Below are positions 1 through 64,000 of a DNA stretch of 64,000 nt, in pieces. Below the pieces are notes generated by a model. That model was not told the origin of the DNA. It did not search any database and saw nothing but the letters and a program-made list of their open reading frames with translations. The translations under genes were made by a program, and so were the position numbers. The DNA is from an uncultured beta proteobacterium (GTDB lineage Bacteria; Pseudomonadota; Gammaproteobacteria; Burkholderiales; Rhodocyclaceae): the NCBI GenBank assembly GCA_903848955.1, contig CAINHS010000122.1, forward strand, positions 647 to 64,646. Direction: 5' to 3'. Within the stretch, counting starts at the first letter, position 1. Each line of letters starts with the position of its first letter.

Positions 1-1
1 G

Positions 2-720
2 GCGACGCTGGCGCGCAACTGGCTGCGCGACCAGAACGCGACCCTGGAAGCCGAGGTGGCACGGCGCCTGGAAGAAAACGAACTGATCCAGACCGTCAGC
101 ATCCGCGCCCTGGCGCATCTTGCCGAGACCCGCGACCCGGAAACCGGCAACCACATCCTGCGCACCCAGGGCTATGTGCGCCTGCTGGCGACCCGGCTGC
201 GCCATCATCACCGCTTCGCCGCCACCATCGACGATCTCTACATCAGGATGCTGGCCCACTCCGCCCCGCTTCATGACATCGGCAAAGTCGGCATTCCCGA
301 CGCCATTCTGCAAAAGCCGGGCAAGCTCACTGCGGAAGAATGGGACATCATGAAAACGCATGCCCGTCTCGGCAGTGACGCAATCGAACTGGCCGAGCGC
401 GACATCGACCGTCAGGTCGATTTCCTCTCGCTGGCCAAGGAAGTCGCCCACTGGCACCATGAGCGCTGGGACGGCGGCGGTTACCCGGACGGTCTGAGGG
501 AAGAAGCGATACCGATTTCCGCCCGGCTGATGACGCTGGCCGACGTCTTCGATGCGCTCATCACGAAACGGGTCTACAAGGAAGCGATGCTGTTCGACGA
601 GGCGCGGCGCATCATCGCTGCCGAGCGCGGCCGCCAGTTCGATCCCGACGTCACCGACGCCTTCCTCTCCTGTTTCGCCGACTTCGCCGCGCTTGCCGCG
701 CGACATGGCGACAAGCAGCC

Positions 721-724
<4 letters not shown>
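2..724 (+). CDS. HD-GYP c-di-GMP phosphodiesterase (RpfG-like response regulator), 5' truncated by the window edge
   Basis: LHDIGK and [11 protein letters not shown] motifs. The frame is open back to base 2. The stop overlaps the next ATG (ATGA 721-724). Confidence 0.9.
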
Positions 725-4596
<3,872 letters not shown>

Positions 4597-4714
4597 ACCC
4601 CCGGCCGACGATTTTGTCGGGCGTCCGGTATGATCCGGCATAGTCCATCTGACTGCTGTTCGACCATGGCGGCGGTATTTCGCCGCTTGCCGCCTTACTT
4701 GAATAAAGAAGACC

Positions 4715-6337
4715 ATGAAAATTAATCTTCCCGTCACCCAGGTCGAGATCCCCTTTCCCAGCGGTCACTACATTGTGTCGCGCACCGACCTCAAGGGCAG
4801 CATCACCTATGCCAACGACACCTTCGTCGGCATCAGCGGCTTTGAGCGCGACGAACTGATCGGCAGCAGCCACAACATCGTCCGCCATCCGGACATGCCG
4901 CCGCAGGCCTTTGCCTGGCTCTGGGACACGCTCAAGGAAGGTCGTCCGTGGCGCGGCATGGTCAAGAACCGCTGCAAGAACGGCGACTACTACTGGGTCG
5001 ACGCCCTCGTCGTGCCGGTGCTGAAGAACGGCGCGGCCATCGGTTACATGTCGGTGCGCAGCGCGCCGAGCCGCGCCCAGGTGGCGGCGGCGGATGCCCT
5101 CTACAAACAGTTGAACGCCAGCAAGGCTGCCCTGCCCAAGCCCACGGCCTGGATGCGCCTGCCGCTCAAGGCCAAGCTCAATGGCCTGGTGCTGGCCTTG
5201 CTGGCGACGCAGATTCTGGGCATGGGCTTCCATGCCTTCGGCACCTCCCTGGGCCTCTCGCCGTCCGGCACCGGCCTCGTGGTGCAGGTCTTCGGTGCCG
5301 CCGGGATCGCCGCCGGCATCTGGCTCATGGCGATGCAGAAGCAGACCATGACCATCGTCAATCGCATCATCGGCCGCCTTGACAACATCGCGCAGGGCAA
5401 CCTGACCGACGAAATTCCGTTGCACCGTGTCGACGAGCTGGGCAGGCTCAACGACGCTCTGGTCACCATGCAGACCCATCTCAAGGTAATGATGGCTGAA
5501 ATTGCCGAGGCGGCCGATCAGGTCGGCGACAGCGCGGCGGACCTGAATGCCGAAATGACGCAGGCGCGGCAGGCCGCCGACCAGCAGTCGGCGGCGGTCG
5601 GCCGCATCGCGGCGGCGGTCGAACAGTTCGTCGCCTCGGTGAGTGAAGTGGCCGACAGCGCCGATGAAGCGGCGCAGGCCGTGACTGCATCGCGCACCCT
5701 GATAGACGAGGCTTCGCAACGCATGACGGACAGCCAGGCGGCGTCACAGAACGTGGTGGTCACGGTGGAAAGCGCCGGCAAGACCATGTCCGATCTGTTC
5801 CAGTCCATATTTGCCATCGGGCGCATTTCCCAGGCCATCGCCGGTATCGCCGAGCAGACCAATCTGCTGGCGCTGAATGCGGCGATCGAAGCGGCGCGGG
5901 CGGGTGAGTCCGGACGGGGTTTCGCCGTGGTGGCGGACGAGGTCAGGAAGCTGGCCGAGAAAGCCAGCACCCAGACCAGGGAAATAGCCGTCGCCGTGCA
6001 GGATATCCAGCGCATCACCCAGATCGCGGTGACCAGCATGGAAACGGCAGGAAGCCATGTATCCGCCACCGACGCCGCGATGATCGGGGCCAGAGCCGGG
6101 CTCGACTCGGTATCGGCACACGGCGACACAGTGGTGGCGATTTCCGGCCACATCGCCAATGGCACCCGGCAACAGGCCGCCGTCGGCAGCGAAATTGCGG
6201 GCCAAGTGGAGGACATCGTGGCCGGCATCGACCAGAGCGCTTCGGCCATGTCGCAGGTCGGCGAAAAGGCCGGCCAGTTGCGCGCCACGTCGTCCCGCCT
6301 GCAGGACTTGATCGGCTACTTCAGGTTCATGCGCTGA
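4715..6337 (+). CDS. aer: Aer-like aerotaxis receptor (PAS + MCP signalling domain)
   Basis: N-terminal [17 protein letters not shown]...[10 protein letters not shown], and the MCP hairpin [34 protein letters not shown]. Confidence 0.85.
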
Positions 6338-6364
6338 GGCGGGGATTTCTCCGGCGCACGTACA

Positions 6365-7009
6365 CTAGCGGGGGGATTTGCCGGGCAGGAACTCGGCCGC
6401 CAGCCGCACCAGCTCGGCGATCGACCCGGCCTGCAGCTTCTGCATGATGAGATGGCGATAGGTTTCGGCAGTGCGCTGGCTGATGCCCAGTTCGTAAGCG
6501 ATGACCTTGGTCAGCTTGCCCTCGAACACGCCTTCCAGAACCTCCCGCTCGCGCGGCGTCAATTGCGCCATGCGCTCGCCCATTTCGCGGCTTCTGGCCT
6601 GAATCTCGGCGCGCGCACTGTCGATGCGCATGCCATCCTGGATGCGGTCGAGCACCTGCTGCGTCGAAAACGGTTTCTGAAAGAAATCCAGAGCGCCGCC
6701 GCGCATGGCGCGCACCACCGACGGCACCTCGGCGTAACTGGAGATGAAAATGATCGGCAGATCGACGCCGCGCGCGTGGAGTTCATCCTGCAGTTCCAGC
6801 CCGCTCATGCCCGGCATGCGCACATCGGTGACGATGCAGCCTGCAAGCCTCGGCAAGTCCTGCTTCAGAAAGCTGGTGGCATCGGCGAATACGGCGTAGG
6901 GCAGGTGTACCGACTCGACCAGGTCGACGAGAAGATAGGTGATTACCGGGTCGTCGTCGAGCAGGAAGACCTTCGGCAACGTCCGCTCAGATTGCTTGGC
7001 GTGAATCAA
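6365..7009 (-). CDS. FixJ/LuxR-family response regulator
   Basis: Receiver IVTDVRMPGMSG plus LuxR HTH LTPREREVL...KVIAYELGISQRTAETYR. Confidence 0.9.
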   Translation of the reverse strand: MIHAKQSERTLPKVFLLDDDPVITYLLVDLVESVHLPYAVFADATSFLKQDLPRLAGCIVTDVRMPGMSGLELQDELHARGVDLPIIFISSYAEVPSVVRAMRGGALDFFQKPFSTQQVLDRIQDGMRIDSARAEIQARSREMGERMAQLTPREREVLEGVFEGKLTKVIAYELGISQRTAETYRHLIMQKLQAGSIAELVRLAAEFLPGKSPR

Positions 7010-7249
7010 AAAGCCAAATCCCCAAATGGCATTGGTACAGGCCGGGTTTGTTGCGAACCATGCAATACCCCTTGCCTACGTAGAACCCGCAGTTTGCCGC
7101 GTAATTCCCGGATGCACAAGCTACAACGTCTTTGAGACGATGGGTACAATGGATCCGGGATAATCCCAATCCGCTATCAGCCCGGTCCGGAAAGCTTCCG
7201 GGGCGGTGTCGCCGGGAAGGCCGGCGAGCCTCGGCACAACTACATTCAA

Positions 7250-8071
7250 ATGGCAGCCAACGACAACCCCGACATCACCAACGCAGAGTTTGCCCAGTTC
7301 CAGAAGCTGATCTACAAGATCGCCGGGATCAGTCTGGCAGACACGAAGAAGGTACTTCTGGTCGGCCGTCTCGGGCGGCGCCTGAAGCATTTCAATCTCT
7401 CCAGTTTCGCCGAGTACTACCGCTTCGTCGCCAGCGGCAGCGAGCCCGACGAACTGCAGACCATGGTCGACCTGCTGACGACCAACGAGACCTATTTCTT
7501 CCGCGAGGAGGCGCACTTCGATTTTCTCGCCAAGACCATCGTCGCCCAGCACCCGGCCGGTACGCCTTTCAACGTCTGGAGTGCCGCCTCGTCGACCGGC
7601 GAGGAAATCTACACCATCTCCTTCGTGCTGGCCGATACCCTGGGTCTCGACGCCAACTGGACGGTGACCGGCTCCGATATTTCGACTGCCGTGCTGGCCA
7701 CCGCCCAGCGCGGACTGTACTGGCTCGACCGTACCCGCGGTCTGCCCCAGTCCTATCTGCGCAAGTATTGCCTGAAGGGCGTTCGTACCCAGGAAGGCGG
7801 CTTCATGATTGCGCCTGAAATCAAGCGTCACACCCGCTTCCAGCAGGTCAACCTGAACCGGACCCTGCCGGTGCTGGGCAAGTTCCACGTCATCTTCCTG
7901 CGCAACGTCATGATTTATTTCGACGCCGAGACCAAGCGCCAGGTAGTCGCCCGACTCGTCGAGCAACTGCATCCCGGCGGCTATTTCATCGTCGGCCATT
8001 CGGAAAGCCTGAACGGCCTGACCGATACGCTGCGCGCCCTCAAACCCACCATTTACCAGTTGCCCGGCTGA
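7250..8071 (+). CDS. cheR: Chemotaxis methyltransferase CheR
   Basis: LTTNETYFFRE, WSAASSTGEE and IFLRNVMIYFD motifs. Confidence 0.95.
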   Translation: MAANDNPDITNAEFAQFQKLIYKIAGISLADTKKVLLVGRLGRRLKHFNLSSFAEYYRFVASGSEPDELQTMVDLLTTNETYFFREEAHFDFLAKTIVAQHPAGTPFNVWSAASSTGEEIYTISFVLADTLGLDANWTVTGSDISTAVLATAQRGLYWLDRTRGLPQSYLRKYCLKGVRTQEGGFMIAPEIKRHTRFQQVNLNRTLPVLGKFHVIFLRNVMIYFDAETKRQVVARLVEQLHPGGYFIVGHSESLNGLTDTLRALKPTIYQLPG

Positions 8072-8094
8072 CGCCATGACCACAGATCAAAATC

Positions 8095-8190
8095 TCACCG
8101 CAGAGGCGCAGAGGCGCAGAGAAATGCAAAGACCTGCAATGCTTGTGCCTTCCTCTGCGCTACCTCTGCGCCTCCGCGCCTCTGCGGTAA
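8095..8190. repeat. Palindromic intergenic element with internal 8-nt repeats (copy 1)
   Basis: Left arm ACCGCAGAG-GCGCAGAG-GCGCAGAG (8097-8121). Right arm CTCTGCGC...CTCTGCGC-CTCCGCGC-CTCTGCGGT (8153-8188). Confidence 0.85.
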
Positions 8191-8235
8191 AGCCTTTCCC
8201 TCTGCCGCCTTTCACCGGCCCCACCTGATCAGATC

Positions 8236-9315
8236 ATGGCGAACAAAATTACCGTAATCATCGTCGACGATTCGGCCGTGGTGCGCCAGGTGAACCGCGA
8301 AACCCTGGAGCGCGAAGCGGACATCGAGGTCATCGGCGTCGCCTCCGATCCGCTGTATGCCCTGGACAAGATGAAAGTGCAGTGGCCGGACGTGCTGGTG
8401 ATCGACATCGAAATGCCGCGCATGGACGGCCTGACCTTCCTCAAGAAGATCATGAGCGAACATCCGACGCCGACCATCGTCTGCTCCTCGCTCGCCGAAA
8501 AGGGCGCGGCGGCAACCATGGATGCACTCGCTGCCGGTGCGCTGGCCATCATCACCAAGCCCAAGATGGGGGTGAAGCAGTTCCTCCAGGATTCCAGCAA
8601 CGACCTAGTGTCGGCGGTGCGCGCCGCCGCCCGCGCCAACATGCGCCGGGTCACGCCCGGTGCGGCGCGGCCGTTGGCGCCGCCGCCCAAGCTGACGGCG
8701 GATGCCATGCTCGCGGCGCAGGCCGCCAGCAGCCGCGCCATGGCCAACACCACCGACCGGGTGGTGGCCATCGGCACCTCCACCGGCGGTACGCAGGCGC
8801 TGGAAGCGGTGCTGACGCGTCTGCCCAACGTCGGCAGCGGCATCGTCATCGTCCAGCACATGCCGGAAAAATTCACCGCCATGTTCGCCGAACGCCTGAA
8901 CAGCCTGTGCAAGCTCGAGGTGCGCGAGGCGCAGAACGGCGACCGCGTCATGTCCGGCCGCGCCCTGATCGCCCCGGGCGGCCGCCACATGATGCTCAGG
9001 CGCAGCGGCGCCCAGTATTACGTCGAGGTGGCCGACGGTCCGCTGGTGAATCGCCACAAGCCCTCGGTCGATGTGCTGTTCCGTTCCGTGGCGCAGATCG
9101 CCGGACGCAATGCGCTGGGCGTGATCATGACCGGCATGGGCGACGACGGCGCGCGTGGCATGAAGGAGATGCACGACGCCGGCGCCAGAACGGTGGCCGA
9201 AGACGAATCGACCTGCGTCGTGTTCGGTATGCCGAAGGAGGCGATCAAACTCGGCGGCGTGGACCGGATCGTTCCGCTCGACGCCATCCCCGCTGAAATC
9301 ATCTCCTACGGCTGA
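8236..9315 (+). CDS. cheB: Chemotaxis response regulator methylesterase CheB
   Basis: Receiver domain (DIEMP) plus esterase motifs GTSTGG, QHMP and TGMGDDG. Confidence 0.95.
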
Positions 9316-9331
9316 ACGTCGGAGGCAAACC

Positions 9332-9934
9332 ATGCCAAGCCTAGCTCTGCCCGTCGAACACGATCCCAAGGACCTCGAGCGCCGCGCCCGCAACATCAAC
9401 CCGGGCGGCTGGACGGTCGAGACCGAACGCCCGATCACCACGCTGCTGGGTTCCTGCGTTGCGGTCTGCCTCTACGACCCCAAGCTGCGCCTGGCGGGCA
9501 TGAACCACTTCCTGCTGCCCAGCCGTGCCAAGACCGCCGGCGACGACACCGACGTCATCCTCGCCGGCGATTATTCGATGGAAGTGCTGCTCAATACCAT
9601 GCTCATGAAGGGCGCGGTCAAGCAGCGCATCGTCGCCAAGGCCTTCGGCGGCGGTACCATCGTGACCTCGATCCTGATGGCCATCGGCCAGCGCAATGCC
9701 GAGTTCGCCCAGGAATGGCTGGCCCGCGAAGGCATTGCCTTGACGGCGCAGGATTTCGGCGGCGCCTGGTCGCGCAAGGTGATCTTCACGCCCGATGGCG
9801 GCGATGCCTTCTGCCGGCGGCTGCCCATTACCCAGCCCGGCGTGCAGGATGTGGTCAAGGCCGAGCGCGACTACGAACAATCGCTGATCCGGCCGGCCAA
9901 GCCGTCGGGCGAAAAGAAGATCGAGCTGTTTTGA
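9332..9934 (+). CDS. cheD: Chemoreceptor glutamine deamidase CheD
   Basis: TLLGSCVAVCLYD, GMNHFLLP and KAFGGG motifs. Confidence 0.92.
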   Translation: MPSLALPVEHDPKDLERRARNINPGGWTVETERPITTLLGSCVAVCLYDPKLRLAGMNHFLLPSRAKTAGDDTDVILAGDYSMEVLLNTMLMKGAVKQRIVAKAFGGGTIVTSILMAIGQRNAEFAQEWLAREGIALTAQDFGGAWSRKVIFTPDGGDAFCRRLPITQPGVQDVVKAERDYEQSLIRPAKPSGEKKIELF

Positions 9935-9992
9935 AGCCTGTCTGTTTTCTTCCTTCGCCGCAATGACGAAGAAATATAGGAGAGGATAAATC

Positions 9993-10838
9993 ATGGACGT
10001 AGCCGCGGTATTGACCAGCGTTGCCAAATCGGCGGCGCATGACGACCTGATTTTTCCGACCACCACCGAAATGGCGCTCAAGGTGCAGCGGGTGCTCGAC
10101 GATCCCGGCTGCTCCATCGATCAGCTGGCCAAGCTGGTGCGGGCCGATCCGCTGCTCTCGGCGAGAGTCGTGGCAGTCGCCAATTCGGTCATCTACAACC
10201 GTTCCGGCCGCGCCATCGACGATCCGAAAAGCGCCGTGTCGCGCATCGGTTTCAATACCCTGAGGGTGCTCGCCGCCGCGGTCGTGGTGCGCCAGATGGA
10301 AGGCATGGCGCACACCCCGGCGCACCGGCAGACGGCGGTGCGCCTGTGGGAGCACACCGCCCATGTCGCCGCACTGTGCCAGGTCATCGCCCGCCGTGTC
10401 ACCCATGTAAACCCGGACACCGCCTTTTTTGCCGGCATCATTCATGAGGTGGGCGGCTTCTACCTGATTTCCCGTGCCCGCGATTTTCCCGGCCTGCTGG
10501 AAGGCGCCAATGGCAGCCTGCTGGCCTGGGACGAAGGCGGTGCGGCCGAAGTCGGCCGTGCCGTGCTGCAGCGCCTGAGCGCTCCCGCGGCGGTGGTCGA
10601 GGCCATCGAAGGCCTCTGGCAGGGCTATCTCGCCATGCCGCCGCAAAGCCTCACCGACACGCTGCTGCTGGCCGATCAACTGGCGCCGGTGGAGTCGCCG
10701 CTGTCGCAACTCGCCGGCAACGGGCGCGAAGGCACCGAAGCGAACATCGACGTTGCGCTCGATGACCAGACCCTCTCCAGCATCCTCAAGGAATCGGCGG
10801 AAGAAGTCGAGTCGCTGATCGACGCGCTGCGCGCCTGA
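9993..10838 (+). CDS. HDOD domain protein
   Basis: DPLLSARVVAVANS, AVSRIGF and FFAGIIHEVG motifs. Confidence 0.88.
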   Translation: MDVAAVLTSVAKSAAHDDLIFPTTTEMALKVQRVLDDPGCSIDQLAKLVRADPLLSARVVAVANSVIYNRSGRAIDDPKSAVSRIGFNTLRVLAAAVVVRQMEGMAHTPAHRQTAVRLWEHTAHVAALCQVIARRVTHVNPDTAFFAGIIHEVGGFYLISRARDFPGLLEGANGSLLAWDEGGAAEVGRAVLQRLSAPAAVVEAIEGLWQGYLAMPPQSLTDTLLLADQLAPVESPLSQLAGNGREGTEANIDVALDDQTLSSILKESAEEVESLIDALRA

Positions 10839-13800
10839 TCATCCGACCGCCTGGCGGACGGCGTCGATCAGGGCCGTCAGTTCCTTGATCAGTGCGCTGC
10901 CGCAGTTATCGATGCTGTCTTTTGCCGCGCCGTCACGAACCGCCAGATGAAGCGCCTTCGCCGCCTCGGCGACCCGCATGGCACCGATCGTGCCGGCGGA
11001 ACCCTTGAGGGTGTGGGCCAGGTCCTTGAGACTGCCGAGATCATTTCCTGCCAGGGCTGCGGCGAGGCGCGGCAGGTCTTGGGCATGGCTGGCGGCGAAC
11101 ACCGCCAGCAGCTTGGCATGCTTCGCCGTATTGCCGTGCATCAGCGCCAGTCCGCGTTCGACATCCAGCCCCGGAACATATTCCAGGCGCCGCCGCCATT
11201 GTTCCGTGTCCGCTACCGGCTCCGCTGCCACCGCGGCCGCCGGCGGCGCCGTGCCGCCAGCATTTCCGGCGTTCGCCGGCAGCCACTTCAGCAGTATCGC
11301 GTAGAGCGCGTCGGGATCCACCGGCTTGGGGACGAAGTCGTTCATGCCGGCTTCCATGCAGGCGCGGCGATCGCCGTCGAAGGCGTTGGCGGTCATGGCC
11401 AGAATCGGTGTGCGGCTGCGGCCGGGCAGGGCGCGGATGACCCGCGTTGCCTGCAGCCCATCCATATCGGGCATCTGCATATCCATCAGGATCAGCGGGT
11501 AGTCGGTAGTCCGCGCACGCTCCACCGCTTGCCGTCCGTCGCTGGCGACATCCACCGCCAGACCGGCGCCTTCCAGCAGTTCCAGCGCGACTTCGCGATT
11601 GGTCGGGTTGTCTTCGACCAGCAACAAGCGGACGCCGCCATGATGCTGTCGCAGTTCGGCCTCGGCATCCACCGCCAGTTCGGCCACGGCGGGCGGCATC
11701 ATGCCGCGGCCGCGGCCGAGGCGGGCGGTGAACCAGAAGGTGCTGCCTTTGCCCGGCGTACTGTCAACGCCGACTTCGCCACCCATCAGTTCCGCCAGCC
11801 GGCGGTTGATGACAAGTCCGAGGCCGCTGCCGCCGTACTGTCGCGCCGTCGAGGCGTCGGCCTGCTCGAAGGCATGAAACAGGCCGGACATCTGTTCCGG
11901 GCTGATGCCGATGCCGGTGTCGGCGACCTCGAAGCGCACCAGGATGTCCGCGCCGTTGTCTTCGAGAAGGTGGGCGCGCAGGGAGACCGACCCCCGTTCC
12001 GTGAATTTGAGGGCATTGCTGATGTAGTTGACCAGCGCCTGCCGCAACCGCGTCGGATCGCCGCGCAACCAGAGCGGCACGCCGTCGGAATCAAAGCGGA
12101 TGGCCAGACCCTTGGCCCGGGCCTGGCCGGAGATCAGCGAACGGACATGGCCGAAGATCGCCGCCAGCGAGAAGTCGGTGTCCTCCAGGCTCAGCTTGCC
12201 GGCCTCGATCCTGGAGATGTCGAGAATGTCATTGATGATGGACAGCAGATGGTTCGCCGCAGTGTCGATCTTGCCCAACCGGCGCGCCTGCTCCGCGTTC
12301 GGTCCGGCGCGGCGCAGCAGGTGCGTGAGGCCGATGATGGCATTCATCGGGGTGCGGATTTCGTGGCTCATGTGGGCCAGAAAGGCGCTCTTCGCCAGGT
12401 TGGCGACTTCCGCCCGTTGCCGTGCATCTTCCAGTTGCGCGGTGCGGCTTGCGACCAGTTCCATCAGGCGATGATGGAACTGGTCGAGCTCGGCTTCGGC
12501 CTGCTTGCGTGCGGTGATGTCGGCATGGGTGCCGATGATGCGCAAGGGCTTGCCGTCCCCGCTGCGGCTGACCACCATGCCGCGATCGAGTATCCACATG
12601 TAGCTGCCGTCCTTGCAGCGGACACGGTGTTCGCTGGCGTAGACCGGTGTCCTGGCCTCGAGGTAGGCTTGCAGCGTGATCAGGACTGCGGCCTTGTCTT
12701 CGGGATGGATGCGGCTTTCCCATTCATCCAGGCCGTTGCCGACCTCGTCGTCGGCAAAGCCGAGCATTTCCTTCCAGCGCGGTGAGAAAAAAACCGTGCC
12801 GTCGGCCACGCTCCAGTCCCAGAGCCCGTCGCCGGTGCCTTCGATAGCGAAGCGCCAGCGATATTCGCTGTCCTTCAGCAACTGCTGGCTGCCCTCTATC
12901 TCGCGGGTCAGCCCTGCGGCGATGCGCGCTGCGTTTGCCCGCGTATTGATAACCGAGAGCACCAGGCCGGAAAGCAGCACACTGAGCGCAAGGCCGCCGA
13001 TCAGGGCCGCCCACGCCGGAGCGTGACTGATGGCCGCTGCCGCGGTCTGCTGGAATACCAGCAGCCACGAATGGCCGTTCAGCTCGAGCGTCCGCTGCTG
13101 ATGGAGCAGGTGGTTCCGCGCCGGCACCTGACCCGGACTGCTGGCGAACAGCAGCCGCGCCGGCAGCGCCTCAGGGCCGTCGTAGATGTGCAGGTCCACG
13201 GTGTTGCCGTCGCCGGCATCCCAGCCTTGCAGAATGCCGGCCATCAGATCCTGCATGCGGCAGCGGCTTGAAATCCAGCCGGTCAGCGCGGCGCGCTTCT
13301 GCGCCACGGTGTCCGTCGCCATGCCATTGCGATACACGGGAACATACATGACGGTTTCCGCCAGGAGTTCGGCCGCGCTCTCCGGCAGCCGTTCGATCTT
13401 GCCGCTCAGCGCCGCCCGCCCGCTGTCACGCGCCTGCTCCATGGCGGCGCGCCGCACCGGCTCGGAGAAGGCATCGAAACCGAAGGCGCGCAGATTGCCG
13501 CCGCTGAAGGGTTCGATATAGACGATGGAGCTGTAGCCGGCTCGCTCGCCGGCCGGATGAACGCTGTAGTCCGGAAAACCTTCGCGGCGGATCCGGGCGA
13601 CGTGGCTGGCGAGTTGATCGCGGCCGATAACCTGGTTGAACGCCAGTTCCTTTTGGGCGGGAACAGTCTCTTCCAGCCGCAGTTGGTCGACCCAGGCGCG
13701 CCACTGTTTGCGATCTGCCTTGTCCGCTGTCGAAAAAAGCGCTGCGCCGCCGCGCAGGATCAGCGCTTCGGTGCCGAGGCGTTCCCGGATCTTGAGGGTG

Positions 13801-13949
13801 ATCTGATCGCTGGTAAAGGCGAAATGCCGCGCGCCATCCTCTTCGATGCCCTGCCAGACCTGCAGGCTGGTGACCACCGTCAGCAGAATCCCGGCGCCCA
13901 GCGTTGCCCAGGCCGGCCCGCTTTTTCGCCATGGCTGCGTGCTCAACAT
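10839..13949 (-). CDS. Hybrid sensor histidine kinase (CHASE, PAS, HisKA, HATPase, REC, Hpt)
   Basis: CHASE-like [70 protein letters not shown]. Confidence 0.92.
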
Positions 13950-14037
13950 GCTGTCCGCAATTCGCGCAGTAGAGTCGCCTGGCGCATGGTCATTGCCGCT
14001 GCGAGCCTGGAATCAAGTGATCGGCGCGGCGCGGGCG

Positions 14038-17000
14038 CTAAGCCGCTTGCCGGACAGCATCGATGAGCGCGGTCAATCCGGCGCACAGGACGGCGCAAAG
14101 GCTGTCGATCTCGTCCGCTCCGGGACTGACGCGAAGCGCCGCATCGAGGGCCGTTGCAGCAGCGGCTACCGGCCCGGCACCGATGGTGCCGGCCGAACCC
14201 TTGAGCGCATGGGCCAGTTGCTTGAGGGTGACGAGATCATTCGCCGACCGTGCCGCGGCGATGCGTGCAATGTCCCCGTCATGGCTGTCGACGAACAGCG
14301 TCAGCACGCGCGCGTACTTGACCGGATTGCCGCGTACCAGCGCCAGCCCGCGCTCGATGTCCAGCCCCGGGATGGCCGCCAGCCGGCGCATGGTGCGGGC
14401 CGGGTCCGGCGCCGCGGCGGCGGCAGGCGCCGCCTGTGATTCCGGCTCCGCCTGGGCAAACATGTCGCGCTGCGATGCCGGTGAGTTCTGCGGCAGCCAC
14501 TTCAGCAGCGCCGCATACAGCGCGGCGGGATTCACCGGCTTGGCGACGAAGTCGTTCATGCCCGCTTCGGCACAGGCGCGGCGGTCGTCGTCAAAGGCAT
14601 TCGCGGTCATGGCCAGGATAGGCGTGGTCTTGCGCTGCGGCAGGGCGCGGATGGCACGGGTGGCTTCGAGGCCGTCCATATGCGGCATCTGTATGTCCAT
14701 CAGGATCAGGTCGTAGGCCAGGGCGCGGACCTTGTCCAGGGCTTCACGGCCGTCGTGGGCTATATCGACAGCGAGACCTGCCCCGTGCAACAGGTCGAGC
14801 GCGACCTCGCGGTTGATGGCGTTGTCCTCGGCCAGCAGCAGCCGGGCGCCGCCGTGGTGGCGGCGCAGTTCGTCCTCGGCATCCCCCGACTCGGCTTTGA
14901 TGGTGACCGGCATGCTGCCGCGGCCGCGCCCGAGCCGGGCGGTGAACCAGAAGGTACTGCCTTTGCCCGGCGTGCTGTCGGCGCCGACCTTGCCCCCCAT
15001 CAGTTCCGCCAGGCGCCGGTTGATGACCAGGCCGAGGCCGGTGCCGCCGTATTTGCGGGTGGTCGAACTGTCTGCCTGTTCGAAGGCATGGAACAGGCTG
15101 TGGATCTTGTCCGGGGCAATGCCGATGCCCGTGTCCGTTACCTCGAAGCGCACCAGAACGCCGTTGTCGCCTTCCTCCAGAAGACGGGCGCGCAGCGCGA
15201 CGGAACCCTGTTCGGTGAACTTGATCGCATTGCTCAGGTAGTTGAACAGCGCCTGGCGCAAGCGGGTGGGGTCGCCCCGCAGCCACGGCGGGGCGTCGGC
15301 GGCATCGACCCCGATCACCAGTCCCTTGGCCCGCACCTGCTCTGCGGTGAGCGAGCGAACCTGGTCGAAAATCGCCGCCAGGGAGAAGTCGGTGTCTTCC
15401 AGCACCAGCTTGCCGGCCTCGATCTTGGAGACATCGAGGATGTCGTTGATGATGGACAGCAGGTGATTCGCCGCGCTGTCGACCTTGCCCAGCCGGTCGG
15501 CCTGTTCGGCAGTGGGCTCGGCGTGGCGCAGCAGATGCGTGAGGCCGATGATGGCGTTCATAGGCGTTCGAATTTCATGGCTCATGTTGGCCAGAAACAC
15601 GCTCTTGGCCGTGTTTGCGGCTTCGGCGGCTTGCTTGGCCTGCTCCAGCTGGAGCGTGCGCGAGGCGACCAGTTCTTCGAGGTGAAGGTGGTACTTTTCC
15701 AGTTCCGCCTCGACCCGCTCTTGCTCGGTGATATCCATGTGTGTGCCGGTAAAGCGCACCGCCCGCCCGCTGGCATCCCTCACGGCGCTGCCCCTGCTCA
15801 GAATCGACCGCCATGAGCCATCCTTGTGGCGCAGCCGCAGGATGACGCTGAACTCATGATCCGGGCGCTTGAAATGGCGGTCCATTTCCTTGAGGAACAT
15901 TTCCCGGTCCTGCGGGTTGGTGATCGCATCCCAGGCTTCGCGGACCGCCGGCAATTCCGCCGGGGTGTAGCCGAGCATCTGTGCCATTCGCGCCGACTGA
16001 TACAGTTCGCCGCTGACCAGGTTCAGATCCCAGACGCCCTCTTCCGTGCCTTCGACCGCGAGCTTGAAGCGCTCTTCGCTTTGCCGCAGAGCCGCCTCCC
16101 TTTGACCGAGGATGTCCAGCAGCCGGTTGAAGCCGCCGATCAGCTCGCCGACTTCGTCATGACGGGTTATCTGCAAGGCTTGCGGACGCTGGTCTGTTGC
16201 CGACAACAATGCCATCGTCCTGGCGGCGTCAAGCACAGGCAGGAGCTGGCGCCGCAACATCCACCAGGTCAGCAATCCCGCCAGCAGGGTCAGCAGCACC
16301 GCGGCGCCCAGCATGCGCTGCTGCATGACGCGGATCGGAGCGAAGGCTTCCGCGGCCGGCAGTGTCGCCGCCACGTACCAGCCGGCCAGGGGAATTCCCG
16401 CGGCCGAGACCAGCGCATCGGCGCCGGATGGATTGGTGTGAATGGCGGAGCCCTCGTAGCCCTGGATGTAGCGGTCGATTCCGGGGTTGATGCCGGGCGC
16501 GGGCAGGGTTTCCATGACGCGGCTGCGGTCGGTGGCGGTGATGATCAGCCGCTGCGCGGGAGCGATCAGCAGATAGCCACCGGTCTTGCCGTAAGTGTTT
16601 CCGGAAATCTTGTCGAGAAAGGAGGGTCTGCTCAGGTCGGTGATCCCCACCAGGGCACCCGCCACTTTGCCGCTGGCATCGCGAATCGGCGTGGCCATGC
16701 CGAACACGGGCGCCTTCAGCTGCTGACCCGTTTCCAGGGTGCTGATCGTGGTTTTTCCTTCCGCCAGCGCGGCAGCGACGTGATTCTTCGTCATGTAATT
16801 GACCCCCAGCCGGCCGGCCGAGAGCGGAGTTGAGGCGATCGTGGTGCCGTCAGGCCCTGTAATGAAGGCGCCGCCGTTGAAGGAACTTTGAATGATCAGG
16901 CGCTGTTCGAGGAATGCCTGCAGTGCCGCGGCGTTGCCCTGCAGCTCCGGGCCGGCTCGTGCGGAAACCGCCTCCAGCGCCTTGACGCGATCCTTCAGCT

Positions 17001-17190
17001 CGCTATTTATTTCCGCAGCGATCAGGGAAGCCATCGAGAACTGCTGTTCGCCCAGCAGTTGCTGCATGTCCTCGCGCAGCGCGCGCACCGAAAAAAACGT
17101 CAGCGCCGCGATGCTGGCCACGAAAATGGCCAGGGTGAACAAGGTCACTCGTGTCTTCAGTGACTGCCACTGGAACAGGTTTCCTTTCAT
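14038..17190 (-). CDS. Hybrid sensor histidine kinase (dCache-like, HAMP, PAS, HisKA, HATPase, REC, Hpt)
   Basis: Two TM segments, HAMP-like [54 protein letters not shown]. Confidence 0.92.
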
Positions 17191-17198
17191 GCCGGTCG

Positions 17199-17600
17199 TC
17201 AGTCTGTAAGTGCCGGCACCTCGCGCTTGCTGCCGTCCTCGTTGAGCGCGACGAAGGTCAGCTGAGCCTCGGTGACCTTGACCACCACCGGCTGCGCCGG
17301 GTTGCGTTCGGCATAAACCTGGACATCGATGTTGATCGAGCTGCGGCCGACGTGGGTGATTTCGGCATAGAAACTCACCACGTCGCCGACCGATATCGGC
17401 TGCTTGAACAGGAAGGACTTCACCGCGACAGTGGCGACGCGCCCGCGCGCGCGGCGCATGGCGGGAATCGCCGCGGCGATATCGACCTGGGCCATGACCC
17501 AGCCGCCGAACACGTCGCCGGTGGCATTGACGTCCGAGGGCATGGGCATTACCCGCAACACCGGCTCGCGGCCCGGCATGGTTACGCCTTTGTGGGGCAT
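17199..17600 (-). CDS. Acyl-CoA thioesterase (hotdog fold, YciA-like)
   Basis: [24 protein letters not shown] and VGRSSI motifs. Confidence 0.9.
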
Positions 17601-17714
17601 CAGTGTTCTCCGCTCTTCAGATGGTTCATGGGATTGCCAGTATACGGCGCAAAGCCTGCAGGGCGCGGCGGCAATCAGCAGGCAACCCGCTCACGACAGT
17701 TTCGTTACGCCCCC

Positions 17715-18386
17715 TCAGGCCGCCCGCTTTGTACGCGCTTTGCGGACCGGTTTGCTATTCACTTCAGGCAGCGGCGCGCGCAGCCCGCCGATCAGGAAAC
17801 TCATCAGACGGGCGTAGAGCGCATCCGGATTGCTGTCGTCGATCGGGCCGAGGATGCTCAGCGCATCGGCACCGGAAACGGCATAGGACAAGGCGCCCAT
17901 CATGAAATGGAAGCGCCAGAGGAATTCCTCCTGCGGCACATCGGGCAGCGCCTTGAAAAAAGCCGCCTTGTAGCGGGCGATTACCGCCGCATACTCTTCG
18001 GCGAGAAAGCTGCGGACGAACTCTGTCGGCTCGGTATAGGCGCGGCCCAGCAGGCGCATGAAGGTCTGGCCGCCGTTCTTGTCCGCAGCCATGCGAATTG
18101 CCACGCCGAAGAAGGACTCGACGATCTGTCGCGGCTTCAGCGGCGCGCCTTTGGCTTCGACTTCCAGCGCGTCAAGCGCGGCAATCCGCTGCTCGTTGAG
18201 CCAGGTCAGGCGGCGCCGGAAAACGGCTTCGATCAGCGCTTCCTTCGAGCCGAAGTGGTAGTTCGCCGCGGCAAGATTGGCCTGCGCCGCAGCCGTGATC
18301 ATGCGCAGCGTGGTGGCGTCGAGACCGTGTTGCACCAACAGGCTTTCGGCGGCGTCGAGAATGCGGGAGCGGGTATCGGGTTCCAT
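17715..18386 (-). CDS. TetR-family regulator, PsrA-like
   Basis: HTH TRSRILDAAESL...ANLAAANYHFGSKEALI and C-terminal LMSFLIGGLRAP. The start is chosen at ATG 18386 (alternative 18407). Confidence 0.85.
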   Translation of the reverse strand: MEPDTRSRILDAAESLLVQHGLDATTLRMITAAAQANLAAANYHFGSKEALIEAVFRRRLTWLNEQRIAALDALEVEAKGAPLKPRQIVESFFGVAIRMAADKNGGQTFMRLLGRAYTEPTEFVRSFLAEEYAAVIARYKAAFFKALPDVPQEEFLWRFHFMMGALSYAVSGADALSILGPIDDSNPDALYARLMSFLIGGLRAPLPEVNSKPVRKARTKRAA

Positions 18387-18416
18387 GGCTGGCCTGGCCT
18401 CGGACAAACAACATTG

Positions 18417-18432
18417 TCAAACAGCTGTTTGA
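18417..18432. promoter_or_regulatory. Perfect 16-bp palindrome TCAAACAGCTGTTTGA; candidate PsrA-type autoregulatory operator
   Basis: Lies 31-46 nt upstream of the TetR ATG and fits the CAAAC-N4-GTTTG pattern known for Pseudomonas PsrA. Confidence 0.7.
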
Positions 18433-18495
18433 AGTCTGCGCAATGCCGCCGCCAATGTCAATTCCGCCCGGATGCGCCGGCCGCGGCGGCGCGGT

Positions 18496-18987
18496 TCAGA
18501 CCCGGGAACGGCCGCCTGTGGCCGGCTTGCGCCACTGACCCGGGCGCGGCTTGCCGGCCACGGCAGTCTTGGGCTTGGGCACCAGCATGTTTCTGCCGGG
18601 GCCTTTCAGAAAGCTGCGGTGCGCCAGGATCGCGGCAGTGAGCTGTTCCGTGCTGAGCGTGATGGTCGCGGCCGCGCCCTTCGGCGCATGGCCGGCGAGC
18701 TTTTCCTTGACGGCCGACAGGCGCTCTGCCGCTTCACTTTTCTTGCGCGGCAGACCGGCCATGATCTCGAGCGCGTCGGGCGTCAGCCGGAAGCCGCCGT
18801 CATCGTTGCTGATCAAGCCGTGACTGGAGAGCCGGAGAAATGCTTCAGCCAGGTCCACGTCCAGGGGGATCGAGCCGTGGATCAGGTCGGCTGCAGCCAT
18901 CACTTCTGCAAGTTGCGCCGGTCGTCGCTTTGAAGCCAGCGCCATGGCCAACAGGAGAAGTGCATCCACATCGCGGATCAGGTGCAT
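18496..18987 (-). CDS. Hypothetical protein (possible winged-helix fold)
   Basis: Coherent ORF MHLIRDVDALLLLAMALASKRRPA...HGLI...GFRLTP with a basic C-terminal tail. Start placed at ATG 18987. Confidence 0.6.
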   Translation of the reverse strand: MHLIRDVDALLLLAMALASKRRPAQLAEVMAAADLIHGSIPLDVDLAEAFLRLSSHGLISNDDGGFRLTPDALEIMAGLPRKKSEAAERLSAVKEKLAGHAPKGAAATITLSTEQLTAAILAHRSFLKGPGRNMLVPKPKTAVAGKPRPGQWRKPATGGRSRV

Positions 18988-19357
18988 GGAATGGCCTTTG
19001 AATAGGGCGAAGCAGGAGCCGGCGGAACGGGAAGGGCAGGCGCGCAGCGCCTGGTCGGTGCAAACACCGGCCGGCGGCCGGGCAAGCACTGGCGAGGACG
19101 CGAGTGTAACGGTTTGCGGCACAAACCGCGGCCAGCCTTGTCCCATGGCGGCCAGGCGAAATACTAGGCACTGCGCTGCCGGCTTAAGCCGTTGAGTTTG
19201 CGGCCTTTAGGATCGGCCGGGGCGTGTCGCTGCATATTGCTTTTGTACTTGCGGCCAGACTGGCAGAGTCGCCTTGTCTTGGGAGATGCCGCCTCGACAA
19301 GGCGTAAGCACCTGATGCGTTTGCTGATTCAAAGGCTGGTGGAGTTTTCTTGCGGCG

Positions 19358-19373
19358 TGGCGCGGTTGATGCT
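19358..19373 (+). promoter_or_regulatory. Candidate sigma54 (-24/-12) promoter
   Basis: TGGCGCGGTTGATGCT has GG-N10-GC spacing and lies upstream of the receiver-domain gene pair. Confidence 0.4.
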
Positions 19374-19421
19374 TGAGAAAGCGTGCAAGCAGACATGAGA
19401 TACGAAGCAGAGCCCGCCACC

Positions 19422-19859
19422 ATGAACCCCAACCCCGGAATGCCAGTCGTCGACGATGTCGAAACCGTGCTAGAGTGCTGCCGGATGGTGTTCGCCAGTG
19501 CAAATTTCACGGTGCAAGCCGCTAAAACCGGCCATGAAGCACTCGATATGCTCGCCCATCAGGCTTTTGATGTCGTTTTTACGGAGTATCTGATGCCCGG
19601 CAGTGATGGACCCGCAGTGCTTCGCGCAATAAAGAATTCCTGGCCAGACACCGCAGTCGTGGTCATCGCCGGAGCAGCCTCGGTGGCACCCGCCAAGCAA
19701 GCAATCCCGCCCGGTGCGTCCGACTGCCTCGCCAAACCAGTTGCAGCTGACGAAGTTATCAAGGCGGCGGCACGTGCTGCCATTCAAGAGAAATGGACCC
19801 TGCGCCGGATTCCCGGTCGAGACCCGGCACAGTCCACCCACGAAGGAGAATCATCATGA
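19422..19859 (+). CDS. Atypical single-domain receiver protein (phosphoacceptor Asp->Glu)
   Basis: VVDD, FDVVFTEYLMPGSDG, LAKPV. Start uncertain (19395 or 19422). The stop overlaps the next ATG (ATGA 19856-19859). Confidence 0.7.
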   Translation: MNPNPGMPVVDDVETVLECCRMVFASANFTVQAAKTGHEALDMLAHQAFDVVFTEYLMPGSDGPAVLRAIKNSWPDTAVVVIAGAASVAPAKQAIPPGASDCLAKPVAADEVIKAAARAAIQEKWTLRRIPGRDPAQSTHEGESS

Positions 19860-20605
19860 GCAAGGCGCGCAAAATCCTCATCGTCGATGGCAACGCTTTC
19901 GAAAGAAAGGGCTTTGAACAAGTTTTGTCCGGCAAAGGCTATGCCGTCACCGCGGCATCGAACGGCGAAGACGCACTCTGGCAGTTGGCCAATGGCACCT
20001 ACGACGCGGTGTTCGCAGAACTGGCCATGCGCGGCATGAGCGGTCTTGAACTGGCCGAGCAGATTCATGCCAGCCAGCCCGGGCTGCCGGTTGCCATCAT
20101 CACCGCGGACGGCGCTGAAGCCGCCGGCAAAGGCGCCGCTGCCGCCGGCGTCGTGGAATTCCTGAAAAAGCCCGTGTCGCCCGAACAACTCGCGGATGCC
20201 GCTGCCCGTTTGCTGCCCGCCACGGAAGCCAGCGCTGCCTTGCAGGCGCAAACGCCGGAGGTGGAAAATTCGCCGGCGCAGACGCTGAGCAAGTCGGTAT
20301 TGCGCGTGAAGAACGTCGTGTTGTTCTTTCTGGCGCCCTTCGTCGGTCTGGCCTACCTTCTCGCCTTTCCCGTCTTTGCGCTGGGCATGGGCCTGTGGAT
20401 GGCGCTGCAGCAATCCGAAGAAGCCGAGCCGCAGCAACAGGCGCCGGGCAAGCGCAGCATGCTGCGAACCATTGCAATGATTCCCGCCGCGGTTTTGATT
20501 GGAGTTGCTTTCGCCGTCATCGGTCCGATACTGGGGATCGGAGTGCTGGTCTGGTTTGGTGTGCAGGCGTGGGCCAAGGTCGGGGCCAAGGCGATGGAAG
20601 CCTAG
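19856..20605 (+). CDS. Membrane-anchored atypical receiver protein (Asp->Glu) with duplicated C-terminal hydrophobic motif
   Basis: RBS GAAGGAG then MSKARKILIVDG...YDAVFAELAMRGMSG...FLKKPV, followed by two long hydrophobic segments. Confidence 0.8.
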   Translation: MSKARKILIVDGNAFERKGFEQVLSGKGYAVTAASNGEDALWQLANGTYDAVFAELAMRGMSGLELAEQIHASQPGLPVAIITADGAEAAGKGAAAAGVVEFLKKPVSPEQLADAAARLLPATEASAALQAQTPEVENSPAQTLSKSVLRVKNVVLFFLAPFVGLAYLLAFPVFALGMGLWMALQQSEEAEPQQQAPGKRSMLRTIAMIPAAVLIGVAFAVIGPILGIGVLVWFGVQAWAKVGAKAMEA

Positions 20606-20695
20606 CCGGGCAAGCGTTGCTTGCTGTCGCAAACAGAGGATGAATCAGGCTGAGGTGCTGCCACGACAACGGTGTCCTTCACTTCGCGATGCGAG

Positions 20696-20736
20696 TTGAT
20701 GTACGTCAAATCGAGAGCAGTATGTTCCTTTACTAT
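20696..20736 (+). promoter_or_regulatory. FNR/CRP-family class II promoter
   Basis: TTGAT-GTAC-GTCAA at 20696-20709 (one mismatch to TTGAT-N4-ATCAA) and a -10-like TACTAT at 20731-20736, which places the box near -41. Confidence 0.65.
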
Positions 20737-20847
20737 CCTCGGCAAAATGAATGGGTTTCGCCTCCGCTGGCGAATTTTTTGATAGACCGGGTTTTCCCCG
20801 TTCGAGACAGGACGGGGATTTCCTTTATTTTACGGGGAACGAACACC

Positions 20848-22848
20848 ATGCGTTTTTCAAGACTCGCCGCGTGGGTTGTGGCAACCACGGTTTGCCTAGC
20901 CGGCAACCTGATCGCCGGCTCAGCCGCAGCTGCCGACGACAAGGCCGCAACGCAGGCCGCAGCGCCTGTTTCGCACAAGCTCGACAACGCGAGTTGCGAA
21001 AGCTGCCACGACGGCAGGAAAGGCAAGCTGGAGGTGCCCGGCTCTCACGGTGAGAAGCGCGCCCTGTACGAAGTCAAGCAGGACAAGTATGCCAAGAGCG
21101 TGCATTCGAGAATGCAATGTATCGCCTGCCACAAGGAAATCACGGACGCTGTCGCACCGCACCAGAAGGCACCCGATGCCAAGAAAGTCGACTGCGCACA
21201 GTGCCACCTCGATTTGTGGGAAGCCGCCAAGCAGAAAGACAAGACCCAGGAAAAACTCCGCCTCGGCATAGTGGTCGAGAATGTCGCGGCCTACAACAAG
21301 TCTTTCCACGCCAAGGTGAACAAGGATGATCCGGGCAAGGTCAATGCGACCTGCAACGATTGCCATAACGTCCACAGCTTCAATGTGCCGCCGCGCGGCA
21401 CCGTCGAGCGCAAGGAATGGCACCTCACCGTGCCGCACGTATGCGGCGACAAATGCCATACCGACGAACTGGCCGACTGGACCGCATCGGTGCACGGCAA
21501 GGAGGTCACCGAGAAGCACAACGTCAAGTCGGCGGTCTGCTCGGACTGCCACAGTACCCACTCCGTTGCCGATCCGACCAAGGACGCCGGCAAGCTGGCG
21601 ATCACGGCAAACTGCGGCGGCTGCCATGCCGAGAACCTGAAGACCTACACCAAGACCTACCACGGACAGGTGAACACTCTGGGTGCCACCCACACCGCCA
21701 AGTGTTTCGACTGCCATGGCAGCCATTCCATCCAGCCCTCGACGGATCCGAAGTCGAAACTGCATGAGAACAACCGCCTCAAGACCTGCCAGAACTGCCA
21801 CAAGGGCGCTACCAAGGGCTTCACCAAGTTCGAACCCCACGGCACGTCCCACGATTTCGTGCGTTATCCCTTTATCTGGCTCGCGGCGAAGTTCATGCTG
21901 CTGTTCCTCGGCGGCATATTCGCCTTCTTCTGGGCGCATACCGCCCTCTGGTTCTACCGCGAGTACAAGGAACGCCATGAGCGCAAGCCCAGTCCGCACG
22001 TGACCACCGATCAGTTGCTCGAAGGCAAGCTCAAGGACAAGCATTTCCGGCGCTTCCCCTTGATCTGGCGCATCGCCCACCTGACTCTCGCCGTGAGCCT
22101 GATGATGCTGACCCTGACCGGCATGTCGGTGCTGTACGCAGACACGGTCTGGGCGCCCGTCGTGATGGGCCTGCTGGGCGGCCCGAAAGTCGCAGCGGTG
22201 ATTCACCACTTCTTCGCAACGCTGCTGGGAATCGTGGTTGTTCTGCAACTGGTCTATTTCGCGATTCACATCGTCAGCAACCGCAAGACCTTCGACTGGT
22301 TCGGTCCCAACTCTCTGGTTCCGCGTCGTCAGGATCTGTGGGACATTCTGGCGATGGTCAAGTGGTTCTTCGGTCTCGGGCCGCGGCCGGTTTTCGATCG
22401 TTGGACCTACTGGGAGAAGTTTGACTACTGGGCTCCGTTCGCCGCCGTGATCCTCATCGGCGCCACCGGCGTGATGCTGCTGTTCCCCAACGTCACAGCC
22501 GCTTTCCTGCCGGGCTGGGTATTCAACGTGGCGACCATTTTCCATGGCGAGGAAGCGCTGCTGGCGGCACTGTTCGTATTCACGGTGCATTTCTTCAACA
22601 ACCACTACAGACCGGACAAGTTCCCGCTGGATGTCGTGATGTTCACCGGTTCGATGCGCCTGGAACTGTTCAGGAGCGAGCACAGGGCGGAATACAACCG
22701 CCTGGTCGCTTCCGGAGAACTCGAAAAGTATCTGGTCGATGCGCCTTCGCAACCCATGACCTGGGGCGCGAAGATACTCGGCTTCGCCCTGGTCGGATTC
22801 GGCTTGCTGCTGCTGGTTCTGGTGCTGAGCGGAATATTCGGGACGTGA
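20848..22848 (+). CDS. Multiheme cytochrome c fused to a cytochrome b (FdnI/HydC-like) domain, CbcL-like
   Basis: Signal peptide. Eight CXXCH motifs (CESCH, CIACH, CAQCH, CNDCH, CSDCH, CGGCH, CFDCH, CQNCH) plus CGDKCH. Membrane domain with His in RIAH, VIHH, FHGEE and TVHFF, and a WEKFDYW motif. Confidence 0.88.
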   Translation: MRFSRLAAWVVATTVCLAGNLIAGSAAAADDKAATQAAAPVSHKLDNASCESCHDGRKGKLEVPGSHGEKRALYEVKQDKYAKSVHSRMQCIACHKEITDAVAPHQKAPDAKKVDCAQCHLDLWEAAKQKDKTQEKLRLGIVVENVAAYNKSFHAKVNKDDPGKVNATCNDCHNVHSFNVPPRGTVERKEWHLTVPHVCGDKCHTDELADWTASVHGKEVTEKHNVKSAVCSDCHSTHSVADPTKDAGKLAITANCGGCHAENLKTYTKTYHGQVNTLGATHTAKCFDCHGSHSIQPSTDPKSKLHENNRLKTCQNCHKGATKGFTKFEPHGTSHDFVRYPFIWLAAKFMLLFLGGIFAFFWAHTALWFYREYKERHERKPSPHVTTDQLLEGKLKDKHFRRFPLIWRIAHLTLAVSLMMLTLTGMSVLYADTVWAPVVMGLLGGPKVAAVIHHFFATLLGIVVVLQLVYFAIHIVSNRKTFDWFGPNSLVPRRQDLWDILAMVKWFFGLGPRPVFDRWTYWEKFDYWAPFAAVILIGATGVMLLFPNVTAAFLPGWVFNVATIFHGEEALLAALFVFTVHFFNNHYRPDKFPLDVVMFTGSMRLELFRSEHRAEYNRLVASGELEKYLVDAPSQPMTWGAKILGFALVGFGLLLLVLVLSGIFGT

Positions 22849-22896
22849 CCGGTGCGTGACGCGAAGCTTCTGTTCGCGTTTCGATTCTGATGCATC

Positions 22897-22936
22897 AAAC
22901 GGCGCTGGCGGTGATCTTTACCGCCAGCGCCGTTTC
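22897..22936 (+). terminator. Strong hairpin / probable terminator after the cytochrome gene
   Basis: 16-bp perfect stem AAACGGCGCTGGCGGT / ACCGCCAGCGCCGTTT with a 7-nt loop; the U-tract is short. Confidence 0.6.
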
Positions 22937-23049
22937 ATCTGCGGCGTGCGCCGGAGCGAGCCCGGCGCTGCTGCTTGGGATCCGGCCCGTTGCACCCTCC
23001 TGCCGGTTTCACGCCCGGCTGGCAGGATGTGCCCTGCTAGAATTGCCCG

Positions 23050-24894
23050 ATGCGCCGTGTTCAAACCGCCTTGGCCCTGCCGGGCCCGACCCCCGATAGC
23101 CGCCACGACTGGCAGACCATCCGCACCCTGCTGCCCTATCTGTGGGCATGGAAGGGCAGGGTCGTTTTTGCGCTGTCCTGCCTGCTGCTGGCGAAGCTGA
23201 CCAACGTTGCGGTGCCGCTGGTGTTCAAGGACATCATCGACACCTTTACCCTGCCTGCGGCCGACCGGATGCAACAGGCCGCCCTGCTGGTGCCGCTGGG
23301 CCTGCTGGCGGCCTACGGCGCGCTGCGCTTTTCCACGGCCCTGTTCACCGAGCTGCGCGAGATTTTCTTTGCCCGCGTCACCCAGCGTGCGGTGCGCACC
23401 ATCACGCTGCAGGTCTTCGAGCACCTGCACGCGCTGTCCCTGCGCTTTCACCTCGATCGCCAGACCGGCGGCCTGACGCGCGACATCGAACGCGGCACGC
23501 GCTCGATCGGCTCGCTGATCAGTTACACGCTGTATTCGATCCTGCCGACGCTGGTCGAAATCACGCTGGTGCTGGGCATCCTGGCCGCCCGCTACGACCG
23601 CGATTTCACCCTGATCACGGTCGGCACGCTGATTATCTATGTCGCCTTCACCATCGTCGTCACCAACTGGCGCACGGTGCTGCGGCGCGAAGTGAATGAA
23701 CTGGATTCCGCGGCCAACGTGCGCGCCGTCGATAGCCTGATCAATTTCGAAACGGTCAAGTACTTCAACAACGAACGCTGGGAACATGACCGCTACGACG
23801 AGCAGATGCAGAAGTGGGAAGTTGCACAGATCCGCAGCCAGATATCGCTTTCGTGGCTCAATCTCGGTCAGTCACTGATCATCGCCGCCGGCGTGTCGCT
23901 GATGATGTGGCGCGCCGCGGCAGGCGTCGCCGCCGGCAACATGACGGTGGGCGACATCGTGCTGGTGAATGCCTTCCTGATCCAGCTCTACATGCCGCTG
24001 AACCATCTCGGCGTGCTGTATCGCGAGATCCGCCAGTCGCTGACCGACATCGAGCGCATGTTTTCCCTGTTGAACAGCAACCGCGAGATTCAGGATGCGC
24101 CGGATGCGCGGCCCCTGTTTGCCGGGGGCCCCGACGGCAACAGCGGCGATCCCTGCGAGATCGAATTCGAGCGCGTCAGCTTCGCCTATGAAGCCAACCG
24201 GCAGATCCTCTTCGACGTCGATTTCAAGGTCGCTGCCGGCAGGACGGTGGCGGTAGTCGGTCACAGCGGTTCCGGCAAATCGACCCTGGCGCGGCTGCTG
24301 TTCCGCTTTTATGACACCACTGCCGGCTCGGTCAGGATCAACGGCTCCGACCTGCGCGCCCTGCAGCAAACCTCGGTGCGTGCCGCCATCGGCATCGTGC
24401 CGCAGGACACGGTGCTGTTCAATGACACCATCTTCTACAACATCCAGTACGGCCGGCCCGCTGCGCCGCGCGAAGAAGTCATCGCCGCGGCGAAGGCCGC
24501 CCACATCCACGACTTCATCGAACGGCTGCCAGAGGGCTACCAGACCCGCGTCGGCGAGAGAGGCCTCAAGCTGTCCGGCGGCGAGAAGCAGCGCGTCGCC
24601 ATCGCCCGGGCGCTGTTGAAGAACCCGCCTATCCTGATCTTCGACGAGGCCACCTCGGCGCTCGATTCGAAGACCGAAAAGGCCATCCAGGCGGAACTGG
24701 ATCAGGCCGCCGTCGGCCGTACCACGCTGATCATCGCCCACCGGCTATCGACCGTGATGAATGCCGACGAGATCCTGGTGCTCGATGCCGGGCGCATTGT
24801 CGAGCGCGGATCCCACCGCGCGTTGCTCGAACGCGATGGCCTATACTCGCAAATGTGGGCATTGCAGCAGCAGGAACACCTAATCGAAGTCTGA
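23050..24894 (+). CDS. ATM1/ABCB-type ABC exporter (fused permease-ATPase)
   Basis: HLDRQTGGLTRDIERG, DSLINFETVKYFNNE, Walker A GHSGSGKS, signature LSGGEKQR. Confidence 0.9.
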   Translation: MRRVQTALALPGPTPDSRHDWQTIRTLLPYLWAWKGRVVFALSCLLLAKLTNVAVPLVFKDIIDTFTLPAADRMQQAALLVPLGLLAAYGALRFSTALFTELREIFFARVTQRAVRTITLQVFEHLHALSLRFHLDRQTGGLTRDIERGTRSIGSLISYTLYSILPTLVEITLVLGILAARYDRDFTLITVGTLIIYVAFTIVVTNWRTVLRREVNELDSAANVRAVDSLINFETVKYFNNERWEHDRYDEQMQKWEVAQIRSQISLSWLNLGQSLIIAAGVSLMMWRAAAGVAAGNMTVGDIVLVNAFLIQLYMPLNHLGVLYREIRQSLTDIERMFSLLNSNREIQDAPDARPLFAGGPDGNSGDPCEIEFERVSFAYEANRQILFDVDFKVAAGRTVAVVGHSGSGKSTLARLLFRFYDTTAGSVRINGSDLRALQQTSVRAAIGIVPQDTVLFNDTIFYNIQYGRPAAPREEVIAAAKAAHIHDFIERLPEGYQTRVGERGLKLSGGEKQRVAIARALLKNPPILIFDEATSALDSKTEKAIQAELDQAAVGRTTLIIAHRLSTVMNADEILVLDAGRIVERGSHRALLERDGLYSQMWALQQQEHLIEV

Positions 24895-24912
24895 CAACAC
24901 AGGGGAGAGCCG

Positions 24913-25824
24913 ATGATCCGCCGCGCCGCAGCCGTAGTTTCTCTCACTCTCGTAATCCTCGCTCTCCCGGCTCTGGCGCAGGATGCGGGCGGTACGCTGA
25001 AGAAGGTCAGGGACAGCGGCAGCATCACGATGGGCATACGCGAATCCTCGCTGCCGCTCTCCTATCTGGACGACAAGCAGCAGCCGGTCGGCTATCACAT
25101 CGAGATCTGCAACAGGATCGTCGACGCGCTCAAGGCGCATCTCAAGATGTCCGCGCTCAAGATCACGCATACGCCGGTGACTTCGCAAAACCGGATTCCG
25201 CTGGTGACCAACGGCACGGTCGATCTCGAGTGCGGCTCCACCACCAACAATGAAGCACGCAAGAAACAGGTCGATTTCGCGCCGACCACCTTCGTCACCA
25301 ACGTGCGCATGGCGGTGAAGAAAGCCTCCGGCATCAAGAGCCTGTCCGAACTGAACGGCAAGCCGGTGGCCACCACTACCGGCACTACCTCGGTGCAACT
25401 GATGCGCGCTCACGAAAAGGGCAAGCACATCGATTTCAAGGAGGTCTACGGCAAGGATCACGCCGACGCTTTCCTGATGCTGGAAACAGATCGCGCGGTC
25501 GCCTTCGTCATGGACGACAACCTCTTGGCCGGCCTCATCGTCACCTCGAAAAATCCCAATGACTACGTCATCGTCGGCGAAGTGCTGAACATCGAGCCTA
25601 TCGCCATCATGCTGCGCAAGGATGATCCGGCCTTCAAGGCGGTGGTCGATGATGCGGTCAAGGCGCTGATGAAGAGCGGCGAAATCGACAAGCTCTACGC
25701 CAAGTGGTTCATGAACCCGATCCCGCCCAAGGGCGCCAGCTTGAACTTCCCGATGAGCGACAAGCTCAAGGAACTGATCAAGACGCCGAGCGACGCTCCG
25801 GCGGAGGCCTACAACAGGAAGTAA
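24913..25824 (+). CDS. gltI: Glutamate/aspartate ABC transporter substrate-binding protein
   Basis: VTSQNRIPLVTNGTVDLECGSTTNN and AFVMDD motifs; heads the permease-permease-ATPase cluster. Confidence 0.88.
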   Translation: MIRRAAAVVSLTLVILALPALAQDAGGTLKKVRDSGSITMGIRESSLPLSYLDDKQQPVGYHIEICNRIVDALKAHLKMSALKITHTPVTSQNRIPLVTNGTVDLECGSTTNNEARKKQVDFAPTTFVTNVRMAVKKASGIKSLSELNGKPVATTTGTTSVQLMRAHEKGKHIDFKEVYGKDHADAFLMLETDRAVAFVMDDNLLAGLIVTSKNPNDYVIVGEVLNIEPIAIMLRKDDPAFKAVVDDAVKALMKSGEIDKLYAKWFMNPIPPKGASLNFPMSDKLKELIKTPSDAPAEAYNRK

Positions 25825-25884
25825 GAGTCTGCAGCGGCGGAGGGCGATCCGTTTCGCCGTTCGCCGCCACGCTGCTCTGCGCGC

Positions 25885-26622
25885 ATGAACTACCACTGGA
25901 ACTGGGGCATCTTCCTCGAGCAGGTCAAAGGTGGCGACGAAACCTACCTCGACTGGCTGCTGACCGGCTTGGGCTGGACCTTGGCGGTGTCGCTGACGGC
26001 CTGGGTGATCGCGCTGACTCTCGGCATCTGCATCGGCGCCTTGCGCAGCATGCCTTCGCGCCTGCCGGTGATGCTCGGCAATGCCTGGGTCGAGTTGTTC
26101 CGCAACATTCCGCTGCTGGTGCAGATGTTCCTCTGGTTCTTCGTGATGCCCGAGTTCCTGCCGCGCGACTGGTCGCTGTGGGTCAAGCAGGACATGCCCG
26201 CCAAGGAATTCCTCACCGCCGCGCTGTGCCTCGGCTTGTTCACCTCTGCCCGCGTTGCCGAACAGGTGCGCGCCGGGGTCGGCAGCCTGCCGCGCGGCCA
26301 GCGCGATGCGGCTCTGGCGCTGGGCCTGACGCTGCCGCAGACCTACCGCCACGTGATCCTGCCACAGGCCCTGCGCATCGTCATCCCGCCGCTGACCTCG
26401 GAGTTCATGAACGTGTTCAAGAACTCTTCGGTAGCCTTTGCCATCGGCGTGCTGGAACTCACCTTCCAGGCGCGGCAGATGCAGGAGGACTCGGAACAGG
26501 GTATCGAGACCTTCCTCGCGGTGACTCTGCTCTACTTCATCTGTGCCTTCGCCGCCAACCGCGGCATGGTGCTGATCGAGGCCCGCACGCGGGTCCCCGG
26601 CCTCATCGCGCGGACCGGCTGA
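25885..26622 (+). CDS. gltJ: Amino acid ABC transporter permease
   Basis: MNYHWNWGIFL, ELFRNIPLLVQ and an EAA-loop-like segment. Confidence 0.85.
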   Translation: MNYHWNWGIFLEQVKGGDETYLDWLLTGLGWTLAVSLTAWVIALTLGICIGALRSMPSRLPVMLGNAWVELFRNIPLLVQMFLWFFVMPEFLPRDWSLWVKQDMPAKEFLTAALCLGLFTSARVAEQVRAGVGSLPRGQRDAALALGLTLPQTYRHVILPQALRIVIPPLTSEFMNVFKNSSVAFAIGVLELTFQARQMQEDSEQGIETFLAVTLLYFICAFAANRGMVLIEARTRVPGLIARTG

Positions 26623-26641
26623 GCATGGCAAAGACAAGGCA

Positions 26642-26714
26642 TACCGCAGAGGCGCAGAGGAAATCTTCTTCGCGCTGTTGCAGTTCTCTGCGAATCCTCT
26701 GCGTCTCTGCGGTA
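26642..26714. repeat. Palindromic intergenic element with internal CGCAGAG repeats (copy 2)
   Basis: TACCGCAGAGGCGCAGAGG ... CTCTGCGAATCCTCTGCGTCTCTGCGGTA, with a perfect 10-bp terminal inverted repeat. Confidence 0.85.
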
Positions 26715-26746
26715 GATGTTCAGCTCTTCTTTCGCAGACTCTGAAC

Positions 26747-27409
26747 ATGGGCGAATTCGACTTCACCGTCTGGCAACCGAGTCTGCCTTTCATCCGCGAC
26801 GGACTGCTGTTCACGCTGCGGCTGACGCTGGTCGCAATGAGCGGCGGCATCGTCATCGGTACCCTGCTGGCTCTCGCCCGGCTGTCGCCCGTCGCGCCCC
26901 TGTCACGCATCGCCGGCGCCTATGTCGACCTGATGCGTTCGGTGCCGCTGGTGCTGGTGATCCTCTGGTTCTTCCTGGTCATTCCCTTCATCAGCGGCGC
27001 GCCGGTCGGCGCCGAAACTTCCGCCATCATCACCTTCACTGCCTTCGAGGCCGCCTTCTATTGCGAAATCATGCGCTCCGGCATCCAGAGCGTGCCGCGC
27101 GGGCAGGTCGATGCCGCCCGGGCGCTGGGCCTCGGTCAGGCGCAAACCATGATCCATGTGATACTGCCGCAGGCGGTGCGCAACATGCTCCCGGTGCTGC
27201 TGACGCAGACCATCGTGCTGTTTCAGGACACCTCGCTGGTGTATGCCATCGGCGCCAAGGACATGCTCAAGGCTGCCGACATCGTGGGCAAGAACTACAA
27301 TCGGCCGGTCGAGATGATCGTGCTTTCGGCCCTGATCTACTTCGTCATCTGTTTCAGCCTGTCGCTGGCGGTAAAGCAACTGCAAAAAACCGTCGCCATC
27401 ATTCGCTAG
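26747..27409 (+). CDS. gltK: Amino acid ABC transporter permease
   Basis: MGEFDF..., DLMRSVPLVLVILWFF, EIMRSGIQSVPRGQ, FQDTSLV. Confidence 0.85.
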   Translation: MGEFDFTVWQPSLPFIRDGLLFTLRLTLVAMSGGIVIGTLLALARLSPVAPLSRIAGAYVDLMRSVPLVLVILWFFLVIPFISGAPVGAETSAIITFTAFEAAFYCEIMRSGIQSVPRGQVDAARALGLGQAQTMIHVILPQAVRNMLPVLLTQTIVLFQDTSLVYAIGAKDMLKAADIVGKNYNRPVEMIVLSALIYFVICFSLSLAVKQLQKTVAIIR

Positions 27410-27428
27410 GAAGCTCGCAACTGAAATC

Positions 27429-28157
27429 ATGATCGAAATCCGCAATCTCTCGAAATGGTACGGCCAGACCCGGGTGCTGGCCGATTGCAGCACCCATGTC
27501 GCCAAAGGCGAGGTAGTGGTGGTCTGCGGTCCGTCGGGCTCGGGCAAGTCCACCCTGATCAAATGCGTGAACGGCCTGGAACCTTTTGCCCGGGGCAGCA
27601 TCACGGTAGACGGCGTTTCGGTGGGCGATCCCGGGACCGACCTGCCGCGGCTGCGGGCGCGGGTCGGCATGGTGTTTCAGCACTTCGAACTGTTTCCGCA
27701 CATGAGCGTGGAACAGAACCTGGCGCTGGCGCAGATCAAGGTGCTCGGCCGCAGCAAGGATGAGGCCGCCGCGCGCGGCGTCGCACTGCTCGACCGCGTC
27801 GGCCTGCGCGAACACGCCCGCAAGTTTCCCGGCCAGCTGTCCGGCGGCCAGCAGCAGCGCGTGGCGATTGCCCGCGCCCTGGCCATGGACCCGGTCTGCC
27901 TGCTGTTCGACGAACCGACCTCGGCACTGGATCCCGAAATGATCGGCGAGGTGCTCGATGTCATGGTCGAACTGGCGCGGACAGGCATGACCATGATGTG
28001 CGTCAGCCACGAAATGGGTTTTGCCCGCAAGGTGGCAAAACGCGTGGTGTTCATGGATCACGGCGAAATCGTCGAAGACGCGCCCGCCGCGCAGTTTTTC
28101 GAAGCTCCGGCGAGCGAGCGGGCGAGGACCTTTCTCGCCCGCATCCTGCACCACTGA
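27429..28157 (+). CDS. gltL: Amino acid ABC transporter ATP-binding protein
   Basis: GPSGSGKS, LSGGQQQRVAIARAL, FDEPTSALDPE. Confidence 0.88.
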   Translation: MIEIRNLSKWYGQTRVLADCSTHVAKGEVVVVCGPSGSGKSTLIKCVNGLEPFARGSITVDGVSVGDPGTDLPRLRARVGMVFQHFELFPHMSVEQNLALAQIKVLGRSKDEAAARGVALLDRVGLREHARKFPGQLSGGQQQRVAIARALAMDPVCLLFDEPTSALDPEMIGEVLDVMVELARTGMTMMCVSHEMGFARKVAKRVVFMDHGEIVEDAPAAQFFEAPASERARTFLARILHH

Positions 28158-28172
28158 CAGGCATACGCACTC

Positions 28173-30932
28173 ATGACGACACCCGCCCCGGACAAAGACC
28201 AGCCCCTGCGTGATGACATCCGCCTTCTCGGCCGCCTTCTGGGCGACACCGTGCGCGAGCAGGAAGGCGTCGCGGTATTTGACCGCGTCGAGGAAATCCG
28301 CCAGCTTGCGCTGCGCTTCCATCGCGATGACGATCCCGCGGCGCGCGAGGAAATGGAGACCCTGTTGCACGGATTGCCGCGCGAGCGCACCAATCTGGTG
28401 GTGCGCGCCTTCAGTTACTTCTCGCATCTGGCCAACATCGCCGAGGACCAGCACCATATCCGCCGCGCCCGCGCTCATGCCCGTGCCGGATCGAAGCCGC
28501 GCGAGGGCAGCCTGGCCTTTTCGCTGCAACGCGCACTTGCCGTCGGCATAGACGCGGAACAGCTCGGCCGCTTCTTTGCCGGCGCCCAGGTGCGCCCGGT
28601 GCTGACCGCACACCCGACCGAGGTGCAGCGCAAGAGTATTCTCGACTGCCAGTGGAAGATCGCGCGCCTGCTCGACGAGCGCGACCGCACCGAGCTTTCG
28701 CCGCAAGAGCAGGCCGAGCATGCCGAAGCCCTGCGCCGCGCGGTATTGCGCCTGTGGCAGACGCGCATGCTGCGGCGGGCCAAGCTCTCGGTGATGGACG
28801 AAGTCAATAACGCCCTGACTTTCTACGACACCACCTTCCTGCGCGAACTGCCGCGACTCTACAACGCGCTGGAAGACCACCTCGTCGCCGATGTCCCGGG
28901 CTGGAGTGCCAAGGAACTGCCGCCCTTCCTGCATCCCGGCTCCTGGATCGGCGGCGACCGCGACGGCAATCCCTTCGTCACCGCCGAGGTGCTGGCCAAC
29001 GCCATGCGCGCGCAAAGCCGCAAGGCCATGGGCTACCTGCTGGAACAGCTGCATCAGCTGGGCGCCGAACTGTCGACCACGACCTCGCTGATTGCGGTGC
29101 CGGATGTCGAACTGATGAAGCTGGCCGAACAGTCGCCCGACCACAGCGCGCACCGCATCGACGAGCCCTATCGCCGCGCCATCGCGGGTTTCTACGCGCG
29201 GCTGGCGGCGACCGCCCTGCAACTCGACAATCTCGAGGCGCCGCGCCATGCCGTGGCCGCGGCCGAACCCTACTTTACCGCCGCCGAATTCGCCGCCGAT
29301 CTGGACGTGCTGCATCGATCCCTGATCAGCCACAAAGCGGGTCTGCTCGGCCGCGGCCGCCTGCGCCGCCTGCGCCATGCCGTGGCCATCTTCGGCTTTC
29401 ACCTGACGCCCCTCGATCTGCGCCAGAACTCCGAGGTGCATGCGCGCACCGTAGCGGAACTGCTGGCGATCGCCCGTCCCGGCAGCGATTACCTGTCACT
29501 CGACGAAAACGGGCGCATCGCCCTGCTGCTCGAAGAACTGGCTACGCCACGCCCTCTGGCGGCGCCCGGCATCGACTACTCGGCAGAAACCCGGGGCGAA
29601 CTGGCGATATTCCAGACCGCCCGCAGCATTCACCAGCGCTACGGCAAGGCGGCCATCGAGAACGTCATCATTTCCAAGACCGACGGCGTTTCGGACATTC
29701 TCGAAGTCGCCGTGCTGCTGAAGGAGGTCGGCCTGCTGCGGCCGCTGGAACATGCGCTCGACGTGAACATCGTGCCGCTGTTCGAGACCATCGGCGACCT
29801 CGCCAATGCCGGCGCGGTAATGGACAAGCTGCTGGCGATGCCGCTCTACAACCGGCTGCTCGGTTCGCGTCAGGCCCTGCAGGAAGTCATGCTCGGCTAT
29901 TCCGACAGCAACAAGGACGGCGGCTTCCTGACTTCGGGCTGGGCGCTGTATCGCGCCGAAATCGCGCTGACCGAGGTATTCTCCCGTCATGGCATCACCT
30001 TGCGCCTGTTTCATGGCCGCGGCGGTTCGGTCGGTCGCGGCGGCGGACCGAGCTATCAGGCCATTCTGGCGCAACCGCAGGGCGCGGTGCAGGGCCAGAT
30101 CCGCATCACCGAACAGGGCGAGGTCATCGCCTCGAAATATGCCAACCCGGAACTCGGCCGGCGCAACCTGGAAATCCTCGCCGCCGCGACCCTGGAAGCC
30201 ACCTTGCTGGGGCACGAACACGATGCGCCGCGGCCCGAGTTTCTCGCCGCCATGGAAGAACTCTCGGCCACGGCCTTTGCCGCCTACCGCGGGATGGTCT
30301 ACGAGACGCCCGGCTTCGAGCAGTATTTCTGGGAGTCCACCGTCATTGCCGAAATTGCCGCGCTCAACATCGGCAGCCGGCCGGCCTCGCGCAAGAAGAC
30401 CACGGCCATCGAGGACCTGCGCGCGATCCCCTGGGTGTTTTCCTGGGCGCAGTGCCGCCTGATGCTGCCGGGCTGGTTCGGTTTCGGCGCGGCGGTAGCG
30501 GCCTGGCGGCAGAAAAAGGGCGCGGCCGGAATGGCGCTGCTTGCCGAGATGAATCGCGAGTGGGGATTTTTCCGCACCCTGCTGTCGAACATGGATATGG
30601 TGCTGGGCAAGAGCGACATCGCCATTGCCGAACGCTACTCGCACCTGGTGACCGACGAAGACTTGCGCCAGGCCATCTTTCCGCGCCTCAAGGCGGAGTG
30701 GCAGGCGGCCATCGATGCGTTGCTGGCGATCAACGGACAAGGTCAATTGCTCGACGGCAACCCGCTCCTGCAGCGCTCCATCCGCAACCGCTTTCCCTAC
30801 CTCGACCCGCTCAACCACATCCAGGTCGAACTGCTGCGCCGCCACCGCGTCGGCGAAACCGACGAGCGCGTGCAGCGCGGCATCCATCTGACCATCAACG
30901 GCATCGCCGCGGGCCTGCGCAACAGCGGCTGA
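28173..30932 (+). CDS. ppc: Phosphoenolpyruvate carboxylase
   Basis: [36 protein letters not shown] and the C-terminal GLRNSG. Confidence 0.97.
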
Positions 30933-30964
30933 AGACCGGGCCGCGCACTCATTGCCGCCCTTCG

Positions 30965-32149
30965 CTAGTCCGTGTAGTGCTTCCCGGCGTAGCGCGTGAC
31001 ACCGATCAGAAGGCGCACCAGGCCGTAGGCCGCGGCGCGCAGCAGGCGCCCCGGCCAGAGGCGGCGGCGCTGATCGGCGGTGCGGATTTCCCTGGCGGCG
31101 CCGGCGATGGCCGTCTCCAGGCTGCTGCGCAAGAGCCCGGCAAAGGCGACATCACGCACCACGACATTGGCTTCACGCGCCAGCAGCAGGCTGAACGGAT
31201 CGATGTTCGAGGAGCCGACGGTGGCCCAGTCGCTGTCGATTACCGCCACCTTGGCGTGGAGGAAGGCCCTGTCGTACTCGAAGATCCGCACCCCCGCCGC
31301 CAGCAGGCGGTCATACAGCGCTTGCGTCGCGTAGTGCAGCAGGACGTGATCGGAACGACCCTGCAGCAGGAGCTTGACGGTGACGCCGCGCAGTGCGGCT
31401 GCCAGCAGAACCTTGCGAAAGTGGCGACCGGGCAGAAAGTAGGCATTGGAAATGACGATCTGCTGCCGGGCGGATTGAATCGCCTGCAGATAGGCACTCT
31501 CGATGTCGCGCCGGTGCGCCAGATTGTCCCGTATCAGCAGTGCCGCCTCGACCGTGCCGCAGACGGCCGCTGCCGGCAGCAGCAGATCCGGCGCCGGCGG
31601 GCGGTGGCCGAGGCTGGCCCAGCGCACCAGTCGCCAGACGTGCCGCATCGTGGCATGGACGCACGCCACCAGCGGCCCCTCTATGCGCACGGCATAATCG
31701 AAACGCGCCGCCGCCGCTTTGCCGTCGTCGAAATCGTCGAGCACGTTGATGCCGCCGACGAAGGCGGTGCGGCCGTCGAAAACCGCCAGCTTGCGATGCA
31801 GCCGGCGTAGTCGATGACGCCTGATGCGGGTTTGTCCGGCCTCCGGCCGGTAGGTCATGACCTCGACGCCGCCTGCCGACAGCGCTGCGCCGAGGCCCGC
31901 GGCAAACTCGCGCGCGCCGAAACCGTCCACCAGCACACGCACTGCAACACCCCGCTGTGCCGCGCGTGCCAGGGCTGCGGCGACCCGGCGTCCGCAGCTG
32001 TCGTCGGCAAAGATGTAGGTCTCGAGATGCACCTCGAGCTGCGCGGCGTCGATGGCGGCAATCAGTGCCGGAAAGTACTCGCCGCCCGAACTGAGCAACT
32101 GCAGACGATTGCCGGCCAGAAAGCCCTGCGAACCGGCATCCGGCGCCAT
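30965..32149 (-). CDS. clsB: Cardiolipin synthase ClsB (PLD family)
   Basis: Two HKD motifs (LHRKLAVFD; LHAKVAVID); adjacent to a ybhP-like gene. Confidence 0.85.
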   Translation of the reverse strand: MAPDAGSQGFLAGNRLQLLSSGGEYFPALIAAIDAAQLEVHLETYIFADDSCGRRVAAALARAAQRGVAVRVLVDGFGAREFAAGLGAALSAGGVEVMTYRPEAGQTRIRRHRLRRLHRKLAVFDGRTAFVGGINVLDDFDDGKAAAARFDYAVRIEGPLVACVHATMRHVWRLVRWASLGHRPPAPDLLLPAAAVCGTVEAALLIRDNLAHRRDIESAYLQAIQSARQQIVISNAYFLPGRHFRKVLLAAALRGVTVKLLLQGRSDHVLLHYATQALYDRLLAAGVRIFEYDRAFLHAKVAVIDSDWATVGSSNIDPFSLLLAREANVVVRDVAFAGLLRSSLETAIAGAAREIRTADQRRRLWPGRLLRAAAYGLVRLLIGVTRYAGKHYTD

Positions 32150-32154
32150 GGCGC

Positions 32155-32949
32155 TCACGGAACAGCGGTTCCCATCTGAAGCCGGGCAGAAAGCGCAGCG
32201 TGATCGGAAATGGCCGACCACGGCTGGCCGGCATGAACCTGGGTGTCGATCAGGTTCATGCCGCGCTGGTAAATGCGATCAAGGCGGAACAGGGGCAGTG
32301 CGGCGGGATAGCTGCGCGAAGGTCGCCGGCTGCTGCCGGCAAATACCTCGACCAGGCCGAGGCGGTTTGCCAGCAGGTCATCGGCGTGATTGCGCCAGTC
32401 GTTGAAGTCGCCCGCGATCAAGAGCGGTGCGTCGGCCGGCACCAGTTCTTCAAGCCGGCCGGCCAGCGCGTCCATCTGCCGCCGCCGCGAACGGGCAAAA
32501 AGCGACAGATGCACGCAGACGCAATGCAGCGGCTGCGCCGCTTGCGGCAACTCGACGGCGCAGTGCAGGAGTCCGCGCTTCTCGAAACGCAGATGCGTCA
32601 CGTCCTGATTGTGTTCGGTCAGGATGGGAAAGCGCGAGAGGATGGCATTGCCGTGGTGGCCGTGGTCATAGACCATGTTGCGGCCGTAGGAGTGGTTGCT
32701 CCAGACATCCTCGGCGAGGAATTCGTGCTGCGGCATCGAGGGCCAGTCCGGATGCTTTTCGGCATGCCCCAGATGCAGCCCCTGTACCTCCTGCAGGAAG
32801 ACGATGTCGGCCGACAGGTCGCGCAAGCGATCGCGCAGCTGATGCACCATCATGCGTCGATTGAACTGCGAAAAGCCCTTGTGAATATTCCAGGTGGCGA
32901 TGGACAGCGATGTTGGCGCTGCGGCATTCGCGTTCCGGGCCGGGGTCAT
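32155..32949 (-). CDS. Endonuclease/exonuclease/phosphatase family protein (YbhP-like)
   Basis: TWNIHKG, FLQEVQG, AGDFNDW, LDRIY, SDH. Confidence 0.9.
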   Translation of the reverse strand: MTPARNANAAAPTSLSIATWNIHKGFSQFNRRMMVHQLRDRLRDLSADIVFLQEVQGLHLGHAEKHPDWPSMPQHEFLAEDVWSNHSYGRNMVYDHGHHGNAILSRFPILTEHNQDVTHLRFEKRGLLHCAVELPQAAQPLHCVCVHLSLFARSRRRQMDALAGRLEELVPADAPLLIAGDFNDWRNHADDLLANRLGLVEVFAGSSRRPSRSYPAALPLFRLDRIYQRGMNLIDTQVHAGQPWSAISDHAALSARLQMGTAVP

Positions 32950-34046
32950 GACGCGGCGAGCATGCGCTCCAGCGCCACCTTTGCCAGCACGGCTTCATGC
33001 TGTGGCACCTTGATCTGATTGACTACCCGACCCTCGACCAGGTTTTCCAGCGTCCACGCCAGATGCTGCGGATCGATGCGCTGCATGGTCGAGCACATGC
33101 AGATGGTGCTGGCCATGAACTGTACGGTCTTGCCTTCGTGCTTCACTTCCTCGGCCAGGCGCTGTACCAGATTGAGTTCGGTGCCCACCAGCCAGCGCGT
33201 GCCGGGTGGCGCCGCCTTGACGGTGCTGAGAATGTACTCGGTACTGCCGATATGGTCGGACTGCCGGCAGACTTCGAAACTGCATTCCGGGTGCGAAATC
33301 ACCATGCCGTCGGGATACTGGTTGCGGAAGCGGATGATGTCGGCGGGCTGGAACATCTGGTGCACCGAACAGTAGCCGTGCCAGAGGATGATCCTGGCCT
33401 TGGCGATCTGCTCGCGGCTAAGGCCGCCCAGTTCGAGGTCGGGGTTCCAGATCACCATCTCGTCCTGCGGGATGCCCATCTTGAATCCGCTCCAGCGCCC
33501 CAGATGCTGGTCGGGAAAGAACAGCACCTTCTCGCGCCGGTCAAACGACCATTGCAGGATTTTCGGCGCGTTGGAGGAGGTGCAGACGATGCCGCCGTGG
33601 TCGCCGCAGAAGGCTTTCAGATCGGCGGCTGAATTGATGTAGGTGACCGGCGTCACCTTCTCGTCGGGATCGAGCACTGCGGAAAGCTCGCGCCAGGCGC
33701 GCTCGACCTTGGCCAGGCTGGCCATGTCGGCCATCGAGCAGCCGGCCGCAAGGTCGGGGAGGATCGAAACCTGTTCCGGGCGCGACAGGATGTCCGCCAC
33801 TTCGGCCATGAAATGCACGCCGCAGAAGACGATGTTTTCGGCATTCGACTGCGAGGCCAGGCGCGACAGCTTGAGCGAATCGCCGGTGATGTCGGCATGG
33901 GCATACACATCGGCGCGCTGGTAATGGTGACACAGCAACACCACCCTGTCGCCCAGCTTTTCCCTGGCGGCGCGGATGCGCTCGCCGGCAGCCTGGTCGG
34001 GCAGTTGGTTGAAGCGGTCAAAGGAGATGCTAGCTGTTTGTGCCAT
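32946..34046 (-). CDS. nadA: Quinolinate synthase A
   Basis: HHYQR, FCGVHFMAE, AGCSMAD, CTSSNA, GYCSVH, CMCSTM. Confidence 0.93.
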   Translation of the reverse strand: MAQTASISFDRFNQLPDQAAGERIRAAREKLGDRVVLLCHHYQRADVYAHADITGDSLKLSRLASQSNAENIVFCGVHFMAEVADILSRPEQVSILPDLAAGCSMADMASLAKVERAWRELSAVLDPDEKVTPVTYINSAADLKAFCGDHGGIVCTSSNAPKILQWSFDRREKVLFFPDQHLGRWSGFKMGIPQDEMVIWNPDLELGGLSREQIAKARIILWHGYCSVHQMFQPADIIRFRNQYPDGMVISHPECSFEVCRQSDHIGSTEYILSTVKAAPPGTRWLVGTELNLVQRLAEEVKHEGKTVQFMASTICMCSTMQRIDPQHLAWTLENLVEGRVVNQIKVPQHEAVLAKVALERMLAAS

Positions 34047-34105
34047 GGGAAAGCAGGCCGGTGCGGCGGGATAGAATGAGCAGGATTCGAGTATAGCGTT
34101 CCCAA

Positions 34106-35299
34106 ATGATGCGCGAAACCCACTCACACATGATCGACGATATGGCTGCCGCGGAAGCGGAACTCAAAGACACGCGCTTCCAGGAAGGGCAGCGCATCAC
34201 CTGGGTCAGCGTGGCGGTCAACATCGTGCTGACCGCAATGCAGTTGCTGGTCGGCTTCACCGCCCACTCGCAAAGCCTGATCGCGGACGCCATGCACACG
34301 CTGTCGGACATTGTCTCCGACGGCTTCGTGCTGTTCGCCAACCGCAAGGGCGCGGAAGCTGCCGACGCGGACCATCCCTATGGCCACGGCCGCTTCGAAA
34401 CCGCGGCGTCGCTGGTGCTGGGCCTGCTGCTGGCGGGCACCGGCGCCGGCATCCTGGTTGCCGCCGCGGGCCGCCTGCAGGACATCGGCAGCGCACCGCC
34501 GGTGGGAATCGCCGCGATGTGGGCGGCGATATTTACCCTGGCGGCCAAGGAGGGACTGTTCCGCTACATGCTGGCAACCGCCGAGCGCCTGCGTTCCCCC
34601 ATGCTGGTGGCCAACGCCTGGCACGCCCGCGCCGATGCCCTCTCGTCCCTCGTGGTGGCGGCGGGAATCGGCGGTGCATTGATCGGCTTCAACTTCGCCG
34701 ATGCCGTGGCCGCCATCGTCGTCGGCGCCATGATCGTGCGCGCCGGACTCAAATTCGGCTGGGAAGCCATCCGCGAACTGATCGACACCGGCCTCGCCGC
34801 CGAGGAAGTGGCCGCTATCCGTCAGACCATTGCCAGCACCCCCGGCGTGCGCGGCATGCACGAGTTGCGCACCCGGCGCATGGCGCACCAGGTGCTGGTC
34901 GATGCTCATGTCCAGGTCGACCCGCGCATCAGCGTGTCCGAAGGTCACCGCATTGCCGAGTCGGCGCGGCAGCGCGTACTCGAAAGTCATCCGGAAGTGC
35001 TCGACGTGCTGGTTCATATCGATGCTGAAAACGACCTGCTGGGCAATGCCACCATCGACCTGCCGGACCGGGCCTTTCTCCTCGCCCGTTTGAGCCTGCT
35101 GCTCGACACAAAGCTGCCTGAGTTTGAACGCACAACCCTGCATTATCTGGGCGCCCGGGTCGAAGCCGACGTCTTTCTGCCCCCCGGCGGCGCCGACGAA
35201 AACAGCCTGGCCGCGCTGCAACAGCGCCTGGAATCAGCTCTGGTTGACGATCCATGGTTCATCGCGATCCGGCTTCATCAGAGAGTTGCACCAAAGTAG
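34106..35299 (+). CDS. Cation diffusion facilitator family transporter
   Basis: ADAMHTLSD, HPYGHGRFE, ANAWHARAD, DVLVHID. Start uncertain. Confidence 0.9.
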   Translation: MMRETHSHMIDDMAAAEAELKDTRFQEGQRITWVSVAVNIVLTAMQLLVGFTAHSQSLIADAMHTLSDIVSDGFVLFANRKGAEAADADHPYGHGRFETAASLVLGLLLAGTGAGILVAAAGRLQDIGSAPPVGIAAMWAAIFTLAAKEGLFRYMLATAERLRSPMLVANAWHARADALSSLVVAAGIGGALIGFNFADAVAAIVVGAMIVRAGLKFGWEAIRELIDTGLAAEEVAAIRQTIASTPGVRGMHELRTRRMAHQVLVDAHVQVDPRISVSEGHRIAESARQRVLESHPEVLDVLVHIDAENDLLGNATIDLPDRAFLLARLSLLLDTKLPEFERTTLHYLGARVEADVFLPPGGADENSLAALQQRLESALVDDPWFIAIRLHQRVAPK

Positions 35300-35334
35300 T
35301 GCAGATAATAGTCGTCATGCACGTAAATGGTGCT
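35287..35334. promoter_or_regulatory. Tandem NtrC binding sites (enhancer)
   Basis: TGCACCAAAGTAGTGCA (35287-35303) and TGCACGTAAATGGTGCT (35318-35334), centres 31 bp apart, upstream of the glnA sigma54 promoter. Confidence 0.85.
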
Positions 35335-35464
35335 TCCGGCGCTATACCGGGAAGCAAAAGACTTGTGGCACAATCGCTCCCTTTACTCGCGGCAGCTTTG
35401 TTTAGTGCCGGCAAGGCAGGCGTTAGCCTCCACTGAAACATCGTTTTTGCGGCGCTGGTTTGAA

Positions 35465-35480
35465 TGGCACGCTAACTGCT
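35465..35480 (+). promoter_or_regulatory. sigma54 promoter of glnA
   Basis: TGGCACGCTAACTGCT (GG-N10-GC). Confidence 0.85.
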
Positions 35481-35548
35481 ATCAGGCTGCTACACCGCAT
35501 TCAGTACCGATTCCCAGCATTCGCCATTCTTTCTCAGGAGAGCAGTTC

Positions 35549-36961
35549 ATGATGACCCCCCAGGACGTAGTCAAACTGGTTGAAGAAAAGGAAGTTCGAT
35601 TTGTCGATTTCCGCTTCACCGACACCCGCGGCAAGGAACAGCACGTAGGAGTTCCGGTCTCCCATTTCGGCTTGGAAAAATTCGAAGACGGCCATGCCTT
35701 CGACGGCTCCTCCATCGCCGGCTGGAAGGGCATCCAGGCCTCCGACATGCAGTTGATGCCGGATGCGAACACCGCCTACATCGATCCCTTCATGGACGAG
35801 ACCACGCTGGTACTGACCTGCGACGTGGTCGAACCGGCCGACGGCAAGGGCTACGACCGCGACCCGCGTTCGATTGCCAAGCGCGCCGAGGCTTATCTCA
35901 AGTCCTCCGGCATCGGCGATACCGCCTTCTTCGGCCCGGAACCCGAATTCTTCATTTTCGACGCCGTCGAATGGAAGATCGACATGTCCGGCTCCTACTG
36001 CAAGGTCATCTCTGAAGAAGCCGCCTGGGCCTCGGCCGACAAGTTCGAAGCCGGCAACAGCGGCCACCGTCCCACCGTCAAGGGCGGCTACTTCCCGGTG
36101 CCGCCGGTCGACAGCCTGAACGACATCCGCGCCCAGATGTGTCTGGCGCTGGAAGCCTGCGGCGTGCCGGTGGAAGTTCATCACCACGAAGTCGCCACCG
36201 CCGGCCAGTGCGAAATCGGCACCAGGTTCGGCCCTCTGGTGCAGCGCGCCGACTGGACCCAGATCCTCAAGTACATCGTGCACAACGTCGCCCACAGCTA
36301 CGGCAAGACCGCGACCTTCATGCCCAAGCCCATCGTCGGCGACAACGGCTCCGGCATGCACGTGCATCAGTCGATCTGGAAGGACGGCAAGAACCTGTTC
36401 GCCGGCAACGGCTATGCTGGCCTGTCCGAGACTGCGCTGTACTACATCGGCGGCATCATCAAGCATGCCCGCGCCCTGAACGCCATCACCAACCCGCTGA
36501 CGAATTCCTACAAGCGCCTGGTGCCCGGCTTCGAAGCTCCGGTCAAGCTGGCCTACTCGGCGCGCAACCGCTCCGCCTCGATCCGCGTTCCCTACGTGCA
36601 TAACGACAAGGCGCGCCGCATCGAAGTGCGCTTCCCGGATCCGGGCGCGAATCCTTATCTGGCCTTTACCGCCATGATGATGGCCGGTCTCGACGGTATC
36701 CAGAACAAGATCCACCCCGGCGATCCGGCCGACAAGAATCTGTACGACCTGCCGCCGGAAGAAGACGCGAAGATCCCGACCGTCTGCTCCAGCCTGGAAC
36801 AGGCTCTGGAGTACCTCGACAAGGGCCGCGATTTCCTGTTGCGCGGCGGCGTCTTCAGCAACGAGATGATCGATGCCTACATCGAGCTCAGGAATGAGGA
36901 AGTCACGCGTTTCCGCATGACCACCCATCCGCTCGAGTACGAAATGTATTACTCGATCTGA
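35549..36961 (+). CDS. glnA: Glutamine synthetase type I
   Basis: RBS AGGAG. Motifs [45 protein letters not shown], and adenylylation-loop DKNLYDLP. Confidence 0.98.
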
Positions 36962-36984
36962 TCCGGGCTGAAAAATCCGGAAGC

Positions 36985-37015
36985 AAAAGGACGGGCGTTG
37001 CCCGTCCTTTTTTTT
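36985..37015 (+). terminator. Rho-independent terminator after glnA
   Basis: AAAAGGACGGGC-GTT-GCCCGTCC followed by a T8 tract. Confidence 0.9.
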
Positions 37016-37118
37016 CGCGTCGCGGAGGCCGGCAGCGGTATCCCGGCGACGGGTCCGCGGCGTCCGCACTGCAGATGGTTTGCTGGCGATGGTCTGGCAA
37101 TTGACATAAACTCGCGCC

Positions 37119-37559
37119 ATGAAGATTCTCCTCCTTGCCGTTACGTTCCTGCTGCCCCTGACAGGGCTTGCCAGTACGCTCTACAAATGCACTGACGCGG
37201 CCGGCGTGGTGCTGTACACCAACCAGAAAGCCGGCAACAAGAACTGTACGGTGTTGTTGCAGCAGGTGCCGGCGCCTGCTCCGGCTGCCGCCGCCGGCAG
37301 CAAACACGCCGCTGCGGCGGCGACGCCCGGTGATTTCCCCCGCGTTTCGGGAAGCGAGCAGAAGGCTCGCGACAGCGACCGCCGTGCAATTCTCGACAAG
37401 GAACTCGCCAACGAACTGCAGCACGCCGAAAAGGCCCGCAAGGCCCTGGCCGATGCCGGCAGCCAGCCCGTCGACAAACTCCAGCCTTTGCGCGACACGG
37501 CTGCGCTGCACGAGCGCAACATCGAGTCGCTGAAAAAGGAAATCGGCAACCTGCGCTGA
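37119..37559 (+). CDS. Exported DUF4124-like protein
   Basis: Signal peptide, LYKCTDAAGVVLYTNQ, coiled-coil C-terminus; the usual position between glnA and ntrB in betaproteobacteria. Confidence 0.7.
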   Translation: MKILLLAVTFLLPLTGLASTLYKCTDAAGVVLYTNQKAGNKNCTVLLQQVPAPAPAAAAGSKHAAAAATPGDFPRVSGSEQKARDSDRRAILDKELANELQHAEKARKALADAGSQPVDKLQPLRDTAALHERNIESLKKEIGNLR

Positions 37560-37615
37560 TCCGGCGTCAATTTGACATCCAGTGGCTGGTGCGCTTCTTG
37601 CACTGAACTGAAACA

Positions 37616-38683
37616 ATGACCGCCACAAAACCTTTCCATGCCTTCAGCGGATTGGACTTGCTCTCCACCGCCGTGGTGCTGGTCGATGCCAAGCTGATCG
37701 TCCGCCATGTCAATCCGTCGGCGGAGAACCTGTTTGCCATCAGCTCGCGCCAGCTGCTCGGGCACCCCTTGCAGCGGCTGGTGGGCGACACGCCCGAACT
37801 CTCCGCCGCACTCGACAATGCGCTGAAGAACAACTGGAGCTATACCGGTCACAACATCCTGATCAAGCGCGCACCCGAGGTAAAGCTGCACGTCGATTGC
37901 ACCGTAACCCCGGTCGACGCCAACCCGGCGCGCCTGCTGCTGGAAGTGCGCCCCATCGACCAGCAGTTGAAGGCGGCGCGCGAGGAGCAGTTGGCGCAGC
38001 AGCAGCAGGCCAACCGCGAACTGGTGCGCAATCTGGCGCACGAGATCAAGAATCCGCTCGGTGGCATTCGCGGCTCCGCTCAGCTGCTGGAGCGCGAACT
38101 GGCCAGCGAGCCGCTCAAGGAATATACCCAGGTCATCATTGAGGAAGCCGACCGCCTGCAGGACCTGATGCAACGCCTGCTCTCTTCGCATCGCGTGATG
38201 CAGCCGGCGCTGGTCAGCATCCACGAGATTCTCGAACGCGTGCGACGGCTGATCCACGCCGAATACCACGATGTCACCGTGCGCCGTGACTACGATACTT
38301 CGCTGCCCGACATTACCGGCGACCGCGAGCAGTTGATCCAGGCGATTCTCAATATCTCGCGCAACGCCGCACAGGCGATGCAAGGCAAGGGGGAAATCCT
38401 GTTCTGCACGCGGGCGGCGCGACAGGTCACGCTGGCCAAGAGGCGCCACCAGCTGGCACTTGAATTGCAAGTCATCGACAACGGCCCGGGCATACCCGAC
38501 AACATTCGCGACAGGATCTTTTATCCGCTGGTGTCGGGCCGTGAAAACGGCAGCGGGCTTGGCCTCACCATTGCCCAGAGCTTTGTCCAGCAACACGGCG
38601 GAACCATTGATGTCACATCGCGTCCGGGTTACACCTGCTTTTCGCTGATGCTGCCGCTGAACCGAAAGAAAAAGGAAGATTGA
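37616..38683 (+). CDS. glnL: Nitrogen regulation sensor kinase NtrB
   Basis: PAS, LAHEIKNPLGGIRGSAQLL, DNGPG, GSGLGL. Confidence 0.95.
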   Translation: MTATKPFHAFSGLDLLSTAVVLVDAKLIVRHVNPSAENLFAISSRQLLGHPLQRLVGDTPELSAALDNALKNNWSYTGHNILIKRAPEVKLHVDCTVTPVDANPARLLLEVRPIDQQLKAAREEQLAQQQQANRELVRNLAHEIKNPLGGIRGSAQLLERELASEPLKEYTQVIIEEADRLQDLMQRLLSSHRVMQPALVSIHEILERVRRLIHAEYHDVTVRRDYDTSLPDITGDREQLIQAILNISRNAAQAMQGKGEILFCTRAARQVTLAKRRHQLALELQVIDNGPGIPDNIRDRIFYPLVSGRENGSGLGLTIAQSFVQQHGGTIDVTSRPGYTCFSLMLPLNRKKKED

Positions 38684-38771
38684 TGAACGACTTGTCCCCC
38701 GGCTCCTGCTCCGCAAGAAGGAGTAACTGCCGCGCTGCCTTGGGGTCGCGGCGAGGTGCCAGACCATGAAC
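38683..38771 (+). repeat. 83-nt insertion at the ntrB/ntrC junction flanked by an ATGAAC direct repeat
   Basis: ATGAAC at 38683-38688 and 38766-38771; internal hairpin GCCGCG (38729-34) / CGCGGC (38747-52). Only one copy in the window. Confidence 0.5.
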
Positions 38772-40178
38772 CCTGTCTGGATCATCGACGACGACCGTTC
38801 CATCCGCTGGGTGCTGGAAAAGGCCCTCGGTCGCGAGGGCATTCCATCCAAGTGCTTCGGCTCCGCCGACGAAGCGCTGGCGGCGTTCGACCACGGCCAG
38901 CGGCCGCAGGTTCTGGTTTCCGACATCCGCATGCCCGGCAGCAGCGGGCTTGATCTGTTGCGGCACGTAAAAGCCAACTATCCCGATCTGCCGGTCATCA
39001 TCATGACCGCCTATTCCGACCTTGATTCCGCCGTCGCCGCGTTCCAGGGCGGTGCCTTCGAATACCTGCCGAAGCCGTTCGATGTCGATCAGGCCGTGGA
39101 CCTGGTGCGCCGGGCCATGACCGAGTCGTCGCACCATAATGGTGCGCCTATCGAAACCAGCAGCGTACCGGAGATTCTGGGTCAGGGTGCCGCCTTGCAG
39201 GAGGTCTTTCGCGCCATCGGGCGGTTGTCCCAGTCCCACGCCACCGTGCTGATCAACGGTGAGTCCGGCACCGGCAAGGAACTGGTGGCGCGCGCCCTGC
39301 ATCGCCACAGCCCGCGCAAGGACGCGCCCTTCATCGCCATCAACACGGCCGCGATTCCGCGCGACCTGCTCGAATCCGAGCTGTTCGGCCACGAAAAGGG
39401 GGCGTTCACCGGCGCCGCCGCGCTGCGTCGCGGGCGCTTCGAACAGGCCGACAACGGCACGCTGTTCCTCGACGAAATCGGCGATATGCCGGCCGAGTTG
39501 CAAACCCGGCTGTTACGCGTCCTCTCCGACGGCAACTTCTATCGCGTCGGCGGTCACCAGCCGGTAAAGTCCAACGTCCGCGTCATCGCCGCAACCCACC
39601 AGGACCTCGAAGGTCGCGTCAAGGACGGCCTGTTCCGCGAAGACCTGTTCCATCGCCTCAACGTCATCCGGCTGCGCCTGCCGCCCTTGCGCGAACGGCG
39701 CGACGACATTCCGCTGCTGGCCAAACACTTCCTGCAAAAGAGCGCCCAGGAACTCGGCGGCGAACCCAAGCGGCTGACCGATGCAGCGCTCAAGTACCTG
39801 CAGGGACTTGAGTTCCCCGGCAATGTGCGGCAGCTGGAAAATCTCTGCCACTGGCTGACGGTGATGGCACCGGGGCAAAGCGTGGACATTCCCGATCTCC
39901 CCGCCGAATTGCGCGACGAACCGCGGCGCGATTTGCCCGCCAACTGGAGTGCGGCGCTGGCGGGCGAAGCCGACCGGCTGCTCGGTTCTGCGCCCGGCGA
40001 GGTTTTCGACAAGCTTACGCGCCAGTTCGAAGCCACGCTGATCCGGCGCGCGCTCAACGCCTCCGGCGGGCGCCGCATCGATGCTGCGCAACTGCTCGGC
40101 ATCGGCCGCAACACCATCACGCGCAAGATTCAGGAGCTTGGCCTCGACGGCGTCAAGGCCGGTACGGAGGAAGACTGA
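38766..40178 (+). CDS. glnG: Nitrogen regulation response regulator NtrC
   Basis: REC, AAA+ GESGTGKE, GAFTGA, FREDLFHRLNV, Fis-type HTH LLGIGRNTITRK. Confidence 0.97.
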   Translation: MNPVWIIDDDRSIRWVLEKALGREGIPSKCFGSADEALAAFDHGQRPQVLVSDIRMPGSSGLDLLRHVKANYPDLPVIIMTAYSDLDSAVAAFQGGAFEYLPKPFDVDQAVDLVRRAMTESSHHNGAPIETSSVPEILGQGAALQEVFRAIGRLSQSHATVLINGESGTGKELVARALHRHSPRKDAPFIAINTAAIPRDLLESELFGHEKGAFTGAAALRRGRFEQADNGTLFLDEIGDMPAELQTRLLRVLSDGNFYRVGGHQPVKSNVRVIAATHQDLEGRVKDGLFREDLFHRLNVIRLRLPPLRERRDDIPLLAKHFLQKSAQELGGEPKRLTDAALKYLQGLEFPGNVRQLENLCHWLTVMAPGQSVDIPDLPAELRDEPRRDLPANWSAALAGEADRLLGSAPGEVFDKLTRQFEATLIRRALNASGGRRIDAAQLLGIGRNTITRKIQELGLDGVKAGTEED

Positions 40179-40184
40179 AGCCGG

Positions 40185-41003
40185 CTATTGCGGCTGCAGG
40201 ATCTTCAGCAGCAGCGCCTTGACCACCGCCGGCTCGAAAGGCTTGTCGCAGATGCCCGAAACGCCGGCTTCCTCGACTGCGGCGAGCCGGCCCTGATCGG
40301 ATTCGCTGGTGACCATCAGCACCGGCACCGAGTTCTGCCAGCTCTTATGGCGGATATGATCGATCAGCGCCTTGCCGTCCATCTCCGGCATGTTGTAGTC
40401 GGTCACCACCAGGTCGACCAGGTTTTCGGCCATCACCGCCACTGCCGCGACACCGTTTTCCGCCTCGACAAAGTTGCGGATGCCGAGATTCTCCAGCACG
40501 CGCCTGATGAAGCCACGCGCGCTGCGGCTGTCGTCCACGATCAGGACACGCAGTCCTTCGAGATCGATCCCGGCTTTCTCGAGGCCGGCGTCGTCGTCGT
40601 CGAGGTAATCCAGCGTGTTGCGCAAGGCCTTGCGCAGCTGCGCCTCTGAAAACGGTTTCGGCAGAATGCCGCAGACGCCGCTTTGCCGCACCGGATCGAG
40701 CACCTGCGGCCGCGTTTCGCTGGAAACGAGTATGAAGGGCACGTGCTCGAAATCCGGGTCGGCGCGCATGGTCCGGATCAGTTCGGTGCCGGACAGGTCC
40801 GGCAGGTACAGCGCGCTGATGACCACGCTGGGCAGTGCTTCGCGCAACAGCGCCAGCGCCTCGGCGGCGGTATTGCAACGCCGCACCTGGGTCACACCGA
40901 GCTGCCCCAACAGGGCGATGATGATGCGGCTCTGAACGGCCGAGGGTTCGACCAGGTAGACGATCAGTTCCGAAAATGCAGTAAGCACGATGGCAGCCAA
41001 CAC
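40185..41003 (-). CDS. Response regulator with two tandem receiver domains
   Basis: REC1 (VVISALYLPDLSG, lacks Asp) and REC2 (VVTDYNMPEMDG, canonical). Confidence 0.8.
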   Translation of the reverse strand: MLAAIVLTAFSELIVYLVEPSAVQSRIIIALLGQLGVTQVRRCNTAAEALALLREALPSVVISALYLPDLSGTELIRTMRADPDFEHVPFILVSSETRPQVLDPVRQSGVCGILPKPFSEAQLRKALRNTLDYLDDDDAGLEKAGIDLEGLRVLIVDDSRSARGFIRRVLENLGIRNFVEAENGVAAVAVMAENLVDLVVTDYNMPEMDGKALIDHIRHKSWQNSVPVLMVTSESDQGRLAAVEEAGVSGICDKPFEPAVVKALLLKILQPQ

Positions 41004-41081
41004 AGTTCACGGCCTTCCAGTATAGTCAATCCCGCCATTTCTGATTTTGTGTCACCGCCTCGTCGCCACACGGGACATTTC

Positions 41082-41849
41082 ATGCCAGCCAGCATTGCCG
41101 CCATTGCCGCCAGGCTCGGAGCACTCGCCTGCCGCTTCGACATCGACATCCTGTCGCGCTGCGATTCGACCAACGCCGTCTTGCTGAGCCGCGCCGAAGC
41201 CGGCGCGCCTGGCGGCACGGTGGTCATCGCCGAGGAGCAAACCGCCGGCCGCGGCCGGCGCGGCCGCAGCTGGTTCGCCAGCCCCGGCGACAGCCTCACC
41301 TTCTCCCTGCTCTGGCGTTTTGCACCGGGCACGCCGCCGGCCGGCCTCTCGCTCGCGGCGGGTGTCGCCGTCGGCCGCGCCCTGGCGCAGTCCGGCGCCG
41401 GCGAAACCTTGCTGAAATGGCCCAACGACATCCTCAAGGAAGGCCGCAAGCTCGGCGGCATTCTGGTCGAACTGCTGCCCGGCGCCCCGCATGTTGCCGT
41501 CATCGGCATCGGTCTCAATCTGCGCCTGCCCGCCGCCATGCCTGCCGACGTCCGTGCCGCCTCGGCCGCGATCGGCGCCGGCAGCGACGCCGATGTCTTG
41601 TATGCCGCCGTGCTGGGCGAACTGCTGGCTACGCTGGAAACCTTCGCCGCCGCCGGCTTTGCCGCGATTCGCGCGGAGTGGATGGCGCGCCATGCCTGGC
41701 CCAATGCCAAGGTCATCCTGTCATCCGATTTCGGGCCGTCCGGCGAGGGCATCTGTCGCGGCGTCGACAGCGACGGTGCGCTGCTGCTCGAGGCCGATGG
41801 CCGCATCGAGCGCATTCTCTCCGGCGAAGTATCGCTGCGAGCGGTTTGA
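41082..41849 (+). CDS. birA: Biotin-[acetyl-CoA carboxylase] ligase (no N-terminal HTH)
   Basis: DSTN, QTAGRGRRGRSW, KWPND, KLGGILVE, GIGLN. Confidence 0.93.
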   Translation: MPASIAAIAARLGALACRFDIDILSRCDSTNAVLLSRAEAGAPGGTVVIAEEQTAGRGRRGRSWFASPGDSLTFSLLWRFAPGTPPAGLSLAAGVAVGRALAQSGAGETLLKWPNDILKEGRKLGGILVELLPGAPHVAVIGIGLNLRLPAAMPADVRAASAAIGAGSDADVLYAAVLGELLATLETFAAAGFAAIRAEWMARHAWPNAKVILSSDFGPSGEGICRGVDSDGALLLEADGRIERILSGEVSLRAV

Positions 41850-41858
41850 AAGACAGCC

Positions 41859-42566
41859 ATGATTCTTTGCCTTGACGCCGGCAACTCGCGACTGAAGTGC
41901 GGCCTTTTCGACGGCAGCGGCTGGCGCATGCAGGGGGCGCTGGACTACCAGGCTTTCGATGATCTGGTCGCCGAACTGCCGCAGATGCCGGCACGCATCG
42001 TCGCCTGCAACGTGGCCGGCGAACCGATGCGGCTGCGCATAGAAGCGCTGGCAGGAAGCCTTGGCATTGCCCTCGACTGGCTCACCAGTTGCGCCGCCGC
42101 CTGCGGCGTGAGCAACGGCTACGACAAGCCGGCACAGCTCGGCGCGGATCGCTGGGCGGCACTGATCGCGGCGCGGGCGCTGCAGGCAGGGCCGTCCGTG
42201 GTGGTGATGGCCGGCACCGCCACGACCATCGACGCACTGGACGGCAACGGCGTATTTCGCGGCGGTCTGATCCTGCCCGGCCTGAGCCTGATGCGCGCCG
42301 CATTGGCCGGCAATACCGCCGACCTGCCGTATGCCGACGGCCATTACAAATCGCTGCCGACCAACACTGACGATGCCATCGTCAGCGGCGCGCTGCATGC
42401 CACGCTGGGCGCCATCGCACGCATTCACCAGACGCTGGGCGCTGATGCCGTATGCCTGCTGTCCGGCGGTGCGGCGCCGGCACTGGCGCCGCAGCTGGAT
42501 TTGCCGCATCGCCTGACGGACAATCTGGTGCTGGAAGGCCTGGCCCGCTACAGCCAGACGGTCTAG
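41859..42566 (+). CDS. coaX: Type III pantothenate kinase
   Basis: LDAGNSRLK, LGADRW, GTATTID, GGLILPG. Confidence 0.93.
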   Translation: MILCLDAGNSRLKCGLFDGSGWRMQGALDYQAFDDLVAELPQMPARIVACNVAGEPMRLRIEALAGSLGIALDWLTSCAAACGVSNGYDKPAQLGADRWAALIAARALQAGPSVVVMAGTATTIDALDGNGVFRGGLILPGLSLMRAALAGNTADLPYADGHYKSLPTNTDDAIVSGALHATLGAIARIHQTLGADAVCLLSGGAAPALAPQLDLPHRLTDNLVLEGLARYSQTV

Positions 42567-42633
42567 GCTAATCGTCCCGCGGCAGCACCGCACTATTGTT
42601 GACATCAAGTGCTTTTCAAACTAGCTTGCTTCG

Positions 42634-43965
42634 ATGCCTTCGCCACATCAACTGCCGGCTCGAAAACTCCCTGACGATGATCCGGCGCGGATGTTGTTGC
42701 ACGACGAAGTGCACGCGCGTCCCACGGCGCGGATCCGGCTGCCGGCGCTGGTGGTCTACATCGCGGTGCTGAACGAGGGTGTTTCACGGCAGCAGGAGTG
42801 CGAGCACCTGAGGTTGCTGCCCGGTCAGGAGGCCCTCGGCAGCGACCGCCTCGACGGCAATTTCCTGCGTCTGCGGTTTGAGCGATTCACGCTCAAGTGG
42901 GAACGGCACACCGAGTTCACCCGCTACTCGGTGGTGCAGTCGTTGCCGGCGGAAGCCTTGCTCGACGCTCATGATCCCGACCTGCATTCGGCATCGGCCC
43001 TGAGTGCCGAATGGCTGAGCGGGATTCCGGGCCGCACCATCTCGGCCGTTTTCCTGGCGATGGTTCACGGCGAGCTTGGCAGGCCGGAGGCGATAGTGAC
43101 GAAAGCGCAGTCGTGGTTCGGCGCGAATCCAATCGTTGCATCGTTGATGGGAGCCAACGGACATTCCTGCGCCTTTGCGGACTTCCAGGTCAGGCCGGAC
43201 GGGTTCGAGCGCATGCTCGTCGTCGCGCCGGCAGACACCTCCGAAACCAGGCCGGGACGCATTGCCCAGCGCTTGCTCGAGATTGAAACCTACCGGCTGC
43301 TGGCCCTGAAGGGCTTGTTTGTGGCAAAGGACATAGGGCCGATGCTGGCCCGCTCCGAGCATGCGCTGGCGGAGATCACTACCCTGCTTGAGGGAAAAAA
43401 GGATTCGGATCAGGAATTGCTGGAGCGATTGGTGTCGCTGGCGGCGGGAGTCGAGCGGGCAACGGCCCAGCACTCATTCCGGTTCTCTGCGACCAAGGCC
43501 TACGACGCTCTTGTCAGCCAGCGGATTGCCGAGCTGAGGGAAACAAGCATCCCCGGCAGTCAAAGCATCGGCGAATTCATGCAGCGCAGATTGTCGCCGG
43601 CCATGGCCACGGTGGCAGCGACGGCGCAACGCCTGACTTCGCTTTCCGAAAGAATCTCGAGAGCCAGCGCGCTGCTGCGGACCCGCGTCGATATCGCCAC
43701 CGAAGTGCAGAACCAACTGCTGCTCGAGAAATTGACGCGCGGCCAGGAAATGCAGTTGCGGCTGCAAACTACGGTTGAAGGCTTGTCCATCGCGGCGATC
43801 TCCTACTACGTCGTGAGTTTGCTGGTGTACGCGGTAAAGGCATTGAAGGGCGCGGGAGTTCCCGTCGATCCGGAAATTACCGCCGGCGCGCTGATTCCTC
43901 TGGTGCTGTGGGTGGTATGGCGAACCACGCAGCGGATTCACAAGAAGTTCCACGCCGGCCACTGA
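42634..43965 (+). CDS. DUF3422 family membrane-anchored protein
   Basis: LHDEVHARP, KWERHTEF, QRLLEIETYR, LRTRVDI, QLRLQTTVEGLSIAAISYY. Confidence 0.85.
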   Translation: MPSPHQLPARKLPDDDPARMLLHDEVHARPTARIRLPALVVYIAVLNEGVSRQQECEHLRLLPGQEALGSDRLDGNFLRLRFERFTLKWERHTEFTRYSVVQSLPAEALLDAHDPDLHSASALSAEWLSGIPGRTISAVFLAMVHGELGRPEAIVTKAQSWFGANPIVASLMGANGHSCAFADFQVRPDGFERMLVVAPADTSETRPGRIAQRLLEIETYRLLALKGLFVAKDIGPMLARSEHALAEITTLLEGKKDSDQELLERLVSLAAGVERATAQHSFRFSATKAYDALVSQRIAELRETSIPGSQSIGEFMQRRLSPAMATVAATAQRLTSLSERISRASALLRTRVDIATEVQNQLLLEKLTRGQEMQLRLQTTVEGLSIAAISYYVVSLLVYAVKALKGAGVPVDPEITAGALIPLVLWVVWRTTQRIHKKFHAGH

Positions 43966-44087
43966 AGACATTTCTGCGGGTTTGGCAGGCCAAGCGAATG
44001 CCCGGTTCGCGCTTTTGTCATGCGGCAAGCCACTTGATCACGCCGCCGGCATGACAGACAATGTGCCATCCGCCGCAGGAGTGTTCC

Positions 44088-44492
44088 ATGCCCATTCACT
44101 TTCTCGCCACGCTGCCGAACTTTCTCGCCTACCTTGGCGCCGCCATCGTCCTGCTGGTCGCCTTTGTCGCGATCTACCTCTATGTCACGCCCTACGACGA
44201 GATCGCGCTGATCCGCGCCAACAACAGCGCGGCGGCCATTTCGCTCTCAGGCGCGGTGCTGGGTTTCGCCCTGCCCATCGCCAACGTCATTGCCCACAGC
44301 GATACGCTGATTGATCTTGCGGTGTGGGGCGCGATTGCCGGCATCGTGCAACTGCTGGCCTGGGGCGTGGCGCGCCTGGCGCTGCCGCAACTGCAGCAAG
44401 ACATCGCCGCCGGACGCACGGCACCGGCTACCCTGATTGCCGCGCTGTCGCTTACCGTCGGCCTGCTCAATGCCGCCTGCATGACTTACTGA
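44088..44492 (+). CDS. DUF350 (YjfL-like) inner-membrane protein
   Basis: RBS AGGAG; four hydrophobic segments; VTPYDEIALIRANNSAAAI; ends LLNAACMTY. Confidence 0.85.
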   Translation: MPIHFLATLPNFLAYLGAAIVLLVAFVAIYLYVTPYDEIALIRANNSAAAISLSGAVLGFALPIANVIAHSDTLIDLAVWGAIAGIVQLLAWGVARLALPQLQQDIAAGRTAPATLIAALSLTVGLLNAACMTY

Positions 44493-44511
44493 ATCTACCA
44501 AGGAGACGCTC

Positions 44512-45531
44512 ATGGCACTCATGGATTTCATCAAGAAACAGTTCATCGACATCATCCAGTGGACCGAGCAGGACGACGACACCATGTCCTGGCGCTTCCC
44601 CATGGCCGAGTTCGAAATTCAGAACGGCGCCGCCCTGACGGTGCGCGAATCGCAGATGGCGGTGTTCGTCAATGAAGGCAAGGTGGCCGACGTCTTCGGC
44701 CCCGGCCAGTACAAGCTGACCACCCAGACGCTGCCGGTGCTGACCTACCTGAAGAACTGGGACAAGCTGTTCGAGTCGCCCTTCAAGTCCGACGTCTATT
44801 TCTTCAGCACGCGGCAGAAGATCGACCGCAAGTGGGGCACGCCGAACCCCGTCACCATCCGCGACAAGGATTTCGGCATGGTGCGGCTGCGCGCCTTCGG
44901 CATCTACGCCTTCCACCTCAGCGACCCCAAGGCCTTTCACACCACCCTCTCCGGCACCACGGAAAGCTACAGCACGGAGCAGCTCGAAGGCCAGTTGCGC
45001 AACACCATCGCCGGCCACATCGCCGACATCTTCGGCGAGTCCGGCGTGCCCTTCATCGACATGGCTTCGAACCAGGTCGAATTCGGCAATGCGCTGAAGG
45101 CCAAGATGGAGCCGATGTTCCAGGGCTACGGCCTGACGCTGGACAGCCTCAATGTGCAGAGCATCTCGCTGCCCGAGGAACTGCAGGCCATGCTCGACAA
45201 GCGCATCGGTGTGAACATGATGGGCGGCATGCAGGCCTACACCCAGTTCCAGACCGCGGAAGCGATCCCGCTGGCGGCGCAGAACGAAGGCGGTCTCGCC
45301 GGACTCGGCGCCGGTGTCGGCGTCGGCTTCGGCGTCGGCCAGCAGGTCGCGGCATCGATGGCGCAGTCGCTGAATCCGGCCGCCTCCAGCGCAGCGCCGG
45401 CCGCAGCCCCGGTATCGCCCGACGAAGTGGTGGCGACGATCGAAAAGCTGCATGGCCTGGTAGGCAAGGGCATGCTGTCGCAGGCTGAGTTCGATGCGAA
45501 GAAGGCCGAGTTGTTGAAGAAGCTCGGGTAA
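44512..45531 (+). CDS. SPFH (band 7)-domain protein, YdjI-like, with C-terminal SHOCT-like helix
   Basis: FIDIIQW, LTVRESQ, KWGTPNPVTIRDKDFG; C-terminal IEKLHGLVGKGMLSQAEFDAKKAELL. Confidence 0.85.
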   Translation: MALMDFIKKQFIDIIQWTEQDDDTMSWRFPMAEFEIQNGAALTVRESQMAVFVNEGKVADVFGPGQYKLTTQTLPVLTYLKNWDKLFESPFKSDVYFFSTRQKIDRKWGTPNPVTIRDKDFGMVRLRAFGIYAFHLSDPKAFHTTLSGTTESYSTEQLEGQLRNTIAGHIADIFGESGVPFIDMASNQVEFGNALKAKMEPMFQGYGLTLDSLNVQSISLPEELQAMLDKRIGVNMMGGMQAYTQFQTAEAIPLAAQNEGGLAGLGAGVGVGFGVGQQVAASMAQSLNPAASSAAPAAAPVSPDEVVATIEKLHGLVGKGMLSQAEFDAKKAELLKKLG

Positions 45532-45537
45532 AACCCG

Positions 45538-45660
45538 TTAGCCACAGAGCGTTTTGCGTGCCCTTGAATCCGCTGCGCGCGACGGCAACAGAGTTCACAG
45601 AGAAAAGCAAAGGCTGGCTCATGGTTTTTCCTCTGTGTCCTCTGTGATCTCTGTGGCTGA
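45538..45660. repeat. Palindromic intergenic element with internal CACAGAG repeats (copy 3, CAC variant)
   Basis: TTAGCCACAGAG...AACAGAG-TTCACAGAG / CTCTGTG-TC-CTCTGTG-AT-CTCTGTGGCTGA. Confidence 0.8.
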
Positions 45661-45675
45661 AGAGGTTTTTCTCTA

Positions 45676-47628
45676 ATGCCCTTTTCCGCCAACTGCCCTT
45701 CCTGCGGCGCGCCGGTTGTCTTCAAGTCCTCGGCGTCGTTTCACGGCGTCTGCGAATTCTGTCGCAGCACGCTGGTACGCCATGGCGGCAACCTGGAAAA
45801 CCTCGGTCGCATGGCCGACCTGATGGAGGACAGCTCGCCGCTCCGGCTCGGTAGCGAAGGCGACTATCGCGGCGTGCATTTCGCCGTGATCGGGCGCCTC
45901 CAGTTGCGTTACGCGGCCGGCATCTGGAACGAATGGCACCTGTTGTTCGATGACCGTCGTGGCGGCTGGCTTTCGGATGCCGGCGGCGAATACCTGATCA
46001 GCTTCCTCACGCCGCCCGGGGCGGAGTTGCCCGGGTTTGCCGCGCTGAAGCCGGACGACGGGCTCAAACTGGCCGGCAGGGACTTCGTCGTCAGCGATCT
46101 GGAAGAGGCCATGTGCATTTCGGGCGAAGGCGAACTGCCCTTCGCCTTCGGCGCCGGTTATCCGGCGCAGCTGGCCGATTTGCGTGGCACGGATCAAGCC
46201 GCGGCTGCCTTTGCCACCATCGATTACTCGGAAACACCGCCGCTGTTTTTCGTTGGCGAATCGCTGCCGTTTGCGGCCTTCAGCTTTACCGGGCTGCGCG
46301 ACGGAGCGGCGCCATCGAAGCCGGCAGGTACGCTCAAGGCGCTGCAATGCCCGGCCTGTGGCGGGGCGATCACGCTGCATGACAAGGCGGTGCAGAGCGT
46401 GGCATGCCCGTCCTGCCTCAGCGTGCTGGCCGCCGACAATGAGAGTCTGAGCATCCTGGCCGGGGCCGCCGCGGCAATGCGCGTCGAGCCGCTGCTCGAG
46501 CTGGGCAGCACGGGGCGCTTCGGCGGCAAGGAGTGGACCGTCATCGGTTTCCAGCAAAGGGCCGTCACCACCGGCGGCATCGACTATCCCTGGCAGGAAT
46601 ACCTGCTCCATCATGCGGACGAAGGATTCCGCTGGCTGGTCGAGGCGGACGGCCACTGGAACTGGGTCAGTCCGGTCGCCAATCCGCCGCGCTACACGGC
46701 CGGGCTGCCCTCGCTCAGCTACGCCGGCGAGCGCTACCTGCGCTATTCGGCGGGCGCCGCCGAGACGCGTTATGTCATCGGCGAGTTCACCTGGAAGGTG
46801 AGCGTGGGCGAAATCTGGCAGACCATCGACTTCATCGCCGCGCCGAAGATGTTGAGCCGCGAGACGAGCCGGAATGAAACCACCTGGTCGCTCGGCGAAT
46901 ATCTGCCGCCGGCCGAGGTCGCGGCCGCCTTCAAGCTGAAAACCGCGCTGCCAGCAGCTATCGGCATCGGCGCCAATCAGCCGAACCCGCGCCGTGAAAG
47001 CCATCGCCGCATCTGTAGCAACTTCTGGAAATTCTTTACCCTGGCCCTGGCGGCGCAGTTGCTCTGGGTCTTCATTCTGGGCGGACGCACGCTGCTCGAT
47101 CAGCGCCTGGTGTTCTCGCCGCAGAATGAAGAGCCGCTGACGACCCAGACCTTCCGGCTCGACAGCGCGGCGAGAAACATTGCGCTGCGCCACGACACCG
47201 ATCTCGACAACAACTGGCTGGGGCTGAACCTGACCCTGGTGGACAAGCACACCGGCCGTGCCTGGACGGCGCAAGGCGACATGGCCTACTGGCACGGCTC
47301 CGACGGCGGCGAAAGCTGGAGCGAAGGCGACCGCTCGCGCGAACTGGTGTTCCGCGACCTGCCGGCCGGCACCTATTACTTTGTCATCGATCCGGAAATA
47401 TCCGCGGAGAAACCGGTCGCCGTGGCAGACCGCATCAAGGTCATCCGCGACCAGGCCGCCTGGAGCAACTTCTTCTTCCTGGTGATTTTCCTTGCCGCCT
47501 TCCCGCTGTTCAGCCGCTACCGGATGACTGTCTTCGAGAACGGGCGCTGGCAGAACGCGGATTTCCTGTCCAGCGGCGCGGACCTGTCATCCGGCGGCAG
47601 TGACGACGACTCCGGGGGAGACGACTGA
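45676..47628 (+). CDS. DUF4178 domain protein with zinc ribbons and C-terminal membrane segments
   Basis: CPSCG..CEFC, GRLQLRY..G.WNEWHL, second ribbon CPACGG..CPSC, WQEYLL; TM segments; Ser/Gly/Asp-rich tail. Confidence 0.8.
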   Translation: MPFSANCPSCGAPVVFKSSASFHGVCEFCRSTLVRHGGNLENLGRMADLMEDSSPLRLGSEGDYRGVHFAVIGRLQLRYAAGIWNEWHLLFDDRRGGWLSDAGGEYLISFLTPPGAELPGFAALKPDDGLKLAGRDFVVSDLEEAMCISGEGELPFAFGAGYPAQLADLRGTDQAAAAFATIDYSETPPLFFVGESLPFAAFSFTGLRDGAAPSKPAGTLKALQCPACGGAITLHDKAVQSVACPSCLSVLAADNESLSILAGAAAAMRVEPLLELGSTGRFGGKEWTVIGFQQRAVTTGGIDYPWQEYLLHHADEGFRWLVEADGHWNWVSPVANPPRYTAGLPSLSYAGERYLRYSAGAAETRYVIGEFTWKVSVGEIWQTIDFIAAPKMLSRETSRNETTWSLGEYLPPAEVAAAFKLKTALPAAIGIGANQPNPRRESHRRICSNFWKFFTLALAAQLLWVFILGGRTLLDQRLVFSPQNEEPLTTQTFRLDSAARNIALRHDTDLDNNWLGLNLTLVDKHTGRAWTAQGDMAYWHGSDGGESWSEGDRSRELVFRDLPAGTYYFVIDPEISAEKPVAVADRIKVIRDQAAWSNFFFLVIFLAAFPLFSRYRMTVFENGRWQNADFLSSGADLSSGGSDDDSGGDD

Positions 47629-47771
47629 TGCCGCGCGCTGCGATGATTCTCAGCCTTGCCGCGTTTGTCTTGTTCAACTACGGACAATACATCGGCTGGA
47701 GCCTGTTTTCAGAAAGTGCCGATGCACAGCCCGTGCGCTCCGCCGGTGCCGCGCGGGTGTACCACAAGTGA
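47628..47771 (+). CDS. Small (47 aa) membrane protein not in the ORF track
   Basis: MPRAAMILSLAAFVLFNYGQYIGWSLFSESADAQPVRSAGAARVYHK; ATG overlaps the DUF4178 stop (TGATG) and fills the gap to speE. Confidence 0.7.
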   Translation: MPRAAMILSLAAFVLFNYGQYIGWSLFSESADAQPVRSAGAARVYHK

Positions 47772-47781
47772 TGCCGGCCTG

Positions 47782-49284
47782 ATGCAGCGCCCGCTGCTGG
47801 TCTCCGTTTTCATCGTCGCCTCCTGCGGGCTGGCTTACGAATTGATCGCGGGCGCGCTGGCGAGCTATCTGCTGGGCGATTCGGTGATGCAGTTTTCCAC
47901 CGTGATAGGCGTCTATCTGTTCGCCATGGGCATCGGTTCCTGGCTGTCGAAGCATGTCGAAGGCAACCTGCTGGTGCGCTTCATCCAGATCGAATTGCTG
48001 GTCGGCCTGCTCGGCGGGCTCTCGGCGGGGCTGCTGTTCCTGCTATTCACTTTGCATTCCGGTCCCTTCCGCTTCGCCCTCTACGGCCTGGTGCTGCTGA
48101 TCGGCATTCTGGTCGGGCTGGAAATTCCGCTGATCATGCGCATCCTCAAGCGCGAGGTGGCATTCAAGGATCTGGTGGCGCAGGTGCTGAGCTTCGACTA
48201 CGTCGGCGCGCTGGCGGTGTCGGTATTGTTTCCCCTGCTGCTGGCGCCGCATCTCGGGCTGGTCAGGAGCGCGCTGTTGTTCGGGCTGCTCAATGCGCTG
48301 GTCGCCGCCTGGGCGCTATGGCTGTTCCGGGCGCAGACCGGTGCATTGCCGGGGCTACGGGCGCAATGCGCGGCAGTGATCGGCCTGCTGGTGCTCGGTT
48401 TCGGTTTCGCCGGAGCCTTCGTCAGCATGGCCGAGGCAAATCTCTACAGCGAGGACATCGTCCATGCCGAGTCCAGCCCCTATCAGCGCATCGTGGTCAC
48501 GCGCTGGCGCGACGAGCTGCGGCTGTACCTGAACCACAATCTGCAGTTTTCCTCGCGCGACGAATACCGTTACCACGAGGCGCTGGTGCATCCCGGACTG
48601 GCGGCCCTGCCCGGCGCGCGCCGGGTGCTGGTGCTGGGCGGCGGCGACGGCATGGCGGTGCGCGAGATTCTCAAGTATCCGCAAGTCGACAGCATCACGC
48701 TGGTCGATCTCGATCCGCGCATGACGGAACTGTTCTCGCAGTCGCCGATGCTGAGCGCGCTGAACGATGCTGCGCTGAGTTCGCCGAAAGTCAAGGTCAT
48801 CAATGGCGATGCCCTGCAGTGGCTGGAAGAAAACCGGGAGATGTTCGATTTCGTCGTCGCCGATTTTCCCGATCCGTCGAATCACAGCCTCGGCAAACTT
48901 TACTCGACGGCGTTTTATCGCCTGCTGAAACATCATGTTGCCGAGACCGGCATGGTCGTGATTCAGGCCACCTCGCCGATGTATGCGCGGGAGAGCTTCT
49001 GGATCGTCGTCGCCACCCTCGAAGCCGCCGGCTGGCAGACCGCGCCCTATCACGCGCTGGTGCCGAGCTTCGGCGAATGGGGCTACATCCTTGCCGGCCG
49101 CCGCGAGTACCGGCCTCCCGCTGCGATACCGGTAGCGACGCGTTTCATCACTGTCGATTCCCTGCCTGCGCTGTTCCATTTCCCGCCCGACATGGCGCGG
49201 CTGGCGGCGGAGCCGAACCGCCTCAACAACCAGTCGCTGGTGCGCGTCTTCGAACGCGAGTGGGGTCGGCTGCAGACACACTGA
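47782..49284 (+). CDS. speE: Membrane-bound polyamine aminopropyltransferase (N-terminal multi-TM + spermidine synthase domain)
   Basis: About 7 TM segments (CGLAYELIAG, LEIPL, FDYVGAL), then DEYRYHEALVH, VLVLGGGDG, DFPDP. Confidence 0.88.
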   Translation: MQRPLLVSVFIVASCGLAYELIAGALASYLLGDSVMQFSTVIGVYLFAMGIGSWLSKHVEGNLLVRFIQIELLVGLLGGLSAGLLFLLFTLHSGPFRFALYGLVLLIGILVGLEIPLIMRILKREVAFKDLVAQVLSFDYVGALAVSVLFPLLLAPHLGLVRSALLFGLLNALVAAWALWLFRAQTGALPGLRAQCAAVIGLLVLGFGFAGAFVSMAEANLYSEDIVHAESSPYQRIVVTRWRDELRLYLNHNLQFSSRDEYRYHEALVHPGLAALPGARRVLVLGGGDGMAVREILKYPQVDSITLVDLDPRMTELFSQSPMLSALNDAALSSPKVKVINGDALQWLEENREMFDFVVADFPDPSNHSLGKLYSTAFYRLLKHHVAETGMVVIQATSPMYARESFWIVVATLEAAGWQTAPYHALVPSFGEWGYILAGRREYRPPAAIPVATRFITVDSLPALFHFPPDMARLAAEPNRLNNQSLVRVFEREWGRLQTH

Positions 49285-49352
49285 TGCCGGGGAAGCCGCC
49301 TGCGCCTTGAGTCGCCGCAAGCGTCGTCAGCGATCCCCGGCGGCCATGCCGT

Positions 49353-49688
49353 TCAGCTGCTCGGCGGCGTGCAATGTACCGCCAGCCAGACAGTCGGCTC
49401 GCCTGCGGCGGTCCAGTCCACGCGGTGACGGCGCAGCGGCGCAATGTGCAGCCAGTCACCCGCGCGCAGTCGCCGCGCTTCGGTTTCATCGGCGAAGCGC
49501 AGCAGCGCCTCGCCGCTCGCCAGCAGTACCCATTCGGCATCCTGCTGTTCATACCAGAAGCCCGGCGGGCTGGCCTGACCGCTGGAGACGATGCGCTCGA
49601 TGCGCACGCCGGGCCCGGCCAGCAGGGTTTCCATGCGCTCGGCTGCTTCCGCCGTGACGGGCAGATCGGCAAAGATATTTCCGGCCAT
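49353..49688 (-). CDS. Cupin domain protein
   Basis: MAGNIFADLP, RIERIVSSGQASPPGFWYEQ, EWVLL, HRVDWT. Confidence 0.85.
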   Translation of the reverse strand: MAGNIFADLPVTAEAAERMETLLAGPGVRIERIVSSGQASPPGFWYEQQDAEWVLLASGEALLRFADETEARRLRAGDWLHIAPLRRHRVDWTAAGEPTVWLAVHCTPPSS

Positions 49689-50053
49689 CAGGCGTCCTCC
49701 AGCAGTTCGGTGTCCTCGTGCGAGTAGGGCGGGCTGCAGCAGCACAGGATGCGCAACGGCCCGCTGCCGGTGGCTTCCACCCGGTGTGGCGTGCCGGGGG
49801 CGATCAGTATCGTGTCGCCGGCCACGACCGGGAAGCAGCTGTCGCCCAGGGTCATGAGGCCGCTGCCGGCGCTGACGTGATACAGCTCCTCGGTCAGGGC
49901 GTGGCGATGCAGGTGCGTCCGGGTTCCGGCTTCGACGGTCGCCTCGGCCAGGCTTTGCAAACGGTTGCCGTGCAGCGACGGATGCATCAGTTCGCGGATC
50001 GTCGAACCGTCACGGGTGACATAGGGCGCGGCATCTGCGTAACGCGATCTCAT
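49688..50053 (-). CDS. Cupin_2 domain protein
   Basis: HRHALTEELYHV...PGTPHRV, CCCSPPYSHEDT. Confidence 0.85.
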   Translation of the reverse strand: MRSRYADAAPYVTRDGSTIRELMHPSLHGNRLQSLAEATVEAGTRTHLHRHALTEELYHVSAGSGLMTLGDSCFPVVAGDTILIAPGTPHRVEATGSGPLRILCCCSPPYSHEDTELLEDA

Positions 50054-50784
50054 TGCCGCGCCGCCTTCTTCTGCAGCAGGCAGTGCAGCAGGGCCTGCTC
50101 GCCGGGCGTCAGCTCGCCGGCGTCGTCGCTGCCGGTGAAATGGCGGCGGAAGGCCTGGCGCGCCGCCGCCGCAACGACGACGTCATAGCCCAGCGCCTGC
50201 AGGCCGAGCATGGCATCGAAGGCGGCCGGCGCGGTCGCGGGCGGCGTCTCGCACCACAGGCCGAAGCCGTGTCCGGCGAGTCGTTGCCAGGGGAAGAGGC
50301 GGCCCGGGTCGACCTTGCGCGCCGGGGCGATGTCACCATGCGCCAGATAATTGCCCGATGGAATCCGGTAGCGCGTGCGCAGTCCGTCGAGCAAGGCCAG
50401 CAGGGCGACGATCTGCGCTTCGGCAAAGGCTTCGTCGCCGGTGTTGTCGAGTTCAATGCCGATCGACGCCGAGTTGAGGTCGGTGGTCCCGCCCCACCAC
50501 GATTCGCCGGCATGCCAGGCGCGGGCAGACTCATCGACGAGTTGCACGACGGCACCGTCACGCCCGATCAGATAGTGGGCGCTGACCTTGCGCTGCGGGT
50601 CGGTCAGGGTTGCCAGGGCTGTCGCCGCGTTGTCGTTGCTGGTCTGGTGCAGGATGATGAAATTGGGGCGGCGCTGGTCGAAGCTGGGGGAGGGCTGCCA
50701 CTGCACGCCGTGTCCCTGACCCGGCGGCAGCGGCGCACAGGCCGCAAGCGTTGCGAGCAGGAGGACAGCGAGTCCGCGCCGCAT
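50050..50784 (-). CDS. N-acetylmuramoyl-L-alanine amidase (Amidase_2, AmiD-like lipoprotein)
   Basis: Lipobox LAAC; IILHQT, VSAHYLI, AWHAG, SIGIE, HGDIAPARKVDPG. Confidence 0.9.
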   Translation of the reverse strand: MRRGLAVLLLATLAACAPLPPGQGHGVQWQPSPSFDQRRPNFIILHQTSNDNAATALATLTDPQRKVSAHYLIGRDGAVVQLVDESARAWHAGESWWGGTTDLNSASIGIELDNTGDEAFAEAQIVALLALLDGLRTRYRIPSGNYLAHGDIAPARKVDPGRLFPWQRLAGHGFGLWCETPPATAPAAFDAMLGLQALGYDVVVAAAARQAFRRHFTGSDDAGELTPGEQALLHCLLQKKAARQ

Positions 50785-50796
50785 GACCGGTTGCCG

Positions 50797-51021
50797 TCAG
50801 ACGGCGGGGATCGGCTTGGTGAGTCGTGCCCGGCTTTGCGCCTCGGACTTGTTCATTTCGGACACCTGGCGGCCGTAGGCCTCGCGCGCAGCCTGCCCCT
50901 GACGCGTGGCCTCGATGCTGCGGATGCAGCGCCAGCGCTTGCCGGCCTTGGTTTCGATCTGGCGCATCTCTGTTTTCGGATGATGCTGCCGGCAGTGGTA
51001 ACAGAAGGCGGTTTCGGCCAT
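50797..51021 (-). CDS. Small hypothetical protein with CxxC motif
   Basis: MAETAFCYHCRQHH...WRCIRSI; RBS-like GGAC/GAG upstream; fills the gap before the amidase gene. Confidence 0.6.
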   Translation of the reverse strand: MAETAFCYHCRQHHPKTEMRQIETKAGKRWRCIRSIEATRQGQAAREAYGRQVSEMNKSEAQSRARLTKPIPAV

Positions 51022-51146
51022 GCGGACGGACTCGGACAGTTGGATATGCCAATTGTAGACGGTCTTGCCATTATGATCCTATAGACTTGAGTCAAGCCGC
51101 CGCGACGGCGTCAATCGATTTCCAGAGCGAAGGCCATATTTTGAAC

Positions 51147-51740
51147 ATGACACCGGGCATTGCGCCCGAGGCGGAGCTGCCGCCATACGACGGCGTGGCC
51201 ATGGCCGACGTCGTGCTGGTGACGTCGCCGGAGGCCGCCGCCGCGGCCCGGCAGGTCTTGCAGGCGGAGGAGGTGCTGGGCTTCGATACGGAGTCGAAGC
51301 CGACCTTCAGCAAGGGCGAAATATCCACCGGACCGCATCTGATTCAACTGGCAACCGCGACCCGGGTTTACCTGTTTCCCGTCGGTCGCCAACCCGAACT
51401 GCCGGACGTCAAGGCTATCCTCGAGTCGCCGCGGATCTTGAAAGTGGGCTTCGGCCTTGACTCCGATCTGGCGCAATTGCGGGCGCGACTGCAGATCGAG
51501 GCGCGGAACATCCTCGATCTGTCGCGTGCGCTGCGCAGCGAAACCGGCAAACAAAGCCTCGGCGCCAAGACCGCGGTGGCGCAGTATTTCGGCCGGCGCC
51601 TGCAGAAATCCAAAAGGACCACCACCTCCAACTGGGCCAATCCGCGGCTGACGGAGCGCCAGATTTTGTACGCCGCCAACGATGCGCAAGTGGCCCTGCG
51701 GGTGTATCGCGCGGCCTTTCCGTCCGGCGCCTTGTCGTAA
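51147..51740 (+). CDS. DEDDy 3'-5' exonuclease domain protein
   Basis: LGFDTESKP, HLIQLA, KVGFGLDSD, SNW, QILYAANDA. Confidence 0.88.
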   Translation: MTPGIAPEAELPPYDGVAMADVVLVTSPEAAAAARQVLQAEEVLGFDTESKPTFSKGEISTGPHLIQLATATRVYLFPVGRQPELPDVKAILESPRILKVGFGLDSDLAQLRARLQIEARNILDLSRALRSETGKQSLGAKTAVAQYFGRRLQKSKRTTTSNWANPRLTERQILYAANDAQVALRVYRAAFPSGALS

Positions 51741-51783
51741 CCTCGCCCCGCCGCGCCGGGCATCCCGCTACGCACAGCGGGGA

Positions 51784-51835
51784 ATAAGCAATCCGCAAAT
51801 TCTTGGTTCGCTTCACGGTCGGGAAACTCTAGAGT
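51784..51835 (+). promoter_or_regulatory. Promoter of the sbp-encapsulin operon with a candidate sulfur-regulator (CysB-like) motif
   Basis: ATAAGCAATCCGCAAATTCTTGGTT (51784-51808) and -10-like TAGAGT (51830-35); the motif recurs upstream of the rhodanese gene. Confidence 0.6.
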
Positions 51836-51866
51836 TCGCCCATCCCAACCGATAGAGGCATCCATC

Positions 51867-52868
51867 ATGATTCGCTCCACCCTTCTCGCGGTGCTGCTCG
51901 GCATTGCGCTAGGCGCCCAGGCTGCCGACGTCAGCCTGCTCAACGTCTCCTACGACCCGACGCGCGAGCTCTACCAGGACTTCAACGCCGCCTTCGCCAG
52001 GCACTGGAAGGCCAGGACCGGCGACAACGTCAGCATCAAGCAGTCCCACGGCGGCTCGGGCAAGCAGGCCCGCGCCGTCATCGACGGGCTCGAGGCCGAC
52101 GTCGTCACGCTGGCGCTGGCCTACGACGTCGATGCGCTGCACGACAAGGCCAGGCTGATTCCCGCCGACTGGCAAAAGCGCCTGCCGCACAATGCCTCGC
52201 CCTACACCTCGACCATCGTCTTCCTCGTCCGCAAGGGCAATCCCAAGGGCATCAAGGACTGGAACGATCTGGTCAAGCCCGGCATCGGTGTCATCACGCC
52301 CAATCCAAAGACCTCCGGCGGTGCGCGCTGGAACTACCTGGCGGCCTGGGCCTACGCGCTGAAGCAGCCGGGCGGCAATGACGCCAGGGCCCAGGACTTC
52401 GTCGCCAAGCTGTTTGCCAATGTGCCGGTGCTCGATTCCGGCGCCCGCGGCTCGACCACCACCTTCGTCGAGCGCGGCATCGGCGATGTGTTGCTGGCCT
52501 GGGAAAACGAGGCCTATCTGGCTGTCAAGGAACTCGGGCCGGACAAGGTCGAGATCGTCACGCCCTCGCTTTCGATCCTTGCCGAACCGCCGGTCAGCGT
52601 CGTCGACAAGTTCGCCGACAAGCACGGCACGCGCAAGGTGGCCGAGGCCTACCTGCAATACCTCTATTCGGAAGAAGGCCAGGACATCGCCGGCAAGAAC
52701 TACTACCGGCCGATCGACAAGAAGGTCGCCGCGAAGTACGCCAAGACCTTCGCCAACGTCAAGCTGATCACCATCGACGAAGTCTTCGGCGGCTGGCAGA
52801 AGGCGCAGAAGACTCACTTCGAGGACGGCGGCTCCTTTGATCAGATCTACAAGCCCGCGGCTCGCTGA
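51867..52868 (+). CDS. sbp: Sulfate ABC transporter substrate-binding protein
   Basis: [39 protein letters not shown]. Confidence 0.95.
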
Positions 52869-52879
52869 TCGAACCGGTC

Positions 52880-53827
52880 ATGAACAGCCGCAATGAAGCG
52901 CTCTTTGCCGTCGAACAGGGCGCGCCGAACTGGGATATCCCTGGCATCGTCGCCGCGCTGCGCGAGTTGCGCGATGCCTCCCTCGAAGGCCGCGCCCGCC
53001 GCGGCAAGCCGCCCAAGCTGCCATCGCGCAAGGCCTTGATCGAGATCCTCGACGGCCTGCGCGCCACGCTGTTTCCCAACCGGCTCGGCTGCTCGTCGCT
53101 GAGCGACGAAGGGGTCGATTACTTTGTCGGGCATACGCTCGATGCGGCACTGCGCGAACTGCTGGAGCAGGTGCATCTGGAACTGAAATTCTCGGCCTAC
53201 CAGGACGATGTCCGCGATGCCTTCCGCGACCAGGCTATTGTCATCGCGCGGGAATTCGCCGCCGGCCTGCCGCGCCTCCGTGCCCTGCTCGAAACCGATC
53301 TGGCGGCGGCGTATAGCGGCGACCCGGCGGCGCGCGGCATAGACGAAATCCTGGTCTGCTATCCGGGCATGACCTCGATCACCTGCCACCGCTTTGCCCA
53401 CGAACTGAACCGCCTCGGCGCGCCGCTGATCGCGCGCATGATCGCCGAAATATCGCATTCGACGACCGGCATCGACATCCATCCGGGGGCGCAGATCGGG
53501 CCGAGTTTCTTCATCGACCACGGCACCGGCGTGGTGATCGGCGAAACCGCCGTGATCGGCGAGCGCGTGCGTCTGTACCAGGCGGTGACCCTTGGCGCCA
53601 AGCGTTTCGAGGCCGACGACAAAGGCGACCTGGTCAAGGGCAGTGCCCGCCATCCGGTCATCGGCAATGACGTAGTCATCTATGCCGGCGCCACGATACT
53701 CGGCCGGGTCACCATCGGGCACGGCTCGGTGATCGGCGGCAATGTCTGGCTGACCCACAGCGTGCCGCCGGGCAGCCACGTGGCCCAGACGCAATCCACC
53801 AGCCAGCCGGTTTCGACCGGCGTCTGA
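52880..53827 (+). CDS. cysE: Serine O-acetyltransferase (SrpH/EpsC type)
   Basis: GDPAA, CYPG, TGIDIHPGA, IDHGTGVVIGET, YQAVTLG, RHP, GGNVW. Confidence 0.9.
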   Translation: MNSRNEALFAVEQGAPNWDIPGIVAALRELRDASLEGRARRGKPPKLPSRKALIEILDGLRATLFPNRLGCSSLSDEGVDYFVGHTLDAALRELLEQVHLELKFSAYQDDVRDAFRDQAIVIAREFAAGLPRLRALLETDLAAAYSGDPAARGIDEILVCYPGMTSITCHRFAHELNRLGAPLIARMIAEISHSTTGIDIHPGAQIGPSFFIDHGTGVVIGETAVIGERVRLYQAVTLGAKRFEADDKGDLVKGSARHPVIGNDVVIYAGATILGRVTIGHGSVIGGNVWLTHSVPPGSHVAQTQSTSQPVSTGV

Positions 53828-53871
53828 GCGCCGGCGGCATCAACATTCAATCCACAGGAAGGGAAGTCCTC

Positions 53872-54804
53872 ATGACCACCACGGAACACAAACAATCCGC
53901 TCTCGGCGACGTCGCCGCACGGCAGCTCGCGAACGCGACCAAGACCGTCCCGCAACTCTCGATCATCACGCCGCGCTGGCTGACGCACCTGCTGCCGTGG
54001 ACGCCGGTCGAAGCCGGCATCTACCGGGTCAACCGGGTCAAGGACGCGTCCCGCGTGCTGGTTGCCTGTTCGCGGCGCGACGAGTCGGAGCTTCCCGAGA
54101 CCTTCGTCGACTACGATGAGACCCCCCGCGAGTACATGCTGTCGGTGGTCAACACGGTACTCGACGTGCATACCCGTGTTTCCGACCTCTACAGCAGCCC
54201 GCACAACCAGATCAAGGAACAGCTGCGCCTGACCATCGAAACCGTCAAGGAACGGCAGGAATCCGAGCTGATCAACAACAAGGAATACGGCCTGCTGGCG
54301 AATGCCCATCCGGACCAGGTCATCCGGCCGCTGGGTGGCGTGCCGACGCCGGACGATCTTGACGAGCTGCTGGCCCTGGTGTGGAAAGAGCCGGGCTTCT
54401 TCCTCGCCCATCCCCGGGCCATTGCCGCCTTCGGCCGCGAATGCACCCGTCGCGGCGTGCCGCCGCCGACCGTGACCCTGTTCGGTTCCCAGTTCATCAC
54501 CTGGCGCGGCGTACCGCTGATTCCCTCGGACAAGGTGCCGGTGGACAAGCAGGGCAGGACCAAGATCCTGCTGTTGCGCACCGGTGAAGCGCGCCAGGGC
54601 GTGATCGGCCTGTTCCAGCCCGGCCTGCCCGGCGAGCAGGGGCTCGGCCTCTCGGTGCGCTTCATGGGCATCAACCGCAAGGCCATCGCCAACTACCTCA
54701 TTTCGCTGTACTGCTCCCTGGCCGTGCTCAGCGAGGACGCCCTGGCGGTGCTCGATGGCGTTGAGACCGGCAAGTACCATGACTACAAGCCTGAATACCG
54801 CTGA
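53872..54804 (+). CDS. Family 2A encapsulin shell protein (SrpI-like)
   Basis: AARQLANATKTVPQ, ITPRWLTHLLPW, GIYRVNRV, PREYMLS, PTPDDLDELL, WRGVPLIPSDK; 310 aa with no cNMP insertion; directly upstream of a cysteine desulfurase. Confidence 0.92.
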   Translation: MTTTEHKQSALGDVAARQLANATKTVPQLSIITPRWLTHLLPWTPVEAGIYRVNRVKDASRVLVACSRRDESELPETFVDYDETPREYMLSVVNTVLDVHTRVSDLYSSPHNQIKEQLRLTIETVKERQESELINNKEYGLLANAHPDQVIRPLGGVPTPDDLDELLALVWKEPGFFLAHPRAIAAFGRECTRRGVPPPTVTLFGSQFITWRGVPLIPSDKVPVDKQGRTKILLLRTGEARQGVIGLFQPGLPGEQGLGLSVRFMGINRKAIANYLISLYCSLAVLSEDALAVLDGVETGKYHDYKPEYR

Positions 54805-56401
54805 TCCGGAAGCGGCCGGCGCGCCCGTATCCGAAGCGGTGCTGACGCAACTGGCGAATGAACTGTTCGCCGCGCTCCCGGCTCAAGCCTCGGCCCGGCC
54901 GCCGGTTCCTGCCATGGCGGCCGCAACGGGTGCTCCCGCGCCTGGCGCCGACCTGACCTACTTCGGCTTGCCCGGCGAAGCCGAACTGCAGGCCTTGCTC
55001 GCGCCGATCATCGTCTCGCCGCGCGCACCGTCGGCTGCGGCCGACCCGGCCGGTGGTTTCTACTTCCTGTCCGAGGCGCTGGCGCGCAATCCGGCTCCGC
55101 ATCAAGCCGAGACATTGCCCGACGATGCCTTCCGCCCGCAGCTGGTCGATGACATCCGGCCAGCGCATCCCGGCTTCGACGTCAATGCGATCCGCAAGGA
55201 CTTCCCCATCCTCAAGGCAACCGTCCACGGCAAGCCGCTGATCTGGTTCGACAACGCGGCGACGACGCAAAAGCCGCAGGCGGTGATCGATCGCCTGGCC
55301 TACTTCTACGAGCACGAGAACTCCAACATCCACCGCGCCGCACATGATCTGGCGGCACGCGCCACCGACGCCTACGAGGCCGCGCGGGAAAAGGTGCGCG
55401 GCTTCCTCAACGCCGGCTCGACCAAGGAGATCGTCTTCGTCCGCGGCGCCACCGAGGCCATCAACCTGGTGGCACAGAGCTGGGGGCGGCAGAACATCGA
55501 GGCCGGCGACGAGATCATCGTCACCCATCTCGAACATCACGCCAACATCGTGCCCTGGCAGCAGCTTTGCGTCGAGAAGGGCGCCGTGCTGCGCGTGGCT
55601 CCGGTGGATGACAGCGGCCAGATCCGGCTCGACCTGTACGAACGGTTGTTCTCGTCGAAGACCCGCCTGGTGGCGCTGACGCAGGTTTCGAATGCGCTCG
55701 GCACCGTCACGCCGGCGCAGCAGATGGTGGCCATCGCCCATCGCCACGGCGCGCGCGTGCTGGTCGACGGCGCGCAATCGGTGTCGCACATGGCCACCGA
55801 CGTGCAGCAGCTCGACTGCGACTGGTTCGTCTTCTCCGGCCACAAGGTATTCGGCCCTACCGGCATCGGCGCGCTCTACGGCAAGGAAGACCTGCTCAAC
55901 GCGACGCAGCCCTGGCAAGGCGGCGGCAACATGATCGCCGACGTCACCTTCGAGAAGACGGTGTTCCAGCCGGCGCCGGGACGCTTCGAAGCCGGCACCG
56001 GCAACATTGCCGATGCCGTCGGCCTCGGCGCCGCCATCGATTACGTGCAGCGCATCGGCATGGACAACATCGCCGGCTACGAGCACGACTTGCTGGCCTA
56101 TGCGACCAAGGCGCTGCTGACCGTCCCCGGCCTGCGGCTGATCGGCACGGCGGCGGAAAAGGCCAGCGTGCTGTCCTTCGTGCTCGACGGCTACAGCACG
56201 GAGGAAGTCGGCAAGGCGCTCAACGAGGAAGGCATTGCGGTGCGCTCGGGACACCACTGCGCGCAGCCCATCCTGCGCCGCTTCGGCCTCGAGGCCTCGG
56301 TGCGGCCTTCGCTGGCGTTCTACAACACCTGTGCCGAGGTCGACACGATGATCGCGGTATTGCGCGACCTGAAAGGCGGGCGGACGACACTGCCGGTGTG
56401 A
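54779..56401 (+). CDS. Encapsulin-cargo cysteine desulfurase (class II SufS-like) with long N-terminal cargo-loading extension
   Basis: About 135-aa Pro/Ala-rich N-terminus containing LTQLANELF, then DFPIL, DNAATTQKP, SGHK (PLP Lys) and RSGHHCA (catalytic Cys). Overlaps the shell gene by 26 nt. Confidence 0.92.
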   Translation: MTTSLNTADPEAAGAPVSEAVLTQLANELFAALPAQASARPPVPAMAAATGAPAPGADLTYFGLPGEAELQALLAPIIVSPRAPSAAADPAGGFYFLSEALARNPAPHQAETLPDDAFRPQLVDDIRPAHPGFDVNAIRKDFPILKATVHGKPLIWFDNAATTQKPQAVIDRLAYFYEHENSNIHRAAHDLAARATDAYEAAREKVRGFLNAGSTKEIVFVRGATEAINLVAQSWGRQNIEAGDEIIVTHLEHHANIVPWQQLCVEKGAVLRVAPVDDSGQIRLDLYERLFSSKTRLVALTQVSNALGTVTPAQQMVAIAHRHGARVLVDGAQSVSHMATDVQQLDCDWFVFSGHKVFGPTGIGALYGKEDLLNATQPWQGGGNMIADVTFEKTVFQPAPGRFEAGTGNIADAVGLGAAIDYVQRIGMDNIAGYEHDLLAYATKALLTVPGLRLIGTAAEKASVLSFVLDGYSTEEVGKALNEEGIAVRSGHHCAQPILRRFGLEASVRPSLAFYNTCAEVDTMIAVLRDLKGGRTTLPV

Positions 56402-56405
56402 TCAT

Positions 56406-56453
56406 CCGGCGGACGGCTGCCCGCAGCAGGGAAGCCGTCCGCCGGCGTTTTTT
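56406..56453 (+). terminator. Rho-independent terminator of the encapsulin operon
   Basis: CCGGCGGACGGCT / AGCCGTCCGCCGG 13-bp stem followed by TTTTTT; abuts the convergent rhodanese stop. Confidence 0.8.
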
Positions 56454-56920
56454 CAGCGCTGGTCCCAGGGCAGCGGGTAGGACTTCCAGCCGTTGACGCA
56501 GCGCCGGCCGGCTTCATTCAGCACGCCCTCGAAACCTTCCAGTACGTTGAAGACATTCTCGAATCCGGCCGAGGTCAGTTTTGTCGCGGCCTCGTCGGAG
56601 CGGATGCCGGAACGGCAGAGCAGGATCAGCACCGTTTCGGGTGCGTACTTGCGCTGGATGGCGGTGACGAAGGAAGGGTTCAAGTCCCAGTCGGGAAAGA
56701 ACTTCCATTCGATGTTGACAGCCTGCGGAATCCGCCCGATCAGCTTGAGTTCGGCTTCGCTGCGGATGTCGATCAGCACGGCGCCGGGCACGCTCTGCCA
56801 GGCGGCGCAGGCTTCGGGCGGCGTCAGCGTGCCGCGATAGGCGAGGTTCAGCTCGCGGGCGCGGCGTTGGGCGAGTTCGAGCGGGTGGGCGGTGGCCAAT
56901 TCGACGACGACGGCGTTCAT
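56453..56920 (-). CDS. Single-domain rhodanese (sulfurtransferase)
   Basis: LIDIRSEAE, active-site loop CRSGIRS, FNVLEGFEG. Confidence 0.9.
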   Translation of the reverse strand: MNAVVVELATAHPLELAQRRARELNLAYRGTLTPPEACAAWQSVPGAVLIDIRSEAELKLIGRIPQAVNIEWKFFPDWDLNPSFVTAIQRKYAPETVLILLCRSGIRSDEAATKLTSAGFENVFNVLEGFEGVLNEAGRRCVNGWKSYPLPWDQR

Positions 56921-56953
56921 GGGATTTCCTCTGATCAGATTGCACGTTGGCTA

Positions 56954-57005
56954 ACTGTATGACCATCGTCTCCGGTTCCAAACCAAGAAATTCAGATTTG
57001 CATAT
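56954..57005 (-). promoter_or_regulatory. Rhodanese promoter sharing the sbp motif
   Basis: Minus strand ATATGCAAATCTGAATTTCTTGGTT (19/25 identical to the sbp motif), with -10-like TACAGT at the same spacing. Confidence 0.6.
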
Positions 57006-57104
57006 CAGGAATCGGTGGTTGGTGGGCGCGGACGGAAAAGCAGGGATGACTCTGCTACTCTTGAGCCGCGAGTTCCTCTTCAACCTGTTCTGCAAGGAGC
57101 CACC

Positions 57105-57659
57105 ATGATCCGTCCCAGTCTCTTTCTTGCCGCCGGGCTTGCCTTGGCCGGCAGTGCCTGCGCTGAGCCTTTCACGCTTTCCAGTGCCGATATCAAGCCG
57201 AATCTCCCCATCGCCGACGAACAACTGTATGAAGGCTTCGGCTGCACCGGCAAGAATGTCTCTCCCGCCGTCAAATGGTCCGGCGCGCCGAAGGGCACGA
57301 AGAGCTTTGCGCTGCTTGTGCATGACCCCGATGCGCCTACCGGCGGCGCCGGCTGGTGGCACTGGGTGGTGACCAACATTCCCGCCGATGCCGGGGAACT
57401 GCCCAAGGGTGCCGGCAAGGCTGACGGTTCCGGCCTGCCCCGGGGCGCCGCGCAAATCACCACGGATTTCGGTGCTCCCGGCTGGGGCGGCCCATGCCCG
57501 CCGGTTGGCGACAAGCCGCATCGCTACAACTTCACGCTGCACGCCCTGAAAGTGGAAAGGCTGGAACTGCCGCAGGGGGCGACTGCCTCGCTCGCCGGGT
57601 TCATGATCAATGCCAACTCCATCGGCAAGGCGACGCTGACCGGAAAATACGGGCGCTAG
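57105..57659 (+). CDS. YbhB/YbcL family (PEBP-like) periplasmic protein
   Basis: RBS AAGGAG; signal peptide; GKNVSP, HDPDAPTG..WWHW, GPCPPVGDKPHRY. Confidence 0.9.
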   Translation: MIRPSLFLAAGLALAGSACAEPFTLSSADIKPNLPIADEQLYEGFGCTGKNVSPAVKWSGAPKGTKSFALLVHDPDAPTGGAGWWHWVVTNIPADAGELPKGAGKADGSGLPRGAAQITTDFGAPGWGGPCPPVGDKPHRYNFTLHALKVERLELPQGATASLAGFMINANSIGKATLTGKYGR

Positions 57660-57690
57660 TCGCGGCAGACGCGCGCAAACACCATCCCGG

Positions 57691-58854
57691 CTATCGCGCT
57701 CCCCAGTATGGCGTTGCGATCCCGTCGCCGAGGTCGGCCTCGACCAGGCGGCGGCGTACCTCGAGCAGTTGTGCGATCAGTGCCGGCTCGGTGCGAGCGT
57801 AGGCCTCGGCAGCGGGGCTGCGATTGACCACCACGCCGAGCACCTCGGTGATCGCGTTGCCGATCGAGTTCTGGCTGATGGTGACGATGAGCTTGCCGGC
57901 GTCGTTGCGATAGATCAGCTGCTTGAAGGCCGGCTGCCAGCGGATCGCGTTGGCGTACTTGGCATCGGTGATGCACCGGTCGCGCACCATCTTCGCCGTC
58001 TTCAGGAAATCGTTGTTGAATTGCAGCTTGTTGGCCACCAGCGCGGGGAAGCAGATGTCATGCGGCAGCGGCGCGTTGCGGGTTGATACCTGGCTGAAGA
58101 AGGTGCGGTAGAAATCGATGAAGCCCATGAGGATGGTGTCGTACTCATTCCAGAAGCGAACTTCCCCGAGCGCTGCCGCGCCCCCCGCGATTTCCCAGCT
58201 CGGCAGCCCCTGCGGGTAGCCGGTCAGGGCAATGCGGCATGACCCCGCCTCGCATGGCCGCAGGATCTGCAGGTCAAGCTCTTCAAAGAAGGCGCGGTAG
58301 GCGTCGCGCATATGGGCCTGGAACAGCGAATGCTGGCCGCCGTCCGTCAGGTTCGGGTTGTTAGCGTCGGCGATCGGCGCAGCGCGCAGTTCTGCCTTGT
58401 TGAAGGCGATGAAGTGATTGTGCAGCATGCGGATGCTCGGCACGCCGGGCGAAGTCAGCGGCCAGGTGGCGTCGAGACTCGCTTCGCCGGCGAGCAGCAG
58501 GGTTTGCTCGGGGTCGGGGTAGCGCTCCAGCATGTAGCCGACGATGATCTGGTTCATGCGATTCCAGACGTTCTTCACCGGCTGCGGCAGTTGGGTTCGC
58601 CGCACCGGGCGACCGAGAGGATCGAGAATGCTCTGCGAGGTGTTGTAGATGATCGAGGCGTCGAACTCGTTGCTGTGACCGAGCGCCTTGCGGTAAAGCA
58701 CCAGCCCCTCCGGGTTCTGCAGCAGGCCGTTGTTGTGAACCAGATCCTTGAGGTTCTCGGCGCTGTTGAAGAATTCGTTCGGCTTCATTCCTTCCGGCAC
58801 ATCGAGCGGTATCGGGCGAAAAGCCGTGACGATTTCTCTCGGGCCGGACTGCAT
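57691..58854 (-). CDS. Hypothetical protein (possible HIT-like fold)
   Basis: 387-aa ORF with genome-like codon usage; SIRMLHNHF motif; start uncertain. Confidence 0.75.
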   Translation of the reverse strand: MQSGPREIVTAFRPIPLDVPEGMKPNEFFNSAENLKDLVHNNGLLQNPEGLVLYRKALGHSNEFDASIIYNTSQSILDPLGRPVRRTQLPQPVKNVWNRMNQIIVGYMLERYPDPEQTLLLAGEASLDATWPLTSPGVPSIRMLHNHFIAFNKAELRAAPIADANNPNLTDGGQHSLFQAHMRDAYRAFFEELDLQILRPCEAGSCRIALTGYPQGLPSWEIAGGAAALGEVRFWNEYDTILMGFIDFYRTFFSQVSTRNAPLPHDICFPALVANKLQFNNDFLKTAKMVRDRCITDAKYANAIRWQPAFKQLIYRNDAGKLIVTISQNSIGNAITEVLGVVVNRSPAAEAYARTEPALIAQLLEVRRRLVEADLGDGIATPYWGAR

Positions 58855-59149
58855 GGATTTACTCCCGCGCGCTAGGATGAAGTTGCTGCGGGTGGTACCG
58901 GCGCCGCCTGCGGCCATGCCGTTCCTCCCTGCCGTTTCGTGTCGCGGAAAGCATAGACGGGCACTTGCCGTCTGGCAAATCAGGATTGATTACGGGCGCA
59001 TCAGTTCCATGCGATGCGCCATTGCCGGGATGCCCTGGCCCGCCACCGGCAAGGACCGTCAAATCCGGTCGAAGTCACGCTGCTGAAATGAGATTCCGCT
59101 GCGTCGGGCGCATCGGCTATTCTGGCAGCCTGAACGGAGCAGCCTGTTG

Positions 59150-59776
59150 ATGAGCCAGGAAATCAGATGGAGCAAGCGCTACAGCGATGCGGGTGACGAG
59201 TATTTGTTCGGCACCGAGCCGAACCGCTTTCTCGCGCATCGGGCCGATCTGTTGCAAAACGGCCGGACTGCCCTGTCGGTCGCCGATGGCGAGGGCAGGA
59301 ATTCGGTCTGGCTGGCCGAACAGGGACTGGACGTCACCGCCATGGAGATTTCGCCGGTTGCAATCGAGAAGGCAAGACGGCTGGCGGCGGGGCGCAAGGT
59401 CGATGTCCGTTTCATCCTGAACGACATGCTGGCGCCGGATTGGCCGCCGGCGCAACTGCAAAACGCCTTTGACTGGGTGATAGGCATCTTCATCCAGTTT
59501 GTCGGTCCCATGGAACGGAATCGGCAATTTGCCGCGATGAAGCAAGTTACCGCTCCGGGCGGGTGCATCCTGTTGCAAGGCTACACGCCGAAGCAACTCG
59601 ATTACCGCACCGGCGGGCCTTCCGACCTTGAAAACCTCTACACGCGGGAGATGCTGCAGGCAGCTTTTGCCGACTGGGAGATCGAGGAACTCGTGGACTA
59701 CGATGACGAAATTTCGGAAGGGGCAGGACACAAGGGGCGCTCGGCACTGATCGGGCTGGTTGCCCGCAAGCCCTGA
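59150..59776 (+). CDS. Class I SAM-dependent methyltransferase
   Basis: YLFGTEPN, LSVADGEGRNSVWLA, GYTPKQL..TGGP. Confidence 0.88.
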   Translation: MSQEIRWSKRYSDAGDEYLFGTEPNRFLAHRADLLQNGRTALSVADGEGRNSVWLAEQGLDVTAMEISPVAIEKARRLAAGRKVDVRFILNDMLAPDWPPAQLQNAFDWVIGIFIQFVGPMERNRQFAAMKQVTAPGGCILLQGYTPKQLDYRTGGPSDLENLYTREMLQAAFADWEIEELVDYDDEISEGAGHKGRSALIGLVARKP

Positions 59777-59803
59777 GCCAGCCGTTCCCGCGTTCGATCT
59801 CAA

Positions 59804-60505
59804 ATGAATTCATCACTCATCTCCGCCTCAGCACTCCCGGCCTACACGGCGGTGCTGTTTGATTTCGAGGGCACGCTGGTCGATTTCCAGTGGCAACTCG
59901 GGCCGGCCGAAGACGAACTGCGCCAGGCCTGCGCCCGGCTCGGCTTGCAAGGCAAAGAGTTTTCCAGCGGCAATTACGCCGCCATGTGGAACGCTGCCGT
60001 CGACCTGTTTGCTCCGCAAGGGCGCCAGGCTGAACTGCGCCAGGCGCTCGGTCCCGTTTATGACCGGTGGGACCTCGACGCACTCGCCAGATGGGCGCCG
60101 CGACCGGGCGCAGCGGAGTTGCTCGGCCAATTGCATGCCGGCGGCCGGCCCGCCGGCATGGTCAGCAACATCGGGCGCGGTGCGCTGGTCGCCGCTCTGC
60201 GGCGTTTCGGTTTCGCTGAATGCCTGTCGCCGGTAGTGACTCGCGACGATGTGAGCTACATGAAGCCAAGGGCGGAAGGCATCTTGCGGGTGATTGCGGA
60301 TTGGCAGACCACGGCGGACCAGGTGCTTTTCGTCGGCGACAGTCATGCCGACGTTTACGCGGCGCGTGCCGCCGGCGTGGCGGTGGCGATAATCAGAGGG
60401 GGTGAGTGTGCCGAAACGACATTCGCCGACAATCCGCCGGACCACATGATTTCCCAGTTAAGCGAACTGGCCGGCCTGATCGCCGGGCGCGGCGATCAAA
60501 CCTGA
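59804..60505 (+). CDS. HAD-superfamily hydrolase (motif I atypical, DFEGT)
   Basis: VLFDFEGTLVD, VSN, KPRAEG, FVGDSHADV. Confidence 0.8.
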   Translation: MNSSLISASALPAYTAVLFDFEGTLVDFQWQLGPAEDELRQACARLGLQGKEFSSGNYAAMWNAAVDLFAPQGRQAELRQALGPVYDRWDLDALARWAPRPGAAELLGQLHAGGRPAGMVSNIGRGALVAALRRFGFAECLSPVVTRDDVSYMKPRAEGILRVIADWQTTADQVLFVGDSHADVYAARAAGVAVAIIRGGECAETTFADNPPDHMISQLSELAGLIAGRGDQT

Positions 60506-60555
60506 TTGTCTGCAGTTGCCGGGTCCGGCAAGACGTGCCAGATGCGCAAGGCATG

Positions 60556-61080
60556 TCAGGCCTCGCTGCGCGGCGGACCCTCGCCGGCAAGGCCATCCGG
60601 AACGCCGCAATTGTTTGCCAGCCCGATTGCATTGGCCTCCATTACGGCGGTCACGATGACGGCTATCAGGGTAGGGACCAGGGCGACGCGCGTGAGGGCG
60701 AGCCACAGGATGTGCTGCATGCTGGCTTCATGCGCTGCCTGGCTGATCAGCCAGGCGACGAAAATCAGCAGCGCAGAGACCGCATATCCCAGCATCAGCC
60801 ATCTTGAATTATTGAATGTCAGGCGCCAATGCGCGTCGACAAACCAGCTGGTGGTTTTCCGACTGCGCCGGAAGATGTAGCCGATCAGCAGGCTGGAACA
60901 GAGCAAAGGGATCAGCAAACCCGACATTCCCGCATTCAGGACGACAATGGCGGGGGTCATGAACAAGTCCAGCACGAACAACCCGGATATGAACAGGTTG
61001 TGCGGCACTTGTGCCCGGCGGATTTCTTCCCTGGTGACCTCGCAGCGCATCCCGTTCTCCGCAGTAGTCAAATTCGCCAT
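60556..61080 (-). CDS. Hypothetical integral membrane protein
   Basis: Four to five hydrophobic segments after EEIRRAQVPHNLF; start uncertain (61080 or 61050). Confidence 0.65.
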   Translation of the reverse strand: MANLTTAENGMRCEVTREEIRRAQVPHNLFISGLFVLDLFMTPAIVVLNAGMSGLLIPLLCSSLLIGYIFRRSRKTTSWFVDAHWRLTFNNSRWLMLGYAVSALLIFVAWLISQAAHEASMQHILWLALTRVALVPTLIAVIVTAVMEANAIGLANNCGVPDGLAGEGPPRSEA

Positions 61081-61190
61081 CGCCGAACCCTCGGCGGGAC
61101 AAGCCGGCAACGCGGCCGCCGCCGGCTTCGAAGATGAGAAATGTCCGTTGTCGGGGCATTGGCGGAGCCCCGCCCGCTGTCGCCGGCCGG

Positions 61191-61622
61191 CTAGTGACCG
61201 ACGCGGATGTGCTCGCGACGATTGGCTTCCGAGACGAATTCTTCCAGCTCGGGATCCATCGCATTGCGCGACGAAACCATCCCGATCGGCTTGCCATGGT
61301 CGACGACCGGTGCATGGCGGAAGCCGTGTTCCTGCATCATCACCAGCGCGTAGCCGTAGGATGTGGCGGAATCGACCGTCCGTGGATTCCTGGTCATCAC
61401 ATCGACCAATTTCGTCGTACGCGGATCGAGGCCGCGCGCGATAACGCGAAACAAGGCGTCGCGTTCGGTAAAAATCCCGATCAGGCACTCGTGCTCGACG
61501 ACCATGGCAGCCCCGACTTTCTGCCTGTCCATCAATTCCGCAGCCTTGCTGACGGTGGTATCCGGAGCCAGGACAAGGGCGTCCTTCTTCTCCATGACAT
61601 CTCTTACAAGTAGATCAAACAC
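61191..61622 (-). CDS. Tandem CBS-domain protein
   Basis: GTG start after GGAAGGAA RBS; VRDVM, LIGIFTERD, DVMTRNP, GFRHAPVVD, GMVSSR. Confidence 0.85.
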   Translation of the reverse strand: MFDLLVRDVMEKKDALVLAPDTTVSKAAELMDRQKVGAAMVVEHECLIGIFTERDALFRVIARGLDPRTTKLVDVMTRNPRTVDSATSYGYALVMMQEHGFRHAPVVDHGKPIGMVSSRNAMDPELEEFVSEANRREHIRVGH

Positions 61623-61683
61623 GGCATTTCCTTCCCCGGGGTTCAAAGTGCGCCTGATCGTTCCCTGCAGCACTGACTCGAGG

Positions 61684-61724
61684 ATGGTAGGGGCTTTAGG
61701 CTTGATGACATTGATCATAATCAA
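61684..61724 (-). promoter_or_regulatory. FNR-type class II promoter of the CBS gene
   Basis: Perfect TTGAT-CATA-ATCAA (61711-61724) and minus-strand -10-like TACCAT (61689-61684). Confidence 0.75.
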
Positions 61725-61883
61725 ATATGCGCTGCGCGGAGGGCGGGAACCAGCCGCATCCGGCGCTTGCCCATGGCAACGACCTGATCCCGGACTGACG
61801 ACTAGCGCATCAGGCCGGCCTGGCGTTATGCTTGCGCCCCTGCATCTGCATCCATACACCGCGACATCCAAAGGAGAAAGCTC

Positions 61884-63008
61884 TTGTCCGCTCTGCTGCC
61901 CCAACCCGATCCCCAAGGCCTGCTCGAATATTCGGTGGTCTATACCGACCGCGCCCTCAACCACATGTCGCAACGCTTCCAGGGCGTGATGAAGGACATT
62001 TCGCGCATCCTGAAGAGCGTGTACCACGCCAGGTCCGCCGTTGTCGTGCCGGGTAGCGGCAGCTTCGGCATGGAAGCCGTGGCGCGCCAGTTCGCCACCG
62101 GCAAGAAGTGCCTGGTCATACGCAACGGCTGGTTCAGCTTCCGCTGGACGCAGATCTTCGACATGGGCGGCATTCCCGCCGAGAGCATCGTCCTCAAGGC
62201 GCGTCGCACCGGCAGCGGCAGCCAGGCGCCGTTTGCCCCGGCGCCGCTGCAGGAAGTCCTCGCCGCGATCCGCGAGCACAGGCCGGACGTCGTCTTCGCG
62301 CCGCATGTTGAAACCGCTTCCGGCATGATCCTGCCCGATGACTACCTGCGCGCCGTCGGTGCCGCAGTGCGTGAGGTCGATGGCCTGTTCGTGCTCGATT
62401 GCGTCGCCTCGGGCACCGTCTGGGTCGATATGGTCGCCAATGATGTCGATGTCCTCATCAGCGCGCCGCAAAAGGGCTGGAGCGCCTCGCCCTGCTGCGC
62501 CCTGGTGGCGCTCGGCGAGCGCGCCCGCGCCAGGATCGACGCCACCACCAGCACCAGCTTTGCCTGCGACCTGAAGAAGTGGCTGCAGATCATGGAAGCT
62601 TTCGAGAACGGCGGCCATGCCTACCATGCCACCATGCCCACCGACGCTCTCGCCGGCCTGCGCGACGTGATGCTGGAAACCGAGGCCTACGGTTTCGACA
62701 AGGTCTGCCGCGAACAGCAGGAACTGGGCCGACGGGTGCGCGAACTGCTGGTGAGCCGGGGGTTCCCCAGTGTTGCCGCGGCAGGCTTCGAGGCTCCCGG
62801 CGTGGTGGTCAGCTACACCACCGATGCGGAGATCCAGTCAGGCAGGAAGTTCCTCAGCGCCGGGCTGCAGACCGCTGCCGGCGTCCCGCTGCAGTGCGAC
62901 GAGCCCGCCGATTTCCGCAGCTTCCGCATCGGCCTGTTCGGCCTGGACAAGTTGCACCAGCCGCAGCGGACCGTAAAGAGCCTGGAAGTCGCCTTGAGCA
63001 AGATTTGA
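61884..63008 (+). CDS. Class V PLP aminotransferase (serine-pyruvate/alanine-glyoxylate type)
   Basis: RBS AAGGAG with TTG start; PGSGSFGMEAV, HVETASG, DCVASG, SAPQKGW. Confidence 0.85.
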   Translation: MSALLPQPDPQGLLEYSVVYTDRALNHMSQRFQGVMKDISRILKSVYHARSAVVVPGSGSFGMEAVARQFATGKKCLVIRNGWFSFRWTQIFDMGGIPAESIVLKARRTGSGSQAPFAPAPLQEVLAAIREHRPDVVFAPHVETASGMILPDDYLRAVGAAVREVDGLFVLDCVASGTVWVDMVANDVDVLISAPQKGWSASPCCALVALGERARARIDATTSTSFACDLKKWLQIMEAFENGGHAYHATMPTDALAGLRDVMLETEAYGFDKVCREQQELGRRVRELLVSRGFPSVAAAGFEAPGVVVSYTTDAEIQSGRKFLSAGLQTAAGVPLQCDEPADFRSFRIGLFGLDKLHQPQRTVKSLEVALSKI

Positions 63009-63037
63009 ACTGTCGGGCCGGCGCCTGAGCGCCGGCC

Positions 63038-64000
63038 TCAGCAGCGGGTCAGGCGGCTGCCCCAGAATGCCGCCAGTTCCAGCATGCGGTTGGCAAAGCC
63101 CCATTCGTTGTCGAACCAGATCAGCAGGTTTGCCAGCTGTGGACCGCTCATGCGCGTCTGGCTGGCGTCGATGATGGCGGAATATGCGCTGTGGTTGAAG
63201 TCGACCGAGGCATGGGCTTCCGCGGTATAGGCCAATTGTCCCGGGAAACTCGCGGCCACCGCCTGCTGCAGGCAGGCGTTGATCCCGGCAACGGTGGTGG
63301 GGCGTGCCAGCGTCGCTACCAGGTCGATGGCCGAGACATTGGTCACCGGCACGCGGATCGACTTGGCTTCGACGCGGTCGGCCAGTTGCGGCAGCAGGCG
63401 CGCCACGCCGCGGGCGAGGCCGGTGGCGACCGGGATGATGGACTGCATCGCCGAGCGTGTGCGGCGCAGGTCGGCATGGTGGTAGCCGTCGATCGGCGGC
63501 TGGTCGTTCATCACCGAGTGCAGTGTCGTCATCAGGGCGTGATCGATGCCGAAGGCCGCGTCGAGAATCGTCAGCACCGGCACGATCGCGTTGGTGGTGC
63601 AGGACGCGGCCGACACGATGCGTTCGTCGCCAACGAGCGATTCGTGGTTGCTGCCGAAGACGATGGTGCGGTCGACATCGCCGGCGCCATGCCCCGGGTG
63701 CGACAGCAGCAGTCGCGGACATCCGGCGTCGAGGAAGGCCTGCAGTTCTGCGCGGGTCGTATAGCGGCCGGAGGCTTCGATCAGCAGGTCGATCTGCAGC
63801 GCCCGCCAATCCACGCCCTGCGGCGTCACGGCATGAGTCACCCGGACGACCTGGCCGTCGATGAGCATCTCTTCGCCGCGAACCTCGACCGTGCCCGGAA
63901 AGCGGCCGTGGGTCGAATCGAAGCGCGTCAGGTAGGCCATGCTCTCGATGTCCGCCGGCTCGTTGATGGCTACTACCGAGACCTTCCCGCGCAGCGGGGA
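63038..64000 (-). CDS. epd: Erythrose-4-phosphate dehydrogenase (GAPDH family), 5' end outside the window
   Basis: SAASCTTN, HSVMNDQ..DGYHHADLRRTRSAMQSIIP, WFDNEWGFANRM (Epd-type signatures). The frame is open to base 64000. Confidence 0.8.
   Translation of the reverse strand, partial: SPLRGKVSVVAINEPADIESMAYLTRFDSTHGRFPGTVEVRGEEMLIDGQVVRVTHAVTPQGVDWRALQIDLLIEASGRYTTRAELQAFLDAGCPRLLLSHPGHGAGDVDRTIVFGSNHESLVGDERIVSAASCTTNAIVPVLTILDAAFGIDHALMTTLHSVMNDQPPIDGYHHADLRRTRSAMQSIIPVATGLARGVARLLPQLADRVEAKSIRVPVTNVSAIDLVATLARPTTVAGINACLQQAVAASFPGQLAYTAEAHASVDFNHSAYSAIIDASQTRMSGPQLANLLIWFDNEWGFANRMLELAAFWGSRLTRC

Follow-up and report, generated by a model that had tools for sequence, protein, structure and literature searches.

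The window analysed here, a stretch of 64,000 nucleotides from an uncultured beta proteobacterium (Rhodocyclaceae), contains four pairs of co-directional genes that are separated by short inserts. By Pfam assignment the flanking genes encode CheR and CheB, two ABC permeases (gltJ/gltK-like), an NtrB-like kinase and an NtrC-like sigma-54 activator, and an SPFH protein and a DUF4178 protein (Table 1). A sequence-only reading of the window had described the four as structured inserts of one non-autonomous mobile element that duplicates the stop/start junction, and the sequences it quoted are all present at their coordinates. It had also found no mobilising enzyme, and none is encoded in the window. 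Long hairpins were detected in the cheR/cheB, gltJ/gltK and SPFH/DUF4178 inserts, but the ntrB/ntrC insert is not unusually structured.

Table 1. Features of the four junction inserts (positions in the window; z, RNA fold z-score; G codes denote genomes compared).
Feature	Position	Strand	Remarks
CAGAG core, subfamily A (words CGCAGAGG), cheR/cheB gap	8098..8187		z = -8.0; empty in G013, G018, G015; terminal sequences extend to about 8086 and 8199
Old cheR/cheB junction, left copy (CGCC ATG ACC ACA G)	8072..8085	+	orphan start at 8076; resembles empty alleles
Bridging small ORF, cheR/cheB, 50 codons	8076..8228	+	begins 4 nt past the cheR stop; own stop ends 7 nt ahead of the cheB ATG at 8236
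CAGAG core, subfamily A, gltJ/gltK-like permease gap	26644..26712		z = -4.4; empty in G020, G002, G015, G013
Duplicated gltJ/gltK junction, left copy CTGAGCATGG	26619..26628	+	gltJ stop and orphan ATG; empty alleles have CTGAGATGG once
Duplicated gltJ/gltK junction, right copy CTGAACATGG	26741..26750	+	orphan stop and true gltK start at 26747
Bridging small ORF, gltJ/gltK, 39 codons	26625..26744	+	passes through the hairpin
ntrB/ntrC insert, decayed copy from the second, GC-rich junction family	38684..38765	+	z = -0.17; junction in G019 is an ATGA overlap
Bridging small ORF, ntrB/ntrC, 28 codons	38683..38769	+	ATGAAC at both ends; start ATG shares TGATG with the ntrB stop, stop TGA shares ATGA with the ntrC start
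CAGAG core, subfamily B (words CACAGAG), SPFH/DUF4178 gap	45542..45656		z = -4.1; nested hairpin in the left arm
SPFH/DUF4178 left terminal sequence TAAAACCCGTTAG	45529..45541	+	includes the SPFH stop TAA; empty alleles use TGA
SPFH/DUF4178 right terminal sequence CTGAAGAGGTTTT, then 6 nt	45657..45675	+	stands in for the native spacer and its Shine-Dalgarno

The three hairpin inserts belong to a family of CAGAG palindromes with about 90 members genome-wide (74 paired copies, plus 17 loci that were rescued or are variants), whose terminal sequences are conserved. Phased words of 8-9 nt, either CGCAGAGG or CACAGAGA, form the arms of the elements, two to four words to an inverted array. Beyond the core the arms are bordered on both sides by conserved A-rich/T-rich terminal inverted repeats of about 12-16 nt, and many short copies have these ends in common, as miniature inverted-repeat transposable elements (MITEs) do. 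The three inserts are putative gene-less miniatures of a selfish, foldback-type hairpin element. The ntrB/ntrC insert lacks the CAGAG motif, is unremarkable in structure and is not a member of this family. It is instead a decayed representative of a second, GC-rich family of hairpins that occupies the same kind of site and has the 3' module 'CCTTGGGG(C/T)(C/G)GC..GG'. A single family behind all four gaps, as first proposed, is not supported.

Co-transcribed MITEs such as Correia/NEMIS, ERIC/IRU, RUP and SMAG resemble these elements in being hairpin-forming, gene-less, transcribed with their neighbours and polymorphic for presence or absence. Copies of those MITEs share their whole sequence and have target duplications of a fixed, short length (e.g., TA for Correia), whereas here the arms alone are shared and the duplication is variable. 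Each CAGAG locus has a centre of its own; the exception is a 133-bp variant, with a common centre in three copies at different loci and a probable fourth recognised by eye (C71:26975). Locus-unique centres are unlike those of copy-and-paste MITEs and fit independent decay in place.

A full-length form was found in related Sulfuritalea genomes, where a gene of 120-140 codons for a GxxExxY protein (PF13366, PD-(D/E)XK) lies between the same arms at the same kind of site. These intact cassettes have arm words and terminal sequences identical to those of the short copies, as expected of an autonomous partner. All 18 intact genes inspected in the genus lay in operon junctions with inverted arrays of words on either side, and the arm word varied with the protein subfamily. 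Across a phylum-wide sample of 23 genes, the median score for flanking inverted repeats was 15 vs. 7 for displaced controls. The partner gene matched PF13366 and TIGR04256 with up to 150 bits (curated cut-offs, 22 and 35). Its conserved motifs (E, D, ExK and QxxxY) comprise a PD-(D/E)XK core in which D67 and K79 are invariant and E77 is at least 90% conserved; E27, Q91 and Y95 are conserved as well. The protein is predicted to have a Cas4/RecB-like PD-(D/E)XK fold, since the best structural matches of an AF2 model (pLDDT 94) were Cas4 and LHK/lambda exonuclease (E about 1.5e-3, TM about 0.5). The function of PF13366/TIGR04256 has been given as 'Unknown' (PMC3424549), and our literature searches found no paper describing GxxExxY cassettes.

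The number of elements per genome ranged from 0 to 293 pattern hits across the genus. A matching intact nuclease gene was present in 8 of 11 high-copy genomes vs. 4 of 20 low-copy genomes (Fisher p = 0.006); copy number follows the presence of an intact gene whose arms match. The studied genome is an exception to this link, with about 90 copies and zero intact nuclease genes. PF13366 was detected there at three loci only, all of them decayed and inside elements, at trpE/trpG, ribF/ileS and pilB/pilC; its partners for the short copies are decayed copies only. Cassettes recur at few junctions (trpE/trpG, ribF/ileS, upstream of serS, and pilB/pilC). At trpE/trpG the genus shows intact, decayed, other-family and empty states.

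The short copies may never have moved as such and may be in-place remnants of full nuclease cassettes that lost their gene. The centre unique to each copy, the three cassettes caught in decay and the range of states at trpE/trpG all speak for such an origin. On the other hand, nuclease genes number 0-2 per genome and short copies up to about 100, almost every filled orthologous site in relatives is short, and the 133-bp variant occurs with its common centre at different loci. We regard an origin of the short copies solely from decay as possible but doubtful.

Comparison with orthologous operons indicated that all four gaps in the window were created by insertion, as the sequence-only reading had supposed, because other Sulfuritalea have short or overlapping stop/start junctions at each. 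The empty junctions in same-genus genomes are 'CTGAGATGG' for gltJ/gltK, 'TAA GCC ATG' or 'TAG CCGT ATG' for cheR/cheB, an ATGA overlap for ntrB/ntrC and a 24-nt spacer for SPFH/DUF4178; spacers of 9-37 nt mark the empty SPFH/DUF4178 alleles of most Sulfuritalea genomes and of outgroups. An empty allele was found in at least one congener at all 28 junctions tested, and a different element occupied the same junction in another species at 9 of the 12 junctions checked. These comparisons show that elements were gained and lost at operon junctions while the genus diversified, and that different families struck the same junctions independently. The proposal of a non-autonomous mobile family is borne out by the approximately 90 copies, the empty congener allele at every tested junction and the nuclease-bearing full-length partners in relatives.

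Presence and absence could also reflect mainly precise loss from an element-rich ancestor, by deletion between the direct repeats that flank the palindrome, and not recent gain. Direct repeats around hairpins favour precise excision, and the junctions of the empty alleles are clean. However, at SPFH/DUF4178, the single junction for which outgroup genera were examined, these have no insert, different families and subfamilies occupy the same junction in different species, and several complete genomes have near zero copies, which makes loss as the main process quite improbable.

Alternatively, the host could retain the hairpins for operon control, as regulatory devices (RNase III sites, mRNA stabilisers or translational attenuators) and not as selfish DNA. 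The hairpins are very stable, their arms are well conserved and the ORFs that bridge them stay in frame, all of which a host function could account for. The same housekeeping junctions are nevertheless empty in congeners, unrelated families are interchangeable at one junction, one CAGAG copy lies in frame within a transporter gene, and the family is tied to a nuclease gene. A regulatory role as the reason for their upkeep is thus very improbable.

The location of the elements was highly biased. With genes called throughout by a custom-built caller, 82 of 89 copies lay between co-directional genes, and 72 copies were in gaps that comprise 4.6% of the non-coding DNA. The enrichment at co-directional stop/start junctions anticipated for the genome as a whole was therefore found, with a strong concentration at short co-directional gaps. 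The expectation that insertion spares genes also held, as copies at operon junctions leave genes intact. No copies were detected in divergent gaps longer than 100 nt (97 kb) or in convergent gaps longer than 50 nt (43 kb), and a single copy was detected in co-directional gaps longer than 200 nt (113 kb). The distance from the upstream stop to the core was tight (median, 17 nt).

These patterns bear on whether the elements recognise translational coupling sites or whether insertions that spare stop and start merely survive, and the data would fit both. If insertion were near random, purifying selection would spare only those copies that preserve genes, and junction duplication would be a product of survivorship. 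Such an account gains from the variable length of the duplications and from their distribution, as stop/start duplications occur at junctions that ancestrally overlapped or had a minimal gap and are absent where a spacer of 24-37 nt existed. That long neutral gaps are nearly free of copies argues for more than random insertion and selection, and the tight stop-to-core distance also counts against survivorship, which we consider unlikely as the full explanation. Targeting, and the identity of the enzyme that moves the elements, are inferred.

The duplication of junctions proposed for the four gaps fared unevenly. At gltJ/gltK and ntrB/ntrC it is confirmed: empty alleles have a single gltJ/gltK junction where the studied genome has two (9/10 identical), and the left ATGAAC at ntrB/ntrC is the old start codon. 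Duplication also holds at cheR/cheB, where the CTGA/CATG motif originally put forward is weak but the left flank is similar to the empty alleles in its spacer, ATG and first codons ('GCC ATG ACA GAA' and 'CCGT ATG GCC AAC'). The match of TAA to TAATG at SPFH/DUF4178 is trivial, and the native spacer there was replaced, not duplicated. Over the family, direct repeats were 4 to at least 13 nt long and undetectable at many sites, and left and right flanks were only slightly more similar than permuted pairs (mean score, 11.81 vs. 11.05; p = 0.002). The fixed-length target-site duplication of MITEs was rejected, given this range of lengths and its absence at junctions with a spacer such as SPFH/DUF4178. 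An ATG overlapping the upstream stop was present in 33% of element gaps vs. 14% of 701 element-free gaps (p = 6e-5); the family-wide trace of duplication is mainly an orphan ATG at the upstream stop.

A small ORF usually spans the hairpin from the upstream stop to the downstream start, which is a new observation of this analysis. Bridging ORFs were detected at 37 of 69 sites in sense vs. 11 of 69 in antisense, a control that is not fully fair at the boundaries. Cleaner support came from a frame test, in which 14 of 19 unambiguous sites were in frame and open vs. 6.3 expected (p = 0.0004). Filled alleles in relatives had a bridging ORF in 15 of 29 sense vs. 1 of 29 antisense cases, among them three independent insertions at one junction, and the homologous ntrB/ntrC insert of G002 also has an in-frame bridging ORF.

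Several known systems share some of these traits. Drosophila foldback (FB) transposons also have inverted arms of tandem sub-repeats, a heterogeneous centre and coding sequence in some copies only; they are eukaryotic and far larger, have other proteins and a target duplication that is reported as fixed. Rickettsia palindromic elements (RPE) are likewise tolerated within translated sequence, as are the elements here in predicted bridging ORFs and the transporter copy, although RPE are not known to have an associated nuclease gene or a junction preference. Free-standing homing endonuclease genes and ORF-bearing 23S rRNA intervening sequences are also small nuclease or guest genes between conserved genes or in a stem-loop, at sites that some relatives have filled and others empty. 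The cassettes resemble them in returning to a small set of junctions, with empty alleles at trpE/trpG, but some 90 gene-less copies at about 90 different junctions are transposon-like and are not restricted to a cognate site, unlike site-specific homing.

REP/REPIN-RAYT systems are alike in having many short extragenic palindromes, a single-copy enzyme gene flanked by repeats, and co-variation of repeat and enzyme. Elements of the REP/BIME type, moved by a RAYT (IS200/IS605-like) transposase, would thus explain extragenic palindromes in many copies in transcribed regions. However, no match to PF01797 was detected in the studied genome, which is 99.97% complete, and control genomes do match; the arms are tandem words and not single REP hairpins, and the associated gene is PF13366. 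RAYT is an HUH Y1 transposase, whereas the system here has a PD-(D/E)XK GxxExxY protein, phased tandem-word arms and intra-operon stop/start sites, and a REP/BIME identity is close to negligible. A similar layout is that of Ssn nucleases with NTS/SRM repeats, in which a small single-domain nuclease gene lies between repeats (single inverted repeats of 20-50 nt), with hundreds of orphan repeats and homologue-specific variants (PMC11893778). The elements here likewise have a nuclease gene between its own hairpin repeats and many orphan repeats. They differ in that the partner has a PD-(D/E)XK fold and not the GIY-YIG fold, and the junction habitat, duplication and bridging ORF are not described for Ssn repeats (PMC11893778).

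Taken as a whole, and on comparative sequence evidence throughout, the inserts are probably explained by nuclease-linked foldback elements and a second hairpin family that colonise operon junctions. The nuclease would recognise its own arm words and mobilise cassettes and miniatures alike, and each insertion would duplicate a short stretch of the target, of no fixed length. At overlapping stop and start codons (ATGA, TGATG), it is this duplication that would keep the stop whole to the left of the insert and the start whole to its right, and the orphan start and orphan stop would frame a small ORF across the hairpin. Selection would then keep this ORF in frame, such that ribosomes melt the hairpin and translational coupling or polarity protection survives. 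A broader proposal, offered tentatively and with less than even confidence, is that GxxExxY (PF13366) proteins serve as nucleases to a class of prokaryotic foldback elements that is widespread and so far undescribed, with lineage-specific phased 7-9-nt words, stop/start-specific insertion with variable target duplication, and bridging ORFs selected to make them 'translationally transparent'; Sulfuritalea would then provide the first evidence of their movement.

These results give a large protein family (PF13366/TIGR04256) a concrete genomic setting, and evidence of movement in Sulfuritalea comes from sites found empty, from independent insertions into a shared junction, from landing sites that are duplicated and from the tie of copy number to the gene. 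Inserts of this kind can lead to wrong operon and start-codon annotation and to broken assemblies, and nuclease/word pairs may supply sequence-specific DNA tools. A testable principle also emerges, namely that selfish DNA may be able to live in operons with tight coupling when a small ORF from the upstream stop to the downstream start encloses it.

The four inserts under study in the window occupy stop/start junctions of operon genes, which Pfam assigned to CheR/CheB, two ABC-transporter permeases (gltJ/gltK), an NtrB-like kinase and an NtrC-like sigma-54 activator (ntrB/ntrC), and SPFH/DUF4178. All junction strings quoted in the sequence-only reading were found where it had placed them. That reading treated all four inserts as structured; three contain long palindromes that fold far above shuffled sequence, whereas the fold of the ntrB/ntrC insert is ordinary (Table). 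Each of the three palindromes has two to four 8-9-nt words (CGCAGAGG or CACAGAG-N2) in direct orientation on one side of a variable centre and the same words inverted on the other; they are referred to here as CAGAG elements. The ntrB/ntrC insert was ruled out as a member, since the motif is absent and the fold is not exceptional. An Rfam search of the whole 64-kb window matched no family.

Table. Inserts, flanking repeats, compared junctions and decayed or GC-rich loci in the window and its genome (own genome; Cn:position, contig and position), with states in same-genus genomes (G002, G018).
Feature	Location	Sequence or state in own genome	Measure or state in congeners
Palindrome core	cheR/cheB gap, 8098-8187		RNA fold z = -8.0 vs shuffled sequence
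Palindrome core	gltJ/gltK gap, 26644-26712		RNA fold z = -4.4 vs shuffled sequence
Palindrome core	SPFH/DUF4178 gap, 45542-45656		RNA fold z = -4.1 vs shuffled sequence
Insert	ntrB/ntrC gap, 38684-38765	without CAGAG-type words	fold z = -0.17, unexceptional
Direct repeat	C141:2324	GGAGTAAGGGCAA / GGAGTAAGAGCAA	12/13
Direct repeat	trpG/trpD	AAAACCATGA	10
Direct repeat	C2:1077	TTGTGATGA / TTGCGATGA	8/9
Direct repeat	several sites	ATGA(N)	4-6 nt
Compared junction	C55:23949	CGCAGAGG	G018 CACAGAGG; G002 CGCAGAT; three others empty
Compared junction	C15:85283	CAGAG copy	G002 same copy, centre visibly similar
Compared junction	SPFH/DUF4178	CAGAG copy	G018 (locus L101) similar copy, same position, loop inverted
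Decayed PF13366 locus	ribF/ileS		
Decayed PF13366 locus	trpE/trpG		
Decayed PF13366 locus	pilB/pilC		
GC-rich element, example	C116:3073		
GC-rich element, example	C42:10069		
GC-rich element, example	C88:7545		

The assembly (3.62 Mb, 151 contigs, 63% G+C) contains 74 clean CAGAG copies, recognized by left/right arm pairing, and 17 rescued, solo or variant loci bring the total to about 90, in three subfamilies. Conservation reaches approximately 12-16 nt beyond the core, where the left terminal is rich in A, the right terminal is rich in T and the two are inverted relative to each other (consensus AAAAcCtTtnA|CC...GG|TnAaAGgTTTT). Each copy has its own centre, the exception being a 133-bp variant whose centre is common to three copies; a probable fourth (C71:26975) is alike by eye only. 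An argument for copy-and-paste from a shared centre was rejected, since centres differ from copy to copy. The unique centres favour the view that miniatures, the gene-less copies, may decay in place rather than move themselves, but their movement is favoured by copy numbers and by the 133-bp variant that several copies share. Two loci outside the window overlap predicted coding sequence. A 60-nt copy (C7:83519-83577) is in frame within an RND/AcrB-like transporter ORF, where about 20 extra residues (LATEDTESTEKGFHASTSASVA) lengthen a transporter loop with the frame unbroken. At C113:11429-11445, a predicted signal peptide (MKIFLSVLCALCGYGFLAPAQA) is encoded in part by a solo right arm (CTCTGTGCCCTCTGTGGC), a remnant that appears to have been taken up into coding sequence.

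The location of the copies was analyzed with genes from our own simple caller (3,335 genes, 88.9% coding). Eighty-two of 89 classifiable copies were between co-directional genes, and median distances from the core were 17 nt to the upstream stop codon and 24 nt to the downstream start codon. Once the element is subtracted, 72 of the 83 co-directional gaps measure less than 50 nt, a gap class that makes up 16.1 kb or 4.6% of the 351 kb of non-coding DNA. No copies were detected in divergent gaps above 100 nt (97 kb) or convergent gaps above 50 nt (43 kb) of this genome, and co-directional gaps above 200 nt (113 kb) contained a single copy. The enrichment at co-directional junctions that the sequence-only reading had proposed to look for was present genome-wide. 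The junction bias may reflect either true targeting or a survival filter.

The same reading had claimed that inserts duplicate the junction, and the outcome differed among sites. At gltJ/gltK, GGCTGAGATGGGCGAG is single in empty alleles (orthologous junctions without an element), and CTGAGCATGG and CTGAACATGG lie to the left and right of the 112-nt insert in the own genome, confirming the duplication. The ATGAAC noted at both ends of the ntrB/ntrC insert was likewise corroborated: the junction in the Sulfuritalea genome G019 is a plain ATGA overlap, and the inserts of the own genome, G002 and G018 (49-112 nt) extend from the old start ATGAAC... to the true ATGAAC. Inserts of like size occur in G013 and G020, as judged from BLAST spacing. 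At cheR/cheB, the left flank (CGCC ATG ACC ACA G) is similar to the stretch of empty alleles that comprises the spacer, the start and the first codons. SPFH/DUF4178 has no duplication; instead, the native 24-nt spacer was replaced, and the SPFH stop, TGA in empty alleles, is here a TAA contributed by the element terminal. Repeat lengths varied across other sites (Table), so duplication length is not fixed. Automated mapping of duplication length, by alignments extended from coding anchors into empty alleles, was too noisy because junction sequences were too diverged.

Alignment scores of left against right flanks were in slight excess over permuted pairs (11.81 vs. 11.05, p = 0.002), and the longest direct repeat in full flanks was barely higher (6.03 vs. 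5.76). The comparison set comprised 701 co-directional gaps of 60-300 nt that lack an element; relative to these, element gaps more often had an ATG overlapping the upstream stop (33 vs. 14%, p = 6e-5) or an ATG at -4 to +8 nt from it (53 vs. 23%, p = 1.5e-7). A left-behind start codon is a stronger signature than flank similarity. There was no significant enrichment of stops overlapping the downstream start (54 vs. 45%, p = 0.09). A general role of the element in supplying the downstream Shine-Dalgarno sequence was not supported: an SD-like 4-mer was found at 51% of sites compared to 46% genome-wide, and inside the element terminal at only 19 of 69 sites.

Twenty-eight junctions (the four of the window and 24 in contig order) were compared with six same-genus genomes, and all 28 were element-free in at least one relative, which supplied the empty alleles that the sequence-only reading had called for at its four loci. 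Empty gaps were mostly -4 to +37 nt, with one spacer of about 60 nt, and the overlaps ATGA, TGATG and TAATG were common. The empty state is ancestral at SPFH/DUF4178 because a 9-37-nt spacer is found in most Sulfuritalea and in the outgroups Azonexus and Sulfurisoma. Relatives had a different element at nine of the 12 junctions read, belonging to another CAGAG subfamily or to the CGCAGAT, CACCAAG or GC-rich families. The C15:85283 copy common to the own genome and G002 is, judging by its sequence, inherited. The loop difference between the own genome and G018 at SPFH/DUF4178 would be explained if the centre had flipped between the two arms; the inversion was seen by eye (window 45595-45625 vs. 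L101), and both species have a nested hairpin in the left arm. Further arm-word families, CGCAGAT(T) and CACCAAG, were seen on these junctions in G002 and G013 (loci L091, L094, L095, L098) and in G013 (L096). The gltJ/gltK junction of G018, G001, G016, G024 and G010 (L006, L007, L011, L012, L013) has a structured, GC-rich and unrelated insert (249-411 nt) with stop-N-ATG flanking both sides; in two of these genomes one continuous ORF of 344-404 nt spans it.

Two long CAGAG copies contain coding sequence matching PF13366 (PDDEXK_3) and TIGR04256 (GxxExxY), a family that the literature searched lists only as 'Unknown' (PMC3424549). The own genome has only three PF13366 loci, all decayed, all within elements and all co-oriented with the host operon; a search of this genome for a RAYT (REP-associated) transposase detected none. 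Of 31 genomes examined in the genus, 15 in addition to the own genome have one or two intact PF13366 genes apiece. All 18 intact cassettes (copies with the nuclease gene) that were read lie between inverted word arrays at junctions of co-directional conserved genes, and each cassette gene has its ATG at the inner edge of the left arm. In one case, the host ORF enters the arm and ends at a TGA overlapping the cassette ATG. The arm word varies with the GxxExxY protein subfamily (CACAGAGA, CGCAGAGG, CACGGAGA, CACGGCGA or CGCAGATT). A GxxExxY subfamily of its own (L033, L035, L039) goes with the CGCAGAT arm words. Arm-word pattern matches ranged from 0 to 293 per Sulfuritalea genome, and an intact gene with matching arms was present in 8 of the 11 genomes with at least 100 matches compared to 4 of the 20 below (Fisher p = 0.006).

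The flanks of 23 PF13366 genes were analysable in 150 other Pseudomonadota genomes. Their median inverted-repeat score was 15, vs. 7 (maximum 11) for control flanks taken about 600 nt away, and tandem words made up the repeats here too. An AlphaFold model of the GxxExxY protein (30 sequences, pLDDT 94) had Cas4 and lambda/LHK exonucleases as its nearest folds (E about 1.5e-3, TM about 0.5); these relatives came from fold comparison only, as a PDB sequence search with the nuclease matched nothing. Residues D67, K79, E27, Q91 and Y95 are invariant, with E77 at least 90% conserved; together they make up the RecB/Cas4 motif set.

The second, GC-rich family has about 25 copies in the own genome, ending stem-CCTTGGGGCGGCCC(G/T)GCGG-stem. 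The 5' module reads GGTTCG..CGC..GCG..CTCC, and the loop of the 3' hairpin is TTGGGGCGGCCC(G/T)GC. The element usually abuts a start codon and its 3' stem half is often GGAGG, so base pairing in the stem would involve the ribosome-binding site. The ntrB/ntrC insert has a degenerate module of this family, with better copies in relatives at the same and other junctions.

At cheR/cheB, gltJ/gltK and ntrB/ntrC, a small ORF extends from at or beside the upstream stop through the insert to at or beside the downstream start. Genome-wide, such a bridging ORF was detected at 37 of 69 sites on the sense strand vs. 11 of 69 on the antisense strand, and an ATGA overlap ended 21 of the 37. Approximately 46% of genes in our calls have NTGA starts; ATGA-type overlaps are therefore very common, and any coupling test must allow for that. 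Nineteen sites offered a single candidate ATG and a single candidate stop; 14 of these were in frame and open vs. 6.3 expected (binomial p = 0.0004). Filled alleles of relatives had the ORF in 15 of 29 cases vs. 1 of 29 antisense, including GC-rich inserts of 344-404 nt (two genomes at gltJ/gltK), and all three independent insertions at C55:23949 have one. From these sequence patterns we infer that bridging ORFs may reflect selection for uninterrupted passage of ribosomes through the hairpin.

The best-supported reading of these comparisons is that the inserts probably comprise a family of selfish foldback elements associated with a GxxExxY nuclease, and a second hairpin family, which together colonise operon junctions. 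Their persistence there would be explained by retention of both the stop and the start codon and of translation across the insert.

Follow-up and report, generated by a model that had tools for sequence, protein, structure and literature searches.

The window, as we call the whole 64-kb stretch of DNA analyzed here, contains three palindromic elements, each located between two plus-strand genes and at or close to the positions given in an earlier note. Copy 1 lies in the gap between cheR (7250–8071, + strand, PF01739 and PF03705) and cheB (8236–9315, + strand, PF01339 and PF00072). Its hairpin core (8097–8188) is formed by two 25-nt arms (8097–8121 and 8164–8188; 96% complementarity), with three CGCAGAGG units in the left arm (8099–8121) and 1 + 3 units on the right (8152–8186), the additional inner unit being found at 8152–8159. 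Copy 2 (26642–26714) separates two gltJ/gltK-like ABC permease genes (25885–26622 and 26747–27409, both + strand and PF00528) and has 20-nt arms (26642–26661 and 26695–26714; 95% complementarity). Both elements belong to a CGCAGAG subfamily, of 8-nt period in the case of copy 1. Copy 3 is a CACAGAG element with a 9-nt period and GCC/GGC termini, found between an SPFH/Band-7 gene (44512–45531, + strand, PF13421) and a DUF4178 gene (45676–47628, + strand) whose own ATG overlaps a TAA codon (TAATG). Its location agrees with the span first proposed (45538–45660), whereas the inverted repeat is somewhat wider, running from 45530–45549 to 45649–45668 (hairpin 45530–45668). The left arm is split by a nested 38-nt segment (45550–45587), and the right arm contains three units (45631–45655). 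The orthologue of copy 3 in the congener G018 also contains the nested segment and has its loop inverted relative to the window genome (G000); the same arm variant occurs in a gene-bearing cassette of G005.

When inverted repeats were ranked over the whole 64-kb window, copies 1 and 2 came out as the top two and copy 3 as sixth. The pattern CRCAGAGNCRCAGAG, allowing at most one mismatch, matches the window six times compared with 0.23 matches expected by shuffling (at least six matches in 0 of 100 shuffles). RNA hairpins of copies 1, 2, and 3 are predicted to fold with −59.7, −47.3, and −60.2 kcal/mol (z = −8.6, −5.5, and −4.3), respectively. A scan of the window with Rfam 15 returned no match at the gathering score, neither to rRNA nor to any other RNA family, and scans with terminator and promoter consensus sequences returned no match. 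The translations reported earlier (TAEAQRRRE, TAEAQRK, and, for the minus strand, PQRSQRTQR) can be read from the sequence, and the elements end in ACC-GCAGAG and GCC-ACAGAG, as had been claimed. Conservation reaches ∼11–13 nt beyond these termini, into a run of A at the left end and of T at the right end.

We find that the three palindromes are members of a family of ∼92 paired hairpins in this 3.6-Mb genome. Genome-wide, a strict motif located 165 unit clusters; the paired elements number 75 with this motif and 80 with a relaxed one, and CACGGCG units add another 12 (the reversed-motif control gave 2). Four subfamilies are distinguished by their unit: CGCAGAG with an 8-nt period, CACAGAG with an 8-nt period, CACAGAG with a 9-nt period, and CACGGCG. 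The elements possess terminal inverted repeats, and each consists of two arms and a short loop that is unrelated to the loops of other copies: the arms share 81–90% identity across copies, and the loops 26–27%, equal to random flanks. A common spacer is found in a single trio only (C57:8296, C76:7535, and C19:1064; contig:position), and a derived arm signature (A-A-G on the left, A-A-A on the right) is common to four copies with unrelated loops. The earlier note had asked whether the palindromes recur in the genome, whether they associate with a nuclease or transposase ORF, and whether they match a REP family with a RAYT partner. Many more copies exist, they are associated with a nuclease gene (see below), and a search for the Y1 transposase/RAYT family (PF01797) gave no match in this 99.97% complete genome, the same search being positive in 6 of 14 control genomes.

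The elements are found almost exclusively at operon junctions, with 60 of 70 lying between co-directional genes (p = 0.0065); the median gap is ∼19 nt to the stop codon upstream and ∼25 nt to the start codon downstream. Many are bridged by open reading frames. In copy 1, a 50-codon frame (8076–8228, + strand) spans the entire hairpin, beginning 4 nt past the cheR stop and ending 7 nt short of the cheB ATG. We regard it as a probable remnant of the ancestral cassette ORF, of which the start and the frame encoded by the arms are left. In copy 2, an ATG at 26625 starts a 39-codon frame closed by the TGA at 26742–26744. Across the genome such frames are seen on the sense strand of 25 of 54 elements and on the antisense strand of 9 of 54. 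A putative ancestral cassette start, ATGAACCACAGAG, was located four times, and the CGCAGAG type has ATGAAAA instead. We considered selection for a translational relay and dropped it: the sense/antisense excess is real, but is explained by the ancestral orientation and ATG of the cassette together with stop-free arms. Four candidates for in-frame insertion within genes all turned out to be spurious antisense ORFs.

Comparison of copy 2 with empty sites revealed a repeated stop/start junction, with the left copy (CTGAGCATGG) at 26619–26628 (+ strand) and the right copy (CTGAACATGG) at 26741–26750; the junction is single in the empty orthologous sites of G015 and G013. Junction repeats of 10–18 nt are present at a few loci. 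A general junction duplication was rejected, being clear at gltJ/gltK and on contig C141, arguable at cheR/cheB and C15:79344, and not family-wide. A genome-wide flank test for target-site duplication detected a weak excess over shuffled pairing (9% above the 95th percentile), and alignment of three genome-specific insertions with their empty sites revealed no duplication in common. For many of the “orphan” ATGs, the start codon of the cassette itself is the better interpretation.

The earlier note suggested that similar repeats flank GxxExxY genes within operons, which is borne out by relics in this genome and by intact genes between such arms in its congeners. Every PF13366/TIGR04256 match of this genome sits between such arms, in long-spacer elements only. 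There are three, at C98:15725–16197, C7:76463–76714, and C28:3128–3349, with profile scores of 82, 44.6, and 39.7 bits (cut-off 35 bits). All three are broken, by stop/frameshift or by internal deletions, and their arms match three of the four hairpin subfamilies. Intact genes of 125–133 amino acids, enclosed by the same arms, occupy the corresponding operon junctions in congeners. They score 135–150 bits and cover the full PF13366 profile; these are the copies with a GxxExxY ORF between the arms that the note had suggested looking for. The four-helix-bundle family also named there (TIGR02436, S23p type) is absent from this genome, and PF13366 is the sole gene type we found between arms, in this genome and in the congeners searched. 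The proposal that the arms encode the N-terminus holds in part: in the CACAGAG 8-nt clade the ATG is upstream of the arm, which thus encodes the N-terminus (MNHRDTE...), while the ATG of two further clades is located downstream of the arm. The full cassette measures ∼0.5 kb and consists of a GxxExxY gene enclosed by inverted arrays of 3–4 units each. The unit has a 7-nt core, C-R-C-A-G-A-G, repeated with a period of 8 or 9 nt, and the outer ends read ..AAAA..T.ACC/GCC. In congeners, open frames of 413–654 amino acids pass through cassettes.

We next turn to the encoded protein. Residues Gly-32, Gly-34, Glu-37, Tyr-40, Asp-77, Glu-87, Lys-89, and Gln-101 are invariant in 41 congener and cross-phylum proteins. 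The PD-(D/E)XK catalytic set (Glu-37, Asp-77, Glu-87-x-Lys-89) and the GxxExxY motif are intact in those proteins, and not in the copies of this genome. A PDB sequence search returned no match. The AlphaFold model (pLDDT 90.9) has its best fold matches with Cas4, AdnAB, and lambda exonuclease, all of them weak; as modeled, the protein is a minimal RecB/Cas4-like PD-(D/E)XK fold. Among 77 homologous loci spanning many phyla, 80% have flanking inverted repeats that exceed the 95th percentile of the control, and their arms are likewise built from the ACC-RC(N)RAG family of units. Cassettes across phyla are co-directional with both neighbors at 43 loci and opposed to both at 7 (p = 2e-7).

To relate hairpins and genes, we compared unit types among 31 congeners and found that the hairpin unit type of a genome corresponds to that of the arms around its resident gene. 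Abundant CGCAGAG dimers are present only in G000, G002, G011, and G018 (31 CGCAGAG versus 0 CACAGAG dimers in G002), and genomes with CACAGAG-arm genes have 88–274 CACAGAG and 0–1 CGCAGAG dimers. At the rodA site, the flanks and the loop of G000 and G013 can be aligned (52% loop identity), and all seven units differ by the G/A exchange; trpE/trpG, serS, and two more orthologous sites likewise differ in unit type between species. Hairpin abundance and gene presence are moderately linked (Mann-Whitney p = 0.0025; Fisher p = 0.14 with a cut of 20).

The cassette occupies an identical chromosomal junction in several species. At trpE/trpG, the site is empty in G013 and G024, contains an intact cassette in G015, G011, and G017, and in this genome carries a copy with an internal deletion; two more internally deleted genes are found between arms elsewhere. 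Of 15 sites examined, five are common to this genome and G011 (p ∼3e-6 under random placement). Conversely, the elements at C2:2121, C15:79344, and C15:83162 are unique to this genome, the sites being empty in all eight relatives. At two window sites we detected no presence/absence variation among conspecific contigs: 21 and 20 contigs with identical CheR or permease all carry the element, and the lone difference is one arm SNP (CTCTGCG versus CTCCGCG). The hairpins are fixed and static in the population.

Taken together, these observations link the GxxExxY gene to the hairpins, and we think it probable that the window elements belong, as copies devoid of the gene, to a system that pairs a small nuclease with its own hairpin repeats, similar to REPIN/RAYT or Ssn/NTS. 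The nuclease would, by inference, act on the arms. The cassette would lack a promoter of its own and would rely on the host operon for expression, through read-through and coupled translation. Its arms are expected to be stop-free in every frame, with an outer end that may provide an A-rich, SD-like stretch, and insertion into tight junctions could therefore be tolerated. The nuclease may recognize its own unit arrays, most likely as hairpin, cruciform, or single-stranded DNA, and cuts at these arrays could trigger recombinational repair templated by other copies, which would homogenize the arms genome-wide and occasionally seed new junctions. In this genome such a system would be extinct, with none of its three nuclease genes intact and with static hairpins. 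Both origins envisaged in the earlier note find support, that of gene-less footprints in the in situ deletion series at trpE/trpG, and that of MITE-like derivatives in the dispersed subfamilies with derived arm signatures in common. Several observations count against the nuclease-repeat reading: well conserved arms persist here although no nuclease is intact, 36 CGCAGAG dimers occur in G018, which lacks the matching gene, 43 CACAGAG dimers occur in the 99% complete G020, which has no gene at all, and the unrelated loops are unlike those of simple copy-and-paste MITEs. The lack of a consistent target-site duplication, the unvarying presence of the element in conspecific contigs at two window sites, and the moderate strength of the link between hairpin abundance and gene presence also speak against it. 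In addition, co-variation of gene and arms would also be expected from physical linkage and descent.

The hairpins could instead be passive footprints, left by independent cassette insertions from which the gene was deleted and never touched by the nuclease thereafter, with arms alike by descent and by correction within each element. The decay series at trpE/trpG and the two further internal deletions document such losses directly, and unrelated loops and hairpins static among conspecific strains are in line with this explanation. It would, however, require ∼90 separate insertions, each followed by a deletion that stops precisely at the inner edge of the arms, and leaves unexplained the derived arm signatures common to copies with unrelated loops, the G/A change in all seven units of the G000 and G013 orthologues, and the near-exclusive unit type of each genome. 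We regard it as unlikely. A second alternative, which appears improbable to us, is that the elements benefit the host as RNase III processing sites, 3′-end stabilizers, translational relays, or REP/BIME-like protein-binding sites, the nuclease gene being incidental cargo. Arms more conserved than loops and neutral flanks, very stable predicted RNA hairpins, the enrichment of bridging frames on the sense strand, and the persistence of hairpins in a genome with no intact nuclease would fit such roles. Yet the bridging frames are accounted for by the cassette ATG and stop-free arms, many congeners have no insert at the orthologous junctions and give no indication that anything is missing, and the same junctions in other species hold unrelated insert families, which looks like a tolerated niche rather than a required function. 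Finally, the elements could be conventional MITEs derived from an insertion sequence that encodes a transposase, or a RAYT-moved REP/REPIN family. Such repeats likewise have terminal inverted repeats, occur in many copies, and lie between genes, but this very improbable explanation is largely refuted by the missing Y1 transposase, by PF13366 as the only gene between arms with no transposase-encoding parent found, by the lack of a fixed-length target-site duplication, by the unrelated loops, and by the absent Rfam match.

The nuclease-repeat reading invites comparison with several known elements. Correia/NEMIS and other bacterial MITEs are likewise short, bounded by inverted repeats, co-transcribed with their neighbors, and able to form RNA hairpins. 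Correia elements duplicate a TA target, and we know of no nuclease gene associated with them; our elements show no consistent duplication and have a gene-bearing cognate form. Rickettsia palindromic elements resemble ours as palindromic, frame-open repeats tolerable in translated sequence; they insert in frame within genes, and to our knowledge have no nuclease partner. The intervening sequences with an ORF found in 23S rRNA (Coxiella IVS, S23p) are also selfish inserts of ∼0.4 kb inside a host transcript, their inverted ends forming a stem around a small ORF, a long perfect stem that would be an RNase III substrate (PMC4990558). Intervening sequences of this class lie in helix 25 or 45 of 23S rRNA and are excised by RNase III. 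In our case the host is an operon mRNA, the window copies all lie between protein-coding genes, and the cargo is GxxExxY rather than the four-helix-bundle S23p.

Closer parallels are the Ssn/NTS (SRM) and REPIN/RAYT systems. Ssn is a small single-domain nuclease whose gene sits between hairpin-forming repeats present in many copies genome-wide; repeat-rich genomes usually have the gene, and the pairs of nuclease and repeat are numerous and differ in their specificity (PMC11893778). Ssn has a GIY-YIG fold, and its site-specific cutting of single-stranded DNA and effect on transformation were shown experimentally (PMC11893778), whereas a PD-(D/E)XK fold is predicted for the GxxExxY protein, a putative nuclease, and its repeats are unit arrays strongly favoring operon junctions. 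RAYTs are small enzyme genes with one or two copies per genome, flanked by their own palindromic repeats and accompanied by tens to hundreds of gene-less palindromic doublets, with a gene site conserved in related species and a repeat type particular to each gene lineage (PMC3116915, PMC3337134). The GxxExxY gene is similarly flanked by its own repeats, has gene-less doublets of matching type, and occupies a conserved site. It differs in encoding a PD-(D/E)XK nuclease (PF13366) instead of a Y1 (IS200/IS605-like) transposase, in having arms made of tandem 8–9-nt unit arrays rather than single REP hairpins, and in the sense-oriented placement of its elements in operon stop/start gaps with loops unrelated among copies. 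We offer as a tentative possibility the broader proposal that PF13366 and its unit-array arms form a widespread, vertically kept REPIN/RAYT-like system with another enzyme, a minimal PD-(D/E)XK nuclease that would distinguish 7-nt cores at single-nucleotide resolution (CGCAGAG/CACAGAG/CACGGCG). Cuts in the hairpin arms would then drive the concerted evolution of ∼100 operon-junction hairpins and now and then seed new junctions.

Our literature search found neither a published function for PF13366/TIGR04256 (GxxExxY) nor a published description of a nuclease-plus-hairpin cassette, and the GxxExxY repeat-arm cassette is apparently undescribed. Thousands of PF13366-type proteins were listed as “unknown” in a 2012 superfamily survey (PMC3424549). 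Stop/start junctions of operons appear to be a common niche for selfish DNA, with several unrelated insert families in one genus, and stop-free arms create spurious mini-ORFs and possibly fused reading frames in annotation. If our reading is true, this very large bacterial and archaeal family gains a function, and would represent the third independent small enzyme gene with its own hairpin-repeat population, after RAYT/REPIN and Ssn/NTS. Tying PF13366 to a cognate repeat population makes that function directly testable, with the natural G/A unit variants as specificity controls.

The window holds three elements of paired inverted arms, built from units with a 7-nt core around a loop, at the positions between 8095 and 45660 where the earlier note had claimed three palindromes. 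Copy 1 has 25-nt arms at 8097-8121 and 8164-8188 (96% complementary), built from three CGCAGAGG units, with a fourth unit farther in on the right. The arms of copy 2 are 20 nt long (26642-26661 and 26695-26714, 95% complementary). In copy 3, a CACAGAG variant, 45530-45549 pairs with 45649-45668 as an inverted repeat, and a nested 38-nt segment splits the left arm. The three copies rank first, second and sixth among the inverted repeats of the window, in which the two-unit pattern occurs 6 times with 0.23 expected, and their RNA fold z-scores are -8.6, -5.5 and -4.3, respectively. The arm translations quoted in the same note are correct as well. According to Pfam, the neighboring genes are cheR and cheB (copy 1), two ABC permease genes (copy 2), and an SPFH and a DUF4178 gene (copy 3). 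The nested segment (45550-45587, ∼36-40 nt, ..TTGCGTGCC..GGATTCCGCTTCGCGGG..AACAGAG) is shared by the left arms of several 9-nt CACAGAG elements, recurring in this genome (G000) at C121:11257 and C38:9229 (contig:position) and in an arm of a gene-bearing cassette from the congener G005 (locus L185). An 83-nt insert between ntrB-like and ntrC-like genes (38681-38771) contains neither CRCAGAG units nor a strong inverted repeat, and was rejected as a member of the family.

The anticipated further copies are present across the 3.62-Mb assembly (151 contigs, 99.97% complete, with the window on C122). Our scan for clusters of at least two units returned 165 clusters and 75 forward-then-reverse pairs; a relaxed core yields 80 pairs and the reversed-motif control 2. 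The elements fall into the subfamilies ACC-(CGCAGAGG)x3 (n = 26), TTAGC-(CACAGAGNN)x3 (n = 22) and AC-(CACAGAGR)x3 (n = 22), and a fourth subfamily with CACGGCG units contributes 12 more pairs, the arms of which match those of a decayed GxxExxY gene. The conserved stretch reaches 11-13 nt past the first unit, with an A-run at one end and a mirror T-run at the other. Arms are 81-90% identical between copies of one subfamily, and the central 20 nt are 26-27% identical, which is the level of unrelated flanks; a shared spacer is seen in one trio of copies only. Copies with unrelated loops nevertheless have derived arm signatures in common, such as left A-A-G together with right A-A-A in four copies. 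We found neither a terminator-like nor a promoter-like consensus in the elements, and no Rfam match.

Two elements in G000 have long spacers, C98:15725-16197 (405 nt) and C7:76463-76714 (206 nt), and matches to TIGR04256, the GxxExxY family, sit exactly within both. A third match (C28:3128-3349) is located at a pilB/pilC-like junction and is enclosed by CACGGCG arms. All three genes are broken, the C98 copy by a stop and a frame change, the C7 and C28 copies by internal deletions. Intact congener genes are enclosed by the same arms at the same junctions: by CGCAGAG arms in G002, where G000 has the C98 relic; by 8-nt CACAGAG arms at trpE/trpG in G015 and G042, and apparently also in G010, G044 and G003, which could be read in reverse orientation only; by CACGGCG arms at the pilB/pilC-like junction in G003 and G042; and by 9-nt CACAGAG arms upstream of serS in G009, G018, G005 and G023. 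These relics and intact genes bear out the GxxExxY link that the earlier note had proposed, and we regard it as very likely that hairpins and cassettes form one family. The four-helix-bundle ORF proposed as an alternative was not recovered, as TIGR02436 is absent from the genome; the RAYT family PF01797 is absent too. A further cassette clade with CGCAGAT(TT) units has genes in G046, G008 and G002 and gene-less hairpins in G018 (L172 on G018:C4, L190, L192, L196); no gene-less hairpins of this unit type were found in G000.

The congener proteins are full-length PF13366 members (135-150 bits), and an E...D...ExK set and Gln-101 are invariant in the intact proteins. No solved structure could be matched by sequence, and an AlphaFold model (pLDDT 90.9) returned weak fold matches throughout (Cas4 SSO0001, the AdnAB nuclease domain and lambda exonuclease). 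The suggestion that the arm encodes the N terminus holds for the 8-nt CACAGAG clade, where the arm lies downstream of the ATG and so encodes a disordered N-terminal tail (MNHRDTE...), and fails for the G011 and G017 clades, where the ATG follows the arm.

GxxExxY cassettes occupy operon junctions in sense orientation. Using a crude gene caller (3166 genes, 90% coding), we find 60 of 70 G000 elements between co-directional genes, compared with a background of 72% (p = 0.0065). Elements lie a median of ∼19 nt after the upstream stop and ∼25 nt before the downstream start, so that each, together with its outer ends, fills the junction. The upstream stop reads (A/G/T)TGA in 28 of 54 cases, so that a start codon overlaps the stop. 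Frames bridging the upstream stop and the next start are found in sense at 25 of 54 elements and in antisense at 9 of 54 (p = 0.0017). We attribute the excess to the ancestral cassette start (ATGAACCACAGAG, which recurs four times; ATGAAAA.. in the CGCAGAG type) and to arms that are stop-free in every frame; as these suffice, selection for a translational relay was set aside. Proteins 53-77% identical to the congener proteins are present in many phyla, including Planctomycetota, Acidobacteriota, Chloroflexota, Chlamydiota, Cyanobacteria, Methanothrix and a Methanophagaceae archaeon. At 80% of 77 loci, the flanking inverted repeats exceed the 95th percentile of the control. Their arms belong to the same unit family (ACC followed by CACAGAG, CGCAGAG, CACGGAG, CGCGGAG, CACAAAG, CGCAAAG or CACGAAG), with homogeneous units within each element, and 43 of 74 homologous loci from other phyla are co-directional with both neighbors, 7 being opposed to both (p = 2e-7). 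At such junctions cassettes may be expressed by operon read-through, and their insertion would be tolerated owing to stop-free arms and an SD-like outer end.

Genes are few and hairpins many: 31 congeners have 0-2 GxxExxY genes per genome, with none in 15. Hairpin unit type varies by genome, in step with the resident gene. High numbers of CGCAGAG dimers are confined to G000 (82), G002 (31), G011 (109) and G018 (36), and a CGCAGAG-armed gene is intact in G002 and G011 and a relic in G000. Genomes with a CACAGAG-arm gene (G003, G005, G017, G023, G042 and G044) contain 0-1 CGCAGAG and 88-274 CACAGAG dimers, and G002 contains zero CACAGAG dimers. Hairpins are more abundant with the gene according to a rank test (p = 0.0025), but a 2x2 test gives no significant difference (p = 0.14); exceptions include G018, G020 and two incomplete assemblies, G006 and G021. 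Unit type also differs between species at shared sites. Downstream of rodA, the alignment of G000 with G013 spans both flanks and the loop (52% loop identity), and 7/7 units differ by G/A; at serS, four species have a 9-nt CACAGAG cassette and G000 a CGCAGAG hairpin with one inner CTCTGTG unit. Taken together, arm versus loop identities, unit types and shared signatures indicate that arms, and not loops, were propagated or corrected between copies. The main rival explanation, passive decay of independent cassette insertions, accounts for the decay series and for the unrelated loops, but it leaves unexplained both the genome-wide unit types and the switch of all units at an orthologous site. 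For the correction of arms, we tentatively consider a nuclease-driven mechanism, in which the nuclease would recognize the unit array and cutting followed by ectopic repair would homogenize the arms.

Sites are often shared, and comparisons suggest that they were gained over evolutionary time, with gain preferred over multiple loss, and conversion over re-insertion, by parsimony and single-site alignments. The trpE/trpG junction is found in every state: empty (G013, G024), with three different intact cassettes (G015, G011, G017), with an internally deleted copy of the G015-type cassette (G000), and with an unrelated insert of ∼90 nt (G018, G012). Six congeners have an empty cheR/cheB site, and other inserts are present there in G012 and G001. 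G015 and G013 lack any insert at the permease junction, where G018, G010 and G024 have a different 250-400-nt element. At SPFH/DUF4178, four congeners have an empty site; in G017 another palindrome disrupts the copy, and G018 has an orthologous copy with the same nested segment and an inverted loop. The copy 3 loop (45603-45630) is the reverse complement of the loop in this G018 element (L064), so the spacer has been inverted between its two arms. G011 occupies 5 of 15 examined sites, far above chance (p ∼3e-6, roughly assuming 50 elements in 3000 junctions). Elements at C2:2121, C15:79344 and C15:83162 are present in G000 only, their sites being empty in all eight relatives, and thus new sites arise. 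A host function for the hairpins becomes less likely given how many orthologous sites are empty and that unrelated inserts occupy the same junctions.

These junctions contain other sequences as well. In G011, a gene for a 435-amino acid ATP-binding protein lies between cheR and cheB (C8:95300-97050, L039), its start overlapping the cheR stop and its end abutting the cheB start. A second, unrelated insert family of 150-400 nt is found at cheR/cheB, the permease pair and mreD/PBP2-like junctions of congeners (L037 in G012, L043 in G001, L058-L060 in G018, G010 and G024, and L166, L167, L177); its members start with ∼ATGAAAC.., contain long GC-rich palindromes and end in ..TTTCAC(G). Junction inserts of G011, G017 and G012 (L066, L080 and L164) have a small hairpin in common, CATTCCGGCGAA(A/C)GCCGGAATC. 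At empty SPFH junctions (L062 and L063, from G012 and G024), the 3' end of the SPFH gene contains a 14-nt tandem duplication (GAAGAAACTCGG..). Empty sites also have short stretches resembling element ends (GAACCTTTAC, CAGGTTTCC), so some may be excision or decay scars.

In G000 itself, all GxxExxY genes are dead and the hairpins are static. At the two window sites compared, which show no presence/absence variation, spacing is the same in all conspecific contigs with an identical CheR (21) or permease (20), and sequenced examples show no difference beyond a single SNP in an arm unit. The sole copy 1 polymorphism among conspecific contigs is at position 8167 (CTCTGCG versus CTCCGCG, compared with L199 and L200), a position at which unit variants also differ elsewhere.

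Among published systems, REPIN/RAYT (PMC3116915, PMC3337134) and Ssn/NTS are the nearest analogues; in the latter, small GIY-YIG nucleases flanked by 20-50-nt hairpin repeats cut these as ssDNA (PMC11893778). ORF-bearing 23S rRNA intervening sequences (PMC4990558) have the stem-plus-ORF design in common with GxxExxY cassettes. Enzyme fold, unit-array arms and operon-junction niche set the GxxExxY system apart from all three, and it lacks the enzyme that defines each of them. Full-text literature searches on GxxExxY or PDDEXK_3 returned nothing beyond a family listing with the function 'Unknown'. Because the arms lack stop codons, open frames of 221-654 amino acids pass through GxxExxY genes into adjoining genes in G010, G044, G002 and G009, and automatic annotation may report fused proteins at cassette sites.

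Follow-up and report, generated by a model that had tools for sequence, protein, structure and literature searches.

The closest described relatives of the cytochrome analyzed here belong to the CbcL/MtoC/MtrH family, the proteobacterial branch of which has already been named (Shi et al., 2012; Zhong & Shi, 2018, PMC6295460). CbcL is reported to be about 35% identical to MtoC and MtrH, the named MtoC/MtrH members share 55-59% identity among themselves and their clade has been tied to mtoAB in the literature (PMC6295460). The Geobacter CbcL is gated by potential (10.1101/2022.08.31.506072). In iron-oxidizing and iron-reducing Betaproteobacteria, electron transfer between the quinone pool and the outer-membrane conduits has so far been represented by gene names only (MtoC, MtrH, CymA). 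To our knowledge, biochemical characterization is lacking for the whole proteobacterial branch and genetics are available for Geobacter CbcL only. Because of this, the functional reading of our cytochrome rests on homology.

The cytochrome gene is located on a 64-kb stretch of DNA, the whole of which is called the window below. The locus brings nothing fundamentally new to the picture of how quinone pool and conduit communicate. It does contribute a distinct paralogous clade of these cytochromes, whose genes appear to travel in one cassette with those of two atypical receivers.

Gene product and family membership

The cytochrome gene (plus strand, 20848-22848) encodes 666 amino acids when ATG 20848 is taken as working start. 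We selected this codon since it is preceded by the Shine-Dalgarno-like sequence GGGGAA (plus strand, 20834-20839, 8 nt upstream of the ATG), since a Sec-type signal peptide follows and since the relatives agree. The same start is used in relatives with a short intergenic gap, and GGGGA(A/C) also precedes the ATG at the related loci L085, L179, L181 and L264. The stop-to-stop frame begins at 20689. A longer reading frame starting at an ATG in this position was rejected, since the signal peptide would then lie inside the protein and the frame would overrun the FNR box. In addition, the codon that opens the MR... sequence serves as start in relatives whose gap is 31-97 bp.

The signal peptide (residues 1-28, MRFSRLAAWVVATTVCLAGNLIAGSAAA; plus strand, 20848-20931) carries a hydrophobic segment at residues 6-24 and a predicted cleavage site, and the low pLDDT of the leader residues in the AlphaFold2 model fits a cleaved peptide. 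It is followed by the periplasmic nine-haem c domain (residues 29-340; plus strand, 20932-21867), in which eight CXXCH motifs and one CX3CH motif occur in the order CESCH, CIACH, CAQCH, CNDCH, CGDKCH (CX3CH), CSDCH, CGGCH, CFDCH and CQNCH. The fifth motif is either CX3CH or CXXCH among the relatives. All nine motifs align with their nine counterparts in the Geobacteraceae proteins and show no variation among 110 sequences, and the distal histidines 86, 154, 176, 216, 238, 272, 293 and 331 do not vary either. When the AlphaFold2 model, which is free of haems, was searched against PDB folds with Foldseek, the c domain gave no meaningful match.

The C-terminal part of the protein (residues 341-666; plus strand, 21868-22848 including the stop codon) forms a membrane domain of six helices, built around a dihaem b core of the FdnI/HydC type. 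In the AlphaFold2 model (pLDDT 84.7), its helices span residues 341-377, 405-429, 446-477, 518-545, 557-586 and 635-665. The candidate b-haem ligands H411, H453, H566 and H581 are invariant and align with H18, H57, H155 and H169 of FdnI, which we take to be the haem ligands of that protein. H364 and H586 are likewise invariant. Haem ligation in both halves of the cytochrome is predicted from these residues. It can be seen that the features listed in a preliminary description of this DNA (signal peptide, eight CXXCH plus one CX3CH, FdnI-type cytochrome b with four candidate histidine ligands) are all present in the 666-residue product.

We found full-length homology (residues 33-660, 31-35% identity, E-values of 1e-90 to 1e-111) to single nine-haem/cytochrome b proteins in seven Geobacteraceae genomes, which were used in place of G. 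sulfurreducens PCA; a PpcA-based scan for that strain had returned relatives only (best 92%), and GSU0274 itself is outside the set. This degree of identity agrees with the value published for CbcL versus MtoC/MtrH. In the phylogenetic tree, in which the Geobacteraceae form the outgroup, the cytochrome falls into a clade of 13 sequences (support 100), all but one of them unnamed and metagenomic. This clade is sister (support 100) to a group of 59 sequences comprising homologues from Gallionella, Rhodoferax and Sulfuritalea as well as the second copy of the genome itself; the named MtoC/MtrH type sequences are not among the tree's entries. Genes of this type are common: more than 2300 matches were obtained, and in species genomes 585 stretches were confirmed. 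Judged by sequence, the cytochrome is a member of this already described family and not an oddity, and it is placed inside the proteobacterial CbcL/MtoC/MtrH group, in a clade that is probably sister to classical MtoC/MtrH. The preliminary description had proposed a CbcL-type fusion of a nine-haem c and a dihaem b domain, and the full-length homology, the nine motifs and the four b-haem histidines bear this out. It had also stated that the architecture matches Geobacter CbcL and had called for a phylogeny with this protein. In our phylogeny, which has the Geobacteraceae homologues as outgroup, the closest home of our cytochrome appears to be the proteobacterial branch.

Control region and transcription

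An FNR/ANR-type box (TTGATGTACGTCAA, 20696-20709) matches the consensus TTGAT-N4-ATCAA in nine of ten positions. If a single mismatch is tolerated, six such sites occur in the window (0.88 expected) and 145 in the genome (19 expected); 11 perfect boxes were counted genome-wide versus 0.47 expected, and the summary figure for the genome is an enrichment of about 20-fold. A regulator is also encoded: an Fnr orthologue (C34:13513-14271) carries the cysteine pattern CSQCNLRELC (CX2CX5C) and an ETVSR helix and scores 250 bits with NF008365 (cut-off 228), and a Dnr-like regulator gene adjoins it. Across the family, boxes were detected between -350 and +60 at 28 of 76 homologue loci, compared with about 2.6 expected. 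They recur 100-220 bp upstream of the homologue ATG, a distance similar to that of the box described here, and a perfect box is located 69 bp ahead of the MtoD-MtoC operon of the same genome (contig C23). This family-wide pattern, which is bioinformatic in nature, predicts low-oxygen induction of these quinone gates.

Closer to the gene, the nearest orthologous locus L085 has kept the box as TTGATGCATGTCAA. No other clade locus has an intact copy at this position, and in the next two relatives (L264, L265) the box is decayed. At five clade loci, where only 31-97 bp separate the cytochrome from the upstream receiver gene REC-TM, the box is absent, and two of these five have a box some 375 bp upstream of REC-TM instead. 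A -10-like hexamer, TACTAT (plus strand, 20731-20736; TAGTAT in L085), was read from the sequence and from the alignment with L085. Relative to this putative hexamer, the box would be centred at about -40.5 to -41.5, which corresponds to class II geometry. Thus, of the class II FNR promoter proposed earlier, the box, the Fnr gene and the enrichment stand, while the class II centre depends on the putative hexamer. Taken together, these sequence data support the FNR-promoter reading well. Oxygen control of the cytochrome gene is suggested by them, and most likely Fnr would switch on transcription at low oxygen from a promoter of class II, with its centre at 20696-20709.

The leader that separates the start codon from this putative promoter (plus strand, 20757-20818, z -2.1) contains two terminator-like hairpins (20757-20774 and 20795-20818), each of which is followed by a T-run. 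They are largely kept in L085 and only partly in L264, L265 and L179. A conserved leader structure was rejected since hairpin 2 is not preserved in L264. A known RNA family was rejected as well: the only Rfam match, anti-hemB, scored 21 bits (cut-off 49.5) and is considered a chance match to a generic hairpin plus terminator. Downstream of the stop codon there are two further hairpins (plus strand, 22857-22935), one with a stem of 7-8 bp and a T-rich tail (22857-22880) and one at 22897-22935 with a perfect stem of 18 pairs, 16 of which form a Watson-Crick core (z -5.2, without a U-tract). The latter is the downstream hairpin noted earlier; it occurs as single copy in the genome and was therefore rejected as REP-type or mobile repeat.

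Because of the two terminator-like hairpins ahead of the ATG, monocistronic transcription of the gene from the FNR promoter is a tentative reading. The box might not drive the cytochrome at all, which would then be transcribed by read-through from the receiver operon, or box and leader might yield a short terminated transcript (small RNA or attenuated leader). The hairpins and T-runs downstream of the predicted start, the weak sRNA-like Rfam match, the decay of the box in L264 and L265 and the five clade gaps, which are too short for a separate promoter, are in line with this possibility. However, the spacing between box and hexamer is textbook class II and is kept in L085, boxes stand at comparable distance before the 28 homologues and before the MtoD-MtoC operon, the Rfam match falls well short of its cut-off and the second hairpin is not preserved in L264. 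We consider this alternative rather unlikely and retain the FNR-promoter reading.

Candidate partners and direction of electron flow

Inside the window, mtoA/mtrA, mtoB/mtrB, mtoD and periplasmic cytochrome genes were searched for and are absent. The preliminary description had noted that no hydrogenase, formate dehydrogenase or porin-cytochrome partner is adjacent, and the window as a whole lacks any conduit, hydrogenase or formate dehydrogenase. The redox partner had been called unknown, and this statement has to be revised since candidates are encoded on other contigs. The proposed search of the genome for MtrAB/MtoAB-type conduits uncovered MtoAB on contig C51, with MtoB identified by PF11854 (302 bits) and MtoA by the DmsE family (251 bits, cut-off 192). 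A second, classical MtoC is encoded together with MtoD on contig C23 and is adjoined by two NapC/NirT (CymA-like) genes, and an MtoD-like cytochrome of the genome matches PDB 4xxl at 2e-29. In addition, we found a split pair of nine-haem protein and cytochrome b, and PCC3-like giant multihaem cytochromes with 24, 32, 24, 11 and 65 haems.

The explanation that we regard as probable is that the protein is a paralogue of the CbcL/MtoC/MtrH inner-membrane bc-type cytochromes and connects the quinone pool with a periplasmic wire. According to this mechanism, the FdnI-like four-helix dihaem b core, which two extra helices flank, would exchange electrons with the quinone pool and would pass them to, or receive them from, the wire formed by nine bis-His c-type haems. 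The wire may in turn contact its likely partners, which are soluble cytochromes of the MtoD type and conduits of the outer membrane (MtoAB, PCC3-like) whose genes lie in other parts of the genome.

Alternatively, an enzyme of the same family could have its place in ordinary anaerobic respiration or lithotrophy within the periplasm instead of in extracellular electron transfer (EET). Induced by Fnr, it would then oxidize quinol or reduce quinone on behalf of soluble periplasmic enzymes such as nitrite, NO and N2O reductases or sulfur-oxidizing flavocytochromes. The lack of a conduit in the window fits this scenario, as does the finding that at five of the eight clade loci the contig carries no Mto genes. 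Denitrification regulons are typically under FNR control, the genome encodes NarG and the Dnr-like regulator beside Fnr, and homologues occur in bacteria without apparent EET role (Zhong & Shi, PMC6295460). In contrast, the remaining three loci (L085, L180, L181) abut an MtoD-like cytochrome c and a second MtoC-type gene, and L085 and L180 also have MtoA and MtoB, which are not among the listed neighbours of L181. Moreover, the number of EET-type cytochromes in the genome is unusually high and the sister clade is probably the mtoAB-linked MtoC/MtrH group. These data make a purely periplasmic role unlikely.

The betaproteobacterial background assumed in the preliminary description was recovered: GyrB is 94% identical to that of a Burkholderiaceae-labelled MAG and 84% identical to that of a Propionivibrio MAG, which points to the Rhodocyclaceae. 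RuBisCO was found in the genome, as was NarG, which is cut by a contig end. For the menaquinone pathway, MenD and MqnA/D were sought in the genome without a match, and menaquinol is therefore an unlikely substrate. Given RuBisCO, NarG and the undetected menaquinone pathway, we lean slightly towards electron uptake, in which electrons from Fe(II) or another extracellular donor would enter ubiquinone and continue to nitrate or low oxygen, over quinol oxidation for metal reduction. The quinone site of FdnI is located at the cytoplasmic face. If this applies here, uptake into ubiquinone would oppose the membrane potential, which weakens the lean. The cytochrome may well be reversible. A host that apparently relies on ubiquinone only and has RuBisCO and nitrate reductase makes the uptake direction of interest.

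Receiver-gene cassette and comparison with known systems

Two receiver genes precede the cytochrome. REC1 (plus strand, 19422-19859) encodes a stand-alone receiver of 145 residues (Pfam Response_reg, E 2.6e-22) in which Glu has replaced the Asp of the phospho-acceptor site (FDVVFTEYLMPG), and its stop overlaps the start of REC-TM. The latter (plus strand, 19856-20605, 249 residues, Response_reg E 1e-22) shows the same Asp to Glu exchange (YDAVFAELAMRGMSG) and ends in a hydrophobic membrane region with segments at residues 148-166 and 213-231. REC-TM lies immediately upstream of the cytochrome in all eight clade loci examined, and five of these have a second small receiver gene ahead of it. A REC1 of 145-166 residues occupies the equivalent position in L179, L264, L266 and L267, and the aligned orthologues have Glu. 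The phospho-site of REC-TM is E in five clade loci, S or T in two and D in one. Thus, the conserved unit is a three-gene cassette consisting of REC, REC-TM and cytochrome. The preliminary description had called the gene stand-alone, which holds for cytochrome and conduit neighbours in the window but not for this cassette. A lone CbcL-like gene is in itself no sign of anything unusual, since the cbcL homologues of the Geobacteraceae have no cytochrome neighbours either. No receiver genes were found beside these homologues, which makes the receiver linkage specific to the proteobacterial clade.

The cassette looks horizontally acquired. A homologue is present in 28 of 36 genomes of the same genus, none of them exceeding 62% identity, and in genome G012 a GST gene occupies the cassette site. 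An orthologue with 84% identity resides in a genome whose GyrB is merely 70% identical, and the GC content of the cassette is 57-61% as compared with 63-68% in the flanks. The cytochrome would thus be the last gene of an accessory cassette that moved between distant Betaproteobacteria.

It is conceivable, albeit improbable, that the cassette is a self-contained, horizontally mobile plug-in quinone gate or that the trio forms a redox-sensing device. For the gate, the Glu-fixed, membrane-anchored pseudo-receiver would dock onto the b domain and thereby control how active it is or in which direction it works; if true, this would be the protein-level counterpart of the potential gating in Geobacter CbcL. 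That the cytochrome is mainly a sensor, which reads the quinone pool or the periplasmic/extracellular potential and signals via the two receiver-like proteins with little respiratory flux, appears very unlikely to us. The strict linkage of REC and REC-TM to the cytochrome across the clade, a membrane anchor that could let REC-TM contact the b domain and the gating of Geobacter CbcL would suit such a sensor, but the receivers lack the phospho-acceptor Asp and an output domain, the cassette has no kinase, and nine c haems and four b-haem ligands are strictly kept, as in a conducting wire. Furthermore, a related receiver pair with normal Asp precedes the split multihaem/cytochrome b module on contig C23, which looks like ordinary operon regulation. 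The conducting quinone gate remains our preferred reading, and its relation to the described systems is as follows.

For the membrane domain, FdnI and then HyaC gave the best structural and sequence matches. FdnI (E. coli formate dehydrogenase-N cytochrome b556, PDB 1kqf chain C) was the top Foldseek match (TM 0.74) and was matched by the membrane half at E 6e-4, the NCBIfam formate dehydrogenase gamma model matched at E 1.7e-6 and Pfam Ni_hydr_CYTB weakly at E 0.009. In spite of this resemblance, a membrane subunit of formate dehydrogenase-N or [NiFe] hydrogenase with an acquired cytochrome c domain can be dismissed on scores and gene context, since the NCBIfam FdnI scores are 20-28 bits (cut-offs 116-341; the score of 28 bits stands against 116), no catalytic subunit is encoded near the gene in the window or at about 90 homologue loci and the nine-haem domain replaces the Fe-S subunit in its role. 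The two proteins share the four-helix dihaem core fold and all four haem-ligand histidines align; here, however, the core is fused to the nine-haem c domain, two extra helices flank it, an FdnGH partner is lacking and the sequence scores stay far below the family cut-offs. The tetrahaem quinol dehydrogenases of the CymA and NapC/NirT type have the same proposed job in Mtr/Mto pathways, where they would gate electron transfer between the quinones and cytochromes of the periplasm, but their fold is unrelated, with a single helix, four c haems and no b haem.

With CbcL (GSU0274, Geobacter sulfurreducens), the nine haem sites, eight distal histidines and four b-haem histidines correspond, F576 here equals F525 there and both genes stand alone without cytochrome neighbours. 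The similarity covers the full length, yet identity is just 31-35% as measured on Geobacteraceae homologues and not on GSU0274. The short segment with the gating residue V205 (numbering deduced from a close relative) is missing in all proteobacterial homologues. The Geobacter protein oxidizes menaquinol, is needed to reduce extracellular acceptors of low potential and is expressed constitutively, whereas our gene carries an FNR box in a host without a detected menaquinone pathway.

[quoted passage not shown] They likewise have a signal peptide, nine motifs for haem binding and six helices, and the histidines of the b haems are conserved. Identity to homologues from Rhodoferax, Gallionella, Sulfuritalea and the same genus is 52-62%, in keeping with the 55-59% published for the named members. 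The host is betaproteobacterial, too, and some clade members adjoin mtoD, mtoA and mtoB. In contrast to MtoC/MtrH, the cytochrome belongs to the separate, well-supported sister clade of 13 sequences (in a tree that leaves the named references outside), REC and REC-TM genes are found upstream instead of an mtoD-like monohaem gene, and the gene is unlinked to mtoAB and exists alongside a classical MtoC on another contig.

Protein architecture and family membership

The reading frame of the cytochrome gene is open from position 20689, and ATG 20848 was taken as the working start, since it is preceded at a distance of eight bases by GGGGAA, since the product (P0001, 666 residues, gene 20848-22848, plus strand) then begins with a typical Sec signal peptide (MRFSRLAAWVVATTVCLAGNLIAGSAAA) and since an equivalent start is used by relatives in which only 31-97 bp separate the gene from the one upstream. 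P0001 carries eight CXXCH motifs (CESCH, CIACH, CAQCH, CNDCH, CSDCH, CGGCH, CFDCH, CQNCH) and one CX3CH motif (CGDKCH). Pfam assigned cytochrome c7/c3/MtrC-type repeats to residues 50-325 and gave a weak match to Ni_hydr_CYTB for residues 402-581, and the NCBIfam match to formate dehydrogenase gamma (E 1.7e-6) was far below the family cut-off. FdnI (1kqf chain C) is the only solved structure with sequence similarity to P0001. H411, H453, H566 and H581 of P0001 align with H18, H57, H155 and H169 of FdnI, which we take to be its four haem ligands, and they are invariant among 110 homologues. The AlphaFold2 model (pLDDT 84.7, pTM 0.77) contains six long membrane helices, and its top match in the PDB was again FdnI (TM 0.74, probability 1.00), followed by the cytochrome b of hydrogenase-1. 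The motif count, the FdnI alignment and the invariant histidines thus confirm the architecture proposed in the preliminary description (eight CXXCH and one CX3CH, an FdnI-type b domain and four candidate histidine ligands).

P0001 is a new member of an already known family. Its earlier assignment as CbcL-like was right but incomplete, since the proteobacterial CbcL/MtoC/MtrH family had been named before (Zhong & Shi, 2018; PMC6295460); the literature on the family further includes Baker et al. (PMC8805035) and a study by Hoover et al. MtoC of Dechloromonas aromatica and Gallionella capsiferriformans and MtrH of Rhodoferax ferrireducens belong here; MtoC/MtrH members share about 55-59% identity with each other and about 35% with Geobacter CbcL, and nine haem motifs, six helices and conserved histidines are traits of the family (PMC6295460). 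More than 2300 significant relatives of P0001 were found in a large protein collection, the top ones being 57-85% identical and mostly from betaproteobacterial metagenome bins. A scan of species genomes yielded 585 confirmed stretches in Sulfuritalea, Rhodoferax, Gallionella, Georgfuchsia, Aromatoleum, Noviherbaspirillum and other genera. Throughout the family, the fifth haem site switches between CG(D/E/A)KCH and CGKCH, the latter being found in the 84% identical orthologue; the CX3CH motif is therefore not a special property of P0001.

A paralogue clade with atypical receiver genes

In a maximum-likelihood tree of 114 sequences (quick search, SH-aLRT support), in which Geobacteraceae proteins formed the outgroup on a long branch, P0001 fell into a 13-sequence clade (support 100). 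The sister of this clade (support 100) comprises 59 sequences, including the Gallionella, Rhodoferax and Sulfuritalea homologues and the second copy of the same genome (contig C23, 10994-13003), which is 57-58% identical to P0001. Because the two copies are divided between sister clades, the window gene is, on sequence grounds, paralogous and not orthologous to classical MtoC.

Flanking DNA was available for eight clade loci (the window and the homologue loci L085, L179, L180, L181, L264, L266 and L267). Here, we found a gene for a receiver domain with a hydrophobic C-terminal region (REC-TM, 249-255 residues) immediately 5' of the cytochrome gene in all eight, and a small receiver gene (REC, 145-166 residues) 5' of REC-TM in five (window, L179, L264, L266, L267); the receiver domains were assigned with Pfam. 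In the window, the two genes (19422-19859 and 19856-20605, plus strand) overlap by ATGA, the second encodes the C-terminal membrane region, and both products have Glu in place of the phospho-acceptor Asp. Across the clade, this site of REC-TM is Glu in five loci, Ser/Thr in two and Asp in one, and aligned orthologues of the small receiver carry Glu. The view of the cytochrome gene as stand-alone therefore has to be modified, but it is correct that no redox partner genes are linked to it in the window. Downstream of the cassette, the contents vary between loci. In L085, L180 and L181, it adjoins genes for an MtoD-like cytochrome c and a second MtoC-type protein, and in L085 and L180 MtoA- and MtoB-type genes as well; the MtoD-like and second MtoC-type genes were not found beside the cassette in the window, L179, L264, L266 and L267. 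No cytochrome or receiver neighbours of cbcL were seen in the Geobacteraceae loci, and a lone gene is thus normal for this family.

A related receiver pair on C23 retains Asp and precedes a split nine-haem cytochrome and a Ni_hydr_CYTB cytochrome b. This module (C23:1536-4899, L087) consists, in order, of REC, REC-TM, a nine-haem cytochrome (about 465-493 residues) and the separate cytochrome b, and is a split counterpart of the window cassette, possibly CbcBA-like. Sets of this type also adjoin MtoC homologues in L008, L015, L028, L044, L060, L061, L083 and L085.

GyrB (94% identical to that of a lake MAG, 84% to that of a Propionivibrio MAG) places the host in the Rhodocyclaceae. Homologues of P0001 occur in 28 of 36 other species of the genus, none exceeding 62% identity, and these are of the classical type only. 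In the same-genus genome G012, a glutathione S-transferase gene replaces the cassette between conserved flanks (the hypothetical gene 18496-19146 and the ABC transporter 23050-24894), and the region differs again in two other genomes of the genus. The closest orthologue is 84-85% identical to P0001, yet GyrB of its genome is only 70% identical. Within 19100-23000, the GC content of the cassette is 57-61% as compared with 63-68% in the flanks. Taken together, these sequence data suggest that the three-gene unit was acquired horizontally. The distinct paralogue clade and its pairing with atypical receivers (REC-TM in 8/8, REC in 5/8 loci) as a mobile cassette are modestly new points.

FNR boxes and putative low-oxygen control

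Both the FNR-like box and the downstream hairpin that had been described at this gene are present. The hairpin (22897-22935) comprises 18 pairs (z-score -5.2) and lacks a U-tract. The box (20696-20709, TTGATGTACGTCAA) matches the FNR consensus at nine of ten positions and is followed 22 bp 3' by a TACTAT hexamer, which would place the centre of the box at about -41.5 of the predicted start, the class II position. The nearest orthologous locus keeps the box as TTGATGCATGTCAA and the hexamer as TAGTAT at unchanged spacing. An Fnr orthologue that has a CX2CX5C cluster motif is encoded in the genome (NF008365, 250 bits, cut-off 228); its gene neighbours that of a Dnr/FtrB-like regulator. Genome-wide, we counted 11 perfect boxes where base composition predicts 0.47, and 145 boxes with one mismatch where 19 are expected. 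The MtoD-MtoC operon on C23 is preceded by a perfect box at a distance of 69 bp, and a box matching at 9/10 positions directly precedes genes for a 556-residue cytochrome with eight CXXCH and a cytochrome b (C116:35119-37435, L271), which form another FNR-boxed multihaem/cytochrome b module of this genome. For the family, boxes were found between -350 and +60 of the operon start in 28 of 76 homologue loci (16 perfect; about 2.6 expected from background), most of them 100-220 bp before the ATG, as at the window gene. Conserved box and spacing, the Fnr gene and both enrichments make low-oxygen control by an FNR-type factor credible as a family-wide trait, and the family-wide enrichment is likewise modestly new. 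In L264 and L265, the relatives that follow next, the box is decayed. Five short-gap clade loci lack it between REC-TM and the cytochrome gene; in two of these, a box is located in the divergent promoter region, about 375 bp 5' of REC-TM.

Between the predicted start and the ATG, the leader (20757-20825) contains two terminator-like hairpins with T-runs; its Rfam match to the Burkholderia anti-hemB sRNA was sub-threshold (21 bits, cut-off 49.5). Two alternative pairings are conceivable for the 5' arm UCCCCG, one with the hairpin 3' arm and one with the Shine-Dalgarno sequence ACGGGGA. Elsewhere in the window, a CBS-domain gene (minus strand) and an aminotransferase-like gene starting at 61884 are divergently oriented, and the gap between them contains a perfect box (TTGATCATAATCAA, 61711-61724).

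Candidate redox partners, proposed electron flow and comparison with Geobacter CbcL

The assembly (3.62 Mb, 151 contigs) is 99.97% complete. The preliminary description considered the redox partner unknown and left an MtoAB-type conduit to be sought. In the genome, candidate partners are plentiful, none of them linked to the gene. MtoB (PF11854, 302 bits) and a decahaem MtoA (DmsE family, 251 bits, cut-off 192) were found on C51. In addition to the classical MtoC and the split cytochrome module, C23 encodes an MtoD-like monohaem cytochrome (2e-29 to PDB 4xxl, Sideroxydans MtoD) and two tetrahaem proteins of the NapC/NirT type. Giant multihaem frames are located at C12:17057-22612 (65-67 CXXCH), C25:2155-6883 (24 and 32 CXXCH) and C149:10382-13355 (24 and 11 CXXCH), several of them ending at contig edges; they resemble the PCC3-type porin-cytochrome systems, whose giant cytochromes have been discussed for Gallionellaceae.

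By homology, the b haems of P0001 would link the quinone pool to a periplasmic nine-haem bis-His wire. The direction of electron flow is not readable from the sequence, and Zhong & Shi report no feature that distinguishes oxidising from reducing members (PMC6295460). The genome encodes RuBisCO (409 bits) and NarG, whose gene runs into a contig end and scores 773 bits up to that point; it yielded no MenD match above cut-off and no MqnA/D family match. These findings suggest a host that is capable of CO2 fixation, respires nitrate and has ubiquinone as its only quinone. Given this profile, MtoAB and the predicted FNR control, we slightly favour uptake of electrons into the quinone pool over outward flow. 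The quinone site of FdnI lies on the cytoplasmic side. If that of P0001 did so too, inward flow would run against the membrane potential and outward flow would be helped by it. CbcL-dependent Geobacter cells have a lower growth yield (bioRxiv 10.1101/2022.08.31.506072), which is consistent with outward flow aided by the membrane potential. For P0001, uptake nevertheless appears marginally the more probable direction.

The Geobacter comparison covered seven Geobacteraceae genomes reached via their PpcA loci, G. sulfurreducens itself not being among them. Each encodes one or two nine-haem/cytochrome b proteins, which are 31-35% identical to residues 33-660 of P0001 (E 1e-90 to 1e-111) and agree with it in all nine haem motifs, in eight distal histidines and in the four histidines of the b haems. 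In Geobacter CbcL, mutation of V205 removes potential gating and F525 affects it (bioRxiv 10.1101/2022.08.31.506072). According to our alignment, in which a close relative of G. sulfurreducens served to infer the numbering, the short segment with V205 is missing in all 106 proteobacterial homologues (region of P0001 residue 263), and F525 is conserved as F576 of P0001.

Follow-up and report, generated by a model that had tools for sequence, protein, structure and literature searches.

The window analysed here, a stretch of 64,000 nucleotides from a Sulfuritalea genome, carries at positions 44088 to 49284 the five forward-strand genes that an earlier note on this DNA had placed there, with spacers of 19, 144, -1, and 10 bp in order along the cluster. 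The 144-bp spacer (45532..45675, assigned to neither strand) is occupied by a hairpin-forming, REP-like dispersed repeat with a strong predicted fold (-57.6 kcal/mol) and a core of approximately 30 nt, of which 12 further copies were located elsewhere in the genome. The same spacer measures only about 24 bp in sister species, and the longer version is a REP-like insertion peculiar to the present genome that lies outside the conserved module. Scans for sigma-70 promoters and terminators returned matches at chance level only, and no operon boundaries were drawn from them. The DUF3422 gene upstream of the locus lies outside the cluster.

The first gene (44088..44492, forward strand), preceded by a CAGGAG Shine-Dalgarno sequence, encodes a DUF350 (YjfL family) membrane protein of 134 aa. 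Its match to PF03994 (2.5e-36) spans positions 3-133 of the 133-position profile and, together with four hydrophobic segments, bears out its description as a full-length 4-TM protein. Gene-order comparison revealed that this form heads the cluster in the genus Sulfuritalea, whereas most relatives possess instead a half-size, 2-TM DUF350 of approximately 71 aa immediately upstream of speE, verified as such by profile (6.1e-14). The second gene (44512..45531, forward strand), present as the single Band_7_1 copy of the genome, encodes a cytosolic SPFH protein of 339 aa (PF13421, 6.7e-78), which we take to be of the YdjI/SamI type. The SHOCT-like tail previously ascribed to this protein is also present as a helix pair at residues 309-335, with a SHOCT match (5.1e-5) of 23.3 bits that falls under the Pfam threshold (27 bits). 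Residues 262-290, approximately, form a hydrophobic, Gly-rich stretch, and no segment of the protein reached the TM threshold.

The third gene (45676..47628, forward strand) encodes a fused double DUF4178 membrane protein of 650 aa, in which PF13785 was matched twice (4.5e-34) and the two DUF4178 domains are accompanied by two Cys4 zinc ribbons. The N-terminal half comprises a zinc ribbon with a jelly-roll (residues 1-200) followed by a second zinc ribbon (223-250) and jelly-roll (279-410), while the C-terminal half of the AF2 model (pLDDT 89.8) contains TM1 (440-468), a beta-sandwich (471-591) predicted to be periplasmic, and TM2 (597-626). Beyond TM2 lies an RWxxAD(F) motif, rendered as RWxESD(Y/H) in relatives, and then an acidic Gly/Ser tail; the zinc-ribbon/DUF4178 membrane protein with such a tail was thus correctly recognised from the outset, as confirmed by both the domain matches and the model. 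A fold search with this model returned generic jelly-roll matches only, with TM-scores below 0.2.

Overlapping the DUF4178 stop codon with its ATGA start, the fourth gene (47628..47771, forward strand) is preceded by a GGGGGAG Shine-Dalgarno sequence and encodes an exported or membrane-anchored micro-protein of 47 aa with a signal-peptide-like N-terminus, a GW motif, and the C-terminus ...YHK. All of the genus copies (30/30) are intact at 47 aa with conserved motifs and the HK ending, which, alongside the ATGA overlap, establishes the small membrane peptide of the earlier note as a real ORF. The C-terminal Lys was retained in 42 of 42 homologues from related loci. A profile search matched 201 representative clusters, and among the best 150 of these, 129 end in Lys, the others being fragments, apparent frameshifts, or unrelated sequences. 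None of the Pfam and NCBIfam models matched the family. The peptide is a member of a large uncatalogued family in which every full-length member seen has a C-terminal Lys, often with Tyr, Arg, or Gly ahead of it (...YHK or ...RYxGGK).

Where the peptide gene is missing, in clusters of the Comamonadaceae type, the DUF4178 protein itself carries a ...GGHK tail, and the fused tail and the separate gene were found to be mutually exclusive (12/0 against 1/44, p = 1.8e-11). In an alignment of the fused variant, the HK tail comes after a single TM segment, downstream of zinc-ribbon domains of the cytoplasmic type. In the separate peptide, a hydrophobic h-region comes after an n-region of positive charge, and the N-terminal flank is more positive than the C-terminal one in 36 of 42 sequences; the tail as a whole is net positive (+3.9), which could be taken as an argument for a cytoplasmic tail.

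The last gene (47782..49284, forward strand) encodes a 500-aa fusion of a 7TM domain to an aminopropyltransferase, a "polyamine aminopropyltransferase" of the PRK03612 type, scoring 681 bits against NCBIfam NF002956 (cut-off 472) and matching PF01564 over residues 262-438 (9.4e-36). The AF2 model (pLDDT 85.3) contains seven TM helices, in agreement with the approximately seven proposed earlier. Across 47 such fusions, the catalytic domain is invariant at Q235, DEYRYHE 260-266, GGGDG 286-290, D311, D343, D361/D364, and P365, and the TM domain at the charged residues E20, D33, E71, E114, R120, D139, and R162. Judged by these motifs, the active site is fully canonical, with the dcAdoMet-binding and catalytic elements (GGGDG, the ribose-binding acid, and DxxDP) complete. 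Against the models of canonical, soluble spermidine synthase SpeE (TIGR00417 / PRK00811), the protein scores under the equivalog cut-offs (126.9 vs 249.55 bits for TIGR00417 and 151.9 vs 260 for NF002010). The closest solved structures are the triamine/agmatine aminopropyltransferases of Pyrobaculum and Thermus and thermospermine synthase (PDB 1uir/3anx, 7xif, and 6bq2), whose fold the catalytic domain shares (Foldseek E of approximately 1e-15 to 1e-17, target TM-score 0.74-0.79). These soluble enzymes have the dcAdoMet- and amine-binding motifs in common with the window protein at 27-31% identity, and lack its N-terminal 7-TM domain, predicted periplasmic orientation, and dedicated neighbours. 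In solved spermidine synthases, the Asp residues of DxxDP act as the catalytic base and in binding the distal amine of the diamine, and with D361 and D364 retained, a polyamine is a better-fitting acceptor than a lysine with a free carboxylate.

With regard to orientation, loops 2-3, 4-5, and 6-7 contain 9.4 Lys and Arg residues per sequence as opposed to 3.2 in the remaining loops, and the stretch following TM7 is acidic. The positive-inside rule, itself a statistical rule and not a measurement, would therefore place the catalytic domain on the periplasmic side, an assignment we regard as probable. We know of no precedent for the export of dcAdoMet that a periplasmic enzyme of the SAM family would require. 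No second aminopropyltransferase with both the GGGDG and DxxDP motifs was found in the genome, and contig C132 encodes a SpdSyn-like fusion of the MFS type that is devoid of the catalytic motifs. The genome also encodes an OKR_DC_1 decarboxylase of the ornithine/lysine type, so that putrescine is probably available in the host.

Neither a SAM decarboxylase nor a flavin oxidoreductase is adjacent to the window locus, as was stated previously; both are nonetheless present elsewhere in the genome, as an adjacent pair of AdoMetDC and flavin amine oxidase genes on contig C52 (C52:565-2586), with 52% and 47% identity, respectively, to their cluster homologues. DNA matching this pair sits directly after the speE stop codon in sister Sulfuritalea loci, and where a sister species has the two genes on a single contig, the pair mostly lies either directly behind speE or past an insert of 0.65-6 kb. 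The window copy of the module is hence split, the oxidase and AdoMetDC belonging to the genome and not to the operon. Given this split and the repeat hairpin inside the cluster, co-regulation of all the parts is not assured. The AdoMetDC is the only one in the genome; it scores 80.4 bits against TIGR03330 (class 1b, cut-off 75.65) and carries an ESH motif whose internal Glu-Ser is the predicted self-processing site (...LAESHLAVHTWPE...). A PF01593 match of 35.8 bits assigns the oxidase to the amine-oxidase superfamily, and its N-terminus, MRRRDFIAGVSAGGVLAAC, displays a Tat motif, an h-region, and then a lipobox Cys; with a TIGR01409 score of 18.0 bits (cut-off 16.7), it is predicted to be a Tat-exported lipoprotein.

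The conserved-neighbourhood analysis suggested in the earlier note was carried out on the 56 related loci whose upstream DNA was long enough, and the genes proved to be co-conserved far above chance across several phyla. DUF4178 was present in 46 of the loci, DUF350 in 44, and SPFH in 41, and in all ten loci without a nearby DUF4178 the gene was located elsewhere in the genome. Loci from Betaproteobacteria, Acidobacteriota, Gemmatimonadota, and Verrucomicrobiota have the same gene set around the orthologue of the speE fusion, and across the order's 24 other families, the genes for 7TM::SpeE, DUF4178, and the oxidase were confined to one and the same pair of genomes. Within the genus, the cluster's junctions are plastic; the conservation of the neighbours is an arrangement far beyond chance. 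The full module consists of SPFH/SHOCT, AdoMetDC, one or two DUF4178 proteins, the Lys-terminated micro-protein, DUF350, the 7TM::aminopropyltransferase, and the Tat-exported flavin amine oxidase. Since domain content, neighbour conservation, phyletic profiles, and the operon type known from the literature all agree, the window locus is very probably a member of the known DUF350/DUF4178/7TM::SpeE envelope module.

Operons combining DUF350, DUF4178, and a 7TM::spermine/spermidine synthase were already catalogued by Ravi et al. (2024, mSystems 9:e00847-23, PMC11237479), who propose a link to membrane stress, show the module in related operons next to membrane-stress partners of the SPFH and PspA types, and refer to Li et al. 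2019 on "aminopropylation of other substrates". The gene cluster and the idea of non-putrescine aminopropylation put forward in the earlier note are accordingly not new, and its association of DUF350 with yjf/PspA-type polyamine clusters holds. The window locus resembles these operons in its YjfL/DUF350 and DUF4178, both on the same strand as the speE fusion and no more than 3.7 kb upstream of it, and in its transporter-like 7TM domain::spermine/spermidine synthase and Band-7 protein with SHOCT, with an AdoMetDC and an amine oxidase in the genome; the C-terminal hydrophobic segment and SHOCT that mark their PspA-free Band-7 + 2TM + SHOCT variant are both found in the window SPFH protein. It differs in lacking the CesT/Tir-PspA dyad, the Ctha_1186 lipoprotein, and the ATP-grasp ligase, and in having a 4-TM DUF350 in front, two fused DUF4178 domains, and a detached AdoMetDC and oxidase. 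The passages of the paper that were consulted make no mention of a Lys-terminated micro-protein, and the paper predicts an intracellular DUF4178, in contrast to the two TM helices and predicted periplasmic beta-sandwich of the window protein.

The window genes also resemble the clusters of Li et al. 2019 (AdoMetDC, a membrane-fused SpdSyn-like protein, and DUF350). In that study, an AdoMetDC clustered with DUF350 reportedly had a membrane-fused SpdSyn-like protein as its only partner, the bacteria concerned are said to lack spermidine, and the fusions assayed there reportedly gave no complementation of an E. coli speE mutant. The authors reportedly hypothesised that the fusion has an aminopropylation substrate different from putrescine. 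A further parallel is offered by PspA-SamG/H/I (YdjG/H/I) of B. subtilis, where an SPFH protein is recruited by membrane partners (PMC8581546, PMC13713150). As in the window, the gene for the cytosolic SPFH protein there has as its neighbour one for a membrane protein carrying two zinc ribbons. The B. subtilis genome, searched as a control, likewise contains a match to Pfam Band_7_1. The window differs from that system in having neither PspA nor a TPM-domain protein and in its polyamine-type enzyme partners, and the "SPFH-organised complex" of the earlier note is an analogy.

Taken together, these observations suggest a split envelope module whose mechanism, as a whole, we consider plausible though somewhat short of probable. 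AdoMetDC would generate decarboxylated SAM in the cytoplasm, an activity suggested by the cut-off passed and the ESH motif; this supply appears to be dedicated, because the genome holds one AdoMetDC and no other motif-complete aminopropyltransferase. The 7TM domain, with its invariant intramembrane acids, might then hand the dicationic donor to the presumably periplasm-facing aminopropyltransferase domain, where an envelope-side primary amine and not free putrescine would be aminopropylated. That the acceptor is something other than free putrescine is rather likely, and a bulkier one is favoured because the solved enzymes closest to the fusion accept agmatine or triamines and not only putrescine. 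Owing to its invariant C-terminal Lys, the peptide is the best candidate protein substrate, with the epsilon-amine of that residue as the candidate target and the Lys-terminated tail fused to DUF4178 as the presumed equivalent in other lineages; from the sequence pattern, the terminal Lys as aminopropyl acceptor is a tentative assignment. The Tat-exported lipoprotein oxidase may subsequently trim or oxidise the product, and the zinc-ribbon/DUF4178 protein may recruit SPFH and thereby scaffold or regulate the enzyme, by analogy with SamG/SamH/SamI.

In its most specific form, in which a periplasmic SpeE domain fed with dcSAM via the seven helices attaches at least one aminopropyl unit to the Lys of the peptide or DUF4178 tail and the oxidase trims the product, the proposal is speculative and rather unlikely to hold in every part. 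If true, it would yield a protein-tethered polyamine near the membrane or wall, trimmed or converted by the Tat-exported oxidase, and would represent, as far as we know, the first case of protein aminopropylation in bacteria as well as the first extracytoplasmic transferase of the SAM family to be fed via its own membrane domain. The use of a specific lysine epsilon-amine is familiar from Braun's lipoprotein Lpp, in which the periplasmic C-terminal Lys (...YRK) is joined to peptidoglycan by L,D-transpeptidases, and from the lysine polyamine modifications hypusine and silaffins, the lysines of the latter bearing oligo-aminopropyl chains; the likeness of these to the peptide is one of analogy only, with no homology.

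A doubtful yet serious alternative is a membrane-tethered but otherwise ordinary polyamine synthase (for spermidine, or for a longer polyamine such as thermospermine or norspermine) whose 7TM domain serves for product export or substrate uptake, so that the envelope surface is supplied, the oxidase back-converts or degrades the product, and the other proteins regulate. Pseudomonas aeruginosa, which carries surface spermidine, serves as a model. This account draws on the invariance of all the aminopropyltransferase motifs, both DxxDP Asp residues included, on the structural proximity to triamine/agmatine aminopropyltransferases and thermospermine synthase, on the uniqueness of the complete aminopropyltransferase and AdoMetDC in the genome, and on the encoded ornithine/lysine-type decarboxylase and PF01593 oxidase, and the conserved intramembrane acids would likewise be suited to transporting polyamines. 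It is opposed by the absence of spermidine and of E. coli speE complementation reportedly found by Li et al. 2019, and it leaves unexplained the strict co-occurrence of DUF4178 and the invariant Lys tail. The sub-cut-off TIGR00417 score (126.9, under 249.55) and the citation of Li et al. 2019 for non-polyamine substrates by Ravi et al. (PMC11237479) likewise argue against it.

Less probable still is the lipid option of the earlier note, in which the acceptor is the head-group amine of a membrane lipid such as phosphatidylethanolamine, giving a cationic aminopropyl-lipid bound or flipped by the 7TM domain. An enzyme embedded in the membrane by seven helices with invariant polar residues is consistent with this, as are the SPFH and PspA-type membrane-stress partners beside the module in related operons and the reach of a periplasm-facing domain to outer-leaflet head groups. 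MprF, which couples lysyl-phosphatidylglycerol synthesis to flipping, provides the model. However, neither the Lys-terminated peptide nor the fusion of its tail to DUF4178 would be explained, and phosphatidylethanolamine lacks the second positive charge that the acceptor would be expected to carry, given the conserved Asp for the distal amine. Similarly improbable is a terminal Lys acting as an Lpp-like covalent anchor, by which the peptide or DUF4178 tail ties an inner-membrane complex to the wall; the two enzymes, aminopropyltransferase and oxidase, would then have a different substrate, with peptidoglycan and a free amine as possibilities. The Lys-terminal tail, here predicted to be periplasmic, does compare with Lpp (...YHK or ...RYxGGK vs ...YRK), but no L,D-transpeptidase gene was conserved in the cluster by gene-order comparison, and the tight genetic link is with amine-modifying enzymes. 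Lastly, the notion that the adjacency is meaningless, with five unrelated neighbours or a spurious small ORF, could appeal to the chance-level promoter and terminator scans, the repeat hairpin inside the cluster, and the plastic junctions in the genus, but has a negligible probability and is already contradicted by the conservation data, namely the same neighbours in several phyla, concordant phyletic profiles, 30/30 intact genus ORFs, and a peptide profile matching 201 representative clusters.

The five genes that the earlier note had described at 44088-49284, all on the plus strand, were confirmed. A DUF350 gene (44088-44492; PF03994, 2.5e-36), encoding four hydrophobic segments, is followed by a gene for a Band_7_1 SPFH protein (44512-45531; PF13421, 6.7e-78), with a sub-threshold SHOCT match of 23.3 bits, and by one for a 650-aa DUF4178 protein (45676-47628) in which Cys4 zinc ribbons and DUF4178 domains each occur twice. 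The ATG of a peptide ORF of 47 codons (47628-47771) overlaps the DUF4178 stop, and the peptide stop lies 10 nt ahead of the start of the gene for 7TM::SpeE (47782-49284), a 500-aa protein whose N-terminal half is hydrophobic and precedes an aminopropyltransferase domain (NF002956/PRK03612, 681 bits; cut-off 472). A plausible Shine-Dalgarno sequence precedes all four of the DUF350, SPFH, DUF4178 and peptide genes. The association of such genes was reportedly published in 2019. Ravi et al. 2024 (PMC11237479) report operons that combine a 7TM::spermine/spermidine-synthase with DUF350 and DUF4178, together with a PspA-free variant containing Band-7 + 2TM + SHOCT, AdoMetDC and a polyamine oxidase. 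Since such operons are described there with reference to work of 2019, the cluster is of an already known kind, and the hypothesis of the earlier note, that an SPFH-organised complex aminopropylates an envelope substrate rather than free putrescine, is the published one. The window copy is a rearranged, split member of this known module and offers nothing new to catalogue as such.

A scan using one genome per species returned at least 595 related stretches, and the module's range extends to hundreds of bacterial species; mycobacteria have a related cluster. The closest loci among the matches listed came from Sulfuritalea and Rhodocyclales MAGs, with SpeE identities of 86-90%. For the best 80 of the at least 595 loci, which originate from Betaproteobacteria, Acidobacteriota, Gemmatimonadota and Verrucomicrobiota, ORFs were called in the surroundings and clustered, and HMMs were built. 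The canonical order is SPFH, AdoMetDC, Zn-ribbon/DUF4178 (~210 aa), DUF4178 (~450 aa), a small protein (~61 aa), a half-size 2-TM DUF350 (~71 aa, its assignment confirmed with Pfam), 7TM::SpeE and an FAD amine oxidoreductase (~540 aa). Within the subset of these 80 loci that have at least 5.5 kb upstream (n = 56), DUF4178 was present in 46, DUF350 in 44, SPFH in 41, and the small protein and AdoMetDC in 36 each, while the oxidase was found at 59 of the 63 with at least 2.5 kb downstream. All ten genomes with speE lacking a neighbouring DUF4178 hold one DUF4178 gene at another place, and among the 24 other families of the order, two genomes alone carry the full-length SpeE fusion, and the same two alone carry the oxidase and DUF4178. 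On account of the neighbour counts, the unlinked DUF4178 genes and this matching presence, the module genes are co-conserved and keep company at the genome level even when physically split; of the interpretation put forward in the earlier note, the co-conserved gene set is the part borne out, and one of the grounds on which that note would have given up its idea, an absence of co-conservation, does not apply. The oxidase match in each of the order's two non-Sulfuritalea carriers (G041 and G052) has one in-frame TAA, which may stem from an alignment crossing a gene start or from a genuine disruption.

The window genome contains exactly one AdoMetDC gene, located on another of its contigs (C52:565-975), where a gene homologous to that of the cluster's oxidase (C52:991-2586) lies immediately upstream of it, both on the minus strand. 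This pair lies 3 bp downstream of the gene for an 890-aa P-type cation ATPase (C52:2590-5262, minus strand), just upstream of which a MerR_2 regulator gene is situated (C52:5275-5595). A SPOR-domain gene follows AdoMetDC on C52:1-6723 (locus L115), as in sister species. The AdoMetDC scored above the equivalog cut-off and contains the ESH processing motif, and the oxidase N-terminus, MRRRDFIAGVSAGGVLAAC, comprises a twin-arginine signal (TIGR01409 above cut-off) and then a lipobox. Four sister Sulfuritalea loci have this same oxidase-AdoMetDC-SPOR stretch after the stop of speE. Among the Sulfuritalea genomes G001-G036, the speE/oxidase junction is intact in about a dozen and carries inserts of 0.65-6.1 kb in approximately ten; speE and the oxidase gene are on different contigs in G000, G007, G003 and G025, including the window genome and its closest relative (G007), and DUF4178 is ~6.4 kb from speE in the single-contig genome G002. 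The cluster junctions are insertion hot spots within Sulfuritalea. A misassembly may have caused the split, but the likewise divided locus of G007 and the junction inserts of other species favour a true rearrangement in the window genome.

Alignment of 47 fusions of 57-90% identity revealed an invariant Q235, D260-E-Y-R-Y-H-E266 and GGGDG (286-290), with D311, D343, D361 and D364-P365 as further catalytic invariants. The nearest solved structures to SpeE are the triamine/agmatine aminopropyltransferases of Pyrobaculum and Thermus and the plant thermospermine synthase, all of which take amines larger than putrescine. Two other Spermine_synth matches in the genome were ruled out as canonical SpeE, both being devoid of GGGDG and DxxDP; given these missing catalytic motifs, the fusion is the sole complete aminopropyltransferase of the genome and its sole obvious user of decarboxylated SAM. 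In genomes of this sort, the module supplies both the single AdoMetDC and the one complete aminopropyltransferase. An MFS-type spermidine-synthase-like membrane fusion, truncated by the contig end, is encoded at C132:1282-2226 (L003), and a 248-aa soluble PRK04457-like spermidine-synthase-like protein on contig C111 (L002, 1387-2133). The AF2 model of 7TM::SpeE (pLDDT 85.3) has seven TM helices, in or beside which lie the charged invariants E20, D33, E71, E114, R120, D139 and R162. When the full model was searched against the PDB, the catalytic domain alone was matched, and the fold search is therefore uninformative on the TM domain. Across the family, loops 2-3, 4-5 and 6-7 hold 9.4 Lys plus Arg per sequence and the other loops 3.2, and the segment following TM7 is acidic; read by the positive-inside rule, the loop charges place the N-terminus probably in the cytoplasm and the catalytic domain probably in the periplasm.

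The small ORF is intact in 30 of 30 copies from the genus, each of 47 aa with HK at the end, and the 47-aa protein is real; it is homologous to the ~61-aa protein of canonical clusters. G23, R37, R43 and K47 are invariant and Y45 nearly so. A terminal Lys is present in all 42 homologues at related loci (GGK in 32, HK in 10), and 201 clusters were retrieved with a profile from 1.84 billion representative proteins, 129 of the best 150 having a terminal Lys; the other 21 were contig-end fragments, unrelated sequences, or ones that diverge past the RDNPG core in the manner of a frameshift. The family is without a model in Pfam or NCBIfam. Its N-terminus, with a positive n-region ahead of a hydrophobic h-region, resembles a Sec signal or signal anchor. 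In 36 of 42 copies the charges of the near flanks speak for an N-in/C-out orientation, but the tail as a whole carries a net positive charge, and charge is only moderately informative on orientation.

In the AF2 model of the DUF4178 protein (pLDDT 89.8), two modules, each of zinc ribbon + jelly-roll, come first, then a beta-sandwich of ~120 residues flanked on either side by a TM helix, and last an acidic tail; as modelled, the beta-sandwich would be periplasmic if the zinc ribbons are cytoplasmic. Its fold search gave no functional hint, the matches being generic ones to jelly-roll, TNF-like, CBM or Cry-domain folds, all with TM-scores below 0.2. Proteins with the acidic tail are accompanied by a separate peptide in 44 of 45 cases. 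At 12 Comamonadaceae-type loci without a peptide gene, DUF4178 has instead a single TM helix, after which a Cys-rich segment leads into a Gly/Ser/Tyr tail with ...GG(G/S)HK at its C-terminal end (Fisher's exact test for fused Lys tail versus separate peptide, p = 1.8e-11). Because fused tail and separate peptide gene replace each other, the Lys-terminated tail, whether free or fused, is obligate to the system and functionally tied to DUF4178; if the zinc ribbons are cytoplasmic, the fused tail must be extracytoplasmic. Between TM helix and tail, the fused variant (L087, L095, L111, L114 and similar loci) has three conserved Cys, RC..S.CDP..ENCSSS, which could form a periplasmic disulfide or metal site. 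The fused Gly/Ser tail weakly matched the YxzE 'bacteriocin' model (18.6 bits; cut-off 40), which was taken as a compositional artefact.

Three separate lines, from the peptide, the oxidase and the catalytic domain, thus all point to the periplasm as judged from sequence. What is established is the gene set with its conservation, together with intact motifs and the export signals. Beyond that, a pathway may be proposed in which decarboxylated SAM from the cytoplasm would be passed by the 7TM domain to the periplasm-facing transferase. The acceptor of the aminopropyl group would be an amine on the envelope side, with the peptide's terminal Lys as the most plausible candidate, and the exported oxidase would then process the product. 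The zinc-ribbon membrane protein may recruit the cytosolic SPFH protein, by analogy with B. subtilis, in which SamI (YdjI) is recruited by SamG/SamH (PMC8581546, PMC13713150). Alternatively, SpeE could be an ordinary polyamine synthase that is tethered to the membrane and works in conjunction with transport, as its canonical active site retains the Asp binding the distal amine of a diamine and an ornithine/lysine-type decarboxylase is encoded in the genome. The obligatory Lys-tail and DUF4178 partners argue against this, however, and such fusions have reportedly been described (Li et al. 2019) as making no spermidine. Taken together, the split co-occurrence, the obligate Lys peptide and the periplasmic inferences turn the target of the membrane SpeE into a simple mass-spectrometry question. 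Should that target be a protein lysine, as in the proposed pathway, this would add both a new post-translational modification and a novel type of envelope chemistry, tied to SPFH/PspA-type stress systems. The available portions of Ravi et al. 2024 (PMC11237479), the sole mention of DUF4178 in the literature searched, contain no Lys-terminated peptide, DUF4178 fusion of it or consistent periplasmic inference.

As for the surroundings of the locus, the upstream DUF3422 gene (42634-43965) was ruled out as a sixth module gene, being present at 0 of 80 related loci (the best 80 of at least 595). Scans for sigma-70 promoters and intrinsic terminators gave counts at the level of shuffled sequence, and hence no operon boundaries are obtainable from them. 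Immediately 3' of speE, the opposite strand (49353-50784, minus) carries a cupin gene (49353-49745) resembling the cupin half of Nif11/cupin proteins, a second cupin gene (49688-50053) overlapping it, and a gene for an AmpD-like N-acetylmuramoyl-L-alanine amidase (50050-50784), with no homology to the genes following speE in relatives. The SPFH and DUF4178 genes are 144 bp apart (45532-45675), and this gap, with a predicted hairpin of -57.6 kcal/mol, is no regulatory spacer of the module: it holds a dispersed REP-like repeat and measures ~24 bp in sister species. The core of the repeat, of ~30 nt (TTCCTCTGTGTCCTCTGTGATCTCTGTGG), has 12 further copies in the window genome, and the repeat may belong to the same family as the intergenic palindromic inserts reported for the window between cheR and cheB, gltJ and gltK, and ntrB and ntrC.
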